DNA from: Nitrospirota bacterium
GTDB taxonomy: Bacteria > Nitrospirota > UBA9217
Direction: 5' to 3'
Length of the DNA: 64,000 bases
Assembly (NCBI GenBank): GCA_963754875.1
Contig: CAVWHO010000010.1
Span: 1-64,000 of the forward strand
The notes beneath the pieces were generated by a model. That model was given only the letters and a program-made list of their open reading frames with translations. It ran no database searches and had not been told where the DNA came from. The position numbers and the translations under genes are program-made. Positions 1 to 64,000 of this stretch are shown here, in pieces (position 1 is the stretch's first letter; the number at the start of each line of letters is the position of its first letter).

Positions 1-449
1 GGATGAACTCCACCTGCCAGCTTGATCTCCTCGCCGATTCGCTGCCGCATCTCACCGCAGCAGGGGCAACGCTTTTGATCCTCCGGCAGATCGTGTTCCT
101 TGCGGGTCACCGGCAGGTTGTCAAAGGCGGCCAGGTTCCGTCGGCCACGCCGAACCCGGCGAACGGACTTGACCTCCGCCTCAGGAACATCTGCCGGCAG
201 ATCTTCCGGATTCACCGGGCGCGATTCCAGTTGCTCGCCGAAGCCCAGCAGCATCTGGGCCACATCGCCAGGGGTCTGGAGCCGGTCCGCCTTCGGACCG
301 TAATACCACTTCCTCAGGCGAAGCAGTTCAGTTTCGACGCGCAGGAACTTGATGTGCCAGTCGTCACGCTCTTTCGCTCGCTGGTCTCGCTCGTGGGAAA
401 GGTTGAGAATGATTTGCTTCAGGGCTTGCGGATCATCCGGCAGAGACAT
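1..449 (-). CDS. tnpC: IS66 transposase TnpC, N-terminal part (partial)
   Basis: Own translation MSLPDDPQALKQII...LLRLRKWYYGPKADRL...LPVTRKEHDLPEDQKRCPCCGE: coiled coil, YG motif and zinc-ribbon start typical of IS66 TnpC. Confidence 0.85.
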   Translation of the reverse strand, partial: MSLPDDPQALKQIILNLSHERDQRAKERDDWHIKFLRVETELLRLRKWYYGPKADRLQTPGDVAQMLLGFGEQLESRPVNPEDLPADVPEAEVKSVRRVRRGRRNLAAFDNLPVTRKEHDLPEDQKRCPCCGEMRQRIGEEIKLAGGVH

Positions 450-508
450 GATGGCTGATGCATCTTCCATGACGACAAGAGTAGAAACGCTCTGTCCGGC
501 AAATTGTT

Positions 509-896
509 TCAGGCGGGTTGTTTTCTTCGGGAAAATCTTTTCACGCGTCTGATGCTCCGCAGGTCGATGCCGTCCAGCATCATCGCCAGTTCACTGCGCG
601 CACAGTTCCACGCTCTTGGCATCGCCTTCGATTCGCGGCATCTTGAACACGCCCTCTTCCAACCTCTTATACCAAAGAACAAATCCGTCGCGCTCCCAAA
701 GTAGGATCTTCAGACGGTCACCATGGCGCGAACGAAACAAGAACAGATGGCCATCCATCGGGTTCTGATTCGTGACGACCTGCGCCAGTTCCGCCAGGCG
801 GTCAAACCCGCAACGCATGTCCGCAGGCTCTGTCGCCAGCCAGATGCGTGTGGCGGTGGAGTGATCCAGCGACGCCAGTGTGGGCAGACCGATCAC
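509..896 (-). CDS. tnpB: IS66 accessory protein TnpB (frameshift near 600)
   Basis: DMRCGFDRL, LFLFRSR, RLKILLWERDGFVLWYKRLE motifs; tail ELAMMLDGIDL continues in another frame to a stop at 509. Confidence 0.9.
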
Positions 897-1217
897 GCCG
901 CACCCTCCAGCGTGCGCATCAGGTCGATCAGCAGATCACGGTCGAATCCGCGCCTGCACCAGCAGGCGACGCTCGCCGCGAAGACAAATCTCGATCGTCC
1001 CAGCCGTCCCCATCTTCGGGGGCGTTACCTCGACGAACGCGGGCTTGGACGGACGGTTTCGCTTCGCTGGCGAGCGCAACCGCCGTTTCCAAGTGTAGAA
1101 GGAACCTTGGGTGATTCCCCGTTCCAGACAGTAGGCCGCGACGGTGAGCCCGCTGTCTCGCTGGCCGTCAATGATCTGACGCCACTCCTCCGGGCCGGGG
1201 CGCTGTGGTTTATTCAT
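893..1217 (-). CDS. tnpA: IS66 TnpA-like HTH protein (frameshift near 955)
   Basis: WRQII...SGLTVAAYC...FYTWKRRL...FVEV; tail RRGFDRDLLIDLMRTLEGAA in shifted frame overlaps tnpB start. Confidence 0.8.
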
Positions 1218-1281
1218 GTCGCGTCAGCATGCCGGTCAGGCTACAAAGAAAAAAGATGCGGTTTACGTATCGCACACGGAT

Positions 1282-1336
1282 GGTCCGCACGGCGGACCCT
1301 ACATGGGGAGAAGATCCCACGGATGCTATCCGTGGG
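1282..1336. repeat. Two REP-like hairpins
   Basis: Minus strand GTAG-GGTCCGC-CGT-GCGGACC (1302-1282); CCCACGGAT-GCT-ATCCGTGGG (1316-1336). Confidence 0.55.
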
Positions 1337-1349
1337 CTTTGAATAGGAG

Positions 1350-2456
1350 TTCACGAACGTGGCGCAGGGGGGGGAGGGGCGGGTGGTGGATTGGCGGACG
1401 ATTAGCTCGGGGCGGAGCATTTTGCTTTCAAGCTTGCCGTCTTCGTGGAGGATGCAGTTGGTTAGTTCGGTGAGGGCGTGTGGCCGAGTTGGACGAGGGG
1501 TTGCATCATGGTGGTGAGGGCGGGGGAGAGGTGGGCGGCGCTGGGGGGGTCGTCGACGCCGATGACGGAGAGGTCCGTGCCGACGCGCAGGCCGGCGGCG
1601 GTGGCGGCATGTCGACGAGGGCGAAGTAATAGCCGGCGGCGAAGAGGGCGGTGGGGCGGTTTGAAGCAGAGAGCATTTGTACGAGGGCATCGCACTCTTT
1701 TCGTCGAGGCACAACTGGCGGCTTTGATTTGTTCGCCGCAGTCGAGGCTGCGTTCCTGGCAGGCGCGGGTGAATCCGAGCCAGCGATCGCGGTTGTTGCT
1801 GTTGAGGTCCGTGCCGCCGACGTCGCCGATGCGGCGGTAGCGGAAGAGGGTGGCGAGGTGTTCCATGGCGGAGCGGGCGAGTTGGATGTTGTCGACGTCG
1901 ATGGAGGCGATCTTGGCGGAGCCGGATCAGGGCGCCGACGACGACGGCCGGGCGGCGAGCTTGGAGATTTCGCGGGAGATGGATTCGATTTCAAAGGGAA
2001 GAGGGTTGACCAGCAGATAACCGTTGCATTCGCGGCGGACATCTTCGCCGAAGCGGAGGAGCATCAGGTCAACGGCGAGGGATTGGGCAGCCTGGCGGAC
2101 GCCTTCGAGAATCTGACCGTGATAAAAATCGGCGAGCGAGGCATCGCTTTGGAAGATCAGGCCGATGCGGCACTGGCTGAAGGTGGTTTTGCCGCTGGCG
2201 TAGCTTTGGCGGACGAAGGTGCCTTTGCCCTGGGAGCGTTCGAGGACGCCGGAGGTGACGAGTTCAAAGCGCAGGCGAGATGTGCGGTAACGAGCGAAAC
2301 GGACATCTGTTCGCTGAGTTCTTTGTGCTGGGCATCTGCTGGCCGGGGGAGAAGACGCCGGCGTCGACGGCTTCGCGCAGGGCTTCTTTGACTGCTTGAT
2401 AAAGCGGCCGACCTGGCCGTGCAACCACCCGCCTTGAGTTCTTTCAGACTGGCCAT
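1350..2456 (-). pseudogene. GntR-HTH + LacI-type sensor regulator (AraR-like), multiple frameshifts; 3' end approximate
   Basis: Fragments across frames: MPSTKELSEQMSVSLVTAH, ELVTSGVLERSQGKGTFV, IDVDNIQLARSAMEHL, RPTALFAAG, DLSVIGVDD, LTTMMQP, PELIVRQST. Confidence 0.8.
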
Positions 2457-2669
2457 CCCGTTACCGCGCCCTTTTTGTGGAAGGTACAGAGTAGATACTC
2501 GCATAGACGGCGTAAAGTTGAAATTATTCTATAATCCTCTTTTCCTTGAGGGAATTGGTCGAGGGCGGGTTACCTGGTGAGTAGTGCGCAGTAACTTGTG
2601 TTGTGGCAGGTGGTTGCGCGGCTGGCTTGGGTGTTGTAAGACGCATGAGTTCGCCTCGGCGGCCACGAA

Positions 2670-3687
2670 CTGGACCGTTCAAGACCACTGCTTTTCAGTC
2701 CGACGTAGCGGCCACGATAAAGGGTCTTGCGTACCAGGAAAAGGAATCGTTGGTCATGCAGATGCTCGTTTCCCTGTTTCAGAACAGCAGGGTGGACATT
2801 CCCGGGGACGCGAAGCTCATTCTCGCGACGACGAAAGGCGAGATCGATTTTCTTGAAAAAAGCATTCTTGCCGGTTCGGGAGACCCCCGGGAAAGCACGG
2901 TGAGCAAACTGCTCGCAAAGGTCGTGGAACTGACGGGTGCCCGGGGCGGGGGCATGGTGGTCTCGGCGGCCTGTACTTCCTCTGCAGCTGCTGTAGCGCG
3001 CGCAGCAGCCCTGATCCGGAACGGGCAGGGGGACTGTGTGCTCGTCGTGGCCTGTGACAGCGTAACGGAATTCATTTTTGCGGGGTTCTCTTCGCTCATG
3101 GCGCTGGACAAGGCGCCGGCACGGCCCTTCGATAAAAGGAGGGCGGGTTTGAGCGTGGGCGAGGCAGCCGCATTCGCACTGGTCATGAGCGAGGAGCGGG
3201 CCCGGCGGGAACAGCGGACCATCCTCGGGGAGATAGCAGGCTGGGGTTTAAGCGACGACGCGAACCATATGACCGGGCCGTCGCGTGAGAGCGACGGCCT
3301 GATCCTGGCGATCACCAAGGCGCTCGCTTCTGCTGAAATCGGGTCCGAGGCTATCGGCGTCATTGGCGCCCACGGCACCGGAACCGTGTATAACGACGCA
3401 ATGGAAATGCGGGCGTTCCACGCCGTATTCAAGGAACCGGTCCCCGTCTATTCCGTCAAGGGAGGCATTGGACATACTATGGGCGCTGCGGGTCTTGTCG
3501 AAATGATCATCGCCCTGCGATCGCTTCGTGAGAAAATTGTTCCTCCCACCGTGAACATGATCGAGCCACTGATGATGAGGCAACCGGATGGGTGTCGAAC
3601 CATATGCGGCCTATCGAACGGGAGGGGATGGCGCTGGTGACAAATGCCGGTTTTAGCGGCGTGAACACTGCGCTTGTCCTTGCGTGA
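2670..3687 (+). CDS. Beta-ketoacyl-ACP synthase (FabF-like KS1), N-terminus missing, frameshift near 3568
   Basis: Catalytic SAACTSS, AHGTGT, GHTMGAAG; C-terminal TNAGFSGVNTALVLA* in shifted frame ending 3687. Confidence 0.88.
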
Positions 3688-3694
3688 GGCTTCG

Positions 3695-4369
3695 ATGACG
3701 ATTTCGGTCCTGGGCATAGGGTGGCTCACGAACAATGGTTATGGCTGCATCAGGAGCGGCCGACGCCGGGCATTTGAGATGGGGGAAGGCATCCATTCCC
3801 TTCTGAAGCGCGGGATTTTTTCCCATCCTTTTAAGAATTTCGGCCGGCTCGACGGCACGGCACGAATGACCGCCTATGCCGTGGCGCTGGCCCTGCAGGA
3901 CTCAGGAATTGAGTACTCACCAGGATTGAAGCTGGACATCGGGATCATCGGGACGAATACGGAAGGTTCGCTCAGGTCCGACATCGAGTACTTCAAGGAC
4001 TACGTTGAGAGCGGCCGGACGCTGTCGCGGGGAAATCTGTTTATTTATACGCTGCCGTCGAGCCCTGCGGGCGAGTCCGCGATCCACTTCGGATTGCAGG
4101 GCCCTCTTCTGTATGTTAGGGAGGAGAGAAATTCTCTTGCCCGGGTCCTGGACACAGCAGCGGACATGATCATGGCCCAAGATACGCCGATGATGCTTGT
4201 TGGCCGGGCGGAGGAAACCGAGGCCCTCTATTTTATCCTGGCTGCCGGTCCCGCTCACGCAGGTAACGGGGCGTGGAGCATCGCTGATGCAAGAACCATC
4301 GTCGAAACTAACCCCGATGTTGCGGGGACGGTACAGAAATTCGAGGAATTAGCCGCAAGAAAGGCATAA
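3695..4369 (+). CDS. Short KS-like partner (chain-length-factor-like, no catalytic Cys)
   Basis: FGRLD..RM, IGII, LFIYTLPSSPAGESAIHFGLQGP typical of KS N-terminal-like proteins. Confidence 0.75.
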   Translation: MTISVLGIGWLTNNGYGCIRSGRRRAFEMGEGIHSLLKRGIFSHPFKNFGRLDGTARMTAYAVALALQDSGIEYSPGLKLDIGIIGTNTEGSLRSDIEYFKDYVESGRTLSRGNLFIYTLPSSPAGESAIHFGLQGPLLYVREERNSLARVLDTAADMIMAQDTPMMLVGRAEETEALYFILAAGPAHAGNGAWSIADARTIVETNPDVAGTVQKFEELAARKA

Positions 4370-4370
4370 T

Positions 4371-5642
4371 GTGAAGATCAAGCTCATTTATCCCGAATGG
4401 CCGAAGCTCGAGCGCCAGACCGAATTCCATCTCCCTCCGCACGGACCGGTCTGCTTTGCCGCAACGATCCCCGATGACGTGGAGATTGACTTTATTGATG
4501 AGCACGTGCAGGCCGTCGATTTCGATTCGCGCGCAGATCTTGTCGCTATTTCCTGCATGCTCACGTGCCAGATACCGCGCGGGTGGGAGATCGCCGACCA
4601 ATTCCGCAAACAGGGGGTCCCCGTGATCTTCGGAGGCATTGGGACCATGCTCCATGCCCAGGAGACGATGCAGCATGCCGATGCAGTGTTCCTCGGCGAG
4701 ACTGAGGGACGGTTCGCGCAGGTGCTTGACGACCTGGAGAAAAACCAACTGAAAAAAGTGTACGATTACCAGTGGAAATTTCCCGACATCAAGCTCGTGG
4801 GGCCGGCCAGGCGGAGCATACTGAACCGCCCGCTCTATAACTACCGGGGCGTGCAGATGGTGGATCTGGTCCATGCTTCGCGGGGCTGCCGTTTCAACTG
4901 CTTCCCGTGCTGCACGCCGTTTCTCGGGGGCCGCGAATTCCGACCCCGGCCCATCGATGACGTGATCAATGAAGTAGCGAACATCGAAAACAACCGCCTC
5001 TTCTTCGTCGATAATTCCATGGCACAGAACGACCAGTGGGAGAAGGACCTGTTCAAAGCCCTGATCCCGCTCAAGAAGAAATGGGTCTGCCATCCCATCA
5101 AAGACGATGACGAGATCCTGGACCTGGCGGCCGAAGCCGGGTGCTGGTACGTGTACCAGGCGATCTTCGATACGTCCGACCATATCCGGAACCGGGTGAA
5201 ACGGCTGCAGGAACGGGGCATCGGCGTGGAAGGGACGATCATTCTCGGCACCGATGAGCAGGACGAGGACTATGTCAAGCGGCTCGTCGACTTTCTGCTC
5301 GAGATCAAGCTCGATCTCGCTGAATTCACGATCCTGACGCCCTTCCCGCATACGCCCATTCGCGAGACCTTTCTGAAGGAAGGAAGGATCGTGTCGAACG
5401 ACTGGCGGCACTACACCGGCGGCGAGGTGGTTTATCAACCGGCGAAGATGACGCCCGAAAAGCTGCAGGACCTGTACTACTACGCGTGGGACACGTTCTA
5501 CAGCGACAGCAGCCAGAACCTCAAGATGGCCAAGCTCTTCCTCAAAGTCATCGAGAAAGAGAAAGCAGACGGAACGTACCAGGGCGCCAATCTCAGACGC
5601 CGAAAGTGGCAAAAGGAAGAAACCGCGGAGAAGGTGAGATGA
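4371..5642 (+). CDS. B12-binding radical SAM protein 1
   Basis: N-terminal cobalamin-binding domain (VIFGG, DAVFLGETE) + SRGCRFNCFPC motif. Confidence 0.9.
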   Translation: MKIKLIYPEWPKLERQTEFHLPPHGPVCFAATIPDDVEIDFIDEHVQAVDFDSRADLVAISCMLTCQIPRGWEIADQFRKQGVPVIFGGIGTMLHAQETMQHADAVFLGETEGRFAQVLDDLEKNQLKKVYDYQWKFPDIKLVGPARRSILNRPLYNYRGVQMVDLVHASRGCRFNCFPCCTPFLGGREFRPRPIDDVINEVANIENNRLFFVDNSMAQNDQWEKDLFKALIPLKKKWVCHPIKDDDEILDLAAEAGCWYVYQAIFDTSDHIRNRVKRLQERGIGVEGTIILGTDEQDEDYVKRLVDFLLEIKLDLAEFTILTPFPHTPIRETFLKEGRIVSNDWRHYTGGEVVYQPAKMTPEKLQDLYYYAWDTFYSDSSQNLKMAKLFLKVIEKEKADGTYQGANLRRRKWQKEETAEKVR

Positions 5643-7009
5643 AGATACTGCTCATCTCGGCAAACGTGACCCTGTCACCGTACCCCATTTATCCACTCGG
5701 CGTGAGCATGATTGCCGGGGCGCTGCACAAGGCCGGCCACGAAGTGCAGCAGCTGGACTTCCTTCAGCAGAACACTTCGCTCGCAGCGATCGCAGGAGAG
5801 GTCCGGAAATTCAATCCTGATCTTGTCGGCATTTCGGTGCGGAACATCGACAACGTGAACCTGATGAACGAGCAGTATTACATCCAGAACGTCAAGAATA
5901 TCGTAAACACGGTCAGGGAAGAATCAAGTGTAAAGGTGATCCTGGGCGGCGCGGGCTTTTCCTTGATCCCCGATCTTATCCTCAAGGAGACGGGAGCCGA
6001 TTACGGGATCATCGGCGAAGGCGAGGTCCTTGTTGTCCAATTCGCAAACAACGCGGCAAAAGGCATCTACCCGACCGAGCGTCTCATCGCCTCGGCACCG
6101 CGGCTTTCCGGCCAGGAAATAAACTCGGCGCTTTACGACGAAGGGCTGCTTGAGTTCTATCTCCACAGCGGTAATATCGCTTCGATCCAGACGAAACGGG
6201 GATGCACCCATAAATGTGTGTACTGCAGCTATCCGATACTGGAAGGCGCACACCTTCGCAGGAGGGAACCGCGGGCCGTCGTGGACGACATCGAGCTCCT
6301 GCGCGACAAGTTCAAGACGAAATATATTTTCTTCGTCGATTCCGTGTTCAATGATGATGAGGGCGCATACCTGGAGGTCATCGACGAAATGCTGCGCAGA
6401 AACGTGTCCCTTCCCTGGACCGGGTTCTTCAAACCCGGCGGCTTGACCGACGAGGTCGTCGAGCGTATGAAAAAGACGGGATTTGTCGCCGCAGAGGTGG
6501 GCGCAGACGCGGCCTGCGATACAACGCTCACGAGAATGGGCAAGAGTTTTACCTTCAGCGATATCGTCCTGTGCAACGATCTTTTCGCGCGCCACGGCAT
6601 CTCAACGTCCCACTTTTTTATGTTCGGCGGACCGGGCGAGACGCAGGAAACGGTGCAGGAGGGGATCAGGAACATCCTGGGGCTGCAGAAGTGCGTGGCC
6701 TTCATTTTCATGGGTATTCGGATCCTGCCCGATACGCCGCTTGCACGGCTCGCAATCAAGGAAAACATGATCGCACCTGACGACGGCCTGCTCCATCCCG
6801 TATACTACCTTTCGCCGGCAGTCGACAAAAAATGGCTGGAAGAAACACTGACAACGGCATTTGCAGAGGTACGCCACTGCGTATTCCCGCCTGATGCCAT
6901 GGACAACAGCCTTCAGATACTGCACAAGCTTGGGTACACGGGCCCCATGTGGGACCTGCTTCTGCCCGGGAAAAAACATCGAGAGAGGACGCGGCATGCT
7001 GCACGCTGA
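5639..7009 (+). CDS. B12-binding radical SAM protein 2 (lipid-biosynthesis/ladderane-cluster type)
   Basis: MKILLISAN..PYPIYPLG, GISVRNIDN, QTKRGCTHKCVYC; ATGA overlap with upstream gene. Confidence 0.9.
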   Translation: MKILLISANVTLSPYPIYPLGVSMIAGALHKAGHEVQQLDFLQQNTSLAAIAGEVRKFNPDLVGISVRNIDNVNLMNEQYYIQNVKNIVNTVREESSVKVILGGAGFSLIPDLILKETGADYGIIGEGEVLVVQFANNAAKGIYPTERLIASAPRLSGQEINSALYDEGLLEFYLHSGNIASIQTKRGCTHKCVYCSYPILEGAHLRRREPRAVVDDIELLRDKFKTKYIFFVDSVFNDDEGAYLEVIDEMLRRNVSLPWTGFFKPGGLTDEVVERMKKTGFVAAEVGADAACDTTLTRMGKSFTFSDIVLCNDLFARHGISTSHFFMFGGPGETQETVQEGIRNILGLQKCVAFIFMGIRILPDTPLARLAIKENMIAPDDGLLHPVYYLSPAVDKKWLEETLTTAFAEVRHCVFPPDAMDNSLQILHKLGYTGPMWDLLLPGKKHRERTRHAAR

Positions 7010-8195
7010 CACCTGTCAACAGGAAGGGATATGGGTTGCAATCCCTGTTTTCAATAACCGTGCCACAGTTGCGGATGTCGCTCGCCAGTGCCGTTCCCTG
7101 GTGAAGAACGTCGTCGTCGTTGACGACGGCAGTACGGATGCCGACTTGTCCGCGCTCCTGTCCGGCCTGGATGTCGTCCTCCTGACGCATGCTACGAACC
7201 TCGGCAAGGGCAGGGCGATCCTTACGGCGTCGCGTTACGTGGAGCAGCAGGGTGGCTCATATATGATCACGATCGACGCGGACGGCCAGCACTATCCGGG
7301 GGACCTACAAAAAATTATTTCGCTGATCCGCGAAGAGGAGCCGGGCATCATTATCGGATCGCGGAATTTTTCGGTCGAGCACGTCCCCTTGTCGAGCCGT
7401 TTCGGAAGGTCCTTTGCAAACTTCTGGCTCCGCGTCGAAACCGGCAGGGCAATCGACGATTGCCAGAGCGGATTCCGCGCCTATCCGGTCCGTTATCTGA
7501 ATCAACTCACGTTCAAGGGGTCTCGGTATGATTTTGAGGCCGAGGTGCTGGCCAAGACAGCATGGGCAGGGCTCGCGCTCAAAACGGTCCCGGTCGATGT
7601 CAAGTATCCCCGGCCCGAAGAGCGCCTGTCGAGCTTCAAGCCGGTCCTGGACAACCTGCGCCTTACGGCGATTCATTCCATGCTTGTCGGCCGGCGCCTG
7701 CTGCCGCTGCCGCACAAAAAACTGGTACCGGACCCGAACGCATTCAATCTTGCGATCCTGCGCCATCCGGGAAAGGCCTTGCGCATGCTGCTCCGGGAGC
7801 AGGCAACGCCGGAAGGCCTGGCGATGTCCGCGGCCATCGGCATGTTCCTTGCCGTTCTCCCGCTTTTGTTCGTACATACCCTGGTGATCCTCTATGTATC
7901 GCTGCGGCTGAACCTGAACAAGGTCGTGACCCTCAATATCCAGCACCTTGCCATGCCGCCTTTTATTCCGGCGCTCTGCATCGAGGTCGGCTATTACCTG
8001 CGGCACGGCACGTGGCTCACCGACCTGTCGTTCAGAACGGTCTTCGAACAGTTTTCATCGCGACTGTACGAATGGTTTCTCGGCTCGCTCATCATCGCCC
8101 CTCTGGCTGCCGTGATCATCGGCGCTGTCGTGTTCAGCGCCGCAGCTGTATTCAAACGGATATGGTTCGCCAATGTCTCCAATGAAGGATGTTGA
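6996..8195 (+). CDS. Glycosyltransferase family 2 fused to DUF2062 membrane domain
   Basis: IPVFNN, VVDDGSTD, GKGRA, IDADGQH, DCQSGFRAYP; hydrophobic C-terminus TPEGLAMSAAIG... Confidence 0.88.
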   Translation: MLHADTCQQEGIWVAIPVFNNRATVADVARQCRSLVKNVVVVDDGSTDADLSALLSGLDVVLLTHATNLGKGRAILTASRYVEQQGGSYMITIDADGQHYPGDLQKIISLIREEEPGIIIGSRNFSVEHVPLSSRFGRSFANFWLRVETGRAIDDCQSGFRAYPVRYLNQLTFKGSRYDFEAEVLAKTAWAGLALKTVPVDVKYPRPEERLSSFKPVLDNLRLTAIHSMLVGRRLLPLPHKKLVPDPNAFNLAILRHPGKALRMLLREQATPEGLAMSAAIGMFLAVLPLLFVHTLVILYVSLRLNLNKVVTLNIQHLAMPPFIPALCIEVGYYLRHGTWLTDLSFRTVFEQFSSRLYEWFLGSLIIAPLAAVIIGAVVFSAAAVFKRIWFANVSNEGC

Positions 8196-9075
8196 ACGCA
8201 AGAGGGGGAACCGCCTCGGCTTCTGGTTCTTTCAGGCCACGATAAGGGCCTTCGGGCTCCGCGGTGCCTACGGGCTGCTCTTTTTCGTCAGTCTCCATTA
8301 CCTGGTCTTTGACCGGGCCGCCGTGGCCTCCAGCATGGCATACGTTCGCAGGCGGTTCCCGGACCATTCGGCTGCCCAAAAGATTTTCGACGTGTACCTG
8401 CTTTTCGTGAGCCAGGGGAAGAGCCTGATTGACCGCTACTATGCGGCCTCAGGGCCGGGGGACATCGACGTCGAGATCCGGGGATACGAAAAGATAAAAG
8501 AGCTGCTCGCCCGCGGAGACAAAGGGTTCATCCTGCTGACCGCCCATGTCGGCAACTGGCAGGTGGCCATGACGTCGCTGCGCAAATTCGGAAGAATGGT
8601 TTACCTCATGATGCGGCGGGAAGACAATGCCGCAGTCAAAGAGGCTCTGAATATCGACAGCGAAGAGGAAACCATAAAAATATTGTATACCGATGACACT
8701 CTGGGGGGGGTGGTGGAGGCTTTGAAAGCAATCAATCGGGGCCACATCGTCTCGATTATGGGGGACCGGACGTACGAATACAGCAGCGCAGGAGCATCGT
8801 TCCTTGGAGGCGGCGTCCGCTTCCCTTACGGGGCCTTCAGCCTCGCGGCAGCGGCGCAGTGCCCCGTGGTTGTGCTTCTGTCCGCAAAGGTGGGCCTGAA
8901 AAAATACATAACCGACGTGTCGCATGTCATCAAACCGTTGTCCGGCGCGCGCGGGCAAAAAGAGGCCGAGATGAGTGCGGCGGTCCAGGCGTTTGCCGGT
9001 GTGCTGGAGGAGTATGTAGCACACTATCCCTATCAGTGGTTTGTGTTTCGCGATGTGTGGGCGTCGAATATTTAG
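8182..9075 (+). CDS. LpxL/HtrB-like (lysophospholipid) acyltransferase
   Basis: LTAHVGNWQ, IMGDR, FPYGAF, YPYQWF motifs. Confidence 0.85.
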   Translation: MKDVERKRGNRLGFWFFQATIRAFGLRGAYGLLFFVSLHYLVFDRAAVASSMAYVRRRFPDHSAAQKIFDVYLLFVSQGKSLIDRYYAASGPGDIDVEIRGYEKIKELLARGDKGFILLTAHVGNWQVAMTSLRKFGRMVYLMMRREDNAAVKEALNIDSEEETIKILYTDDTLGGVVEALKAINRGHIVSIMGDRTYEYSSAGASFLGGGVRFPYGAFSLAAAAQCPVVVLLSAKVGLKKYITDVSHVIKPLSGARGQKEAEMSAAVQAFAGVLEEYVAHYPYQWFVFRDVWASNI

Positions 9076-9089
9076 AAACAAGAGACAGT

Positions 9090-9178
9090 TGTAACCACAG
9101 ATGAACACGGTAAAAAACGAAATGCAACAAGATCAGATCCAAACGATCTGTGTATATCCGTGTTCATCTGTGGTTACA
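9090..9178. repeat. Intergenic palindromic element with 21-bp perfect inverted arms
   Basis: TGTAACCACAGATGAACACGG (9090-9110) / CCGTGTTCATCTGTGGTTACA (9158-9178). Confidence 0.85.
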
Positions 9179-9214
9179 TGCTTTGTAAAATGATTTCGTG
9201 ATAAGGAGAGCATT

Positions 9215-9496
9215 ATGGAGAGAGAGCAGGAGCTGCAAAAGATACGGAAAGACCTCAAGGAAATGATCGTCCGGGACCTTTCGCTGGACGATATCAAACC
9301 CGAGGACATCAAGGACGACGAGGTCCTTTTCGGCGAGGGGCTCGGTCTCGACTCGCTCGATGCCGTTGAGATCGTCGTCCTGCTGCAGCGCAACTTCGGC
9401 CTCGAAGTAAAGAACATGGACCAGGGAAAAGAGATTTTCTATTCCATTAATACCATCGCAAACTACGTCTACGAGAACACCAGGGAAAAAGCGTAA
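9215..9496 (+). CDS. Acyl carrier protein 1
   Basis: LFGEGLGLDSLDAVEIV phosphopantetheine motif; strong RBS AAGGAG. Confidence 0.92.
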   Translation: MEREQELQKIRKDLKEMIVRDLSLDDIKPEDIKDDEVLFGEGLGLDSLDAVEIVVLLQRNFGLEVKNMDQGKEIFYSINTIANYVYENTREKA

Positions 9497-9515
9497 GGAA
9501 GGCACATAGAAAAGC

Positions 9516-10463
9516 ATGAGACTTCTGTCTATTCTTATGACATTGCTGCTCACCGCAGCCTGCGGCGCGTCGGTTCCCCGCCACGCCGTGCCATCCCCTG
9601 CGTCGGCGCCGCTATTTACCTTCATTTTCGATGACGGAAACGACACCGACTATCTCGTGGCCAAGGACATCTTTGCGGAACAGGGGGCAGTCGCCTGCTC
9701 CGCAATCACGACGGACTGGATCAATACGAAGGACCATCTGTCCACTGCCCAGATCCGTGCATTGAGAGACGCGGGCTGGGAGATCATGAGCCATACTGTT
9801 TCGCATCCCGATCTTCCGTCACTGTCGGCCTCCCACATTGACGACGAACTTTCCCGCTCCAAGTCCGCGCTGGAAAACCTCGGAGTAACGGTCAATAATC
9901 TCGTCTATCCCTATAATAAAAACAATGAACAAGTCAGGCAGATCGCCCGGAAATACTACCGTTCCGCAAGGGGCGGCACCAACGCGGCGAATGCCCCGGA
10001 TGAAGACCCGTATTTCTTAAAATCCTATGCCAATAAACACGATGTGCGCAGGATGAAGCATTTCATCGACCGCGCATACGTTGACAAGTCCTGGGTCATT
10101 TTCTACCATCACCAGGTAGACATAAAAGTCGATCTTAGCGGCAGGAGGGGGACATTCATTCCCGACGAGAAACTGCTGTTCTCTCCATCAGGAGCAACGG
10201 GCAGATACGAACCGCCGATGTGGTTCCTGTACTTCGGTTCTCTCTATTTTGTGCCCCTCTCGGGGACGCCGCAGGCAGGGGACACGGTTACCGGCCAAAC
10301 AAGCGGAGCCACAGCGAGCATCGATCACGTCATATACGACGAGCGGGCAGCGATCAGTGAAATGCTCCGCTATGTCCGAACAACCTATCCGGACATGCGG
10401 ATCGTCACGATCGACGAGGGCTTGGATATATTGGGCATTCCGAAACATAACCCTCATGAATGA
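9516..10463 (+). CDS. Polysaccharide deacetylase (NodB-like) lipoprotein
   Basis: Lipobox-like LTAAC; FIFDDG, HTVSHPDL, YPYN motifs. Confidence 0.8.
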   Translation: MRLLSILMTLLLTAACGASVPRHAVPSPASAPLFTFIFDDGNDTDYLVAKDIFAEQGAVACSAITTDWINTKDHLSTAQIRALRDAGWEIMSHTVSHPDLPSLSASHIDDELSRSKSALENLGVTVNNLVYPYNKNNEQVRQIARKYYRSARGGTNAANAPDEDPYFLKSYANKHDVRRMKHFIDRAYVDKSWVIFYHHQVDIKVDLSGRRGTFIPDEKLLFSPSGATGRYEPPMWFLYFGSLYFVPLSGTPQAGDTVTGQTSGATASIDHVIYDERAAISEMLRYVRTTYPDMRIVTIDEGLDILGIPKHNPHE

Positions 10464-11634
10464 ACAGGCAATCCTCATAACCGGCATGGGAGCGATCTCC
10501 GCTGCAGGCGCAACAATCATCGAGACGCTCGCGACGTTCGAACGAGGGACGAGAAATGCAGGTCCTGTTACGCTTTTTCGCACTGCGCTTACTTATCCGG
10601 TATTCGAAGTAAAGCACGTCCCACCACACTTTGAACTCGAAGGCCAGAGGACGCTGGGTCTGGCTCTCGTTGCCGTAGATCAGGCGCTGACGGATGCGGG
10701 CCTGAGCGACTTGTCCGGGTATCGGGTCGGCGTCTGCATGGGCACGACGGTGGCGAGCCAGTTGAACGATTTAGAGTTCTATACTTCCTACCGGGAACGC
10801 GGGTCGGCTTCGATGACGTCCGTTGACCGGTTTTTAAAAGGCAACCTTGCGGAAGCCATTGCCCGTAAGACGAAAGCACGGGGCCCGCAGCTTACGATCG
10901 TAAATGCCTGTTCCTCAGGAACGGACGCGATCGGCGCGGCCTTGTCGTGGCTCAAGGGCGATCTCTGCGATATCGTGATTGCAGGCGGCGCTGATGAGCT
11001 GAACCATGTGCCGTACTGCGGTTTCGGATCGCTCGGGATACTGAATCCCGGTCTCTGTTCACCCTTTGACCGCGACCGGAAGGGCCTGAATCTCGGGGAA
11101 GGCGCGGGCGTCGTGGTCCTCGAAAAGAAATCCTGCGCCGACAAACGAGGGTGCTCGTCCGACCTTGTTCTCCTCGGATACGGCTCGTCGAGCGACGCCT
11201 ATCATCTGACTGCCCCGAGTCCCGAGGGAGTAGGCCTCAAAACGTCTCTTTCTGCTGCATTGGCGGAAGCCGAAATAGGACCACAAGACGTCAGTTTCGT
11301 GAACGCCCATGGAACAGGCACGAATGACAATGATCTGGTCGAGGGCACCACACTTGCCGCGATATTCGGCACGTGTATCAAAATGCTTTCGACAAAAGGG
11401 TTCACCGGCCATACCCTGGGTGCAGCCGGCGGACTCGAGGCCGTATTCACGGCTCTCGGGTTGCGGGAAGGCTGGATACCGGCGAGCGTTGGTTTTCAAA
11501 ATCAGGACGAGGCCATCCCCCTTGCGCCGGTGCGTGAAAAAACATCCATCCAAGGCAGGTTCGCCGTTTCAACGTCCCTGGCTTTCGGCGGCAACAACGC
11601 AGCTCTTGTGATCGGACAGAGGAAGTCCGCATGA
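10456..11634 (+). CDS. Beta-ketoacyl-ACP synthase (KS2)
   Basis: VNACSSG, NAHGTGT, GHTLGAAG, SLAFGGNN. Confidence 0.92.
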   Translation: MNEQAILITGMGAISAAGATIIETLATFERGTRNAGPVTLFRTALTYPVFEVKHVPPHFELEGQRTLGLALVAVDQALTDAGLSDLSGYRVGVCMGTTVASQLNDLEFYTSYRERGSASMTSVDRFLKGNLAEAIARKTKARGPQLTIVNACSSGTDAIGAALSWLKGDLCDIVIAGGADELNHVPYCGFGSLGILNPGLCSPFDRDRKGLNLGEGAGVVVLEKKSCADKRGCSSDLVLLGYGSSSDAYHLTAPSPEGVGLKTSLSAALAEAEIGPQDVSFVNAHGTGTNDNDLVEGTTLAAIFGTCIKMLSTKGFTGHTLGAAGGLEAVFTALGLREGWIPASVGFQNQDEAIPLAPVREKTSIQGRFAVSTSLAFGGNNAALVIGQRKSA

Positions 11635-12701
11635 ATATTCTCGGAATTGGGACCGTTTGCGCAGCCGGAGTTGGTATCAACTCATTCGAGAATGCCTTGC
11701 GAAGGGGTTGGCAGAAACCGGTTGAAGTGGAGGCGGCAAGGTTTCCGGTGACCAGGTATCCGGTATACCAGGTCGACCTCGGCGCTGTGCCTGACAAAAC
11801 GCTCCTCAAGAAGATCAGGCGTTCCGATAAGCTCAGCAAAATGAGCGTTCTTGCGGCAGCGGAGGCCATGAGGGACAGTGGTATCGATATTGTTCAGGCA
11901 AAGAACCTGGGGGTCATCGTCGCTACCGGGTTCGGCGCCCATGTGACGACGTTCGGTTTTCTGGACGACATCCTCAACTACGGCGACGCCGCGGTATCGC
12001 CGACGACATTTTCCAACTCGGTCCATAATGCCGCAGCTTCCTACGTTTCTTCCACTCTTGATATCAAGGGGCCGACTCTGACGATCACGCAGTTTCGTTT
12101 CTCCTTTCAGGCAGCGCTCCAGCTGGCACAAACCTGGCTCCATCAACAACGCTGCGATTACGTACTCGTCGGCGCCGTTGACCAGTATGGCGATGTGCTG
12201 GGGTATGTTTCCGACGAGAAACTTGCCTTTGCTAAGGACGGCAAGATTAAACCTTTCATCTTCAAGCCGACCTGCCATGTACCCGGCGAGGGAGCTGCCT
12301 TCTATCTGGTGAGTATGAAGCAGACAAGGCAAGCCTACTGCTCCATCCCATCGATCGCAATGAACGAAACTATGGATTCCGGTACTTCAGCGGATATCAA
12401 CATCATTGACGCCGATGGCATGCTGAGAGATGAATCTTCTTATCTCGCGTCGTTGCCGCAGGACACACCGACAACTGCCTATTCGCCGATCTTCGGCAGC
12501 ATGATGACCGGGAGCGCCTTCAACGTTGCTGCAGGCGCGCTTATGCTCAAAAACCAGGAGCACTTTGCTGCACCTGTGCTGGACAATCCGAACGGACTTC
12601 GGCTTGTTACTGAAACCCGGCAAGCCCGTGTCGAATCAATCCGCTGCATTGGCTGCAACTGCTACGCGGAGAAGTCCGTGCTTTATTTGTCGAAGCAGTG
12701 A
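11631..12701 (+). CDS. KS-like chain-length-factor partner 2
   Basis: SPTTFSNSVHNAAAS, PGEGAAF; Cys region reads TITQFRFS (no catalytic Cys). Confidence 0.8.
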   Translation: MNILGIGTVCAAGVGINSFENALRRGWQKPVEVEAARFPVTRYPVYQVDLGAVPDKTLLKKIRRSDKLSKMSVLAAAEAMRDSGIDIVQAKNLGVIVATGFGAHVTTFGFLDDILNYGDAAVSPTTFSNSVHNAAASYVSSTLDIKGPTLTITQFRFSFQAALQLAQTWLHQQRCDYVLVGAVDQYGDVLGYVSDEKLAFAKDGKIKPFIFKPTCHVPGEGAAFYLVSMKQTRQAYCSIPSIAMNETMDSGTSADINIIDADGMLRDESSYLASLPQDTPTTAYSPIFGSMMTGSAFNVAAGALMLKNQEHFAAPVLDNPNGLRLVTETRQARVESIRCIGCNCYAEKSVLYLSKQ

Positions 12702-12808
12702 GCTCGATCTTGTTTCCCGTTGAATTATCGGGAACCATCAGATATAATTCACGTGCTTTGAATCAATATTCTTAAGTTTGATCACCGGGAGTAGAGGCTG
12801 AAATAATC

Positions 12809-13051
12809 ATGACCGTCCAGGACATAGAACAAAAACTGATCGAAGGAATTTCTTCGATCACGAACAAGGACAAGTCGGCCATCGCCGCAGATATACCGTT
12901 CCACGAACTCGGCATCGACTCGCTTGGGTTTGTCGAAATCCTTGTGTTCATTGAAAAGTCGTTCAAGCTCCAGTTGATTGCGTCGGACCTGACCAAAAAG
13001 GACTTCGAGACCATCCATACCCTGTCGTCGTATATCAGCGGAAAACTGTAA
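12809..13051 (+). CDS. Acyl carrier protein 2
   Basis: ELGIDSLGFVEIL motif, 80 aa acidic. Confidence 0.9.
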   Translation: MTVQDIEQKLIEGISSITNKDKSAIAADIPFHELGIDSLGFVEILVFIEKSFKLQLIASDLTKKDFETIHTLSSYISGKL

Positions 13052-13063
13052 CTCCGGATTTTT

Positions 13064-14383
13064 ATGCTCCTATCCAAGCGCAAGCGCTACCTATCGGGTT
13101 CGGACTGGGTGATCAACACTCTCGATTACATGATGAAGTCCGTGACCTGCTCCGGCAATATGTCGCAGCTGGTGCTCACGCTCGAAGGGACTGTTGACGA
13201 AAAAGAAGTCAGGTCTCGCTTGAACAGCTTTGTCAAACGGTTTCCCGTGGTTCACGGGTCCGTGTCGCGGGACTTTAAGCTCACTCCCTACTGGAAAATT
13301 CCTGCCAGGTCCGAAGAGGATGTATCGATCTTCGTCACCCCTATTGAATCGCTTGAAAGGCAGGGGACCTTGCTCCCGCTCTTGGAAAAGAGCGCCAATA
13401 CGAATTTCCGGGACAATTGCGAGCATGTTGCTTTCCATCTCTTCATCGGCAACGAACAGAGCGCTCTTGCCATGATGTTCGACCACCGGCTTTTCGACGC
13501 CCGAGGCGCTGAAATGTTCCTGGACCTCTTTCAGCGGAGTTTACAGGCGGAAGCCCCTTCCGGTGATGTCACGTTTATTTCGTCACAGGAACTCACGAAG
13601 TGGAAGAAGAAGTTCCTGGCGGGCCGCAGCGTAAACCGCAGGATCATCGCGTTAACACGATCTGCTGCTCCGGCATCGTTGCCGCTCCCAACGGAAAAGG
13701 GAAAAGGCTATAAGTACCAGTTAGTGACCTTTAGCGCGGATGAAACCACAGCTCTTTATGACGCCGCATATCGAGACGCCGGCTATCTCATGGAGTCACC
13801 CTATTTTCTGTCGCTCATCACGCAGGCTGTGCACGAAGTTTTTCGGAACAGACTTTCGAACGGATCAAGCTATGTTATTCCCGTTACCGTGGATTTAAGA
13901 CAGGGCAAAGACCCGCTGCAGGAAACGTTCTTTAATCATTTGTCCTATCTTTTTTACCAGGTGCCGGTGGAGTCGGTCCATGACCTGAAGGGTCTGATCA
14001 ATTCTTTCAAACAGCAGATGTACGATCAGGTCAAATCCGGCTTTCCAAAGGACCTGGCAGAGGCAAGCCTGCTCACGAGGATAGCGCCGCTGCCGCTCCT
14101 GGGCAAGCTTTTACATATCCCGCTCAAAGGGAGAATGGCGACCTTTGCCTTCTCTCATTTGGGAAAAAGCGCATACCAATCGTCTGAGTTTCTGGGCAGG
14201 GGGATCGAGAATATTTTTCATATGCCCCGCGTGCCTGTACCGCCCGGGCTTGGGTTTTTCAGCACGAGCTATAACGGACGACTCAATCTTATTATTTCAT
14301 ACCTTGACGGTGTGCTTACGGAAGAAGATGCCGATGGACTCTCGGCAGCGATACAGAAGAAGTTCGGAAGGGTGCAAAAGTGA
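13064..14383 (+). CDS. Condensation-domain/CoA-dependent acyltransferase-like protein
   Basis: HxxxD motif DHRLFDARG, IPVTVDLR, C-terminal YNGRLNLIISY; CAT-like superfamily layout. Confidence 0.7.
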   Translation: MLLSKRKRYLSGSDWVINTLDYMMKSVTCSGNMSQLVLTLEGTVDEKEVRSRLNSFVKRFPVVHGSVSRDFKLTPYWKIPARSEEDVSIFVTPIESLERQGTLLPLLEKSANTNFRDNCEHVAFHLFIGNEQSALAMMFDHRLFDARGAEMFLDLFQRSLQAEAPSGDVTFISSQELTKWKKKFLAGRSVNRRIIALTRSAAPASLPLPTEKGKGYKYQLVTFSADETTALYDAAYRDAGYLMESPYFLSLITQAVHEVFRNRLSNGSSYVIPVTVDLRQGKDPLQETFFNHLSYLFYQVPVESVHDLKGLINSFKQQMYDQVKSGFPKDLAEASLLTRIAPLPLLGKLLHIPLKGRMATFAFSHLGKSAYQSSEFLGRGIENIFHMPRVPVPPGLGFFSTSYNGRLNLIISYLDGVLTEEDADGLSAAIQKKFGRVQK

Positions 14384-15588
14384 AGCAGTCCGGCTGTGAT
14401 GTTCTTGTGGTCGGCGGGGGCGTTGCAGGAACCTTGGCCGCAGTAGCTGCTGCCCGGGACAATGTCCGAACCATACTCGTTGACAAGGGGCCATTCCTCG
14501 GCGGTTTAGGGTACGCAGGGATGTTTCAATCCATCTGCGGCCTCTATCTGAACGGCGAGTCCTTCCCTGACGAGACGCTGAACGCAGGGATCGTTCGGGA
14601 GGTCGTGGACCGATTACACAAAATATCGCCTGAAAAAAAAGTGCACAAGATGGGGAAGGTCTTTGTTCTTCCTTATTCGCGGGAAGCACTGCAATCTACG
14701 TTGGTCGATCTCTGTGCTGCAGAACAGAATCTGGATGTCCTTTACAGTTCTTCGGCCACATCAGTCACCATGCAGAACGGAAAGATCGAATGTCTTATCT
14801 TCAGTAGATCGGAGGAGGGGCAAAGCGTAAGACCTGCCGTAGTCATCGACTGCTCGGGCGATGGTGTTGTTGCTGCTCTGGCCGGGGGGAAATGGGATCT
14901 TGCATCGACGGAGGAACGACAGCTTGCAGGCTTCACTCTGCACGTGAAAGGATTGAAGGACCCCGATGAATTGCTGGCCATTAAGGTCCCCTATTGCCTG
15001 GCAGAGGCTGTGAAAGAGGGGAAATTTGCTTCTCCTCTGCAATTTACTACGTTTAGCCCCGGAGATGCCCCCGACGAGGGCTACTGCAAGATCAGTGTCG
15101 CTGATCATGAAGGAAACGATAAGGAAGAAAAGGCCAGAAAAGATGCTGAGGAAGTTCATCATTATCTCTCGCAGGTACTTCCTGCTTTTAAGGATTCCTC
15201 TATTATAGAAACATCGCCATACGTCCTGGAACGGGAAGGGCGGCGGGTAAGAGGCGATTACACGCTTACCGAAGACGACGTGCTCTCGGGCAGGAAATTT
15301 GAAGACGGGATCGTTAAAAACTCCTGGCCTGTAGAGCTTTGGGACAGTAAGAAGGGAACGATCTATAAATATCTTCAGCCCGGAGAATACTACGAGATCC
15401 CTTTCCGGTGTCTGATCGTCAAAGGCGTTTCGAACCTGCTGACTGCCGGACGCTGTATATCAGCGTCCCACGAGGCCCTTGGCTCGACGCGGGTTATGGG
15501 CGCGTGCATGGCGCTCGGTGAACAAGCAGGCAGGGCTGCAGCCTATCGGGTGAAGCACGGCAAGTATCCGGAGAAGGTGACGGATTAG
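14380..15588 (+). CDS. FAD-dependent oxidoreductase
   Basis: DVLVVGGGVAG, IDCSGDG, REGRR, YYEIPFRCL, NLLTAGRCIS, RVMGACMALGEQAG. Confidence 0.85.
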   Translation: MKQSGCDVLVVGGGVAGTLAAVAAARDNVRTILVDKGPFLGGLGYAGMFQSICGLYLNGESFPDETLNAGIVREVVDRLHKISPEKKVHKMGKVFVLPYSREALQSTLVDLCAAEQNLDVLYSSSATSVTMQNGKIECLIFSRSEEGQSVRPAVVIDCSGDGVVAALAGGKWDLASTEERQLAGFTLHVKGLKDPDELLAIKVPYCLAEAVKEGKFASPLQFTTFSPGDAPDEGYCKISVADHEGNDKEEKARKDAEEVHHYLSQVLPAFKDSSIIETSPYVLEREGRRVRGDYTLTEDDVLSGRKFEDGIVKNSWPVELWDSKKGTIYKYLQPGEYYEIPFRCLIVKGVSNLLTAGRCISASHEALGSTRVMGACMALGEQAGRAAAYRVKHGKYPEKVTD

Positions 15589-15639
15589 TGCGCTTCAATA
15601 TTTGTTCATTCGTAAGAAGTCGGATAATCTTCTTTAGAT

Positions 15640-15771
15640 GTCATTCCCCGCTCCTTATTAAAAATAGGATGCGGTGCGCTGCCGGCCTGCCTCGACCTGT
15701 CAGGGCTCGTCCGGAATCGCCTCTTTCAGTACGTTGTAAAAGCACTACGACTCCCGACAAGAGGGAATGAC
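15640..15771. repeat. GTCATTCCC...GGGAATGAC palindromic element (RPE/dRS3-like)
   Basis: 9-bp terminal inverted repeats bounding 132 bp inside the cluster. Confidence 0.5.
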
Positions 15772-15858
15772 GACTTATAGTTGCGGGGGCAAAAGGTTTT
15801 CTCCGTGCCTCAGTGTCTCTGTGGTTAAAAGTAGATTTCATCCTATCAGGGGGTTTTA

Positions 15859-17295
15859 GTGCGTATATTACTTGTAAAACCGAATCCTCAATTGCTTGTT
15901 GCCAGACGACTTCAGGAAGGCTTTCTGCACCTCGAACCGCTGGAACTCGAAATGGTCGCTGCCGGAGTGCCGCTTGAGGACGAAGTCGTCATCCAGGACC
16001 TGAGCTTTGAAAAAGATCCGGTGCTCGGTTTTGAAAACAAAGTCCGGCAATTCGATCCGCAGATCGTCGGGTTCACCGGGTACAGCAGCCAGTCCGGTCT
16101 CGTCAAACGACTTGCTGATCTCACGAAGCAGATCAATTCAAAGATCGTGACCGTGGTCGGAGGGACCCATGCGACGATCATACCTGGGGACTATGCGTTG
16201 AACGGCAAGGGCATCGATGTCATCGTTCGCGGAGAAGGGGGTACTGCGTTCGCAGAGATCGTCAGGCGCTTTAAGAACAACGAGCCGCTTGCGTTCGGCG
16301 ATGCCGTGCTGTCGCCCCGTGCAGCGGATTTCGCGGAAAAGGCTGCAGGCCCACCGCCGGAATTCCCGCCCGTGGAGCAGATCCCGCGGGCGCGGCGGGA
16401 ACTCGTGGACCGCTCACGTTACTTCTGCGTCTGGACTTCGAGTACGGAAAAGAAACTCGATACGATCTTCCCCCGTACGGCAAGCATGCGGACCTCGACG
16501 GGCTGCGCCTATTCATGCTCTTTCTGCGTGGTGCATCACCTGATGCGAGGCAAATATCTTCAGCGTCATCCGGAGGACGTGGTCGACGAGATCGCAAAGG
16601 TGCCGGAGGAGCATATCTATTTTGTCGACGACGAGACCTTCCTGAACAAGGACCGCCTGACGAGGATCGCGAACCTGCTTCTCGAAAAGGGCATCAAAAA
16701 GAAGTATATCAGCTGGGCGCGAGCTGATACGATCGTTAAATATCCCGAACTGTTCAGGCTCTGGAAACAGGTCGGCTTGAGCGTGGTGTACGTCGGCCTC
16801 GAAGCCATGGTGGGGTCCCGGCTCGACAAGTATAAAAAACGGACGAGCGTGGACACGAACCGCAAGGCAATAGAACTTCTGAAGGAGATCGGCATCACGC
16901 TGCACGCAAGCTTCATGGTGGACCCCGACTTCTCGGTCCAGGATTTCAAGGACCTCGAAAAGGAGATCATGAAGGTCTGTCCCGCAGAAGTGACCTTTAC
17001 GGTCTTCTCGCCGTCGCCGGGGACAGACCTCTGGAAGCAGCATAAGGACGACTATATCGTCGATCCCTATCTCTATTATGACTGCATGCACACCATCCTG
17101 CCTACCAAGCTCGACATGAACACATTTTATGCGCACTTTGCCAAACTGTCGAGGGTCGCACTCCAGGCAAATCCGCTCCGGGTCAATAAGGTGAAGGTGC
17201 CGTTCAAAGAAATGATAAAGATCATCTATCTCGGCACGCGGTATATTTCTTCGATGCGTAACATCTATAAGGATTACCTGCCGAAAAAATCATGA
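15859..17295 (+). CDS. B12-binding radical SAM protein 3
   Basis: EPLELE, VVGGTHAT, VRGEG, TSTGCAYSCSFC. Confidence 0.9.
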   Translation: MRILLVKPNPQLLVARRLQEGFLHLEPLELEMVAAGVPLEDEVVIQDLSFEKDPVLGFENKVRQFDPQIVGFTGYSSQSGLVKRLADLTKQINSKIVTVVGGTHATIIPGDYALNGKGIDVIVRGEGGTAFAEIVRRFKNNEPLAFGDAVLSPRAADFAEKAAGPPPEFPPVEQIPRARRELVDRSRYFCVWTSSTEKKLDTIFPRTASMRTSTGCAYSCSFCVVHHLMRGKYLQRHPEDVVDEIAKVPEEHIYFVDDETFLNKDRLTRIANLLLEKGIKKKYISWARADTIVKYPELFRLWKQVGLSVVYVGLEAMVGSRLDKYKKRTSVDTNRKAIELLKEIGITLHASFMVDPDFSVQDFKDLEKEIMKVCPAEVTFTVFSPSPGTDLWKQHKDDYIVDPYLYYDCMHTILPTKLDMNTFYAHFAKLSRVALQANPLRVNKVKVPFKEMIKIIYLGTRYISSMRNIYKDYLPKKS

Positions 17296-18719
17296 ACCTC
17301 TTCGACATCATAAAGCGGGAAACCGAAGGACTCGACAAGAACATCGCGGTGATCGAGGGAGACACCTCGCTGACCTACAGCCAGCTGTTTTCCTCCGCTC
17401 AACAGGTAGCCGAGACCCTGAGAACGTACGGCGTCGGCCGTTTGCACCGGGTCGGGCTTTTATGCGACGACAGCATCGACTACATCATCGCGAGCCTCGC
17501 GATTTTGTCCTTATCAGCAGCCATTGTGCCGGTTTCTCCTGAGCAGACAGCGGAAGAAGTTGAAACCGTCATCGAACGGATCGATGTCGACTTCCTCGTT
17601 GCCGAACCGCGGCTCCGGCAAGGGGGCTACAGCGATCCGCTCCCGTCAAAGGGATTCATTGAAAAAGAGTTCATGATCGTGAAAAGGACGGTAAAAGAAC
17701 GTCCGAAGGCTGAGTATTTCAGGACCAATCCAGCCTTCATCCGGTTCAGCTCAGGCACAACCGGAACGAGCAAAGGCGTGGTGCTGTCCCATGAAGCGAT
17801 CCTGGAGCGGACCGATGCAGCGGACATGGGCCTCCGGATAACCTCAAAGGACAGGGTGCTCTGGGTCCTGTCCATGAGCTTTCATTTCGTGGTCACCATC
17901 CTGCTGTTCCTGCGGCGCGGCGCGACGATCGTGCTCTGCGGCCATCGTTTCCCCGAGACATTGATCGAGGGCATCACGAGGCACAAGGGGACCTTTATTT
18001 ATGCCTCGCCCTTTCATTACAGCATTCTGGCGCGTACCGATGCGTTGACCAGTAATGCGCTCAAGGACATTCGTTTAGCAGTTTCAACTGCAATGAAGCT
18101 CCCGGAAGACATAGCCGGTGATTTTTTTACGAAATTCGGCTTCGAGCTGACCGAAGCGTACGGCATCATCGAAGTCGGACTTCCCTTCGTCCGTCTCTCC
18201 GGCGGCAGGGACAAGCGCGGGTCCGTGGGCAAACCGCTGCCGGATTATCAGATCCAGCTCGACCGGAAAGACGCAGGCGGCGTGGGATCGATCCGCATCA
18301 AAGGCAAAGGCATGCTCGATGCGTACTATTCTCCCTGGCAGGGGAGGGATGACATCCTCGTGGACGGCTGGTTCAAAACAGGCGACCTCGGCGAGATCGA
18401 TGCGGACGGTTTTCTGTTTATCGTGGGCAGGGAAAAAGACGTCATCAACTTTGTCGGAATGAAGGTTTTTGCCCAGGAGGTCGAGTCTGTTCTCAACCAG
18501 CACCCGCAGGTGAAAGAATCTCTGGTCTACGGGGCCCCTCATGCCGTATACGGGCAGCTGCCGATGGCGAAGATCGTGCTCCGGGAGGGATCAGGCAGCC
18601 TGGAAGTAAATGACCTGCGCCGGTATTGCTATGAGCACCTCGCCCAATACAAAGTGCCGAAGGATTTCGAATTTGTGGACCAGCTTGCAAAAACGGCGAG
18701 CGGAAAGATCAAACGATGA
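17292..18719 (+). CDS. AMP-dependent acyl-CoA/ACP ligase
   Basis: FSSGTTGTSKG, EAYGIIEVG, GWFKTGDLG, KTASGKIKR. Confidence 0.9.
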   Translation: MNLFDIIKRETEGLDKNIAVIEGDTSLTYSQLFSSAQQVAETLRTYGVGRLHRVGLLCDDSIDYIIASLAILSLSAAIVPVSPEQTAEEVETVIERIDVDFLVAEPRLRQGGYSDPLPSKGFIEKEFMIVKRTVKERPKAEYFRTNPAFIRFSSGTTGTSKGVVLSHEAILERTDAADMGLRITSKDRVLWVLSMSFHFVVTILLFLRRGATIVLCGHRFPETLIEGITRHKGTFIYASPFHYSILARTDALTSNALKDIRLAVSTAMKLPEDIAGDFFTKFGFELTEAYGIIEVGLPFVRLSGGRDKRGSVGKPLPDYQIQLDRKDAGGVGSIRIKGKGMLDAYYSPWQGRDDILVDGWFKTGDLGEIDADGFLFIVGREKDVINFVGMKVFAQEVESVLNQHPQVKESLVYGAPHAVYGQLPMAKIVLREGSGSLEVNDLRRYCYEHLAQYKVPKDFEFVDQLAKTASGKIKR

Positions 18720-20140
18720 AGATATTGCTCGTCAATCCCTTTGGTTCCAACTGGGTAGAAGGCATGGAAGACCACACCGAGACTGCCATCCGTATGGCGC
18801 CGATCGGCATCCTGTCCATAGCCGCTTTTCTCCTGGAAAAGGGACACGACGTGGAAGTTCATGATTGCCGGGGCCCGGTCACGCGCGGCGGCGCCGCGGA
18901 GGTGATATCCCGGGTGCAGACCTTCAAACCCGACATGGTGGGTTTCACGGCCGTGACCTCAAGCTTTCTGAATTGCTACGGCCTTGCAGTGGAAATCAGG
19001 AAGGTTTCGCCGCAGATCCTTATCGTGGTCGGCGGTGTCCACGTATCGGCCCTGCGCAAGAAGATCCTCCTCTCCTATCCTGGCATTGACTTTTTGGTGA
19101 CCGGCGAAGGCGAGAAAGCCATGGCTGATCTTGCCGCTGGCGCTAAACCCGAAACAATCCAGGGTCTGGTGTACCGCGAGGGGAATGAGATCAAGGATAA
19201 CGGGATCAGGACCGATCTCTGCGAACTGGACAGGCTGCCGTTTCCCGCGTATGGAATACTTGAAGGATTTCCCAAAAAATTCGAGGCCGCGTTGTTCAAT
19301 TATCCGAAAGCTCCGTCAGCCACGATCATATCGAGCCGCGGCTGTCCTTACCAGTGTTCCTATTGCGACCGCTCGGTCTACCGCCGGAGCTTTCGCTACA
19401 ATTCGGCGGAATATCTCTACGAACATATGGCATTCCTGAAAAGGGAATTTGGCATCCGCCACATTTTCTTTTACGACGACCTGTTTACCTTCAACCGGGA
19501 GAGGGTCGAGAAGTTTTGCGGTCTCTTGCGGGAAAAGCCGCTCCACATGACCTTCAACTGCGCCGTACGCGTGGGGCATGCAGACGACGAACTGCTCAAG
19601 ATGCTGAAGGCCTCGGGCTGCTGGATGGTGAGCCTTGGCATCGAGTCGGGCGCGCCGGAGATTCTTGCCCGGCACAAGACGAAAGTGGACTTTAATGAAA
19701 TGAAAACCACAGTAAAGCGGATCCAGAAGAACGGCCTTCGGGCCAAGGGCCTGTTCATGATGGGATTGCCCGGCGAGACTGAAAAAACCGTCAAGATGAC
19801 GACCGATTTCATCACCAATCTCGAACTGGACGACATGAATATGACTAAGTTCACGCCATTCCCGGGCTCGCCGATCTACCAGACGATCAACGATGAAGGC
19901 ACGTTTGTCGAAAAATGGGAATTGATGAACTGTCTGAATTTCGTCTTCGTGCCGAACGGGATCGAATCCAAAGAACGCCTTGACCAGTTGTATAAACAGT
20001 TCATTAAACAGTTCTATACCGGAAAAAACTGGGTCCGTAAATTCGGGCCGCTGATGTTCAAATCCCCGAACAGTACCTACCGGATCCTCAGGAACCTGCC
20101 GACATTCCTCAAGATCAAAAGCGACTTTGAACCGAAATAG
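18716..20140 (+). CDS. B12-binding radical SAM protein 4 (class B methyltransferase-like)
   Basis: PIGILSIAA, VGGVHVS, GEGE, SSRGCPYQCSYC, GIESG, PFPGSPIY. Confidence 0.9.
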   Translation: MKILLVNPFGSNWVEGMEDHTETAIRMAPIGILSIAAFLLEKGHDVEVHDCRGPVTRGGAAEVISRVQTFKPDMVGFTAVTSSFLNCYGLAVEIRKVSPQILIVVGGVHVSALRKKILLSYPGIDFLVTGEGEKAMADLAAGAKPETIQGLVYREGNEIKDNGIRTDLCELDRLPFPAYGILEGFPKKFEAALFNYPKAPSATIISSRGCPYQCSYCDRSVYRRSFRYNSAEYLYEHMAFLKREFGIRHIFFYDDLFTFNRERVEKFCGLLREKPLHMTFNCAVRVGHADDELLKMLKASGCWMVSLGIESGAPEILARHKTKVDFNEMKTTVKRIQKNGLRAKGLFMMGLPGETEKTVKMTTDFITNLELDDMNMTKFTPFPGSPIYQTINDEGTFVEKWELMNCLNFVFVPNGIESKERLDQLYKQFIKQFYTGKNWVRKFGPLMFKSPNSTYRILRNLPTFLKIKSDFEPK

Positions 20141-20219
20141 TGATATTGTTTTCATCGGCTGAGAGAACACACCGAGACATGATGAAGGGGTGCGACTTGT
20201 TTACTAACACCACTTTTTA

Positions 20220-20248
20220 TTGACATATCAAGTGTTTTCTTGTATCTT
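20220..20248 (+). promoter_or_regulatory. Sigma70 promoter
   Basis: TTGACA-17 bp-TATCTT upstream of rhomboid gene. Confidence 0.55.
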
Positions 20249-20366
20249 GTTGACGGAGCAGTCATTGCGAGCCGGTTTTCCGCAATGGCGCCTTGATGGA
20301 GTCTCTCTCGTCAGCAGGACCGCCGAGGGTGACCGGCAGAAGCGCCGCACAAAGGGCAGACGCACA

Positions 20367-21065
20367 TTGATTCCCCTGCGAGATATCAACCCAACGGAAC
20401 GTTTTGCGATCATTACCTTTTGCCTGATCGCCCTGAATATCGCGGTTTTCGTGTTTGAATTGGCGATCGGCGACAAGGCCGGCAATCTGTTTGTTGAGTC
20501 CTTTGCATTGGTTCCGGAGCGGCTGTTCTCGCCGCATCACCCGGCCGGCAATGCCCTGCCGGCGTGGTAACGTTGTTTACGTCCATGTTCATCCACGGCG
20601 GTTTTTTGCATATCGCCGGCAATATGCTGTACCTCTGGATCTTCGGCAACAATATCGAGGACGCCACCGGGCGACTGCGGTTCATCGTATTTTATCTCTT
20701 GTGCGGTGTTTTTGCCGCTTACGCTCATGCCTACATGAATCGTGACTCCGTGATCCCCATGATCGGCGCCAGCGGCGCCATCTCCGGCGTGCTCGGCGCC
20801 TATCTTGCTCCTGTATCCCCGGGCGCGGGTCGTTACACTCGTGTTTTTCGGTTTTTATGTCAGGACGGTTGAAGTGCCGGCCATGGCTGTACTCGGGTTC
20901 TGGTTTTTGCTCCAGTTTCTGAACGCGCTCCTATCGAGCGGTTCAACCGGCGGTGTGGCTTGGTACGCTCATGTTGCAGGCTTTGTCGCCGGTATGTTAC
21001 TGATCGGGCTCTTCAAACGGAAGACAGTTTCGTTCGGCGGAAGGAGGAGATTTCGTAATTTATGA
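20367..21065 (+). CDS. Rhomboid intramembrane serine protease (frameshifts near 20566 and 20805)
   Basis: IPLRD start, HGGFLHIAGNMLYLWIFGNNIED, GASGAISG, AHVAGF spread over three frames. Confidence 0.85.
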
Positions 21066-22153
21066 TCGTTACGTGCGAATGCGGCGCAAAACTAAAGATC
21101 GACGATGCGAAACTTGCAGGTAGACGCATTAAAGTTCGCTGCCCGCGGTGCGGCAACGTGCTTCCGGTCCAGAGCGCCCTGCAGACCGTACCTGCGGCGT
21201 CAACGGTTACGGAAAAAAGACTGCGGCCTGCGCAGAACCCTTCAGGGCCTTTGGTGCTGGTCGCCCATGACAGCGATGTGATCAGGCATACGGTGTGTGA
21301 AGTCTTGATCGATTCCGGCTTTCGAGTGGATACAGCCGCGAGCGGGATGGAAGCCCTTACCAAGGCGACTCAGATGATGCCGAGGGGCCTTGTGCTTGAC
21401 GTGGGGCTTTCGGGCAGTATTTACGGCTTCCAGGTCTGCGAACGCCTGAAGAAAAACCCGGAAACCAGCGGGATCAAAATTGTTCTCCTGTCATCCGTCT
21501 ATGACATGCGGCGGTATAAACGAACTCCGGTAAGCCTCTACGGAGCAGACGACTATATCGAGAAACATCACATTCCGGACTTTCTCCCGAAGAAAATGCG
21601 CAGGCTCATTTTCCCGGAGGAATTCGCCGATATACAACCGAAGGGTAGTACGCCGGCCCATCATGAACTTCCCGAAATGTCCAGGCCGCCGGCGAGGGAA
21701 TTTAAGCCCTCCCTGCTGAACCAAACGGCTGTGCCGCAGACCGACCGGGGCTTCCCCCATTCTGTGCCGCCTCGTACTGCTACGGCGAAAGCCGCTGCAG
21801 GGGACGGCCAGGAAAGCGTGGCCATATCGCCGGAATCGTTCAGCCTGGACGCCTCCATTTTTCAGAAAGAGGAGTGCGACATTCCCCGCGTTGATGCAGC
21901 GGATCCTGAGGCCGTGGAAAAAGCGCGACGCTTTGCCCGCATTATCGTTTCCGATATCGCCCTGTATAATCAGGAGCTCGTGATCGAAGGGATCATGAAA
22001 GGAACGTTTTACGAGCTGCTTCAGAACGATATCCAGGAAGGGCGGGAATTGTACGAAAAACGCGTGCCCCCTGCAATCAGGACAGAAAAGGATTACTATC
22101 AAGAGGCCTTCGATAATTTTCTCGCCGCTGCAAAAAACAAGAATGTTCGTTGA
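21062..22153 (+). CDS. Zinc-ribbon (MJ0042-like) response regulator
   Basis: CEC...KVRCPRC finger, receiver domain (LDVGL, GADDYIEK), conserved C-terminal ARRFARIIVSDIALYN domain. Confidence 0.8.
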   Translation: MIVTCECGAKLKIDDAKLAGRRIKVRCPRCGNVLPVQSALQTVPAASTVTEKRLRPAQNPSGPLVLVAHDSDVIRHTVCEVLIDSGFRVDTAASGMEALTKATQMMPRGLVLDVGLSGSIYGFQVCERLKKNPETSGIKIVLLSSVYDMRRYKRTPVSLYGADDYIEKHHIPDFLPKKMRRLIFPEEFADIQPKGSTPAHHELPEMSRPPAREFKPSLLNQTAVPQTDRGFPHSVPPRTATAKAAAGDGQESVAISPESFSLDASIFQKEECDIPRVDAADPEAVEKARRFARIIVSDIALYNQELVIEGIMKGTFYELLQNDIQEGRELYEKRVPPAIRTEKDYYQEAFDNFLAAAKNKNVR

Positions 22154-22178
22154 CATACGAAATCAGTTTTAGTATAGT
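22150..22178 (+). promoter_or_regulatory. Sigma70 promoter of tRNA-Pro
   Basis: TTGACA-17 bp-TATAGT. Confidence 0.7.
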
Positions 22179-22189
22179 ATACAAATTCG

Positions 22190-22267
<78 letters not shown>

Positions 22268-22472
22268 GTTTATTTTCCATGCTTGCACCTGCAAGGAAGA
22301 ATGCGGTATTCTTTTTTATGCTTGATCGTTTTACGTGCGGGAAACAGAAGGTAGTTACGGCATTTGACTGGCTGGATTATGGGAGCAGCGGAGACCAACG
22401 CATCACTTTTGGTAATTACATAAACCCAGGCATCGGTGCGAACTCTATCTTTTCCTGCCCCACGAGGTTTTC

Positions 22473-23444
22473 ATGAGCGAAAGGGAACGGTCGGTTGATG
22501 ATCTGATGGGCGCCGAGCCCTACGGCGAAGAGAACGAGGAAAAGGAAGAGGAACGCAGGGAAAACCGCGCTGAGGAATCTTCCGAAGCTGCATCCGAAAG
22601 CGGCTCGGGGCAGAAGGGCCTCGATGCCATCAAGTATTATCTCAAGGAAATCCGCAAGACACCCCTTCTTACGTTTGAACAGGAGCAGGAACTGGCCAAA
22701 CGGATCGCCGAGGGCGACCAGGAAGCGCGGGCCAGGATGATCGAGGCGAATCTCCGTCTTGTCGTCGCCATCGGCAAAAAGTATATAAACCGCGGTTTGC
22801 AGTTCTCCGACATCATCGAGGAAGGTAACCTTGGCCTGATCCGGGCCGTCGAAAAATTCCAATACCAGCGCGGCTTCAAGTTCAGCACCTACGCCTCATG
22901 GTGGATCAAACAGGCCATTGAACGGGCGATCGTCAACCAGACGCGTACCATCCGTCTGCCCGTCCACATCGCCGAGATCGTCAATTCCTATTTGCGCGCT
23001 TCGCGCCAGCTTACCCAGAGCCTGGGGCGCGATCCGCAGATAGAAGAGATAGCAAAAAAAATGAAAGTCACCGTTGAGAAGGTGAGGAGCATATCCCAGG
23101 TTGTGCGCGAAACCTATTCGCTGGATATGCTCATCGGCGACCAGGAAGAGGACACGCTCAAGGACATCCTTCAGGACACCAACGCGGTTTCCCCGGCAAC
23201 GTTTTCCGACGAGATACGGCGCCGGGAACACATCGACGAATGGCTCCAGCAACTTTCGGTGAGCGAGCGCAAAGTCATCGAGATGCGGTTCGGCTTTGTG
23301 GACGGCGAGCCGAAGACCCTGGACAGCATAGGCAAGGAATTCGGGATAACGCGGGAGCGCGTGAGACAGATCGAAACCCAGGCACTCAACAAGTTGCGGG
23401 CCATCACGAAGCGAAAAAAGATCGAACTGGAAGAGATGCTGTAG
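22473..23444 (+). CDS. rpoS: RNA polymerase sigma-70 factor, RpoS-like
   Basis: [49 protein letters not shown]; no region 1.1. Confidence 0.75.
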
Positions 23445-23499
23445 GAATCACGGTTTTTTCGATTTGGAATTGTCAAATCGGCAATCCTCAGTTGAATGC

Positions 23500-23576
23500 G
23501 CCCCTGTAGCTCAGGTGGATAGAGCAGCGGTTTCCTAAACCGCGTGCCGCGTGTTCGAATCACGCCAGGGGCACCA
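23500..23576 (+). tRNA. tRNA-Arg(CCT)
   Basis: GCCCCTG acceptor stem, GCGGT-TTCCTAA-ACCGC anticodon arm, GTTCGAATC, CCA. Confidence 0.95.
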
Positions 23577-23712
23577 ATAAAGTCAATGAGTTAAGGCCGA
23601 TACGAGACTGTATTGGCCTTTTTATTTTCAAATTTGCTATTCTTTTGCTACTCTTTTAATACAAAGAAGTGACGAATATTGATAGAAATCCCTTATTTAT
23701 TGCTGTGGAACT

Positions 23713-23767
23713 GCGGTTGTGTAAACCGCGTGCCTTGTGTTCGAGTCACCCCAGAGGGCACCAATAA
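23713..23767 (+). repeat. Degenerate tRNA-Arg 3' copy (att-like) 1
   Basis: GCGGTTGTGTAAACCGCGTGCCTTGTGTTCGAGTCACCCCAGAGGGCACCAATAAA vs tRNA GCGGTTTCCTAAACCGCGTGCCGCGTGTTCGAATCACGCCAGGGGCACCAATAAA. Confidence 0.85.
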
Positions 23768-24142
23768 ATCGGTGAAGCCTAGTTTCATATAATAATAGCG
23801 AGAGTGCAAAAAACAATTTGTATCATTGCATTTTGTGATAAAGTTTATGTCGACGACTACATCCTGTAGCCGCTAGAGTTTCCGTTCTCGAAAACTCATC
23901 AAGCAGTTTATTGCAGTCAACTTCGCATCTTTTCACCATTCGAACGCATTGACATGGCAAAACATCAGGAATATATTCTTCAAATACTACCATCTAGAAA
24001 AAAACGATCATATCGCTAGGACACCTATAAAATCAAGTATGGACATACGAGTAATGTGAGTCAAGATGAGTTATAATTTTGACACGCGGTGGTAAGCAGT
24101 AAGTGATTTTATCAAACTTCGCTACACAGGAGGGGACATAAC

Positions 24143-24358
24143 ATGGAAGGACTTTTCCAGCCGATGCATTTGATACTGATACTTATCATTGTGCTCATTA
24201 TCTTTGGACCTGGCAGATTGCCTCAAATAGGTGAGGGGCTTGGCAAGAGCATCAGGGGTTTTAAGAAAGCCATGAATGAACCCGATGAGCCAAAAAAAGA
24301 AGAGACTAAAACAGAAGCTAAGGCTATCGAGCAGAAGGATGAAAAGAAAAATTCCTAA
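24143..24358 (+). CDS. tatA: Twin-arginine translocase TatA/E
   Basis: [26 protein letters not shown]. Confidence 0.92.
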
Positions 24359-25068
24359 TGAAAGTCATATCAAGCGGACAACCGAGAGCGGACAGAGCCG
24401 CCCTTGATGTGGCTATCGAGTAGAACAAATGAAGATTCGTTAGCGAGATTTGAAAAAGCAAGGGTTGCTTACCGCAAGTTGTTGCGGTACTAAACTTTTG
24501 TAAAAACCGCGTGTCAAATAAACATGCTCTTGAAAGAACTGAAAAATATTTCAGAAGGGAATCCGGCAGCGGAAAAGGGGTCGCCTGGTTCAAAATAATT
24601 ATGAATATTATACTGAAAGAGATTAACGAGCAAGTGCAATGGTCCTGCAACGAATACGAAAACTATCCCAATGCAAAAATAGAGCAGAAGAAATATCATA
24701 GCGGTCTCTCCTTGATTTTAATTGCGTTTTCAAACGAAATGATTTTATGGAAAAAACGGGTAAAGGAATTACCTGAAAGAGAACAGACGCTCTTGTTAGA
24801 TTATTTAGCAAAGCTCGGCAAATCTTTTAAGCTGGTTGCCAAAACTATTCGAGTTGCAAAATTACAAGCAATTTTAGGGGATGTTAAATCGTATTCTGCC
24901 TGGTCTTGCACCGAACTAACCATTAACAATAGCACATTATTAAATTTAAAGAATCAATCCTTATCTCCTGTCTGCCAACATGACACGGTTCATCGTGCTC
25001 GTACCTATGACCGCTTAATAAGGAATCCCGCTTCAAAGTAAATATACTCTCGAAAGGTTGGCTAAATC

Positions 25069-26076
25069 ATGAAATCGCTTATGGTCGCAGTTCTTTTGCT
25101 TATGAGCACAACAGCACAAGCAGCATCGGGTTATCATATTATCAATAAAATTCCATTGGGAGGCGAAGGTGGTTGGGATGCCTTGACGGTGGACAGTGCA
25201 GCCCATCGCTTGTATATATCTCACAGCACTCATGTCATGGTCCTCGACACTGTGACTGATAAAGTCGTTGGTGATATACCTGATACGCCTGGTGTCCACG
25301 GGATAGCACTAGCCCCCGAACTGAGTCGTGGGTTTACCAGCAATGGCAAGGCAAATACCGTTACCATATTCGACATAAAAACCCTGAAAATAATCGGACA
25401 AGTTAAGACCGGGGAGAATCCCGATATCATATTATATGAGCCTTCTTTACAACGGGTATTCACATTCAACGGAAAAAGCAAAGATACCACTGTATTTGAG
25501 GCTGCTTCGGGCAAGGTTCTGGCAACGATTGCCCTTGGCGGGAAGCCTGAATTTGCCACCGCGGATAATAAAGGTAAGGTTTTTGTAAATATCGAGGATA
25601 CGAGCGAGGTTGTTGAGTTGGATAGCAAAAAACTGACTATATCAAAACGTTTTTCTTTAAAACCTTGTGAAGAGCCATCGGGAATAGCAATTGATATTGA
25701 ACATCATCGGCTATTTTCGGGATGCCACAATAAAGTAATGACAGTGCTGGACGTGGAATCAGGAAAAGTAATCTCTACTGTACCCATTGGGGAAGGTGTG
25801 GATGGTAATGCTTTTGATGCGGAGACCGGGTTTGCATTTAGTTCAAATGGTGAAGGAACGCTCACGGTAGTTCGAGAATCATCGCCGAGAAAGTTTGACG
25901 CGGAGACAATTATAACCCAGCGGAGTGCGCGGACCATGACTGTGGATACAAAGACGCATAAAATTTATCTGCCTGTAGCAGAATTTTCTCCGGCTCCCGC
26001 ACCAACGCCTGACGTGCCGAAACCAAGACCTGTTATGATTAGGGACAGTTTTGCGGTACTTGTGGTTGGGAAGTAA
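25069..26076 (+). CDS. Secreted YncE/YVTN beta-propeller protein
   Basis: Signal peptide; GGEGGWDAL, VHGIAL, KTGENPD, ARTM repeats. Confidence 0.85.
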   Translation: MKSLMVAVLLLMSTTAQAASGYHIINKIPLGGEGGWDALTVDSAAHRLYISHSTHVMVLDTVTDKVVGDIPDTPGVHGIALAPELSRGFTSNGKANTVTIFDIKTLKIIGQVKTGENPDIILYEPSLQRVFTFNGKSKDTTVFEAASGKVLATIALGGKPEFATADNKGKVFVNIEDTSEVVELDSKKLTISKRFSLKPCEEPSGIAIDIEHHRLFSGCHNKVMTVLDVESGKVISTVPIGEGVDGNAFDAETGFAFSSNGEGTLTVVRESSPRKFDAETIITQRSARTMTVDTKTHKIYLPVAEFSPAPAPTPDVPKPRPVMIRDSFAVLVVGK

Positions 26077-26162
26077 ATCTGACGCATTTGCTGAGTTTGA
26101 AGTGCATCATAGACTAAGATATTACCCTGACAGATATCTATTAAGAAAAGGAAAGAGTGAAT

Positions 26163-26915
26163 ATGGAACGTAAAGAGGTTTTCAGTAAAGTACCTGAAGT
26201 AACGCTGATTTTCTGGATAATAAAAATTCTCGCCACAACCCTCGGAGAGACTGGTGGAGATGCCGTGTCCATGTCGATGCATCTTGGCTATCTCATTGCT
26301 ACTGTAATATTTGCGACTATATTCATAGTTGCGGTAGCTGTACAAATGTCCGCGAAAAAATTTCATCCGGTCATTTACTGGTCAACAATTATTGCAACGA
26401 CAACAGTTGGGACGACATTGGCTGATTTCGCGGACCGCTCTCTTGGTATGGGTTATGTAGGCGGAACGGCAATTTTGTTCACATTACTTATGGTGTCATT
26501 GCTCATTTGGTATCGTGCGCTTGGTTCGGTAGCTGTGAACACCGTGAGTTCACCAAAATCCGAAATATTCTACTGGATAACAATCATGCTATCTCAGACC
26601 TTGGGTACTGCGCTCGGCGATTGGACGGCGGACACGACGGGTCTTGGGTATGCTGGTGGTGCAATCTTGTTTGGTGCTATGTTGGTGGGTATTGCAGTGG
26701 CATATTACCGAACAAAAATATCCCGCACAGTACTTTTTTGGGCGGCATTCATTCTTACACGACCACTTGGTGCGGTGGTCGGCGACTTTTTGGACAAACC
26801 GGTACTCGATGGAGGCTTAGCACTAAGCCGTTACTCAGCATCAGTGTCATTGCTCTTCTTAATCGGTTTTTGTATCTTCATCTTTACGCATAAGCCAGCA
26901 AAACAAGAACATTGA
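26163..26915 (+). CDS. COG4705/DUF347-repeat membrane protein
   Basis: SKVPEVTLIFWIIKILATTLGETGGD, QTLGTALGD, FILTRPLGA. Confidence 0.85.
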   Translation: MERKEVFSKVPEVTLIFWIIKILATTLGETGGDAVSMSMHLGYLIATVIFATIFIVAVAVQMSAKKFHPVIYWSTIIATTTVGTTLADFADRSLGMGYVGGTAILFTLLMVSLLIWYRALGSVAVNTVSSPKSEIFYWITIMLSQTLGTALGDWTADTTGLGYAGGAILFGAMLVGIAVAYYRTKISRTVLFWAAFILTRPLGAVVGDFLDKPVLDGGLALSRYSASVSLLFLIGFCIFIFTHKPAKQEH

Positions 26916-26966
26916 GAGAGGAGTTTCATCAAGAAAGGTAGCGGGTAATCTATGGTCCTCAGGTCG

Positions 26967-27167
26967 CTACTTTTTTTCAAGACTCCTAAGCCCCTCCTGC
27001 CTGAACGCCTTCGCCAGCTTGAAAGCTTCCCGCTCCCCGTATACGTTGACGGCAAGCGCTTTTGACATGCCTTGATACTTCTCAGGATTTTTAGAAAGTG
27101 CGCGGATGGCTTCGTGACCGAGAAGGCTAGGCGGAAAATTGATGATGCTTTTTTTAATTCTGGGCAT
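26967..27167 (-). CDS. Possible small hypothetical protein
   Basis: 66-aa ORF in otherwise empty interval; no recognisable motif. Confidence 0.3.
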   Translation of the reverse strand: MPRIKKSIINFPPSLLGHEAIRALSKNPEKYQGMSKALAVNVYGEREAFKLAKAFRQEGLRSLEKK

Positions 27168-27376
27168 ACGGCAAAAGTAACTCTAGCATCGTTTATAATA
27201 CACTGGCATACGTGTTCTGTCACCAGGAGGTTCTGGGGAAAAAAGCGGGAGAATTGCAGCAGTAACCAGTCTTTGCGAACAGACATTGGCAAAATCAGAT
27301 GAACGTAGGGAAAAAACATAGACGGGCGCCTGAAGCTTGGATTTCCAACATAGATATGTTTATAAGGAGGATTTAA

Positions 27377-28132
27377 ATGCTGGAGAACAAACTGTTAAAG
27401 CCAGCCGCCATTACCGCTGTCGTGTTACAGGTACTCTGCGCCTTTGCAAACGCCGGAGCACCGCAGATTGAGATGGTTCAGGTAACGGGCGGATGCTTCC
27501 AGATGGGCGATATGTTTGAGGACGGTGATAATGATGAAAAGCCCGTCCATGAAGTGTGCGTTAACGACTTTTCCATTGGAAAGTATGAGGTGACCCAGGA
27601 GCAATGGGTCACGATCATGGGCAGCAATCCCTCGAAATATAAGGGCAGCAGACTACCGGTCGAGGAGGTGAGCTGGGACGACGCACAGCAGTTCATCGCG
27701 AAGCTGAACTCCATAACGGGGAAGCGCTATCGGCTTCCAACCGAGGCGGAATGGGAGTACGCGGCGCGGAGCGGCGGGCGACGGGAGGACTGGCCAGGCA
27801 CTAGCAATGAGAACGAGTTTGGTGACTATGCGTGGTATGACAAGAACAGCGACAATAAAACCCACGTGGTCGGCACGAAGAAACCGAATGGTCTCGGGAT
27901 CTATGATATGAGTGGGAACGTATGGGAGTGGGTGCAGGACTGGTACGACGATGTATACTATGAAGTGAGCTCCCGGGACAATCCTCAAGGGTCACCGGCC
28001 GGATCCCGCAGGGTAACTCGCGGTGGCAGCCTGGACTTCGATCAGTGGAACTCCCGTGCATCCTTTCGCGGCCGCAGCGCACCGGACAACAAGTTTAACG
28101 ACGTGGGCTTTCGCCTCTCCAGTACGCCTTAA
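27377..28132 (+). CDS. Secreted FGE-sulfatase (SUMF1/CLec-fold) domain protein A
   Basis: Signal peptide; FQMG, KYEVT, RLPTEAEWEYAAR, PNGLGIYDMSGNVWEW, RGGS, GFR. Confidence 0.9.
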   Translation: MLENKLLKPAAITAVVLQVLCAFANAGAPQIEMVQVTGGCFQMGDMFEDGDNDEKPVHEVCVNDFSIGKYEVTQEQWVTIMGSNPSKYKGSRLPVEEVSWDDAQQFIAKLNSITGKRYRLPTEAEWEYAARSGGRREDWPGTSNENEFGDYAWYDKNSDNKTHVVGTKKPNGLGIYDMSGNVWEWVQDWYDDVYYEVSSRDNPQGSPAGSRRVTRGGSLDFDQWNSRASFRGRSAPDNKFNDVGFRLSSTP

Positions 28133-28268
28133 CCTTATTAAGGAGGAAACGAAATGGTGGTGCATCAAATGCAGGCCTGAGGATGTGGCGGCGTCACAGA
28201 TCGAAATTCATTTTCGTACGTGCATAGAATAAAAGGTTGTGAATCTTTTATGATCAGGGAGGTTAACC

Positions 28269-29033
28269 ATGTTCTCCAGGGCCATGATACTGACAGCGAT
28301 CATCGCTGCCGCGCTGCTGTTTGAACATGCCCTTGCATACGCGGGAGCGCCCAATATCGAGATGGTGCAGGTAAAAGGCGGGTGTTATCAGATGGGTGAC
28401 ACCTTCGGAGATGGACTTGATGAATGGGAAAAGCCGGTCCACGAAGTGTGCGTAAACGATTTTACTATCGGCAAGTATGAAGTGACCCAAAGTCAATGGA
28501 AGGCAGTCATGGGAAACAATCCATCGTTTTTCAAGAGCTGCGGCGACAATTGCCCCGTCGAGAGAGTAAGTTGGAATGACGCGCTGGCTTTTATTGATAA
28601 ACTGAATAAGATAACTGGGAAAACGTATCGTTTGCCCACGGATGCCGAGTGGGAATATGCGGCGCGAAGCGGAGGAAAGCAAGAAAAATATGCCGGAACG
28701 AACAACCCCGCAGAACTTAAGAGCTATGCCTGGTTCGAGGACAATGCTGGCAAGAAGACTCATCCCGTAGGGATGAAGAAGCCTAATGGTTTAGGCATCT
28801 ACGACATGAACGGGAATGTATGGGAATGGGTAAAGGACCGCTATGATGACGTGGATTACTATAAGCACAGCCCGCGAATGAACCCGCAGGGCCCGGAGAT
28901 AGGGTCCCATCGGGTGGTTCGCGGCGGCAGCTGTTTCAACTTTGCCAGAGGTGTTCGTGCAACCGTTCGTCGCGACGGTCTGCCTGACCGCAGGAGCGGC
29001 GGAACGGGCTTTCGCCTCGCCGGCACGCCTTAA
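28269..29033 (+). CDS. Secreted FGE-sulfatase (SUMF1/CLec-fold) domain protein B
   Basis: Same motifs; tandem paralogue of A. Confidence 0.9.
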   Translation: MFSRAMILTAIIAAALLFEHALAYAGAPNIEMVQVKGGCYQMGDTFGDGLDEWEKPVHEVCVNDFTIGKYEVTQSQWKAVMGNNPSFFKSCGDNCPVERVSWNDALAFIDKLNKITGKTYRLPTDAEWEYAARSGGKQEKYAGTNNPAELKSYAWFEDNAGKKTHPVGMKKPNGLGIYDMNGNVWEWVKDRYDDVDYYKHSPRMNPQGPEIGSHRVVRGGSCFNFARGVRATVRRDGLPDRRSGGTGFRLAGTP

Positions 29034-29373
29034 CTCAGGGAGGATGACTTAATGATCAGCGGTGGAAGTTTTCCAACATGAGGCATGCAAAGTACTACTG
29101 ATATTCTTTACTCCTGTCACAAAATTGGGAGTACAGAATAGTAGTTGGAATTTGCAATGGCGCATTATTTGACACGTGCTTTTATTCCATTTGAAGTGTG
29201 CATTTATTGTTATAAGAATAGTCTATAATCTTAAGATACAAGTATTTGATTTTGCCTTCTGGACACACGGTTTGCCAAGCACGTTATTTAATAACTGTCT
29301 TCTATTGTTCTTTTCTGTATAATATTCTATAATTGAAAAAATTTGTAAATTAAGTTATTTAACAGGGGGGGCT

Positions 29374-31461
29374 ATGAACCGGTGTCGTCTATTAATCTTG
29401 ATAGCCGCTGGCGTGTTTTTTTTATCAGTAAGTTATTTTACGACATCCGTCTTCGCATTAAACCTCGAACGAAACGTCGCCGTTCATAAAGAAACGATCC
29501 AAGCCCGTCAAATAAACAAAAAAGAACCAAAGAGGGGACTTCAAAAGGACGTACAACTATTGCAGCAGCGACTTGATATTCAGGATCAAGTAATCGCCGA
29601 TCAAAACAGTAGAATACGTGACATGAGGGTCTCGGCAATAAGATTTTCTACTTTGATTACTATTATCCTATTCTTTATCATAGGTATTAGCTCTTGGTTT
29701 GTTGCAGGTAGAAAAGCCGAGATGTCTGCAAGAAAATGGATGGATGACTATGCAGTTGATTTTCGAAAAGAAGTTGAGAGCCTCAGAGAAGCGTTTCGTT
29801 ACCATGCAGAGAAAATGCAAAAAGAGGGAGACCCAAGCGCGGAAGCAACAATGCGCATTATCAATGAATCTATAACCGCTGGAAAGAAACCCGATATCAG
29901 TGATGATGCAAGACGATCGTTGCAAAAAGAGAGTGAATACCTTGGGCAGGTGCCAGAAAGGCAGTACCGTGCTCAGGACTGGGCCAAACTCGCTTTTGCG
30001 GCCTATGCTGATAACAAGCTCTCTCTCACCATTGAATATTTCAAATCTGCAGTTAATGCCGTTGATGCAAGGAAATCAGAGCAAGCCCGGTGGCTCTCAA
30101 GTATCGGGTCAATCCTTGACGTGACAAAACGATATGAAGAGGAACTCGCCATCTACGATGAAGTGATCAGCCGGTTCGGTTCCTCCACGGAGATGGCCCT
30201 TCAGGAACAGGTAGCAAAAGCGCTCGTCAACAAGGGGGGCAGACTCGGCCAACTCCACAGGAGTGAAGAAGCAATCGCCGTCTCCGATGAAGTGATCAGC
30301 CGGTTCGGTTCCTCCACGGAGATAGCCCTTCAGGAACAGGTAGCAAAGGCGCTCGTCAACAAGGGGGTCAGGCTCGGCCAACTCCACAGGAGTGAAGAAG
30401 CAATCGCCGTCTACGATGAAGTAATCAGGCGGTTCGGTTCCTCCACGGAGACGGCCTTGCAGGAACAGGTTGCAAAGACGTTCTTTAACAAGGGGGTCAG
30501 GCTCGGCCAACTTCACAGGAGTGAAGAAGCAATCGTTATCTACGATGAAGTAATCAGGCGGTTCGGTTCTTCCACTGAGACGGCCTTGCAGGAAAAGACA
30601 GCAATGGCGCTCTTCAACAAGGGGACGACACTCGGCCAACTCCACAGGAGTGAAGAAGCAATCGCCGTCTACGATGAAGTAATCAGGCGGTTCGGTTCTT
30701 CCACGGAGACGGCCTTGCAGGAAAAGACAGCAATGGCGCTCGTCAACAAGGGGACGACACTCGGCCAACTCCACAGGAGTGAAGAAGCAATCGCCGTCTA
30801 CGATGAAGTGATCAAGCGGTTCGGTTCCTCCAAGGAGGCTGCCTTGCAGGAGCAAGTAGCCAAGGCGCTCGTCAACAAGGAGGCCAAGCTCGGACAGATC
30901 CAAAGAAGCGAAGAAACAATGCCCGTATCCGATGAAGTGATCAAGCGGTTCGGTTCCTCTAATGAGATGGCCTTGCAGGAACAGGTAGAAAAGGCGCTCT
31001 TCAACAAGGAGGCCAGGCTCGGACAGATCCAAGGAAGCGAAGAAATAATGCCTGTATCCGATGAAGCGGTCAACCGGTTCGATTCCTCAATGGATGCGGC
31101 CTTGCAGGAACGGGCGGCAACGGCTTTAAACTTGAAAGGTTTTAGATTGTTGGTAAAAGCTAAACAGACATGGGACAATGAAATAGAAAGAGAGAAACTT
31201 TTAAGAAATGCTCTTGTATATTTTGATGAATCCCTGCGAAAAAAAAATGATTATTCAATTGCTTTAGGTAATAAAGGTTACGTCCTTTTTCTCATGAACC
31301 GTACAGATGATGCAAAAGAGGCTCTCCATACAGCGTTAAAAACTGGACGTGAAAGCCTCAGGGATACTGAACTTGAAAATGCTGCTAATTCAACCGTGCC
31401 TGAGGATACAGCCTTCCGCGAACTTATTGTTCTACTATGGGATGAATTGAACGTTCATTGA
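29374..31461 (+). CDS. Membrane-anchored TPR-repeat protein
   Basis: Signal peptide, coiled coil, TM helix, about 7-8 tandem 43-aa TPR-like units. Confidence 0.85.
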   Translation: MNRCRLLILIAAGVFFLSVSYFTTSVFALNLERNVAVHKETIQARQINKKEPKRGLQKDVQLLQQRLDIQDQVIADQNSRIRDMRVSAIRFSTLITIILFFIIGISSWFVAGRKAEMSARKWMDDYAVDFRKEVESLREAFRYHAEKMQKEGDPSAEATMRIINESITAGKKPDISDDARRSLQKESEYLGQVPERQYRAQDWAKLAFAAYADNKLSLTIEYFKSAVNAVDARKSEQARWLSSIGSILDVTKRYEEELAIYDEVISRFGSSTEMALQEQVAKALVNKGGRLGQLHRSEEAIAVSDEVISRFGSSTEIALQEQVAKALVNKGVRLGQLHRSEEAIAVYDEVIRRFGSSTETALQEQVAKTFFNKGVRLGQLHRSEEAIVIYDEVIRRFGSSTETALQEKTAMALFNKGTTLGQLHRSEEAIAVYDEVIRRFGSSTETALQEKTAMALVNKGTTLGQLHRSEEAIAVYDEVIKRFGSSKEAALQEQVAKALVNKEAKLGQIQRSEETMPVSDEVIKRFGSSNEMALQEQVEKALFNKEARLGQIQGSEEIMPVSDEAVNRFDSSMDAALQERAATALNLKGFRLLVKAKQTWDNEIEREKLLRNALVYFDESLRKKNDYSIALGNKGYVLFLMNRTDDAKEALHTALKTGRESLRDTELENAANSTVPEDTAFRELIVLLWDELNVH
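30135..31110 (+). repeat. 129-bp tandem repeat (43 aa) inside TPR gene
   Basis: GAGTGAAGAAGCAATCG recurs at 30261, 30390, 30519, 30648, 30777. Confidence 0.9.
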
Positions 31462-31700
31462 ATTCTGTATTTTATGTCTGATGCTTACGTATGTTTTTGC
31501 GAAGATCGTTGCGGCATCGATGCAATTCTTCTTTATAGGCGATGTCTGCGACTGTCCATAAAAGCCAGAATTCGGGCATTTTCGTTGATTTCCTTGAGCA
31601 AACCTCAACAAAGATAGACAAGCAATGTTATTATCGATCTCCTTCAAATAGTTAATTACGTTTGTATAAATCGCATTCGAGTACATTAATCTCTGGGTCT

Positions 31701-31746
31701 TTTCCTAAACCGCGTGCGGGTTGTTCGAATCACCCCAGGGACACCA
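31701..31746 (+). repeat. Degenerate tRNA-Arg 3' copy (attR-like) 2
   Basis: TTTCCTAAACCGCGTGCGGGTTGTTCGAATCACCCCAGGGACACCA. Confidence 0.85.
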
Positions 31747-31878
31747 TACTTACGTCAAAAAGAGCCGGCAGACACCGTTTTTTTTGTGGTTTCGAGCCAA
31801 CACCCTGTCACTTGTACGGTATAATCGCTTTTGAGTGTGCAAAGAGACCAAAAAAGAGGGGACGAGCCCTTTTTGTCC

Positions 31879-31907
31879 TTGACAAACCCCCTGAAATCTC
31901 ATAAAAT
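31879..31907 (+). promoter_or_regulatory. Sigma70 promoter of tRNA-Val/thrS
   Basis: TTGACA-17 bp-TAAAAT. Confidence 0.7.
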
Positions 31908-31934
31908 TCGCTCTTGTTACGAAACAAACCAGAT

Positions 31935-32009
31935 AGGCTCGTAGCTCAGGGGGAGAGCGCTACCTTGACACGGTAGAGGTCGGCGGTTCGATACCGCCCG
32001 GGCCTACCA
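31935..32009 (+). tRNA. tRNA-Val(GAC)
   Basis: CTACC-TTGACAC-GGTAG anticodon arm, GGTTCGATACC, CCA. Confidence 0.95.
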
Positions 32010-32039
32010 TGATTTAACCACAACTATGTTATTTACCTT

Positions 32040-33980
32040 ATGAGTGAAATACAACTCAGGCTGCCTGACGGTCAGGTCAAAAAGTATGCCTCTGGCATCA
32101 CCGGTCAGGAAGTTGCCGAGAAAATCGGCTCTCGCCTCGCTAAAGACGCGCTTGCCATAAAATTAGACGGTCAACTTCAGGATCTGAATATTCCGGTAGA
32201 ACACGATGCCGCGATTGAGATCGTGACCTTTGACGCCCCGAACGGCCGCGATGTGTACTGGCACAGTACCTCGCACCTCATGGCGCAGGCGGTCAAACAG
32301 CTCTTTCCGCAGGCAAAGCTCGCCATCGGTCCGTCGATCGATGAAGGGTTCTACTACGACTTCGATCTCGATCGTCCTTTTACGCCCGAGGACCTCGAAA
32401 AAATCGAAAAGAAGATGGCGGAGTTGGCCAAGGCTGCTGTGCCGATCAGAAGAAAAAGTCTTTCCAAGGCGGATGCCTTGTCGTTCTTTCAAAAACTGGG
32501 CGAGACGTACAAAGTCGAGCTGATCAACGATCTGCCGGACGGCACGATGTCGATTTACGAACAGGGCGATTTCGCCGACCTCTGTCGCGGTCCCCATGTC
32601 TCGTCGACGGCGAAGATCAAGGCTGTGAAGCTACTGTCAATTGCCGGCGCTTACTGGCGCGGCAGTGAGAAGAACAAGATGCTGCAGCGCATCTACGGCA
32701 TCTCGTTCCCAGCAAAGGATGCGCTGGACGCCTATGTGACGCGGCTCGAAGAGATCAAACGACGCGACCATCGGAAGCTGGGCAAGGATCTGGACCTTTT
32801 TTCCCTGTCCGACGAAGTGGGCGGCGGCTTGGTCCTGTGGCATCCCCGGGGTGCACTCGTCAGGAAGACCATCGAGGACTACTGGCGCGACGAGCATCAG
32901 AAAAACGGCTATGATTTTGTATATTCTCCTCATGTTGGTAGGGCGACCCTGTGGGAAACGTCGGGCCATCTCGGTTTTTACCGGGAGAACATGTATTCGT
33001 CCATGGAAGTGGAAGGGCAGGAATTCTATGTAAAGCCCATGAACTGCCCGTTCCACATCATGATCTACAAGAATAAGCTTCGGTCCTACCGGGAGTTGCC
33101 GCTGCGGTACGCCGAACTCGGCACTGTGTACCGGTTCGAGCGTTCCGGCGTTTTGCACGGCCTGCTGCGCGTGCGTGGTTTTACGCAGGATGACGCTCAT
33201 ATCTTTGTGGCGCCGGAGGATATGGAAACAGAGGTCATCCGGGTCATCGGTTTTGTCGTAAAGATGCTCAGGACCTTCGGGTTCGAAGATTTTAAGGCCT
33301 ATATTGCGACGCGACCGGAAAAGTCCGTTGGTGATAACGCGGTGTGGGAGCAGGCAACACAGGCCCTCAAGGTTGCCGCCGAAAAGGTCAATCTCGGGTA
33401 TGAAATCGACGAAGGTGGCGGAGCATTCTACGGACCCAAGATCGACATCAAGATCAAGGACGCGCTTGGCAGGCTCTGGCAGTGCTCCACGGTCCAGTTC
33501 GACTTCAACATGTCGGAGAGATTCGACATGAGCTTTATCGGCGTGGACAACCAGCAGCATCGTCCCTACATGATCCACCGGGCGCTCTTGGGATCGATCG
33601 AGCGGTTCTTCGGTATGCTGATCGAACACTACGCGGGAGCATTCCCCGTCTGGCTTGCTCCGGTGCAGGCGAAGGTGATCTCGATTACCGACAAACAGTT
33701 TGATTTTGCAAAAGGCGTCCGGGACCAGCTGCTTGCAGCGGGGATCAGGGCGGAACTCGATACCCGTTCGGAGAAGATCGGGTTCAAGATTCGCGAAGCC
33801 GCGATGGAAAAGGTGCCCTACATCCTCGTCGTGGGGGACAAGGAAGTGCAGCAGGAAGCAGTTGCAGTACGCGAGCGGGGCGGTAAGGACCTCGGTGTCA
33901 TGAAACTTGCTGAGTTCATCGACGCTGTAAAAAAACTAATTCAAGATAAAAGTATTTCAACCGATTTGCTAAGGGGGTGA
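32040..33980 (+). CDS. thrS: Threonine--tRNA ligase
   Basis: TGS domain, HSTSHLMAQA, KPMNCP, RVRGFTQDDAH, FYGPKID, HRALLGSIERF. Confidence 0.97.
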   Translation: MSEIQLRLPDGQVKKYASGITGQEVAEKIGSRLAKDALAIKLDGQLQDLNIPVEHDAAIEIVTFDAPNGRDVYWHSTSHLMAQAVKQLFPQAKLAIGPSIDEGFYYDFDLDRPFTPEDLEKIEKKMAELAKAAVPIRRKSLSKADALSFFQKLGETYKVELINDLPDGTMSIYEQGDFADLCRGPHVSSTAKIKAVKLLSIAGAYWRGSEKNKMLQRIYGISFPAKDALDAYVTRLEEIKRRDHRKLGKDLDLFSLSDEVGGGLVLWHPRGALVRKTIEDYWRDEHQKNGYDFVYSPHVGRATLWETSGHLGFYRENMYSSMEVEGQEFYVKPMNCPFHIMIYKNKLRSYRELPLRYAELGTVYRFERSGVLHGLLRVRGFTQDDAHIFVAPEDMETEVIRVIGFVVKMLRTFGFEDFKAYIATRPEKSVGDNAVWEQATQALKVAAEKVNLGYEIDEGGGAFYGPKIDIKIKDALGRLWQCSTVQFDFNMSERFDMSFIGVDNQQHRPYMIHRALLGSIERFFGMLIEHYAGAFPVWLAPVQAKVISITDKQFDFAKGVRDQLLAAGIRAELDTRSEKIGFKIREAAMEKVPYILVVGDKEVQQEAVAVRERGGKDLGVMKLAEFIDAVKKLIQDKSISTDLLRG

Positions 33981-33986
33981 TCGTTC

Positions 33987-34508
33987 ATCGCTAAAATCAC
34001 GACAAGAATCAATTACATGATCAAGTTGAAAGAAGTCCGGGTCATTAATTCCGACGGAGAACAGCTCGGGGTCCTTGATACCCGGGATGCGATCAAAAGG
34101 GCGGAGGAACAGGGACTCGATCTGGTCGAAGTTGCACCGACGGCAAAACCGCCGGTCTGCCGGATCATGGACTTCGGCAAGTATAAATACGAGATGGCCA
34201 AAAAGGCCGCGGAATCCAGGAAACACCAGACCGTCATCGTTGTCAAGGAAATCAAACTGAGGCCACGCACGGACGAACATGATGTCAACTTCAAGTTGAA
34301 CAACATCAAGCGGTTCCTTGAGGAAGGCAATAAGGTAAAAGTGACGGTGATGTTCCGGGGCAGGGAAATGGCCCATATCGACCACGGCAGGAAGGTACTG
34401 GAACGCATTGTGAGCGAACTGCAGAATGATGCCGTCGTTGAGTCGTCACCGCGCCTGGAAGGCAGGAACATGACGCTGTTGCTTGGGGCAAAAGCTAAAA
34501 TGCCATAA
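33987..34508 (+). CDS. infC: Translation initiation factor IF-3 (probable ATC start)
   Basis: RIN..I...EVRVI, DLVEVAP, PVCRIMDFGKYKYE; ATC 6 nt after GGGGTGA, in frame. Confidence 0.92.
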   Translation: MAKITTRINYMIKLKEVRVINSDGEQLGVLDTRDAIKRAEEQGLDLVEVAPTAKPPVCRIMDFGKYKYEMAKKAAESRKHQTVIVVKEIKLRPRTDEHDVNFKLNNIKRFLEEGNKVKVTVMFRGREMAHIDHGRKVLERIVSELQNDAVVESSPRLEGRNMTLLLGAKAKMP

Positions 34509-34624
34509 CAGCCGCAGGTGTTTCAAATGTATCTTGTTAACTCGATGATTCTGCGGAGTCAGGTTGTCTCCGCTGTCCATATAAGCAGGAGCATAAACTC
34601 AGGATTTTGGAAGGGGAATAAATT

Positions 34625-34834
34625 ATGGCAAAGATCAAATTGAAAACCAATCGGAGCGCTTCCAAGAGGCTCAAAGTGACCGGTACCGGCAAGATCTCGA
34701 GGCGCAAGGGCTGGAAGGGACATCTGTTGAACGGCAAGAATGCAACACGCAAGAGACGGCTGACCGGCGATTTCATCGTCGACAAGGACAATCTCAAGAA
34801 CATTAAGCGGATGCTCCCGTACGGGCTGAAGTAG
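34625..34834 (+). CDS. rpmI: 50S ribosomal protein L35
   Basis: KLKTNRSASKRLKVTGTGK; position after infC. Confidence 0.95.
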   Translation: MAKIKLKTNRSASKRLKVTGTGKISRRKGWKGHLLNGKNATRKRRLTGDFIVDKDNLKNIKRMLPYGLK

Positions 34835-34942
34835 AGAACGCAGAAATTAATACGACTGGTGCATGATACCGGATCCACGATGCAGGATGGAAGCGAAGGC
34901 TTCATTTTGGATCATGCATCATGATTTGAGGAGGAAGAAGAA

Positions 34943-35296
34943 ATGCCGAGAGCTAAAGGCGGCCCCAAGACACGGGCCAGAAGAAAACGGGTGCTCAACC
35001 TGGCAGAAGGGTACTGGGGTGCAAAATCCAAACTGTTCCGCTCCGCTACCGAAGCCGTTGATCGCGCACTCAAGTATGCATACCGGGACCGGAAGGCCCG
35101 CAAGCGGGATTTCCGCAGACTCTGGATCGCACGCATCAACGCGGCTGCGCGTCTGAACGGTGTGACCTACAGCAGGTTCATGGCCGGACTCACCAAGAGC
35201 GGAGTTGCAATCGACCGGAAGATCCTTGCCGATCTGGCCGTGTCCGACCCTGCCGGATTCTCCAAGCTGGTTGAAACAGCCAAAACTGCATCGTAA
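34943..35296 (+). CDS. rplT: 50S ribosomal protein L20
   Basis: [38 protein letters not shown]. Confidence 0.97.
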
Positions 35297-35380
35297 GAAC
35301 CCGATTGATAACGTGTTCCGGAGATGGTTGCCGGTTCCCGTTCGCGTTGTCCGTCTTCCGTAGTTGGGAAGGAATGTTTG

Positions 35381-35415
35381 AGGCCCCGGATTTTTTGACC
35401 GGGGCCTTTCTTTTT
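35381..35415 (+). terminator. Intrinsic terminator after rplT
   Basis: AGGCCCCGG/CCGGGGCCT stem + TTCTTTTT. Confidence 0.75.
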
Positions 35416-35457
35416 ATATTGACATATAGAGCTAATTCGGTTAAAAAACGAACAGAA

Positions 35458-37284
35458 ATGATGAAATACGGCCGTTCATTTATCACGACGTTCATCACCT
35501 GCGCCATTTTTTTATCTATTCCGCATTCAGCGCTCCCGTCTTATAACTCCGAGGCCGGGCACAAGTATACTGTCGCCTCTCAACGTCTCGCCGATCTCAA
35601 AAAATCCAGCAGGAAAAAGAAATACCGTTCCTACTGGATCGATTGCATCCGCACGTTCGAACTGGTTGAAAAACAATATCCAAAAAGTCCCAACGCGGCC
35701 GATGCCTGTTTCGACCGGGCCGAAATCTACCAGGCGCTTTACCGCTATAACAAACGGACAAGGGACATCAACGAGTCGCTACGGCTTTATGATACCTGCC
35801 GTTCGACCTATCCCCGCCACGCCAGGGCGCCGGAGGCGTTGTATCGCATCGTGGAAATAGAACTCGACGTCAAGAAAGACCGGCCAGCTGCCGCAGAAGC
35901 CTACGCGAGACTTGCCAGGGAATACCATGGCAGCAACTGGACTGATAAGGCAAAGGCGAAGATCGGTCCGTCCGCCCGCTATCAGCGGAAGCGGGAGACG
36001 GAAATCAGGAAAATGCCGGTGCCGGTGATCTCCGCTTCCAAGGGCCGGCCCACCGGCGCCGTGAAGAGTATCCGTTTCTGGTCCGGTGGCGCATATACCC
36101 GGATCGTGATCGACCAGGATAGTGCTGTCAAATTTCAGGCGCAGGAACTGAAAAAGCCAGATCGCCTCGTGTTCGATCTGTTGAACACGAGTCTCGATAC
36201 AACGGTATATAAAGATCCGTTGCCGGTGAATGACGGCATTCTGAAACAGGTCCGTGCCAGCCAATACGCACCTGATATCGTACGCGTCGTTCTGGATCTT
36301 GCAAGCATTAAAAGTTATGTGGCTTTCCCCCTCCATGATCCGGAACGCCTCGTCATCGATGTTACCGGTGAGGGGGGAAGAGGCGAAGAAACTCGTGTGA
36401 CGAGCGTGGAAACGGACACCCCGCAGAAGATCGAAAATCTTGCCGAGCAAAAACAGGAATCGAAAGAACAGCCGAAGACGGAACCGGCTACAACGGTCCC
36501 GCTTTTGCCTAAGATCCCGGCGGCCCAAAATGGTAATGATCAGAAACTCTCTCTGTCCAGGCAGCTTGGACTGAAGATTAGGACGATTGCCATCGATGCG
36601 GGCCATGGGGGGCACGATCCGGGGGCCATCGGCAAGAACGGCTTGAAGGAAAAAACGGTCACCCTCGACGTAGCGAAACGGCTAGCTGCTCTCGTGAAGG
36701 AACGGCTCGGGTGTAACGTGATCATGACCCGCGATAGTGACGTTTTTATCCCGCTCGAAGAGAGGCCGTTTATCGCCAAGTCAAAAGGTGCCGACCTGTT
36801 CGTGTCCATCCATGTGAATGCCAACAGAAAACGGAAAGCACGAGGGATCGAAACATATGTTCAGAGTCTGCGGGCCTCAGACAGGGAAGCAATGGCAACG
36901 GCGGCGCGCGAAAACGCCATGTCTACCAAGAAGCTGAGCGAACTGAAATCGGAACTTGACCGCATCTTTGCAGACCTCACGCGGGACGATAAAATTGAGG
37001 AGTCGCTCTACCTGGCTGATTCAGTGCAAGGATCGCTCGTAAGCAATCTCAAATCCGTCAACCGCCATGCCGATGATCTCAAAGCCAGGATAAAGAGGGC
37101 GTTCTTCTATGTTTTGATCAATACGGAAATGCCGAGTATCCTGGCCGAGATCGGGTTCATCAGCAACCCGGATGAAGAGAAGCTGCTCAAACAGGATTCT
37201 TATCGGCAGGCGATAGCCGAAGCGCTGTATAGGGGCATCAAGAAATATGTAGAAGTACGGTCGCAGCAGATAGCAGGACTCTGA
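35458..37284 (+). CDS. N-acetylmuramoyl-L-alanine amidase (TPR + AMIN + Amidase_3)
   Basis: PDRLVFDL/RLVIDV AMIN motifs; IDAGHGGHDPGA, SIHVNA, ILAEIGFISN. Confidence 0.9.
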   Translation: MMKYGRSFITTFITCAIFLSIPHSALPSYNSEAGHKYTVASQRLADLKKSSRKKKYRSYWIDCIRTFELVEKQYPKSPNAADACFDRAEIYQALYRYNKRTRDINESLRLYDTCRSTYPRHARAPEALYRIVEIELDVKKDRPAAAEAYARLAREYHGSNWTDKAKAKIGPSARYQRKRETEIRKMPVPVISASKGRPTGAVKSIRFWSGGAYTRIVIDQDSAVKFQAQELKKPDRLVFDLLNTSLDTTVYKDPLPVNDGILKQVRASQYAPDIVRVVLDLASIKSYVAFPLHDPERLVIDVTGEGGRGEETRVTSVETDTPQKIENLAEQKQESKEQPKTEPATTVPLLPKIPAAQNGNDQKLSLSRQLGLKIRTIAIDAGHGGHDPGAIGKNGLKEKTVTLDVAKRLAALVKERLGCNVIMTRDSDVFIPLEERPFIAKSKGADLFVSIHVNANRKRKARGIETYVQSLRASDREAMATAARENAMSTKKLSELKSELDRIFADLTRDDKIEESLYLADSVQGSLVSNLKSVNRHADDLKARIKRAFFYVLINTEMPSILAEIGFISNPDEEKLLKQDSYRQAIAEALYRGIKKYVEVRSQQIAGL

Positions 37285-37403
37285 TTCGATTGCGGAATGT
37301 GGATATCGGAATGCGGAATGAACAACTCGAAACACGAAACTCGCTTACGTGCGACTCGAAATTTAAGACCTGAGACCGGAAACTCAAAACCATCGTTTCT
37401 TCC

Positions 37404-38532
37404 TCACTGCCCCCCTGACCCTTTGCCCCCTGACACGCTGCCTGCGATCAAATACGCTTCAATGAACTGGTCGAGGTCGCCGTCCATCACGGCGCTGACA
37501 TGGCCGACTTCCACTCCTGTGCGATGGTCCTTCACCATCTGGTAGGGTTGGAAGACGTAGGACCTGATTTGGCTGCCCCAGGCAATATCTTTTTTCTCAC
37601 TCACCAGCTTGCCGAGTTTTTCGTCGTGTTCTTTCTTCCGCAATTCATACAGTCGGGAACGGAGCACCTTCATGGCCACATTTTTGTTCTTGAGCTGGGA
37701 ACGTTCGTTCTGGCATTGAACAACGATGTTCGTCGGGAGGTGGGTAATGCGCACGGCCGAATCGGTCTTGTTCACGTGCTGGCCGCCGGCGCTCGATGAA
37801 CGGTAGGTGTCGATGCGCAATTCCTTGTCGTCGATCGAGATGTCGATGTTGTCCTCGACCTCGGGATAGACATAGACCGATGCAAAGGAGGTGTGCCTGC
37901 GCTTGTTCGCATCGAAAGGCGAGATGCGGACGAGACGGTGCACGCCTGCTTCGGCTTTCATCCTGCCGTAGGCATATTCCCCGGACACGGTAAAGGTAAC
38001 GGACTTGACCCCTGCTTCTTCGCCGTTCTGGTAATCCAGGATCTCGGTCTTGTAGCCCCGTTTCTCGGCCCAGCGAAGGTACATGCGCATGAGCATCTCG
38101 GCCCAGTCCTGGGCCTCGGTGCCGCCGGCCCCGGGATGGATCGATATGATTGCATTCGATGCATCCTGCTCGCCCGAGAGCATGGCCGCAACCTCGGCGG
38201 AAGCAATGTCTTTCTCGGTCACCGCGATCTCCTGCTCAAGCTCTGCGCGCATGGATTCGCCGCCTTCTTCTGATGCAAGTTCAGCCATGGCTTCGAAGTC
38301 GCTCAGCCGCTTGGCGAGCGTGTTCCAGTCTCTCAGAGAGCGTTCGATCGCTGATTTTTCTTTTAAGACGACGTTTGCCTTGTCGTTATTGTCCCAGAAA
38401 CCGCTTGTTTCCGTGAGGCGGGTAAGTTCTTCTAAACGGGATTCTTTGGCAGGGGTGTCAAAGATGCCTCCGCAGGGTCTCCAGCCTGCCTTTGACGTTG
38501 TCGAGCTGCTGTTTGAGGTCTTCTAAAAGCAT
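37404..38532 (-). CDS. prfB: Peptide chain release factor 2 with programmed +1 frameshift
   Basis: SPF and GGQ motifs; ATG at 38532; GGAGG-CAT-CTT-TGA-C slippery site near 38460. Confidence 0.96.
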
Positions 38533-38615
38533 TTATGTCTCCCATTGTAGAAATCAACTGAAGCAGATTATACCATAGTGAAAAATAACAATCAAACAGA
38601 AACCGGAAAAACATT

Positions 38616-38644
38616 TTGACATTCCGCCGGTGCTGTGTTATAAA
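38616..38644 (+). promoter_or_regulatory. Sigma70 promoter of btu operon
   Basis: TTGACA-17 bp-TATAAA with TGn extension. Confidence 0.65.
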
Positions 38645-38664
38645 AACCCTACAATATAATTAAT

Positions 38665-38830
38665 AGCATCCAGGCTAAGGGAATCCCGTGAAATTCGGGA
38701 GTGGACCCGCCGCTGTAATCCCCGTCCTCGCTGAAAGCGAGGACGCATGCTTCTGTCTAACATATGCCACTGGCCCTGTCGGGCTGGGAAGGCAGGCAGA
38801 AGAGGGAGAGCCAGAAGACCTGCATGGATG
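38665..38830 (+). ncRNA. Cobalamin riboswitch 1
   Basis: AAGGGAA, GTGAAATTC, CCGCTGTAA, GCCACTG, GGGAAGG, AGCCAGAAGACCTGC B12 box; upstream of btuFCD. Confidence 0.92.
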
Positions 38831-38882
38831 TTCTCGCACAGTCTTCGGCGCTAAGATAATGTGTGGGTTAATATTTTCTATT

Positions 38883-38917
38883 AATCCCCAGTCTTGCAAG
38901 AAGACTGGGGATTTTTT
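38883..38917 (+). terminator. Riboswitch expression-platform terminator
   Basis: AATCCCCAGTCTT/AAGACTGGGGATT stem + T-run between riboswitch and btuF. Confidence 0.8.
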
Positions 38918-39041
38918 GTTGGGAGATAGGAACCAGAGGAGCTTCGCACTTGGGCCTTTGCTCACGGAAAAGGCGAGATAGGGTGTCAGTCTGTGTTAAT
39001 CTGTGTGTCACGACGAAGTCGGGACCCGTGGTTTTAAAATA

Positions 39042-39884
39042 TTGAAAAAACTATTTATCATACTATCACTTGTCCTCGGTATATCTTATTCTCTCTCAGC
39101 CGCTGAAGCTGTATCGCCGCCCAAGCGTATTGTGTCGCTCGCGCCGAGCATGACCGAGATCCTCTTTGCGCTTGGGTTGGGGGACAACATCGTCGGCGTC
39201 ACGACGTTTTGCGATTATCCGGAAGAAGCGAGGAAAAAGCCGAAAATCGGCGGCATGTCCAATCCTTCTCTCGAAGCTGTGCTCTCGCTCAAACCGGACA
39301 TCGTGGTTCTGACAACGGACGGAAACCCGAAGGAATTCGAGGAGAGGCTCATCTCGCTGAAGATTAAAACGTATGTCTTTGAGGCCCGGACCATCAGCGG
39401 ACTTCCGCAAGGCATTCGGAACCTGGCAGAAGCGTTAGGGGCCAAAGCGCGCGGGGAGCAGCTTGCGAAGTCAATTGAAGACGGGGTCCGAAAGGCGTCC
39501 CGGTCGACCTCCCGCGTCACTGATCGTGCATCGGGCAAAAAAGTCTTATTCATCGTCTGGCCCGAACCCCTTATCGTAGCTGGCCCCGGCACTGCCATTG
39601 ACGACGCCATAAAGCTTTTGGGATACGGCAACATTGCATCACAGGCAGCGACAGCCTATCCGAAATATTCGATCGAAGAGGTCATGCGTCAGGCGCCGGA
39701 TATTATCGTCATCGGGAAGGGATCGGGTATGGACATGGTTGCCGTGTCAAAAGGCATCTTGAGGAGACTGGCGACGGTGCCCGCCGTGAAGAACGACAGA
39801 GTCTGTTATGTGGGGGACGGTTTGTACCGCCTGGGGCCCCGCGTTGTCCAGGGCATCGAGGAGCTTTCCGCATGTCTCAAGTAA
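39042..39884 (+). CDS. btuF: Cobalamin ABC transporter periplasmic binding protein (start uncertain)
   Basis: RIVSLAPSMTEILFALG, VGVTTFCDYP, RLGPR. Confidence 0.88.
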   Translation: MKKLFIILSLVLGISYSLSAAEAVSPPKRIVSLAPSMTEILFALGLGDNIVGVTTFCDYPEEARKKPKIGGMSNPSLEAVLSLKPDIVVLTTDGNPKEFEERLISLKIKTYVFEARTISGLPQGIRNLAEALGAKARGEQLAKSIEDGVRKASRSTSRVTDRASGKKVLFIVWPEPLIVAGPGTAIDDAIKLLGYGNIASQAATAYPKYSIEEVMRQAPDIIVIGKGSGMDMVAVSKGILRRLATVPAVKNDRVCYVGDGLYRLGPRVVQGIEELSACLK

Positions 39885-40837
39885 GAATAGGAATCTTGCT
39901 GGTTGTTGCTCTGTTCATCGTATCGTGCTCGGTCTTTTTCGGACCGAGGATCATCATGCCGGTTCATCTGAGCGAGACGGACCGGGAGATATTGCTTTTC
40001 ATCCGCATGCCGCGAGTGTTCGTTGCTTTCCTCATGGGCATGGCGCTTGGCGCCTCTGGAGCGCTTTTGCAGGGGATACTCCGGAATCCGCTGGCCGATC
40101 CTTACATCCTGGGCATATCCAGCGGAGCATCACTTACGGCGGCGCTGGGCATTATCGGCGGCTTCTCTTTTCTCGGATCGTTCACCATACCGGTGCTTGC
40201 TTTTGCGGGCGCTGTAGTCACCGGCGGCATTGTAGGGGTGATGGGATGGAAGCGGGGCGGTCTCTGGCCGGAACGGCTGCTCCTTGCGGGAGTGGGCCTG
40301 AGCTTTCTCTTTTCAGCGCTTTTGATGCTTATGATGAGCATCTCGACCGATGAAGGCCTCAGGCGCGCCATGCTCTGGATCTTCGGCGATTTGTCCATGT
40401 CCGAATGGTCCCGCATTCCCTATGGTCTTGCCTTTGTCGCTGCAGGCATCCTGTTGTCGATAACCAGGGCAAAGGCGCTGAATGCCCTGATCCTCGGAGA
40501 CGATTTTGCCCACAGCCTCGGGTTTTCTCCCCAGCGGGAGCGGATGATCCTCTTTGTAGCGGTCGGGTTGATGACTGCGGCATCGGTATCGCTCGGCGGC
40601 ATGATCGGCTTTATTGGCCTCCTTGTCCCGCATATCATGCGGTTCTTTCTCGGGGCGGACAGCAGGCTCCTCATTCCGGCTTCAGCGATCGGCGGCGGTT
40701 CGCTTCTCTGTATGGCGGACCTGATCAGCCGGTCTTTGCTTCCGCCGATGGAACTTCCTGCGGGAGTAGTGACGGCCATCATCGGTGCGCCTTATTTTCT
40801 GTATTTGCTCAGGAGGAAAGATGTCCTCAGCATCTAA
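39872..40837 (+). CDS. btuC: Cobalamin ABC transporter permease
   Basis: RMPRV, RNPLADPYILGISSGA, IGFIGLLVPH, GAPYFLYLL. Confidence 0.88.
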   Translation: MSQVRIGILLVVALFIVSCSVFFGPRIIMPVHLSETDREILLFIRMPRVFVAFLMGMALGASGALLQGILRNPLADPYILGISSGASLTAALGIIGGFSFLGSFTIPVLAFAGAVVTGGIVGVMGWKRGGLWPERLLLAGVGLSFLFSALLMLMMSISTDEGLRRAMLWIFGDLSMSEWSRIPYGLAFVAAGILLSITRAKALNALILGDDFAHSLGFSPQRERMILFVAVGLMTAASVSLGGMIGFIGLLVPHIMRFFLGADSRLLIPASAIGGGSLLCMADLISRSLLPPMELPAGVVTAIIGAPYFLYLLRRKDVLSI

Positions 40838-41600
40838 AAAACCGAGGATCCTCGAACTCGGTAACGTCTGCTATTCCTACGACCGCAACCGGCCGTTCAT
40901 CCATGACCTGTCGTTCTCGATCGGGGCAGGTGATTTTATCGGGTTGCTCGGGGCGAACGGTTCCGGCAAGTCGACGATCATGAAACTTGCGAGCGGAATT
41001 CTGAAGCCATCGTCAGGCAGCATCATGCTCTGGGGCAAGGCTCTTTCGGTAGTGAACAACCGGGACCGCGCCAAGCTGATCAGCTATCTCCCCCAAACGC
41101 TCGATATCAGCGTTCCCTTCGCAGTCAAGGAACTGGTCGGCATGGGGCTCTATCCCTACGACATCCCTCCGGCGATGACTGTCGACGAGGCGCTGGATAT
41201 GGTCGGCTTAACGGAAAAGGCGGACGCCCATCTTACCGACCTCTCCGGCGGCGAGAGGAGAAGGACCTTTATCGCTATGACGCTGTTACAGGGAGCTGGG
41301 CTGCTGCTCCTGGACGAACCGCTCGCCAACCTCGACATAAAATACCAGATCGAACTGGTCAGGCTCCTCAAGAAACTGCGCGAAGTAAAAAATATTTCCG
41401 TGGTGATGGCCCTTCACGACATCAACATTGCTCTCCAGTTCGAGAAGGTGATTCTGATCAAGGACGGCAACATCATCGGATCGGGCAGGCCGGACGAAGT
41501 CCTGTCGCAAAGCATGCTGAAACAGGCCTTTGACGTAGATATCGAGGTAAAAAAAACAGGGAGCGATGGTATTGATTTCAGCTTTGAGAATAATTTTTAG
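40821..41600 (+). CDS. btuD: Cobalamin ABC transporter ATPase
   Basis: GANGSGKST, LSGGE, LLDEP, LHDIN. Confidence 0.85.
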   Translation: MSSASKKPRILELGNVCYSYDRNRPFIHDLSFSIGAGDFIGLLGANGSGKSTIMKLASGILKPSSGSIMLWGKALSVVNNRDRAKLISYLPQTLDISVPFAVKELVGMGLYPYDIPPAMTVDEALDMVGLTEKADAHLTDLSGGERRRTFIAMTLLQGAGLLLLDEPLANLDIKYQIELVRLLKKLREVKNISVVMALHDINIALQFEKVILIKDGNIIGSGRPDEVLSQSMLKQAFDVDIEVKKTGSDGIDFSFENNF

Positions 41601-41612
41601 GAGGAATGGGTA

Positions 41613-42269
41613 ATGTACTGTGCATCCTGGAGCGGCGGTAAAGACAGCTGTCTTGCAAGTTATCTTGCACAAAAACAGGGAAAGAAACTGTCGCACCTGG
41701 TCCATTTCGACCGGCCGAACAATCTTCACGGTGTCGATCCGGCCATGATAAAGCTCCAGGCAGAACTCACGGGCATCCCGATGATCCAGCGGAAGGTCGC
41801 ATCCGCAGATTTTGAACGCGAGTTCAAGAAAACAGTGGGCGAGCTCGCAACGAGCGGGGCACAGGGCATGGTCTTCGGCGACATCTACCTCGAACCGCAT
41901 AAAGAGTGGGTCGATCGCGTGTGCCATGAACTCGGCATCGAGCCAGTAGAACCGCTCTGGGGCATGAACACGGAGAACATCATTCAGAACTTTCTGAATA
42001 AAGGTTTTGAAACGATCGTGGCAAGCGGCAACCGTGACCTGATCGATAAAAAATATATCGGCCGCAAGATGGACCAGGAATTCATCGATTATCTCAAATC
42101 GAAAAAACTCGATGTCTGTGGCGAGAGCGGTGAGTTTCATACTTTTGTCACGAGCGGCCCGCTGTTCCGTGGAAAGATCGAAATCAAGGCTTCCGAGGTG
42201 GTGAGCAGGGATGGGTTCTGGTTTCTCGATGTCAAAGATTACAAAGTCGTTAAACAAGAGAGGCAGTGA
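41613..42269 (+). CDS. Diphthine-ammonia ligase-like (Dph6/MJ0570) PP-loop ATPase
   Basis: SWSGGKDS, VFGDI, EPLW, CGESGEFHTFV. Confidence 0.88.
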   Translation: MYCASWSGGKDSCLASYLAQKQGKKLSHLVHFDRPNNLHGVDPAMIKLQAELTGIPMIQRKVASADFEREFKKTVGELATSGAQGMVFGDIYLEPHKEWVDRVCHELGIEPVEPLWGMNTENIIQNFLNKGFETIVASGNRDLIDKKYIGRKMDQEFIDYLKSKKLDVCGESGEFHTFVTSGPLFRGKIEIKASEVVSRDGFWFLDVKDYKVVKQERQ

Positions 42270-43813
42270 CTTCGTTGACTGCTAAACCGCTCATGATACA
42301 GGGCACAGGCTCAGGCGTCGGCAAGAGCATCATCGTCGCAGGCCTTTGCAGGATTTTTCGGGACGAAGGGGTCAACGTCGCGCCGTTCAAGGCGCAGAAT
42401 ATGGCTTTGAACTCCTTCATTACGCAAGAGGGCGGCGAGATCGGACGTGCCCAGGCCTATCAGGCGGAAGCAGCGCGGGTCCAGCCGTCCATTGACATGA
42501 ATCCCGTTTTGCTCAAGGCAACAGGCGAGGCCGGGTGCCAGGTGATCCTGAACGGCAGGGTACATGCCAACATGGGTGCCCAGGAATACTACGCCTTCAA
42601 AGAGCATGCGTGGGCAGCAGTCACGCAGGCCTATGACCGGCTGTCGAAGCGTCATGACCTCATCATCATCGAAGGGGCGGGAAGCCCTGCTGAGATCAAC
42701 CTCAGCAACGACGAAGTCGTGAACATGAGTGTGGCCAGATATGTCAAGGCTCCGGTGATCCTTGTCGGCGACATCGACAAAGGAGGCGTATTCGCGTCGT
42801 TGTACGGGACTATCGCGCTCCTCGACGGCGACGCTGATTACATCAAGGCCTTCATCATCAACAAATTTCGAGGCGACTTGGCAATCCTCCAGCCGGGCCT
42901 GGAAATGATACGCGAGAAAACAAACAGACCGGTCCTTGGCGTGATTCCTTATCGTGGAGATCTCGGACTGCATGAAGAGGACGGCATCCCTCTGGAACGG
43001 CTCTGGTGGTCCAACCACGGAACACTGCAGGGGCCGAAGCTCAAGATCGTTGTAGTCCGGCTGAGATATATCTCGAACTTCACCGATTTCGATCCGTTCC
43101 TGTACGAGCCGGATACCGAACTCATTTACTCACTGCGGGACGCCGATATCGAGCATGCCGATCTCGTTATCATTCCGGGCTCAAAAAACACCGTACAAGA
43201 CCTGCTCTTCCTGAGGGAAGCAGGAATCGAAAAAAGTATAAAAAGGGCCGCAGCAAAGGGCATCCCGATCGTGGGTGTGTGCGGCGGGTATCAAATGCTC
43301 GGGAAAAAACTCCACGATCCTTTTGGCGTGGAAAGCCCTCATCGCGAAGTTGACGGCCTTGGTCTTCTCGATATAGAAACAGTACTGGAGAAAACAAAGG
43401 TGACCGCCCAGGTGGAGGCAGTACAAAGTTCCGAGTTCAGAGTTCAGAATGGAGATGCAAATAAGCTGAAAGGCTATGAGATTCATATGGGCAGGACAAC
43501 GGGCGATGTTGGGCTATTCAAGGTGAAGAGGCTTTGTTCTTACGCTGAACTCGGAACGATGAACTCTGAACTAATAGCGGACGGTTCTCGAAAGGGAAAT
43601 GTCTGGGGGACTTATATCCACGGGATATTCGACAACGACCTTTTCAGGCGCGATCTCGTTAATTCACTCAGGACCAAGCGCGGATTGGCTGCGTTCGATG
43701 AGGTCGTTGACTTCGAGAAAGCGCGTGACAAGGCGCTCGACCAATGGGCGGACCTCCTGCGCGAAAGTATCGACATGCGATATATAAGAGAGCTTATCTC
43801 AGGAAAGGGGTGA
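42266..43813 (+). CDS. cbiP: Cobyric acid synthase CbiP/CobQ
   Basis: QGTGSGVGKS, PFKAQNMALNS, EGAGSPAEIN, ISNFTDFDP, GVCGGYQMLG, GYEIH, GTYIHG. Confidence 0.95.
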   Translation: MTSLTAKPLMIQGTGSGVGKSIIVAGLCRIFRDEGVNVAPFKAQNMALNSFITQEGGEIGRAQAYQAEAARVQPSIDMNPVLLKATGEAGCQVILNGRVHANMGAQEYYAFKEHAWAAVTQAYDRLSKRHDLIIIEGAGSPAEINLSNDEVVNMSVARYVKAPVILVGDIDKGGVFASLYGTIALLDGDADYIKAFIINKFRGDLAILQPGLEMIREKTNRPVLGVIPYRGDLGLHEEDGIPLERLWWSNHGTLQGPKLKIVVVRLRYISNFTDFDPFLYEPDTELIYSLRDADIEHADLVIIPGSKNTVQDLLFLREAGIEKSIKRAAAKGIPIVGVCGGYQMLGKKLHDPFGVESPHREVDGLGLLDIETVLEKTKVTAQVEAVQSSEFRVQNGDANKLKGYEIHMGRTTGDVGLFKVKRLCSYAELGTMNSELIADGSRKGNVWGTYIHGIFDNDLFRRDLVNSLRTKRGLAAFDEVVDFEKARDKALDQWADLLRESIDMRYIRELISGKG

Positions 43814-43874
43814 TGGAAATACTCCATAATAACGGAAAGCCCGCAGTGAGCTAGCTCGACACAAAAATCTACAA

Positions 43875-44067
43875 GGGAATGGCGAAGCGGAAGGGGGTGA
43901 GAATCCCCAGCTGTCGCGCAACTGTGATGGAAACGAAAGCCGTGAACGCCACTGGGTGAGACGTGCAAGAACGTTTAAACTGTTGACACCGTTTAAACCT
44001 ATTGAGCGACGAGATCCGGGAAGGCCGGTGAGTAGGAAGTCCTAAGCCAGGAGACCTCTCATTCCCG
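43875..44067 (+). ncRNA. Cobalamin riboswitch 2
   Basis: GGAA-GGGGGTGAGAATCCCC, GCAACTGT, GCCACTGG, GGGAAGG, AGCCAGGAGACCT; upstream of TonB receptor. Confidence 0.9.
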
Positions 44068-44093
44068 AAAACCTCGAATGAAGGAGAATTGAT

Positions 44094-46010
44094 ATGTTCA
44101 GGAAGATTGTTGCAGGCGTAGCTATGTTGTCGGCATCAATGTTGATCAATAGCGTTTCAACAGCCATGACCGACGTACAAATGAACGAAGTCGTAGTAAC
44201 TGCCACTAAGACGGAACGGAAGCCGCAGGACGTGACCCAGTCCGTTACAGTAGTAACGTCAGACGAAATCGCAAAATCGGGTGCAACGAACGTGGCCGAA
44301 GTCATCAGCACGACCGCCGGTGTGATGGTGACCGATCAGGGGCCTTTCGGGTCGCTTCAAGCCGTTAACCTTCGCGGCTCTTCGTATCAGCAGGTCCTGG
44401 TGCTTCTGGACGGCAAACGGTTGAATTCGGCAAGTGCGGGAGGGTACGATCTGTCCGAACTTCCGGTCCCTCTTGATTCAATCGAACGGATCGAGATAGT
44501 CCGTGGTCCTGCCTCGGCGTTGTACGGCGCTGATGCAGTAGGAGGCGTCGTTAATATCATCACAAAAAAACCCACAGCCCCTGTCACGACGCTAAGCGGC
44601 GATCTCGGCGCCAATGTAGACACCAAAGGAAATGCAAAAAAACCGGTTTCGACACACGCATCGATCTATAATTCCGGGAGAAACGGGAACAGCTATTATG
44701 CATTGTCCTACAGCAAAGACCATTCTAACGGATACCGCCAAAACGACGATGCTGACCAGTATACTGCAGGCGTCAAGCTCGGCTACGATCTCGATGCAGC
44801 ATCATCCATAGAGGCCAGTGCCGACTATCTCAGAAAAAATATCGGAGTGCCTGGTTCAGTGCAGTTTACAACTCCGTTTGCGCGTCAGCTGAACTCTGAA
44901 ACCGTTACGGGAGTGCAATATAAAGAACGGTTGTCCAAAGCAGTAGATATCAACGTACGTGTCTATCAAAATGAAGATATACTTAGCTATCGGAACCAGG
45001 CCGATCCTTTTTTCCCTGCAGACACAAAAACCCGAAGTACGACTTCCGGTGAAGAGACACAAGTGAACTGGCTCATGAATTCATTTTCCGTCGTTACCCT
45101 TGGGGCAGAGGAACGTGATGACAGCATGGTCAATACCGATATTGTGCTCGATAATATTGCCCGCACACATACTGCATCGATTTTTTCAGGATACATTCAG
45201 GACGAGATGAACTTGGGCGATTCTCTTATCCTCGTTTTAGGAGGCCGGAGCGACATTCATTCCAGATTCGGGAGTAAATGGAGCCCGAAGGCAAGCGGCC
45301 GATACCTTATTGCAAAGAGCGGCACCATTTTCCGGGCGTCGTACGGAAAGAGCTTCAGGGCGCCGACCTTAAATGATCTCTATTTTCCAAGTGATTCACT
45401 CGGCAATGGAGGAAATCCGAATCTCAAACCGGAATCTGCGGAGGAATACGAAGGCGGAATCGAGCAATCCCTCGGCACGGGAAATTCGATAAAATTTACA
45501 GCTTTCAACCGCAGGGTGAAGGACCTTATCCAGTGGACGGTAGCCGATCCGGTCAATTTCCCCTTTGGTTATATGCCGGCAAATGTCGGGAGAGCGCGCA
45601 TCAGCGGGACGGAAACAGAACTGCATTTCGTCGCTTCTCAAAGCGTGTCAGGGAATATCAGCTATACACTGATGTTTCCGGTCGATGAAACCACAGGAGA
45701 ACGATTATTTTCCGACGTTTCACATATTCCCGCTCAGCAGCTCGGGGGGGTGCTGCAGATAGCTCTGGATTCTCAGACCGCTCTCTCTCTTGATGGACGG
45801 AGTGTGAGAAACTATGTTCATCCCGAAGACCCAAAATGGGATTATTACACCCTTGATGGGAAAATAACCGATACGATTGTGGCCCGGAAAGATTTGAAGA
45901 CCGAAGTTTTTATCGGGATGAAAAACATCTTCAATCGGAGATATGAAACCGTGAAGGGCTACCCCATGCCGCCGCAGACATTATACGGAGGGATGACGGC
46001 GTCGTTCTAA
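44094..46010 (+). CDS. btuB: TonB-dependent cobalamin receptor
   Basis: EVVVTAT TonB box, IERIEIVRGPASALYG plug, FRAPTLNDLY, C-terminal F; B12 riboswitch upstream. Confidence 0.88.
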   Translation: MFRKIVAGVAMLSASMLINSVSTAMTDVQMNEVVVTATKTERKPQDVTQSVTVVTSDEIAKSGATNVAEVISTTAGVMVTDQGPFGSLQAVNLRGSSYQQVLVLLDGKRLNSASAGGYDLSELPVPLDSIERIEIVRGPASALYGADAVGGVVNIITKKPTAPVTTLSGDLGANVDTKGNAKKPVSTHASIYNSGRNGNSYYALSYSKDHSNGYRQNDDADQYTAGVKLGYDLDAASSIEASADYLRKNIGVPGSVQFTTPFARQLNSETVTGVQYKERLSKAVDINVRVYQNEDILSYRNQADPFFPADTKTRSTTSGEETQVNWLMNSFSVVTLGAEERDDSMVNTDIVLDNIARTHTASIFSGYIQDEMNLGDSLILVLGGRSDIHSRFGSKWSPKASGRYLIAKSGTIFRASYGKSFRAPTLNDLYFPSDSLGNGGNPNLKPESAEEYEGGIEQSLGTGNSIKFTAFNRRVKDLIQWTVADPVNFPFGYMPANVGRARISGTETELHFVASQSVSGNISYTLMFPVDETTGERLFSDVSHIPAQQLGGVLQIALDSQTALSLDGRSVRNYVHPEDPKWDYYTLDGKITDTIVARKDLKTEVFIGMKNIFNRRYETVKGYPMPPQTLYGGMTASF

Positions 46011-46143
46011 GCTGCGGAATAAAACCGGAACGGAGACGGGGAGAGGGGGAACCGGCAGGGTCGATGACATCATTGTGCGTTTCCCCGTATCTCCCGTCAC
46101 TGTTTCAAGTGACTCAGATTGTTCTCTGTGGTACTATTTCTCT

Positions 46144-46789
46144 ATGACGTTCCGGCATTCATTTTATATTTCGATCGCCGCGCATATTTTTGCATTCGGA
46201 AGCGCGATTGCGTTCGCTCAGTTAGGGAGTGGACTATTACTTCTCCTCCCGCGACGCGATGATGGTCGCCCTGGTTTCTCCCGGACCGGCATCGGACAAG
46301 GGAAGGGGAACTCGTCACGAGCTACCCGCAGCGCTGCCAAAGAATCAAGCTGATCCCAGTGAAGAACGAGATGCCTGCTGTTGTCTCCCAAAGAGGCGGA
46401 CACGGCTTCAGTTCAGCAATCCGGCCAGATAACAAAAAACGTTGATATCGGCAGAGATGATGCGGGGCAAGCGCCGTCTGCCTCAGGAGCGGAGCAGGGC
46501 ACGTCAGCCCAATTCGGGATCGCATCGCCGCGCGGAATGGGCACTCATAGCAGCGTCCATAGAACGGACGAAAAACTATCCGCGCCTGGCGAGAGAGCGC
46601 GGCATTGAAGGGATGGTCCGCTTGCGGTTCAGGCTTACTTCTTCGGGCGCCGTCGAGAAGCTCGAAATCGTTCAGAGCTCGGGGTCCGAAATACTGGACA
46701 GTGCATCGATCGGCGCAGTGTATCGCGCGGCCCCTCTGCCTTATGTGAGCGGGTGGGTGGAAATGCCGATGAAATACGTTTTGAAGTGA
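46144..46789 (+). CDS. tonB: TonB energy transducer (about 3 frameshifts)
   Basis: N-terminal SIAAH TM helix; C-terminal YPRLARERGIEG, SSGSEILD, AAPLP. Confidence 0.75.
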
Positions 46790-46807
46790 CGATGAGGAAT
46801 TCGATTC

Positions 46808-47020
46808 ATGGAGCAGGGGATGAAAGGTAAACAAATAAAATGTCCGATCTGCAAAAAGGAGACGACCTGGAATAACAACCCTTTCAGGCCATTTTGCTCC
46901 GAGCGCTGCAGGCTGATCGATCTGGGGAAATGGGCTTCCGAGGACTACCGCATCCCGGGCGAGAAAAAGGATATTCCCGATGGCGATGATGGGGAAAAAA
47001 TAAATCAGAATGGTGGATAA
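46808..47020 (+). CDS. yacG: DNA gyrase inhibitor YacG
   Basis: CPIC...[17 protein letters not shown]. Confidence 0.92.
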
Positions 47021-47115
47021 TTTTTTAAAAATATATTACAATACACAAAATACGTTGGCAACAAGCAGATAGCTCATGATACGGTGCGAAGTAACGGACG
47101 GGAGGCAGCAGCAGG

Positions 47116-48553
47116 ATGGAAATCCGTTGTGAAAAATGTAATAAGCTCTTCCGTGTTGCTGATGAAAAAATTACGGGCAGCGGTGTCAAATTCTCCTGCA
47201 CGAAGTGCGGCGACTACTGTAAAAATCACCAGGGAAGAGTTCTATAACTACACGCTGTCCAAAACTGCCGTTTCCGCTCTCGACATGTTCGAGCCGAAGC
47301 CGAAACCAGATCTAACTTCAATGTTGGGACCGGACGCAGCAAAAGCAGAACAGGCACCGGACCGCGATGAGATAGCTGCTCAGGCGCCTCTTTCCTCGCC
47401 GAAAGATGTAGATCAATCATCTTCCTCTTCTCCTGACTTTTTGCAGGAAAAAGAAGAATCTGCGTTTTCAGAACCAAACCCTTTTGAAGAATTGTCTCTC
47501 GGGGAGGCGCTGCAACCCAAACAGGAGACATGGCATGATGGTGAGCCGGCTCTTGCACTTCCGGTCCAGCCGGAGCAGGAGCAGAAACCTGCTGCACTGA
47601 TTTCTGAACCAGACAAAAAAACGGAGCACTATCCCGAACCAGCCATAGAACCGGCCGGAGAACCAGCCATAGAACCGGTCGTAGAACCGGCCGTAGAACC
47701 AGCCGTAGAACCAGCCGTAGAACCGGCCATAGAACCAGCCATAGAACCGACAAGTCAGGCAATCCCGGCAGGACCTGAGCAAAAACAGGAGCAGGAACAT
47801 AAAACGATGCCTGCTACTGATCTTGTACCCATCCCGAAGACAGAGCCGAAGTCAGAACAGAAACCCGAAGAACCAGCGATAAGATCTCACGTACCTGAGA
47901 CGCCGCCCGCCGTTCAGACCAGGCCTTCACCAGCGCGGCCTGTGGTCCCGCACCCAATTTCGAAAAAGGAACCTGTGGAGCAAACCCGTCAAGAAACTCC
48001 GCAAACAGAATCTTCCCATTCCGGCAGGATGGTGCTCGTTCTGTTGTCCGCCTTCATTCTGCTGGGAGCCGTAGGGTATGGCGTATATAGGTTCATGCTG
48101 CCTTCTCTGCAGAATGCAGAGCGGCCTGCGGCTGTAATGACCTCAACCGAAGGATTACGCGTCGTTAACCCTTCGGGTTCGGTAGAACCAAACGGCGATC
48201 TGCTGATTGCCGGCTCAGTTGAGAACTTAACGGACAAAGAGCGCCCGGGATGGTATGTCGTCGTCGACGTGTACGATGCTAATGGCAAGGTATTGAATAA
48301 AATCAGGTTGTTGAACGGAAAACAGATTTACTCTCGTGCAGACTATGACATTTTATCAAAGCGCGGTGTGAATGTTCCGGAACTGAAAGCCAAAGCTCTT
48401 CAAAGTCAGGGAGTCGTCATACCGGCAAAAGGGAGCGTTCCTTTCGAATTGCGCTACCTCCAGCCTCCTGTCGGCATAGCGAGTTTCAATGCCACGTTGC
48501 AGCCCTTTGATCCCATCCGGCTGTTTAAGGAAATAGAAAAAGAGACCAAGTAG
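47116..48553 (+). CDS. Zinc-ribbon (MJ0042-like) membrane protein with Pro/Glu linker (frameshift near 47217)
   Basis: Own translation MEIRCEKC...VKFSCTKC from ATG 47116 joining the 47084 ORF; TM helix then periplasmic domain. Confidence 0.75.
47636..47749 (+). repeat. 12-bp coding tandem repeat (EPAI/EPAV, about 9.5 copies)
   Basis: GAACCRGCCRTA units. Confidence 0.9.
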
Positions 48554-48711
48554 CCAGCCAGGGGGTCTTCATCCATTTCATCGTGACTTATTTGGAAACT
48601 ACTATCTGCAGCAACGTTGTCGCAATCGCTCAGAAAGAACATATCCATAATCTGAAAAAATAGTTTACTGCTCAAAGACACTTTTCACGCCTTTCGCAGG
48701 CCTTTTTATAG

Positions 48712-49728
48712 ATGAATGGCCTCATTATCTTAACCGCTTACCTCCTTGACCTGATTTTGGGCGATCCACACTGGCTGCCACATCCGGTACGTGCGATAGG
48801 CCGACTTATTCAAAGATTCGAGTCGATCCTTAGACGGATCGCCGGCACGCCGCGAACGGAAAAGATTGCCGGTGGTATACTGGTTTTTCTCACCGTTTCT
48901 CTGGTCTATTTCATATCCCAGTGCATCATCCTCGCCACCTGCCGGTTCTCGTCCTATCTCGGGTTCACCATCTCTGCGGTGCTGGCTTATACAACTCTTG
49001 CGGCACGGAGTCTGGCAGACGCGGCGCGCACGGTGCTCAAGAAGCTCGACGACGGCGACCTCGCTGCGGCGCGGCATGAGCTCTCCATGATCGTGGGGAG
49101 AGACACAAAAAACCTCGATGAACGGGAGATCGTTCGCGCCGTGGTGGAGACTGTTGCTGAGAACGCTTCAGATGGCGTTATCGCACCACTCCTGTATCTG
49201 GCAATCGGCGGACCGGCTCTTGCACTTGCCTATAAGGCCGTTAATACGCTCGACTCCATGGTCGGCTACAGGAATGCACGGTATCTGCATTTCGGATGGG
49301 CCGCGGCACGGTTGGATGACATAGTTAATTTTATGCCGGCCAGGATTACGGCCCTTCTGATCTGCCTGTCTGCAACTGCAGCCCGCAGGCTCAAACAGGT
49401 GGTTACCACAGTCATGCATCTCCTCCGATTACGCTCTGAACTCCGAACGCGGAACTTTGAACTCTACAGTCCCTGGCGTATCATGATTCGCGACCGCAAA
49501 AACCATCCCAGCCCGAACAGCGGTTATCCCGAGGCTGCCATGGCGGGTGCGCTTGGGATACGTCTTGGTGGACCGAGCACCTATGCGGGGCACCTGAGTT
49601 TGAAGCCCTTTATTGGAGAAGCTGACTGCCTAATCGCCAAAAAACATATTGAAAAGTCCGTCCGGTTACTGTATTCTGCTACCTTGTTCAGCACGTTGAC
49701 CGCCGCGGCAGTAAATTATTTTCTGTAA
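48712..49728 (+). CDS. cbiB: Adenosylcobinamide-phosphate synthase CbiB
   Basis: [47 protein letters not shown]. Confidence 0.95.
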
Positions 49729-49808
49729 CCCAAATTTTGCTTGACAAAATCTGTGGCTATGCTATAAAAACGAAATTTTTATGGTCATTAAGGCCGGAAG
49801 GAGACCAG

Positions 49809-50969
49809 ATGGACAGCTGTAGCAGGAATTATCTATTCACCTCGGAATCGGTTACTGAGGGGCATCCAGACAAAATAGCCGACCAGATTTCAGATGCGGT
49901 CCTCGATGCGCTTTTGGCGCAGGATCCCATGAGCCGGGTAGCATGCGAAACGCTTTTGACCACGGGACTTGCCATGGTGGCGGGCGAGATAACCACCAAG
50001 GGATATGTTGAAATTCCCGATATCGTTCGTCAGACGATCAAGGACATCGGCTATGTCCGCGCAAAATATGGTTTTGATTCTGAAACCTGTGCGGTCATTA
50101 CGTCCGTCCACTCGCAGTCGCCTGATATTGCCATGGGCGTTGACACTGGCGGCGCCGGAGACCAGGGCCTTATGTTCGGGTATGCCTGCGACGAGACTCC
50201 GGAGCTCATGCCCATGACCATCATGCTTGCCCACAAGCTTACCCGCCGCCTGTCCGAAGTGCGAAAGAAGGAGATTCTCCCGTATCTGAGGCCGGACGGT
50301 AAGTCTCAGGTGACCATCGAATATCGCGACGGAAAACCTTATAGACTGCATACAATCGTTGTTTCGTCCCAGCACAGCCCCGACGTGAGCCTCAAACAAC
50401 TGCGCAAGGACATCATCGAGAAGGTCATCCTTCCCGTGCTTCCGAAGAAACTTCTGGACGAAAAATCCATTATTTATCACATCAACCCCACCGGCAGATT
50501 CGTGACCGGCGGCCCCATGGGCGATACGGGACTCACTGGCCGCAAGATCATCGTTGATACCTACGGCGGTGTGGGAAGCCATGGCGGCGGCTGTTTTTCG
50601 GGCAAGGACCCGACGAAGGTTGACCGCTCTGCCTCATACATGGCACGCTATGTTGCCAAGAATATCGTTGCATCGGGCATTGCTACGGAATGCGAAGTGC
50701 AGCTTGCCTATGCCATCGGTGTCCCCGAACCGGTCTCGATCCATGTGGACGACTTCGGGACCGGCCAGGTCGAGCATGACAAACTGGTCAAGATCATCAG
50801 AAAGAACTTTGACATGACGCCGAAAGGCATTGTGAAGACGCTGAATTTGAGACGTCCTATTTACAAAAAGACCGCAGCCTACGGCCACTTCGGCAGAACC
50901 GAGCCTGAGTTTACCTGGGAAAAAACGGACAAGGCCGCGAAGCTTAAAAAAGACGCGGGAGTGAAGTAA
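49809..50969 (+). CDS. metK: S-adenosylmethionine synthetase
   Basis: [42 protein letters not shown]. Confidence 0.97.
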
Positions 50970-51032
50970 TAGCTGATTGCGAAATTCGGATTGCGGATAA
51001 AATCCAGATCAATTCTGCAGGGAATGAAAATT

Positions 51033-51066
51033 ATGTAGGGGCAGCCCTGTGTGGCTGCCCCTACAT
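51033..51066. repeat. GTAG-type REP-like perfect hairpin
   Basis: ATGTAGGGGCAGCC-CTGTGT-GGCTGCCCCTACAT. Confidence 0.75.
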
Positions 51067-51085
51067 TGTGTGACTTAGACTATTG

Positions 51086-51160
51086 GGCCGCGAAGAGCCG
51101 GAACTCAAGTGGGAAGCCACTGACAAGGCTGCCGCATTGCATGTAAACGCAGGACTGTAA
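51086..51160 (+). pseudogene. metK: Remnant 3' end of a second metK
   Basis: Encodes GREEPELKWEATDKAAALHVNAGL*, collinear with host MetK tail [25 protein letters not shown]. Confidence 0.8.
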
Positions 51161-51174
51161 TTCAAACATCAACC

Positions 51175-51262
51175 CACTCCGTCGAGGGGCGCTGCAGCAG
51201 TCACCGCAAGGTGGGTCTGTCAGGCTCGATGGGGTGTTTCAACATATAGCAACGGCGCCCAT
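51175..51262 (+). ncRNA. SAH riboswitch
   Basis: CGAGGGGCGCTGCA...CAGGCTCG...AACGGCGCCCA; pseudoknot GGGCGC/GCGCCC; upstream of ahcY. Confidence 0.88.
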
Positions 51263-51286
51263 TCATTAACCTGAATGGAGAGCTAT

Positions 51287-52684
51287 ATGTCTACTAAAGA
51301 TTACGTTATCGCCGACATCAAACTGGCCTCGTGGGGCCGCAAAGAAATCGCCATCGCCGAAACCGAAATGCCCGGCCTGATGGCCATCCGCGCAGAATTC
51401 GCCAAAACGCAGCCGCTGAAAGGCGCGCGCATCACTGGCTCGTTGCACATGACCATCCAGACCGCCGTGCTGATCGAGACGTTGAAAGCGCTCGGTGCGG
51501 AAGTGCGCTGGGCTTCATGCAATATCTTCTCGACCCAGGACCACGCCGCAGCAGCCATTGCCGCCTCCGGCACGCCGGTGTTCGCGGTCAAGGGCGAATC
51601 GCTTCCCGATTACTGGGACTACACCCACCGCATCTTCGAATGGGCTGACGGCGGCTATTCCAACATGATCCTGGACGACGGCGGCGATGCCACGCTGCTG
51701 TTACACCTGGGCAGCCGCGCCGAGAAGGACATCTCGGTGCTGGCCAAGCCGGACAGCGAGGAGGCGACCGTGCTGTTCGCCTCGATCAAGGCAAAGCTGA
51801 AGACCGATCCCAAGTGGTATTCGACGCGCTTGGCCAAGATCAAGGGCGTGACCGAAGAAACCACCACCGGCGTGCACCGTTTGTATCAAATGCACGAACG
51901 CGGTGAACTGAAATTCCCTGCGATCAACGTCAACGACTCAGTCACCAAGTCCAAGTTCGACAATCTGTACGGATGCCGCGAATCGCTGGTGGATGGCATC
52001 AAGCGCGCCACCGATGTGATGATTGCGGGCAAGATCGCGCTCATTTGCGGCTACGGCGATGTGGGTAAAGGCTCGGCCCAAGCCATGCGCGCTCTCTCAG
52101 CGCAAGTGTGGGTGACCGAAGTCGACCCGATTTGCGCGCTGCAGGCTGCAATGGAAGGCTTTCGCGTAGTGACCATGGATTACGCCGCCGACAAGGCCGA
52201 CATCTTCGTGACCTGCACCGGCAACGTCCATGTAATAGACCATGACCACATTGTGAAGATGAAAAATCAGGCCATCGTGTGCAACATCGGCCACTTCGAT
52301 TCCGAGATCAATGTCGCCTCGCTGGAAAAATATCAGTGGGAAGAGATCAAGCCGCAGGTTGACCATATCATTTTCCCCGACGGCAAGCGCATCATCCTGC
52401 TGGCCAAGGGCCGCCTGGTGAATCTGGGTTGCGGCACCGGCCATCCGTCCTACGTGATGTCCTCGTCGTTTGCGAACCAGACCCTCGCGCAGATCGAGCT
52501 GTACACTCGCACCAAGGACTACCCGGTGGGCGTGTACACCCTGCCCAAACATCTGGACGAAAAGGTCGCACGTTTGCAACTGACGACGCTGAATGCGCAA
52601 TTGAGCACTTTGACCGACCAGCAGGCTGCGTACATTGGCGTGCCCAAGCAAGGTCCGTACAAGTCGGAGCACTACCGCTACTAA
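51287..52684 (+). CDS. ahcY: Adenosylhomocysteinase
   Basis: [50 protein letters not shown]. Confidence 0.97.
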
Positions 52685-52800
52685 CCGTAGAATACCGGGA
52701 AAATAGGAGCCAGTAGTAAGGAGCCAGGAGTTGGGAAGCAGACTTCAGAAATCAGCGTTATTCTGAATTGTGACTCCTGACTTCTGGCTTCTTTTATTTT

Positions 52801-53662
52801 ATGTCTAACTATCTCAAAATCATTGCCGCCATGCTCATCTGGAGCACCTGGGGGCCGATGATCCGGTGGCTTGCGTTGCCGCCCGTCGTTGTTCTCTTCT
52901 CTACGTCGTTGGTAGCCAGCTTTATTGTCCCAGCCTTTCTTGCGGCCCGGGGAGAACTGCACTTAGGGGGGATCGGGAAATACTGGTGGATTTTTGGTTT
53001 GCTGGCCACTCTCATCGATTACGAACAATATTTCTTATTTCTACGCGCTGGGCCACACCACGGTTTCGAATGCCGTGTTTACTCATTATACGGCGCCGCT
53101 CTTTGTTGCCCTGCTCGCGCCCTTCATTATTTCCGAACGTCTGCAGAAAATAACCCTCCTGTCGCTCCCTATCGCCGTGTTTGGTATGACTATGATCGTT
53201 CTGGCCGGCGGCGGACTTAAAACAGGGGGCGAGCACACAGCAGGCATCATCGCTGGAACGATTTCCGGCGTGGCATATGCATTCATTATTATTTTTTCGA
53301 GAAAGCTGAGCCAGATGTTAATGCATCACAAGGCCGTGGTTTTGTTGCTTTGGATCACTACCCTCGCTCTGTCGCCCGCTGTCCTCCTTGCGGACTATCA
53401 TCTTGACTTTCGTCAGGCGCGGCTCCTGTTCCTTACGGGAGTGTTCCATTCAACGATTGCTCCGCTACTCTATTACAGTGCGCTCAGAAAAATCATCGCC
53501 CAACACGCTGCCATCCTCGGGTATATGGAGCCTCTTGCAGCGATACCCATGGCATATTTACTCCTGTCGGAAACGCCTTCACTCTTCGCACTTTTTGGCG
53601 GCCTATTAATCCTCTTTTCCGGTTACCTCGTTGTACACTCGCGCCTCAGGACGGCTGACTGA
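52801..53662 (+). CDS. DMT/EamA family transporter (frameshift near 53010)
   Basis: IWSTWG, HYTAPLFVALLAP..SER, GYMEPL, multiple TM helices over two frames. Confidence 0.82.
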
Positions 53663-53891
53663 CATTGCGCTCTGTATGCCCCGTCAAGCCCTTCCGACAG
53701 CTTGCAATCCTTGTTTTTTCGGCTATACTTAATCTATCGTAGCTGGTAAGTACTGTAATTTCCTGTTATCTATGCACTTTAACGACATCATTAACCTCGT
53801 TTCCAAGGCGGCTGTCGTGAACCTTTGGTAAGGGAATCCTTTGATTATGCACCGAGAAGATGTCTCAACTTTTGCTCAAGGAGGAGGCGCG

Positions 53892-55097
53892 ATGAGAGGC
53901 CAAAAGTTTAAATTCACGAGAAGAGATTTTTTAAAGACTGCCGGCGTCTTGACGGCAATGACGGCACTTGGTGAAATCCCTGCAGAACTGCTCGCTGCAG
54001 TGGACAGAAAGAACCTTGTTCGATTTCCCGAGAAGACAGAAATGATTCTCTTGACAGACCGTCCGCCGCAACTCGAGACCCCAATGCATTATTTCCGTGA
54101 ACTGATAACGCCGAATGACGCAGTATTTGTACGATGGCATATTTCTCAAGTTCCAACATCGGTGGACCTGAGAGAGTGGCGGCTCAAAGTGGGCGGTAAC
54201 ACGGAAAAGGAACTCCAGTTTTCCATGGATGATCTTAAGACCAAGTTCGAGAAGGTTACCTATACTGCGGTCATCCAGTGCTCAGGCAACAGCAGAAGTT
54301 TGTTCGATCCTCCCGTACCGGGCGGTCAATGGAAGAACGGAGCCATGGGGAACGTAACCTGGACAGGAGCCCGGCTAAAGGATATTCTTAATCAGGCCGG
54401 CATCAAGGAGGGTTCAGTAGGTGTTTCGTTCGACGGGCTTGACGGTCCTCCGCTGCCATCAGTACCCGATTTTGTTAAGAGTTTGCCGCTGGATAAAGCA
54501 ACCGAGGAGGACATCATCGTTGCCTATGAAATGAATGGAGCATATCTTCCCATGCTCAATGGTTTCCCCGCGCGGCTAATTGTCCCCGGCTGGTTTGCCA
54601 CCTACTGGGTCAAGTCATTGAGCACCATATCGGTCCTGGACAAGCAGTTTGAGGGATTCTGGATGAAGACTGCTTACCGAATACCTGACGACCCATGCGC
54701 CTGTGTGCCGCCTGGTACAGCTCCGAAGAAGACGGTTCCTATTAATCGTTTAGATACCCGGTCATTTATTGTTGAGCCTTTCGACGGAACGGCTCTCAGG
54801 GTAAATAAACCCCTAGAGATCATGGGCATGGCTTTCTCCGGCGGTTACGGCGTCAGAGATGTGATCGTTTCGACAGACAATGGTAAGACTTGGAACGAAA
54901 CGAAACTGGGGAAAGACCTCGGCAAGTATGCCTGGAGGCAATGGACCTATCCATGGCATCCGAAAAAAAAAGGGAAATATACACTTATGGTGAGGGCCAC
55001 GAACGCTATCGGCGAATCACAGCCCTTTGATCCTTTCTGGAACCCGGCAGGGTTTATGAGAAACAACATTGAAAAAATCGAAGTAACGGTAAAGTAG
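53892..55097 (+). CDS. sorA: Tat-exported sulfite oxidase-family molybdoenzyme (SorA-like)
   Basis: RRDFLK signal, RPPQLETP, FVRWH, QCSGNSR, NGFPARLIVPGW, WNPAG. Confidence 0.82.
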   Translation: MRGQKFKFTRRDFLKTAGVLTAMTALGEIPAELLAAVDRKNLVRFPEKTEMILLTDRPPQLETPMHYFRELITPNDAVFVRWHISQVPTSVDLREWRLKVGGNTEKELQFSMDDLKTKFEKVTYTAVIQCSGNSRSLFDPPVPGGQWKNGAMGNVTWTGARLKDILNQAGIKEGSVGVSFDGLDGPPLPSVPDFVKSLPLDKATEEDIIVAYEMNGAYLPMLNGFPARLIVPGWFATYWVKSLSTISVLDKQFEGFWMKTAYRIPDDPCACVPPGTAPKKTVPINRLDTRSFIVEPFDGTALRVNKPLEIMGMAFSGGYGVRDVIVSTDNGKTWNETKLGKDLGKYAWRQWTYPWHPKKKGKYTLMVRATNAIGESQPFDPFWNPAGFMRNNIEKIEVTVK

Positions 55098-55106
55098 GAG
55101 GGATAG

Positions 55107-55442
55107 ATGAAGAACCTCTTCATGATATTCACGATTGCGATAATAGCGACAATTCCGATGGTTGTCCAGGGCCAGGGGAACCAGGACAAGGAAGCCGTTC
55201 ATTCTATCGAACTTCCGGTGATTCAAGTGCAACTTAATCCCGGGCCTGGTTTGGACAAGGCGTCTTCGCTTTGCAATATCTGCCACACTCTGAAATACAT
55301 TACTATGCAGCCTGCGTTCCCACGGGCAACGTGGACAGCCGAAGTGAACAAGATGATCAAAGTCATGGGTGCGCCGATCAATGATGAAGATGCGAAGACA
55401 ATTATCGATTATCTGAGTACAGAATATGGGACCGGCAAATAA
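55107..55442 (+). CDS. sorB: Monoheme cytochrome c (SorB-like)
   Basis: CNICH, YITMQP, WTAEVNKMIKVMGAPI. Confidence 0.8.
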   Translation: MKNLFMIFTIAIIATIPMVVQGQGNQDKEAVHSIELPVIQVQLNPGPGLDKASSLCNICHTLKYITMQPAFPRATWTAEVNKMIKVMGAPINDEDAKTIIDYLSTEYGTGK

Positions 55443-55492
55443 CGAAGTCCCTGTATCCTAATTTAAACAGTTTAAGAAAGGGAAAAAGAAAG

Positions 55493-55822
55493 ATGACGAA
55501 CAAAATGATTATCGCAATGGTTTTAGTGGTGGGTATCTGCTGCACGGCGCTTTATGCTTTTGCACAAAAGGCGTCTCCAAATTCAGGTGAATCGTTATTT
55601 GCAGCGAACTGTAAGGTTTGCCATCCGGATGGGGGAAATATCATCAACCCGGCGAAAACACTCCACAAGAAAGACCGCATGGCTAATAATGTCAAGACTG
55701 AGTCCGATATTGTCAATAAAATGCGAAACCCGGGTCCGGGGATGACGAAATTCGATGAGAAAACCATCTCGGACAAAGATGCCCATACAATAGCTGCGTA
55801 TATTTTAAAAACTTTCAAATAA
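55493..55822 (+). CDS. Cytochrome c6-like monoheme cytochrome
   Basis: Signal peptide, LFAANCKVCH.DGGNII, GPGM. Confidence 0.85.
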   Translation: MTNKMIIAMVLVVGICCTALYAFAQKASPNSGESLFAANCKVCHPDGGNIINPAKTLHKKDRMANNVKTESDIVNKMRNPGPGMTKFDEKTISDKDAHTIAAYILKTFK

Positions 55823-56108
55823 ATAAACTTTACCTCCGCAACAGCGCTTACTTCAACATTTCTTTCATCCCGCTCGGGATCGTAACCCCGAGCGGGATAA
55901 ATCCCGCGACTTGCAATCCCCCGGCTCCGGCCGCGGATAATGCGCCGTAAACCGCGGGAGGTCGCGTTATTTTGAGGGAGCCTCCGGCTCTGTCGGAGGG
56001 GGCTCTACTCGAATAACACCATCTGATCTCAATGTGCAATACCTCCGACCAACAGACCTCATAAATTTGCGGCAAGCTTACGCGCAAAGTTGATATCCAT
56101 AACACTCA

Positions 56109-56972
56109 ATGAAAGCAACGCTTATCGCATTCATGAAGCCATTGATCATTCTCGTTGCTGCGTTCATATGCATGGTTGTACCATTCCGCGCTGATGCTGC
56201 GGAACTGCCGCTCTGGGAGGCAGGCCTCGGATTGACCGGATTGAGCTTGCCCGATTACCGTGGTTCTGACGAGCAGAGAGGATATGTTTTGCCTTTACCC
56301 TACCTGGTTTATCGCGGGGAAACGCTCAGAATGGACAAAAAGGGTATTTACGGGATCCTGTTTCAGTCTGAGCGCGTGCACCTTAATGTAAGCGCTGACG
56401 GCAGTGTACCCGTAAAAAGCGATAAAAATTCCGCACGCACGGGGATGCCGAACCTCGATCCCACGGGCCAGATAGGGCCTTCCTTGGAGCTTTGCATCTC
56501 TGCGCACTGCGATGCCGATAGCATCATACAGGTGCGGCTTCCCCTACGGGCGGTTTTTGCTTCAGACTTTTCATACCTGGCCGGTATCGGCTTTGTAACA
56601 AACCCTCAATTAAATTTTGATTTTAACAATCTCGAGACCTACGGCAGATGGGATTTCGGTTTTGCCTTTGGTCCGCTTTACGCTACCAGACAATTTCACG
56701 CTTATTACTATGACGTAGCACCGCAGTTCGCAGTCCCCGGCGTTCGATCTTCTTACAACGCCCGCGGCGGGTACAGTGGGTTTCTCGTTACTGCAGCTCT
56801 GAGCAAGCGGTTCGCAAACTATTGGTTCGGCACGTTCGTACGCTATGATAACCTTTCCGGATCCGTTTTTTCTGACAGCCCGCTTGTTAAAACAAAGCAG
56901 GCTGTCATGGCAGGCTTCGGGTTTGCCTGGGTATTTGGCCAGTCGCCGATACTGGTGAATGCAACTCCCTGA
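56109..56972 (+). CDS. MipA/OmpV family outer-membrane protein
   Basis: LPLWEAGLG, PDYRGSD, LPLPYLVYRG, FSDSPLVK. Confidence 0.8.
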   Translation: MKATLIAFMKPLIILVAAFICMVVPFRADAAELPLWEAGLGLTGLSLPDYRGSDEQRGYVLPLPYLVYRGETLRMDKKGIYGILFQSERVHLNVSADGSVPVKSDKNSARTGMPNLDPTGQIGPSLELCISAHCDADSIIQVRLPLRAVFASDFSYLAGIGFVTNPQLNFDFNNLETYGRWDFGFAFGPLYATRQFHAYYYDVAPQFAVPGVRSSYNARGGYSGFLVTAALSKRFANYWFGTFVRYDNLSGSVFSDSPLVKTKQAVMAGFGFAWVFGQSPILVNATP

Positions 56973-57210
56973 TACTTATAGTTCTATGATTGTATCTCTC
57001 CACAGAACACTGGAGGAGGAGTGTGACGGAATAAAATTTTTTATTTGCTGTATAAGATTGACAAATAACGAACTCTATGATAACTTTTTCGGTAATTATG
57101 GTAATTTGGAACTACTGATAGCATATTTTGCCACAAGAGCAGCTTCTTTCTTCAATAATCTCAAGCCATTCCTATATACGACTTCAGAGTAAATTCAAAG
57201 GAGGATGCGT

Positions 57211-58320
57211 ATGAGTAAAAAAGAAGAAGTGAGTAAGCAGTTTCTTGATGCTCTCGAGTTCCGGGGCATCAAACGAAGAGATTTTTTAAAATACTGTGGT
57301 GCAACAGCAGCACTGCTCGGTTTATCCGAGTTATACGGACCCAAGATCGCAGCAGCCTTGGAAAAAGCATCCAAACGCACCCCCGTCATCTGGCTCAACT
57401 TCGCATCCGACTCAGGCTGTACCGAGTCCTTCATCAAAGCAACCTATCCCAGCCCCGCAGAAGTCATCCTTGACATATTAAGCGTCGACTACAACGAAAC
57501 CATCATGGCAGCGGCAGGCAAGCAGGCGGAAGAGATCCTGGCCAAGTCCGCGAAGGCCGGCGGCTACATCCTGATCGTCGAAGGCGGCGTACCGACCAAG
57601 AAAGGCCACGGCATGATCGGGAACAAAGAGATGCTCGACGTCTTGAAAGAGATGGCGGCCCCGGCCATCGCCGTGATCGCGATCGGCAGCTGCGCCACGG
57701 ACGGCGGCGTCCCTGCAGCCAAGCCGAACCCCTCCCAGATCATCGGCACAGGGGAGGCCTTAAAGCGGGTAGGGATCACCAAGCCGCTCATCAACATGGA
57801 CCTCTGCCCGGTCAACCCCCAGTACCTGGTCGGCGTGGTGGTCAACTTCCTCCTTCTCGGCAAGATCCCCGATCTCGACTCCCAGGGCCGTCCCGTGATG
57901 TTCTACGGCCAGACCATCCACGACAACTGCGAGCGGCGGGCCCACTTCGATGGAGGACGCTTCGTCGAGAAGTTCGGGTCCAAAGAAGAAGCCCTGGGGT
58001 ACTGCCTCTATAAGATGGGGTGCAAAGGCCCCATGACCTATTCAGCCTGCCCCAAGATCCAGTACAACGACCGGACGAGCTGGTGCATCAAGGCCGGAGG
58101 GCCCTGCATCGGCTGCGCCGAGCGTGGCTGGACCGACAAGTTCGCCGGGTTCTACGAGCCGCTGCCGGGCGTCAAGATCCCCGGCCTGGGCGGAGTCGAA
58201 GCCGGAGCAGACAAGATCGGCGCGGTAGCAGCAGTAGCCACGGCAGCCGGCATCGCGATCCATGCGGTAGCAACAGCCGGATCGGGCAGGACCCAAGAAA
58301 AAAAGGGAGGTAAGAAATAA
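57211..58320 (+). CDS. [NiFe]-hydrogenase small subunit (group 1, Tat-exported, C-terminal anchor)
   Basis: RRDFLKYC, GSCATDGG, HDNCERR, CLYKMGCKGP, WCIKAGGPCIGC. Confidence 0.95.
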   Translation: MSKKEEVSKQFLDALEFRGIKRRDFLKYCGATAALLGLSELYGPKIAAALEKASKRTPVIWLNFASDSGCTESFIKATYPSPAEVILDILSVDYNETIMAAAGKQAEEILAKSAKAGGYILIVEGGVPTKKGHGMIGNKEMLDVLKEMAAPAIAVIAIGSCATDGGVPAAKPNPSQIIGTGEALKRVGITKPLINMDLCPVNPQYLVGVVVNFLLLGKIPDLDSQGRPVMFYGQTIHDNCERRAHFDGGRFVEKFGSKEEALGYCLYKMGCKGPMTYSACPKIQYNDRTSWCIKAGGPCIGCAERGWTDKFAGFYEPLPGVKIPGLGGVEAGADKIGAVAAVATAAGIAIHAVATAGSGRTQEKKGGKK

Positions 58321-59912
58321 TGGCCAGAATAACCATAGACCCGATGACAAGAATCGAAGGACATCTGCGGATCGATGTCGAGATCGAAGGCGGCAAGGTC
58401 AAGGACGCCTGGACCACGGGAACACTGTTCCGTGGCTTCGAGCTCATCCTCCAGGGCAGAGATCCCCGGGATGCCTGGCACATCACCCAGCGCATCTGCG
58501 GTGTATGCCCCACCTCCCACGGCCATGCCTCCTCCATGAGCATGGACGACGCCTTCAAAGTAAAGCCCCCGGACAACGGCCGCATCATCCGGAACATCAT
58601 CGAAGGCGCCCAGTTCGTCCATTCCCATATCCTGTGGTTCTACCATTTAAACGCCCTGGACTACGTAGACGTGGTCTCGGCCTTAAAAGCAAATCCCAAA
58701 GAGGCCTCGTTAAAAAAAGTCCAGGCCAAGGTCAAGTCCTTTGTCGAATCCGGCCAGTTAGGTCCCTTTGCGAACGCCTACTGGGGCCATCCGGCCTACA
58801 AGCTGCCGCCTGACGTAAATCTCCTGGCCGTAGCCCACTACCTGGAAGCCCTCGAGATGCAGGCAAAAGCAGCCCAGGTATCAGCCCTCTTCGGCGGCAG
58901 GATGCCGATGACCATGACGAGCCCTCCCGGCGGCGTGACCCACGTACCCACCGTCGATGACCTCAAAAACTACCTCTTCCGGGTAAAAGAGCTCCAGGAC
59001 TGGATCGACAGCGTATTTATCGCCGACTTGCTCGCCATCGCCCCGTTCTACTTAGGCGCAGCAGGAGTCGGCAAAGGCCATGCAAACTTCCTGTCCTGGG
59101 GAGTGTTCGAAGACGGGTCCTTCGATCCCAAGAAGCGGCTGTTACCCCGCGGCGCCATCTTCGCAGCAGACTTCCCGAAGGTCCATGATGCCAAGGCCGA
59201 AGACGTCACCGAAGACACGTCTCACGGCTGGTACAAGGACGGCAAACCCTTGAACCCGGCCATCGGCGTGACGGAGCCGGACTACACCGGCTATGACTCC
59301 AACAAAAAGTACACCTGGGCCAAGGCCCCCCGTCTTTCGGGCAAGCCCATGGAAGTGGGCGCCCTGGCCAGGATGCTTGTGGCCTATGCCTCAGGCCAGC
59401 CCACGGCCAAGAAACTGATCGACGACACGTTGGCCAAGATCGGACATCCCGGACAGCCCCAGGTACTCCTGGGCATAGTCGGCAGGATCGCAGCCCGGGC
59501 ACTCGAATGCAAGATGGTAGCAGATGCCATGTACCAGTGGGGCATCGACCTCATCGAGAACATCAAGAAAGGCAACACCGCGGTCTATAACGACTACAAG
59601 ATCCCGGACAAAGCCCAGGGCATCGGGTTGTGGGAAGCCCCGCGCGGCGCCCTCGGCCACTGGATCGACGTATCAGGCAAAAAGATCAAGAACTACCAGT
59701 GCGTGGTTCCCACGACCTGGAACGTCTGCCCGCGCGACAACAACAACGTACGCGGCCCGATCGAAGAGGCCCTCGTGGGCACGGCGGTATCCAACGCAGA
59801 AAAGCCGCTCGAAGTCCTGCGCGTGGTCCACTCCTTCGACCCGTGCCTAGCCTGCACGGTACACGTGATCCATCCGGAGTCGAATCGAATCATGGACTTC
59901 AAGGTCGCCTAG
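58320..59912 (+). CDS. [NiFe]-hydrogenase large subunit (group 1a-like)
   Basis: TRIEGH, L1 RICGVCPTSH, EAPRGALGHW, L2 SFDPCLACTVH + cleavable tail. Confidence 0.96.
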   Translation: MARITIDPMTRIEGHLRIDVEIEGGKVKDAWTTGTLFRGFELILQGRDPRDAWHITQRICGVCPTSHGHASSMSMDDAFKVKPPDNGRIIRNIIEGAQFVHSHILWFYHLNALDYVDVVSALKANPKEASLKKVQAKVKSFVESGQLGPFANAYWGHPAYKLPPDVNLLAVAHYLEALEMQAKAAQVSALFGGRMPMTMTSPPGGVTHVPTVDDLKNYLFRVKELQDWIDSVFIADLLAIAPFYLGAAGVGKGHANFLSWGVFEDGSFDPKKRLLPRGAIFAADFPKVHDAKAEDVTEDTSHGWYKDGKPLNPAIGVTEPDYTGYDSNKKYTWAKAPRLSGKPMEVGALARMLVAYASGQPTAKKLIDDTLAKIGHPGQPQVLLGIVGRIAARALECKMVADAMYQWGIDLIENIKKGNTAVYNDYKIPDKAQGIGLWEAPRGALGHWIDVSGKKIKNYQCVVPTTWNVCPRDNNNVRGPIEEALVGTAVSNAEKPLEVLRVVHSFDPCLACTVHVIHPESNRIMDFKVA

Positions 59913-59922
59913 GGAGGATGCC

Positions 59923-60564
59923 ATGAAAGAAGAACTGGTAAAGGAGTGGAGCCTCGGCTATATCCTGGACCACTGGATACGGGTCATCGCCATCGCCGTA
60001 CTGGTGTTCACGGGCATCTACATACACACCCCGTTCATCGCCGGCGGACCGGACAGCACCATCATGGCCACGACGCGGTTTTTCCATTTTATCGCGGCCT
60101 ATGCCCTCGTTTTGGGCCTGGTGGTACGGGTCTATATGGCCTTCAAGTCCACCTTCGACGCAGACTGGAAAGACTTCAGCATCATCGAGAACTTAAAGAA
60201 CGTGCCCGACGTCCTGGGATACTACCTCTTCATCAAGGGGACGCACAAAGACTACCGGAAATACAACCCCCTCCAGGCGCTCGCCTATCTCTTCACCGGC
60301 CTGGCGATCATCTTCACGGCCCTGACCGGTGCGGCATTGTATCACGGCAAAGCCTTCGGGTTCATCACCTGCCCGGACAGCTTCCGGTGGGTAAGCAACT
60401 TCCTGGGCGGCGAGTCGTACACCCGGATATGGCATATCCTCACCATGTGGTACTTCATCATCTTTGTGTTGATCCACGTGTATCTGGCCATCACGATCAG
60501 CATGATCAACAAAGACCAGACCCTGACGTCGATCTTTACGGGATACAAGCTCAAAAAACAGTAA
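59923..60564 (+). CDS. Hydrogenase cytochrome b subunit
   Basis: HW, HF, YNPLQ, WH...HVY heme ligands, SIFTGYK. Confidence 0.92.
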   Translation: MKEELVKEWSLGYILDHWIRVIAIAVLVFTGIYIHTPFIAGGPDSTIMATTRFFHFIAAYALVLGLVVRVYMAFKSTFDADWKDFSIIENLKNVPDVLGYYLFIKGTHKDYRKYNPLQALAYLFTGLAIIFTALTGAALYHGKAFGFITCPDSFRWVSNFLGGESYTRIWHILTMWYFIIFVLIHVYLAITISMINKDQTLTSIFTGYKLKKQ

Positions 60565-60565
60565 G

Positions 60566-61072
60566 ATGAAGAAAGAAGAACAGCTCCGGGGAGGCGTTAC
60601 CGCGCCTCCCCGAAAAGTTTTACTCTTAGGCGTCGGCAATCTCCTGCTTGGTGATGACGGTTTTGGCGTACACCTGATCAACTCCCTCGCGGATACCCCC
60701 TTTCCCCCGAACGTCCAGATACTCGAAGCCGGGACCGTAAGCCACCAGCTCATCCCGCTGCTGCATGAAATCGACCACCTCATCATCATCGACGTGGTCG
60801 ATGCCAAAGACACGCCCGGGTCCATCTTTCGCTTCAGTCCGGAAGACCTGCAGTACACCAAAGAGCAGATGGTATCGCTCCACCAGATCAGCCTGATCGA
60901 CGTCCTTAATATGGCAGAGCTTACCGGGAGCAAGCCCAAGACCGTCATCATCGCTGTCCAGCCCAAAGACGTGTCCAACTGGTCTTTGGAGCTCACCGAG
61001 CCGGTCAAGGCCGTGATCCCGAAGGTCAAAGAGCTGATCTTCGAAGAGCTGAAAAAAATCCAGGCAGTCTAA
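60566..61072 (+). CDS. Hydrogenase maturation endopeptidase (HyaD/HybD family)
   Basis: GVGNLLLGDDGFGV, IIDVV, SLHQ, VQP. Confidence 0.92.
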   Translation: MKKEEQLRGGVTAPPRKVLLLGVGNLLLGDDGFGVHLINSLADTPFPPNVQILEAGTVSHQLIPLLHEIDHLIIIDVVDAKDTPGSIFRFSPEDLQYTKEQMVSLHQISLIDVLNMAELTGSKPKTVIIAVQPKDVSNWSLELTEPVKAVIPKVKELIFEELKKIQAV

Positions 61073-61444
61073 AACTACATGCAAGAGACATAATAACCAC
61101 AGGTTCCGCGAAGACGCGGAACACACGGTTAGGAAGCCTCAAAGCTTTGAAAACCTCTCCAGGAGAAATGGCGAAAAAAGACGGGGAAATGGGGAGAAGA
61201 CCAATAGATTTCCCCCCCCTTTCCCCTAAATAGATTTTAAGATCGTTCGACTTTCTACCAAGGACTCATTTAACCGTGTTCATCTGTGTGTCTCCCGCGG
61301 AGCGGGGGACCAGTGGTTCCATGCGTCGTGGTTTCAGAAGTTTGATCCCTCTACAAAGCCTTGACACAACCGGTATTCTGTGGGATAGTTTCAAAACGGA
61401 TTCCATCCGCTAAGTCTCCCCTGGATCTAGAACAGGATCGCCCC

Positions 61445-61987
61445 ATGTGCCTCGCCATTCCCTCACGGGTCATCAGTATAGAAGATCTCACAGCCACCAT
61501 CGACGTGTTCGGCGCCAGGAGGCAGGTAAGCCTCATGCTGCTTGCTGAAGAGCCGCGGATCGGGGACTATGTCCTGGTCCATGCCGGCTTCGCGATCCAG
61601 AAGCTCGAAAAAGAACGCCTCGAATCAGGAGAAATCATGCACGAAGCATCCATAGCCTTGAGCATTATCGATATTGTCCAGGCAAAATGCATGGAAGAAG
61701 GGTTAAACTCCGTGGACTCCATAAGGCTCCGGATCGGCCGTGCCGCAGGCATCCTGCCCGAAGCCCTGGTCTTCGCCTTTGACGCGTCCAAGGACACCAC
61801 CATAGCAAAGAACGCAAAGCTCGTGATCGAGACCGTGCCTGTAGGGGGAACCTGCAAAGATTGCAAAAAAGAGTTTGAAGCGCCGGACAACGCCCAATAC
61901 GTGCTGTCCTGTCCCCATTGCGGCTCCACGTCCTACGAGATCACCCAGGGCCGCGAGATGGAGATCCTTGATATGGAGACGAACTGA
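61445..61987 (+). CDS. In-frame HypC-HypA fusion
   Basis: MCLAIP...GDYVLVHAGFAI then MHEASIA...CKDC...CPHC...GREM in one ORF. Confidence 0.8.
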   Translation: MCLAIPSRVISIEDLTATIDVFGARRQVSLMLLAEEPRIGDYVLVHAGFAIQKLEKERLESGEIMHEASIALSIIDIVQAKCMEEGLNSVDSIRLRIGRAAGILPEALVFAFDASKDTTIAKNAKLVIETVPVGGTCKDCKKEFEAPDNAQYVLSCPHCGSTSYEITQGREMEILDMETN

Positions 61988-62120
61988 TAATTTTTTCACC
62001 GCAGAGGACGCAGAAGGCGCAGAGTTATCATCTTAAATCAACGCAGAATGGTCTTTCTCCGCGATCTCCGCGCCTCCGCGAGAGACCGGTTTTAGCTTTT
62101 CTTTTAAAGAAAGGGATTGC

Positions 62121-62765
62121 ATGAAAGTTAAGGTAGTCACTCGCATCCTCGAAGCCAACGACCGGATTGCCGAAGAAAACCGGAAACGGTTTGACGAAGC
62201 CGGTGTCTACGTCGTCAACCTCATGGGCGCGCCCGGAGCAGGGAAGACCACGCTCCTCGAGCGTACGATCAAGGCCTTGAAACCCCTTATCAAGATCGGC
62301 GTGATCGAAGGGGACATCGTGGGCACGGACGATGCCGAGAGGATCAGCGCCCTCGACATCCCGGTGGTCCAGATCAATACGGGCGGCGCCTGCCATTTGG
62401 ACGCGAACATGATTAGTGAAGTGCTGGACGAGATGCCGCTTAAAGACCTCGATCTCCTCATCATCGAGAATGTGGGGAACCTTGTCTGCCCGGCCGAATT
62501 CAAGGTCGGCGAAGACGTGAAGATGATGGTCCTGTCCGTTGCCGAGGGGCACGATAAGCCGCTCAAGTACCCGCTCATGTTCCGGGAATCCTCGGCCCTG
62601 GTCCTGAACAAGGTGGACCTCCTGCCGTACATGAACACGGACATCAACAAGATGCGGAACGATTCTTTGGCACTCAATCCGAAACTGAAGGTCTTCGAAG
62701 TCTCCTGCGCCACCGGCGCCGGGATCGACCAGTGGGCTCAATGGCTGAACGGGCTCAGATCGTAG
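62121..62765 (+). CDS. hypB: Hydrogenase nickel-insertion GTPase HypB
   Basis: GAPGAGKTT, GGACHLDA, ENVGNLVCPA, DKPLKYP, NKVD. Confidence 0.96.
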   Translation: MKVKVVTRILEANDRIAEENRKRFDEAGVYVVNLMGAPGAGKTTLLERTIKALKPLIKIGVIEGDIVGTDDAERISALDIPVVQINTGGACHLDANMISEVLDEMPLKDLDLLIIENVGNLVCPAEFKVGEDVKMMVLSVAEGHDKPLKYPLMFRESSALVLNKVDLLPYMNTDINKMRNDSLALNPKLKVFEVSCATGAGIDQWAQWLNGLRS

Positions 62766-64000
62766 TCAAAGGCATTGTCCAGGGCGTCGGCTTCAGACCT
62801 TATGTCTACAACCTTGCCGGAGCTCTCAGCCTCAACGGTTATGTAACCAACACCAGCGAGGGCGTTTTTATCGATGTCGAGGGCGCGAGAGTGCCCGAAT
62901 TCATCCAGCGTCTTCGGATTGAAGCCCCTCCGCTTTCCCGGATCACCGATATCTCCGTAACGCCGCTGACCGTGCACGGTTACCGCGATTTTACTATTCA
63001 AAAAAGTCTCGACCAAACCGCAAAACTGCCGTTCACGCTTGTATCTCCCGATGTGTCAATCTGTGACGCTTGCCTGCACGAGATGCTTGATCCCCTTGAT
63101 CGCCGTTATCTCTATCCGTTCATCAACTGCACGAATTGCGGGCCGCGGTACTCCATAACACGAGCAATACCCTACGACAGGCCGAACACGACCATGTCGA
63201 GCTTCGCTCTGTGTCCGTACTGCCGGAAGGAATATGATGATCCGGGTAACCGGAGGTTCCATGCTCAGCCCAACGCGTGCCCGAGCTGCGGGCCGGAAGT
63301 CGAATTCAAGGTCCAGAGTTCCCAGTTCGGAGTAAAAGGAACTGAGGCGATACAAAAAACCATCCAGCTCTTAAGGCAAGGAGGCATTGTTGCCGTCAAA
63401 GGCTTGGGCGGTTTTCATATTGCCTGCGATGCAACGAACGACGATGCGGTCGAGCGATTACGTGAGAAGAAAAGGAAGAGCAATAAACCCTTTGCCGTCA
63501 TGTCCTTTGACATTCAACACATAGAGCAATTTAGTTTCTCTTCAGATAGGGAAAGAGAAATTCTACTGTCGAACCGGCGACCTATTGTCTTGTTACGCAA
63601 AAAAGACAATGGCACGCTTTCCACTGCCGTAGCGCCTAATAATAAATATGTGGGGACCATGCTGCCCTACACACCCTTGCATTACTTGCTTTTTTCTCAA
63701 CCTCTTGGAGCTCGATCGGCCGTAAATATGCCGCATTTTCTCGCTTTGGTTATGACAAGCGGCAATCTGTCCGAAGAGCCGATCGTACGGGACAACAGCG
63801 AAGCTATGCAGAAGCTGTCCCCTATCGTGGATGGTTTCCTCGATCACAATAGGGAGATTTTCATGAGACTCGATGATTCGGTCGTTCGGGTGAGAAGCTC
63901 GGTGTGTGACGAGCGCAGTGATGCCACCTCAGAACTCAGTCCTCAGAGCACAGAGCTTATGTTTATTCGTCGCTCCCGCGGATATGCGCCTGACCCGATA
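62741..64000 (+). CDS. hypF: Carbamoyltransferase HypF (partial, runs off window)
   Basis: Own translation VKGIVQGVGFRP, FINCTNCGPRY, RRFHAQPNACPSCGP, KGLGGFH, MLPYTPLH, RRSRGYAP. Confidence 0.95.
   Translation, partial: MAERAQIVVKGIVQGVGFRPYVYNLAGALSLNGYVTNTSEGVFIDVEGARVPEFIQRLRIEAPPLSRITDISVTPLTVHGYRDFTIQKSLDQTAKLPFTLVSPDVSICDACLHEMLDPLDRRYLYPFINCTNCGPRYSITRAIPYDRPNTTMSSFALCPYCRKEYDDPGNRRFHAQPNACPSCGPEVEFKVQSSQFGVKGTEAIQKTIQLLRQGGIVAVKGLGGFHIACDATNDDAVERLREKKRKSNKPFAVMSFDIQHIEQFSFSSDREREILLSNRRPIVLLRKKDNGTLSTAVAPNNKYVGTMLPYTPLHYLLFSQPLGARSAVNMPHFLALVMTSGNLSEEPIVRDNSEAMQKLSPIVDGFLDHNREIFMRLDDSVVRVRSSVCDERSDATSELSPQSTELMFIRRSRGYAPDPI

What the first reader, a model, noticed from the sequence alone, without database searches (positions are those of the whole stretch)
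2670..20140. Type II FAS/PKS-like lipid cluster with four B12-dependent radical SAM enzymes
Seen: co-directional, often overlapping genes for 2 KS, 2 KS-like partners, 2 ACPs, 4 B12-rSAMs (intact CxxxCxxC), GT2-DUF2062, LpxL-type acyltransferase, deacetylase, condensation-like protein, FAD oxidoreductase and AMP-ligase. Known: KS/ACP/B12-rSAM/GT/acyltransferase sets resemble the anammox ladderane-candidate clusters and their homologues in anaerobic Deltaproteobacteria, and share the anchoring logic of aryl polyene clusters; B12-rSAMs methylate unactivated carbons or form rings. Inference: an uncharacterised multiply methylated or cyclised envelope lipid. Strongest candidate for a new system in this window.
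Basis: partly seen in the sequence, partly recalled or inferred. Interest (0 to 1): 0.85.

Follow-up and report, generated by a model that had tools for sequence, protein, structure and literature searches.

The report
Radical-SAM-tailored aryl-polyene-type glycolipid operon
These 16 genes are the rear half of a 28-gene operon, shared by several lineages of oxygen-avoiding bacteria, that carries most of the known aryl-polyene lipid machinery plus four vitamin-B12-type radical enzymes, and it likely makes a chemically decorated outer-membrane glycolipid that nobody has yet isolated, probably not a ladderane.

Summary
Observation confirmed, but the finding is half an operon. Window 1-2677 is foreign DNA (IS66 transposase, GntR/LacI-like regulator) joined into KS1; the other 12 genes end contig C8. 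All 28 genes lie in the same order in 2 of 8 relatives fetched, nearly so in 4 more. 12 of 18 E. coli aryl-polyene (ape) proteins have counterparts, so it most likely works like the aryl-polyene-lipid pathway: polyene chains on carriers, assembled on a glycolipid and exported. Additions: four B12-type radical SAMs, a SPASM-rSAM/dehydratase fusion, and a third-carrier module (ACP2, condensation-fold acyltransferase, flavoprotein, ligase). rSAM2 is TIGR04072, closest to TsrM, pointing to C-methylation. The anammox homologue is the kuste3335-3352-type cluster, found in only 2 of 5 anammox genomes tested; the window's ketosynthases do not group with the conserved ladderane-candidate Cluster I. The cluster type has been in print since 2009; no product was found in my searches. 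This scan found it before on other DNA (e1-2559478, e1-4327992, e1-5223806). New variant of a known kind; chemistry open.

The parts
1..2677 (.). Not part of the cluster: foreign DNA (IS66-type transposase pieces, GntR/LacI-like regulator) joined to KS1, probably a chimeric assembly join
   Evidence: (family names read from the translation, not from a library scan)
2678..3687 (+). KS1, ketosynthase (Cys-His-His); its 5' part lies on contig C8; frameshift near 3569
3695..4369 (+). CLF1, short (224 aa) inactive KS-like partner; homologous to the short gene after the KS in the anammox kuste3335-3352-type cluster
4371..5642 (+). rSAM1, B12-type radical SAM, no named family; 26-33% to anammox cluster I, II and III enzymes but a separate clade
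5639..7009 (+). rSAM2, TIGR04072; closest solved structure TsrM; keeps the TsrM Arg69 position, lacks Glu273
6996..8195 (+). GT2-DUF2062 glycosyltransferase (counterpart of the ApeJ N-half)
8173..9075 (+). LpxL-type acyltransferase (counterpart of the ApeJ C-half)
9215..9496 (+). ACP1, ApeE-like carrier
9516..10463 (+). Polysaccharide-deacetylase-domain protein with a lipoprotein-like N-terminus; optional (20 of 39 loci)
10456..11634 (+). KS2, ApeO-like ketosynthase (Cys-His-His)
11631..12701 (+). CLF2, inactive KS-like chain-length-factor partner
12809..13051 (+). ACP2, third carrier with no close ape counterpart
13064..14383 (+). Stand-alone condensation-fold (HxxxD) acyltransferase
14380..15588 (+). 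PF12831 flavoprotein; geranylgeranyl-reductase/halogenase superfamily fold, no close solved relative
15859..17295 (+). rSAM3, B12-type radical SAM; best family HpnR (225 bits, cut-off 650)
17292..18719 (+). AMP-forming acyl ligase, distinct conserved family; no amino-acid-binding Asp after the A4 aromatic residue
   Evidence: meaning of the residue recalled
18716..20140 (+). rSAM4, B12-type radical SAM; best family HpnJ (175 bits, cut-off 578), best structure AprD4; the most often missing of the four

Best explanation
The window holds the rear 16 genes of a 28-gene aryl-polyene-lipid-type operon that likely builds polyene acyl chains on two carriers, likely C-methylates them with B12 radical-SAM enzymes, and likely assembles and exports them as an outer-membrane glycolipid. 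Shown: the gene set, its conserved order, intact catalytic motifs and ape counterparts. Inferred step 1: FabF (ApeR-like), KS2/CLF2 (ApeO/ApeC-like) and KS1/CLF1 with FabG and the ApeI-like plus ApeP-like dehydratases extend chains on ACP1 (ApeE-like) and ACP0 (ApeF-like); no enoyl reductase lies in the cluster, so conjugated polyenes result. Inferred step 2: the PaaK-type CoA ligase on C8 activates the starter, identity unknown. Inferred step 3: rSAM2 methylates an sp2 carbon of the head group or polyene, standing in for the missing ApeB; rSAM1, the SPASM-rSAM fused to the dehydratase and the phytoene-dehydrogenase-like enzyme tailor the carrier-bound chain further. Inferred step 4: the AMP ligase loads a small acid on ACP2, the flavoprotein reduces or oxidises it, optional rSAM3/rSAM4 modify it, and the condensation-fold enzyme transfers it to the sugar or lipid. 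Inferred step 5: PlsC, GT2 and the LpxL-type enzyme assemble the glycerophospho-sugar lipid, and MMPL, LolA and the DUF3261 lipoprotein export it.
For: 12 of 18 E. coli CFT073 Ape proteins hit cluster proteins (ApeR-FabF 43%, ApeQ 40%, ApeO-KS2 34%, ApeJ split over GT2 and LpxL, ApeD, E, F, I, K, L, M, P); ApeC weakly (E 0.03) and ApeN only via Pfam DUF3261. For the 7 Ape proteins with a genome hit at E<1e-5, the best hit lies in this cluster. FabF groups with ApeR (0.99 clade). The X. doucetiae product is a glycerol-phosphate-GalNAc lipid with two polyene chains from ApeE and ApeF, assembled by ApeD and ApeJ. rSAM2's best structure is TsrM (E 9e-30); Arg69, which primes methylcobalamin for sp2 methylation, is kept in 24 of 24 clade members; next families are BzaD and TsrM. 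An anammox orphan module puts rSAM2-like and rSAM3-like genes beside chorismate lyase, ACP, ligase and O-methyltransferase. ACP2-Cond-flavoprotein are adjacent in 46 of 52 loci with both neighbours. Cobalamin salvage and SAM-cycle genes are in the genome.
Against: No product is known for any member. ApeH, ApeB, ApeG and ApeA have no counterpart, and no aromatic ammonia-lyase or Rv2949c-type chorismate lyase was found in this 90%-complete genome, so an aryl head is unproven. rSAM2 lacks TsrM Glu273 in 24 of 24, so the TsrM mechanism does not transfer directly. rSAM4 is nearest to non-methylating HpnJ and AprD4. Two flavoproteins of reductase-like fold could saturate the chains. B12 binding is predicted only; rSAM1 barely passes the Pfam cut-off. 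D. psychrophila lipid analysis reported no such glycolipid, but used saponified extracts.
Confidence: 0.58

Rival explanations
1. Same glycolipid scaffold, but the chains end up largely saturated and multiply methyl-branched: the flavoproteins reduce the polyene and the B12 enzymes methylate sp3 carbons.
For: rSAM3 is nearest HpnR, a hopanoid C-3 methylase; the PF12831 protein's best fold match is digeranylgeranyl-phospholipid reductase (Z 22.0, rmsd 4.0, 295 aligned); a phytoene-dehydrogenase-like enzyme is conserved.
Against: All these similarities are far below family cut-offs; the fold match ties with FixC (Z 21.3) and halogenases (Z 20-21); KS/CLF pairs plus ApeI/ApeP dehydratases are the polyene signature.
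Confidence: 0.17
2. The radical enzymes cyclise carrier-bound polyenes into rings (cyclopropane, cyclobutane or ladderane-like).
For: Homologous cluster in 2 of 5 anammox genomes; rSAM1 is this genome's best match (29%) to the Cluster I rSAM; KS2's top PDB hit is the anammox KS 9s5h_B (203 vs 193 bits for B. subtilis FabF); rSAM4 is nearest ring-contracting HpnJ.
Against: 3 of 5 near-complete anammox genomes lack the homologous cluster while all 5 have Cluster I; KS1, KS2 and FabF do not group with amxFabF2; rSAM1 is a separate clade; no ladderanes in D. psychrophila; no hydrazine synthase here.
Confidence: 0.1
3. A flexirubin-like pigment ester or released small molecule, not a glycolipid: the condensation-fold enzyme joins the polyene to a second small unit made on ACP2.
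For: Saprospiraceae loci L108/L109 share the TE-KS1-CLF1-ACP-KS2-CLF2 order and the ACP2 module without B12 enzymes; flexirubin clusters also carry deacetylase, acyltransferase, LolA, glycosyltransferase and exporter.
Against: No dialkylresorcinol genes were seen among the cluster genes or recurring inserts; GT2, LpxL-type and PlsC genes are conserved (33 of 39 loci for GT2 and LpxL).
Confidence: 0.12
4. In this organism the cluster is dead, split by an insertion in KS1 and frameshifted.
For: The window shows IS66-containing DNA joined into KS1 and a frameshift near 3569.
Against: C8 ends with the missing KS1 5' part and overlaps the window; contigs in 4 of 4 runs laid continue at 2678 into C8-like letters, none into the window's 1-2677; other indels (rhomboid gene, C8 end) point to an error-prone assembly; the other 15 window genes are intact.
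Confidence: 0.03

Closest known systems
Aryl polyene lipid (APE/APEL) cluster of E. coli CFT073 and Xenorhabdus doucetiae (apeA-R)
   Same: Counterparts of ApeR, Q, P, O, M, L, K, J, I, F, E, D, weakly ApeC and ApeN: two carriers, initiating KS, KS/CLF, two acyltransferases, glycosyltransferase, MMPL/LolA/DUF3261 export.
   Different: No ApeA, B, G, H; ApeJ split in two genes; PaaK-type ligase instead of ApeH; extra KS1/CLF1 pair, five radical SAM enzymes, phytoene-dehydrogenase-like enzyme, deacetylase and the ACP2 module.
Anammox cluster kuste3335-3352 and the D. psychrophila/Geobacter/Pelobacter clusters (Rattray 2009, PMC2649909); NCBIfam TIGR04072
   Same: PaaK ligase - SPASM rSAM - TIGR04072 homologues (34-45%), KS with short partner, FabG, ACP, MMPL, PDH, GT2, LpxL, LolA, deacetylase in anammox loci L112-L115, whose order matches the published gene table.
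   Different: Different gene order; the anammox version has two SAM methyltransferases and lacks the condensation-fold enzyme (0 of 5 anammox genomes) and rSAM3/rSAM4 in the cluster.
Anammox Cluster I (kuste3603-3608; amxFabF2/amxFabFmut), the conserved ladderane candidate
   Same: Active plus inactive KS pair, ACP, PDH-like enzyme, B12-type rSAM of the same broad lineage as rSAM1 (29-30%).
   Different: Window KSs are not its orthologues; Cluster I has no glycosyl/acyltransferase or export genes. A closer Cluster I-like operon without rSAM lies elsewhere on this contig.
Flexirubin cluster of Chitinophaga/Flavobacterium (PMC3992019)
   Same: Several KS genes, CoA ligase, deacetylase, acyltransferase, LolA, glycosyltransferase, exporter.
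   Different: No tyrosine ammonia-lyase or DarAB seen; radical SAM enzymes added. Gene-by-gene comparison was not possible (supplement unreadable).
Clorobiocin pyrrole-carbonyl module (ligase, carrier, flavoenzyme, B12 methylase CloN6, acyltransferase); module recalled, CloN6 seen
   Same: Load-modify-methylate-transfer logic on a dedicated carrier, like ACP2-Cond-FAD-AMP-rSAM3/4.
   Different: The ligase is not an amino-acid adenylation domain, the flavoprotein is not an acyl-CoA dehydrogenase; an analogy, not membership.

Membership tests
TIGR04072 (rSAM_ladder_B12) | Score over the curated cut-off in a lipid cluster | tested here: met
   rSAM2 629 bits vs 360; rSAM1, 3, 4 score 51-115 and are not members
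APE/APEL cluster | Core KS (ApeO, ApeR), ACPs (ApeE, F), DH (ApeI, P), KR (ApeQ), transporter (ApeM) | tested here: met
   core list
APE/APEL cluster | Chain-length factor ApeC | tested here: inconclusive
   Two inactive KS partners present; ApeC hits CLF2 only at E 0.027
APE/APEL cluster | Lipid assembly and export (ApeD, ApeJ, ApeL, ApeN) | tested here: met
   ApeN only through Pfam DUF3261, 24.2 vs 22.3 bits
APE/APEL cluster | 4-hydroxybenzoate loading by ApeH and ring methylation by ApeB | tested here: not met
   No ApeH or ApeB hit; no PF01947 chorismate lyase or PF00221 lyase in the genome; UbiC and XanB2 types not searched
APE/APEL cluster | Aryl-polyene chromophore on a glycolipid | not testable with these tools
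   needs lipid chemistry
Anammox Cluster I (ladderane candidate) | Orthologues of amxFabF2/amxFabFmut | tested here: not met
   tree of 71 KS proteins
Anammox Cluster I (ladderane candidate) | Orthologue of the Cluster I B12 rSAM | tested here: inconclusive
   rSAM1 29-30% identical, same broad clade, deep nodes weak (0.73, 0.27)
Anammox Cluster I (ladderane candidate) | Host is an anammox organism | tested here: not met
   hydrazine synthase beta best 45 bits vs cut-off 560
TsrM-type non-radical methylase (rSAM2) | Arg under the cobalamin (Arg69) | tested here: met
   24 of 24
TsrM-type non-radical methylase (rSAM2) | Glu ligand to the unique iron (Glu273) | tested here: not met
   Val, Leu or Ile in 24 of 24
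HpnR, HpnJ, BchE | Score over curated cut-off | tested here: not met
   rSAM3 HpnR 225/650; rSAM4 HpnJ 175/578, BchE 158/481
Condensation-fold acyltransferases | C-domain fold with HxxxD motif | tested here: met
   His141 and Asp145 invariant in 7 of 7; Foldseek E 5e-18, TM 0.5-0.68 on a pLDDT-64 model
Cobalamin-dependent enzymes | Actual cobalamin binding | not testable with these tools
   domain match only

The most novel reading that the evidence does not exclude
Anaerobes run an aryl-polyene-lipid assembly line in which up to five radical SAM enzymes act on carrier-bound polyenes and form C-C bonds or rings, giving a new class of outer-membrane glycolipid and a tractable sister pathway for the radical chemistry proposed for ladderanes.
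Probability: 0.12. Interest if true: 0.85.

Novelty: new variant of a known kind. Interest (0 to 1): 0.45.

Why it matters
[quoted passage not shown] This operon family is widespread in Nitrospirota, Desulfobacterota, Omnitrophota, Verrucomicrobiota and Planctomycetota, so its product would be a new envelope lipid, a possible biomarker for anoxic settings, and new B12 chemistry. Reading the anammox kuste3335-3352 cluster as an optional aryl-polyene-type glycolipid pathway also helps strike it from the ladderane candidate list. The cluster type itself is already catalogued.

Tried and rejected
Pfam and NCBIfam gave nothing for the 439-aa protein; profile, atlas and fold searches placed it. The flavoprotein's reaction could not be fixed: only Rossmann-level PDB hits and tied fold matches. 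The AMP ligase's substrate could not be assigned: best PDB hits (MenE, oxalyl-, malonyl-, benzoate-CoA ligases) lie within 20 bits. No ammonia-lyase or PF01947 lyase in the genome (1 of 5 relatives has PF01947, off-cluster). The promoter/terminator scan was uninformative. No RNA holder listed. The PF12831 paper search returned nothing specific. The 2014 APE survey was not held and the flexirubin supplement was unreadable; both may bear on whether this branch was already mapped, as may the unseen supplements of the APEL preprint. Pontiella paper gave only a loose pigment remark. No complex prediction was run: KS/CLF pairs would pass by likeness. Rejected: 'new system', 'ladderane cluster', 'cluster starts at 2670'.


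Full report
Observation. All four radical SAM proteins carry a Pfam B12-binding domain and CxxxCxxC, are only 20-27% identical to each other and show dN/dS 0.05-0.07 against one relative. rSAM2 passes TIGR04072 (629 vs 360 bits); the other three pass no NCBIfam cut-off. KS1 and KS2 keep Cys-His-His; CLF1 is a 224-aa KS fragment and CLF2 lacks the catalytic Cys.

The window shows half the operon. Bases 1-2677 read as IS66 transposase pieces and a GntR/LacI-like regulator (names from my reading of the translation). Bases 2678-2999 match the first 324 bases of contig C8 at 96%, and C8 carries, in the same direction, FabG, a phytoene-dehydrogenase-like enzyme, FabF, ACP0, PlsC, a PaaK-type ligase, a SPASM radical SAM fused to an ApeP-like dehydratase, LolA, MMPL, a DUF3261 lipoprotein, an ApeI-like dehydratase, a thioesterase and the KS1 5' end. 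Contigs from 4 of 4 public runs laid (2 studies, related strains) break off at 2678 with letters like the C8 continuation; two of them lack 2 bases at the KS1 frameshift. The join and the frameshift are therefore probably assembly artefacts.

Conservation. Of 8 relatives fetched (chosen for long contigs from 20 loci), G031 and G026 have all 28 genes in this order, G004, G012, G029 and G018 nearly so, G019 lacks the ACP2-to-ligase block and G043 is rearranged; 5 of 8 have all four B12 enzymes. TIGR04072 passes its cut-off in 23 of 61 genomes searched; strong orthologues (570 bits or more) occur in 3 of 14 genus and 14 of 36 family members, so the operon is accessory. ACP2-Cond-flavoprotein are adjacent in 46 of 52 loci with both neighbours; with enough flank, rSAM2 is present in 32 of 39, rSAM1 in at least 24 of 39, rSAM3 in 25 of 40 and rSAM4 in 15 of 40. 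Two Saprospiraceae loci have the backbone and the ACP2 module without any B12 enzyme in the stretch held.

What it works like. 12 of 18 proteins of the E. coli CFT073 ape cluster hit cluster proteins, ApeC weakly and ApeN only through Pfam; ApeA, B, G and H do not. ACP0 is ApeF-like, ACP1 ApeE-like, ACP2 neither. The X. doucetiae product is a glycerol-phosphate-GalNAc lipid with an aryl polyene and a second conjugated chain, assembled by ApeD and ApeJ and exported by ApeM/L/N (10.1101/2020.12.19.423268, whole main text; PMC8253772 passages). That is the basis of the best explanation. The starter is open: no ammonia-lyase or PF01947 lyase was found.

The radical enzymes. rSAM2 is closest to TsrM (E 9e-30). 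TsrM's Arg69 is kept in 24 of 24 clade members, Glu273 in none (roles from PMC8992657 passages). With BzaD as next family and an anammox module pairing rSAM2- and rSAM3-like genes with chorismate lyase, ACP, ligase and O-methyltransferase, sp2 C-methylation is the most likely reaction, by inference. rSAM3 is nearest HpnR, rSAM4 nearest HpnJ and AprD4, rSAM1 has no near characterised relative. Cobalamin salvage genes and SAM synthetase/SAH hydrolase lie 19-32 kb downstream and CobS elsewhere.

Third-carrier module. The 439-aa protein has an invariant HxxxD and a condensation-domain fold. The flavoprotein model (pLDDT 94) matches geranylgeranyl reductases, FixC and halogenases about equally. The ligase is a conserved family of unknown substrate. 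A load-modify-transfer role is inferred.

Ladderanes. 12 of 301 Planctomycetota genomes passed the hydrazine synthase cut-off; I examined the 5 best assembled. All 5 have Cluster I, only 2 have a TIGR04072 cluster, and none has the condensation-fold gene. The two loci follow the published kuste3352-3335 order (PMC4790861 parts 1, 3 and passages) and carry LpxL, LolA, MMPL and GT2 homologues. In a 71-protein tree the window's KSs do not group with amxFabF2, FabF groups with ApeR; rSAM1 is a separate clade with weak deep support. Against this, KS2's top PDB hit is the anammox KS by a small margin. Rattray 2009 (parts 1-3 of 7) described such clusters in D. psychrophila, Geobacter and Pelobacter and found no ladderanes in D. 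psychrophila. Also read: the 2026 amxFabF preprint (parts 1-4 of 6), PMC10139942 (part 1), PMC13459092 (section 5 and passages), PMC3992019, PMC9902471 and PMC7356697 (passages). Searches found no product for this cluster type.

Verdict. Real, intact, larger than reported, and a radical-SAM-rich variant of the aryl-polyene-lipid family with a known marker enzyme. Earlier scan notes on other genomes reached the same reading after I had stated mine; they are not independent support. Interest 0.45: the type is known, the product and five radical reactions are not.

Noticed in passing
G000:C10:296314-302925 (L132), outside the window: Separate operon: SAM methyltransferase, FabG, inactive KS (48% to anammox amxFabFmut type), FabZ (53%), KS (56% to amxFabF2 type, sister in the tree, support 0.97), ACP, frameshifted PDH-like gene, then membrane sensor kinases. 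A Cluster I-like operon in a non-anammox host, without a radical SAM gene beside it.
   Followed up: partly
L118:1569-10473 (anammox handle G096): Orphan module: chorismate lyase, ACP, DUF362, AMP ligase, O-methyltransferase, rSAM3-like, TIGR04072 member.
   Followed up: partly
window 39003-52684: Cobalamin uptake/salvage block (ABC transporter, CobQ, TonB receptor, CbiB) followed by SAM synthetase and SAH hydrolase.
   Followed up: partly
window 20380-21065: Rhomboid protease gene split over three frames, another sign of indel errors.
   Followed up: no
window 1-2677: Foreign higher-GC stretch with IS66 pieces and a GntR/LacI-like regulator, found nowhere else in the genome.
   Followed up: partly
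L027, L035, L050, L051, L090 and anammox L112, L114: Recurring insert: alpha/beta-hydrolase fused to a SPASM radical SAM, often with a GT1 glycosyltransferase; a HemN-like radical SAM in 6 other loci; PagL-like barrel near 8 loci.
   Followed up: no
L022:2655-13085 (contig C8): Type I-E CRISPR array and cas genes, next to a group II intron-type reverse transcriptase (read from translations).
   Followed up: no
window 57205-62000: NiFe hydrogenase subunits and maturation genes, read from translations.
   Followed up: no
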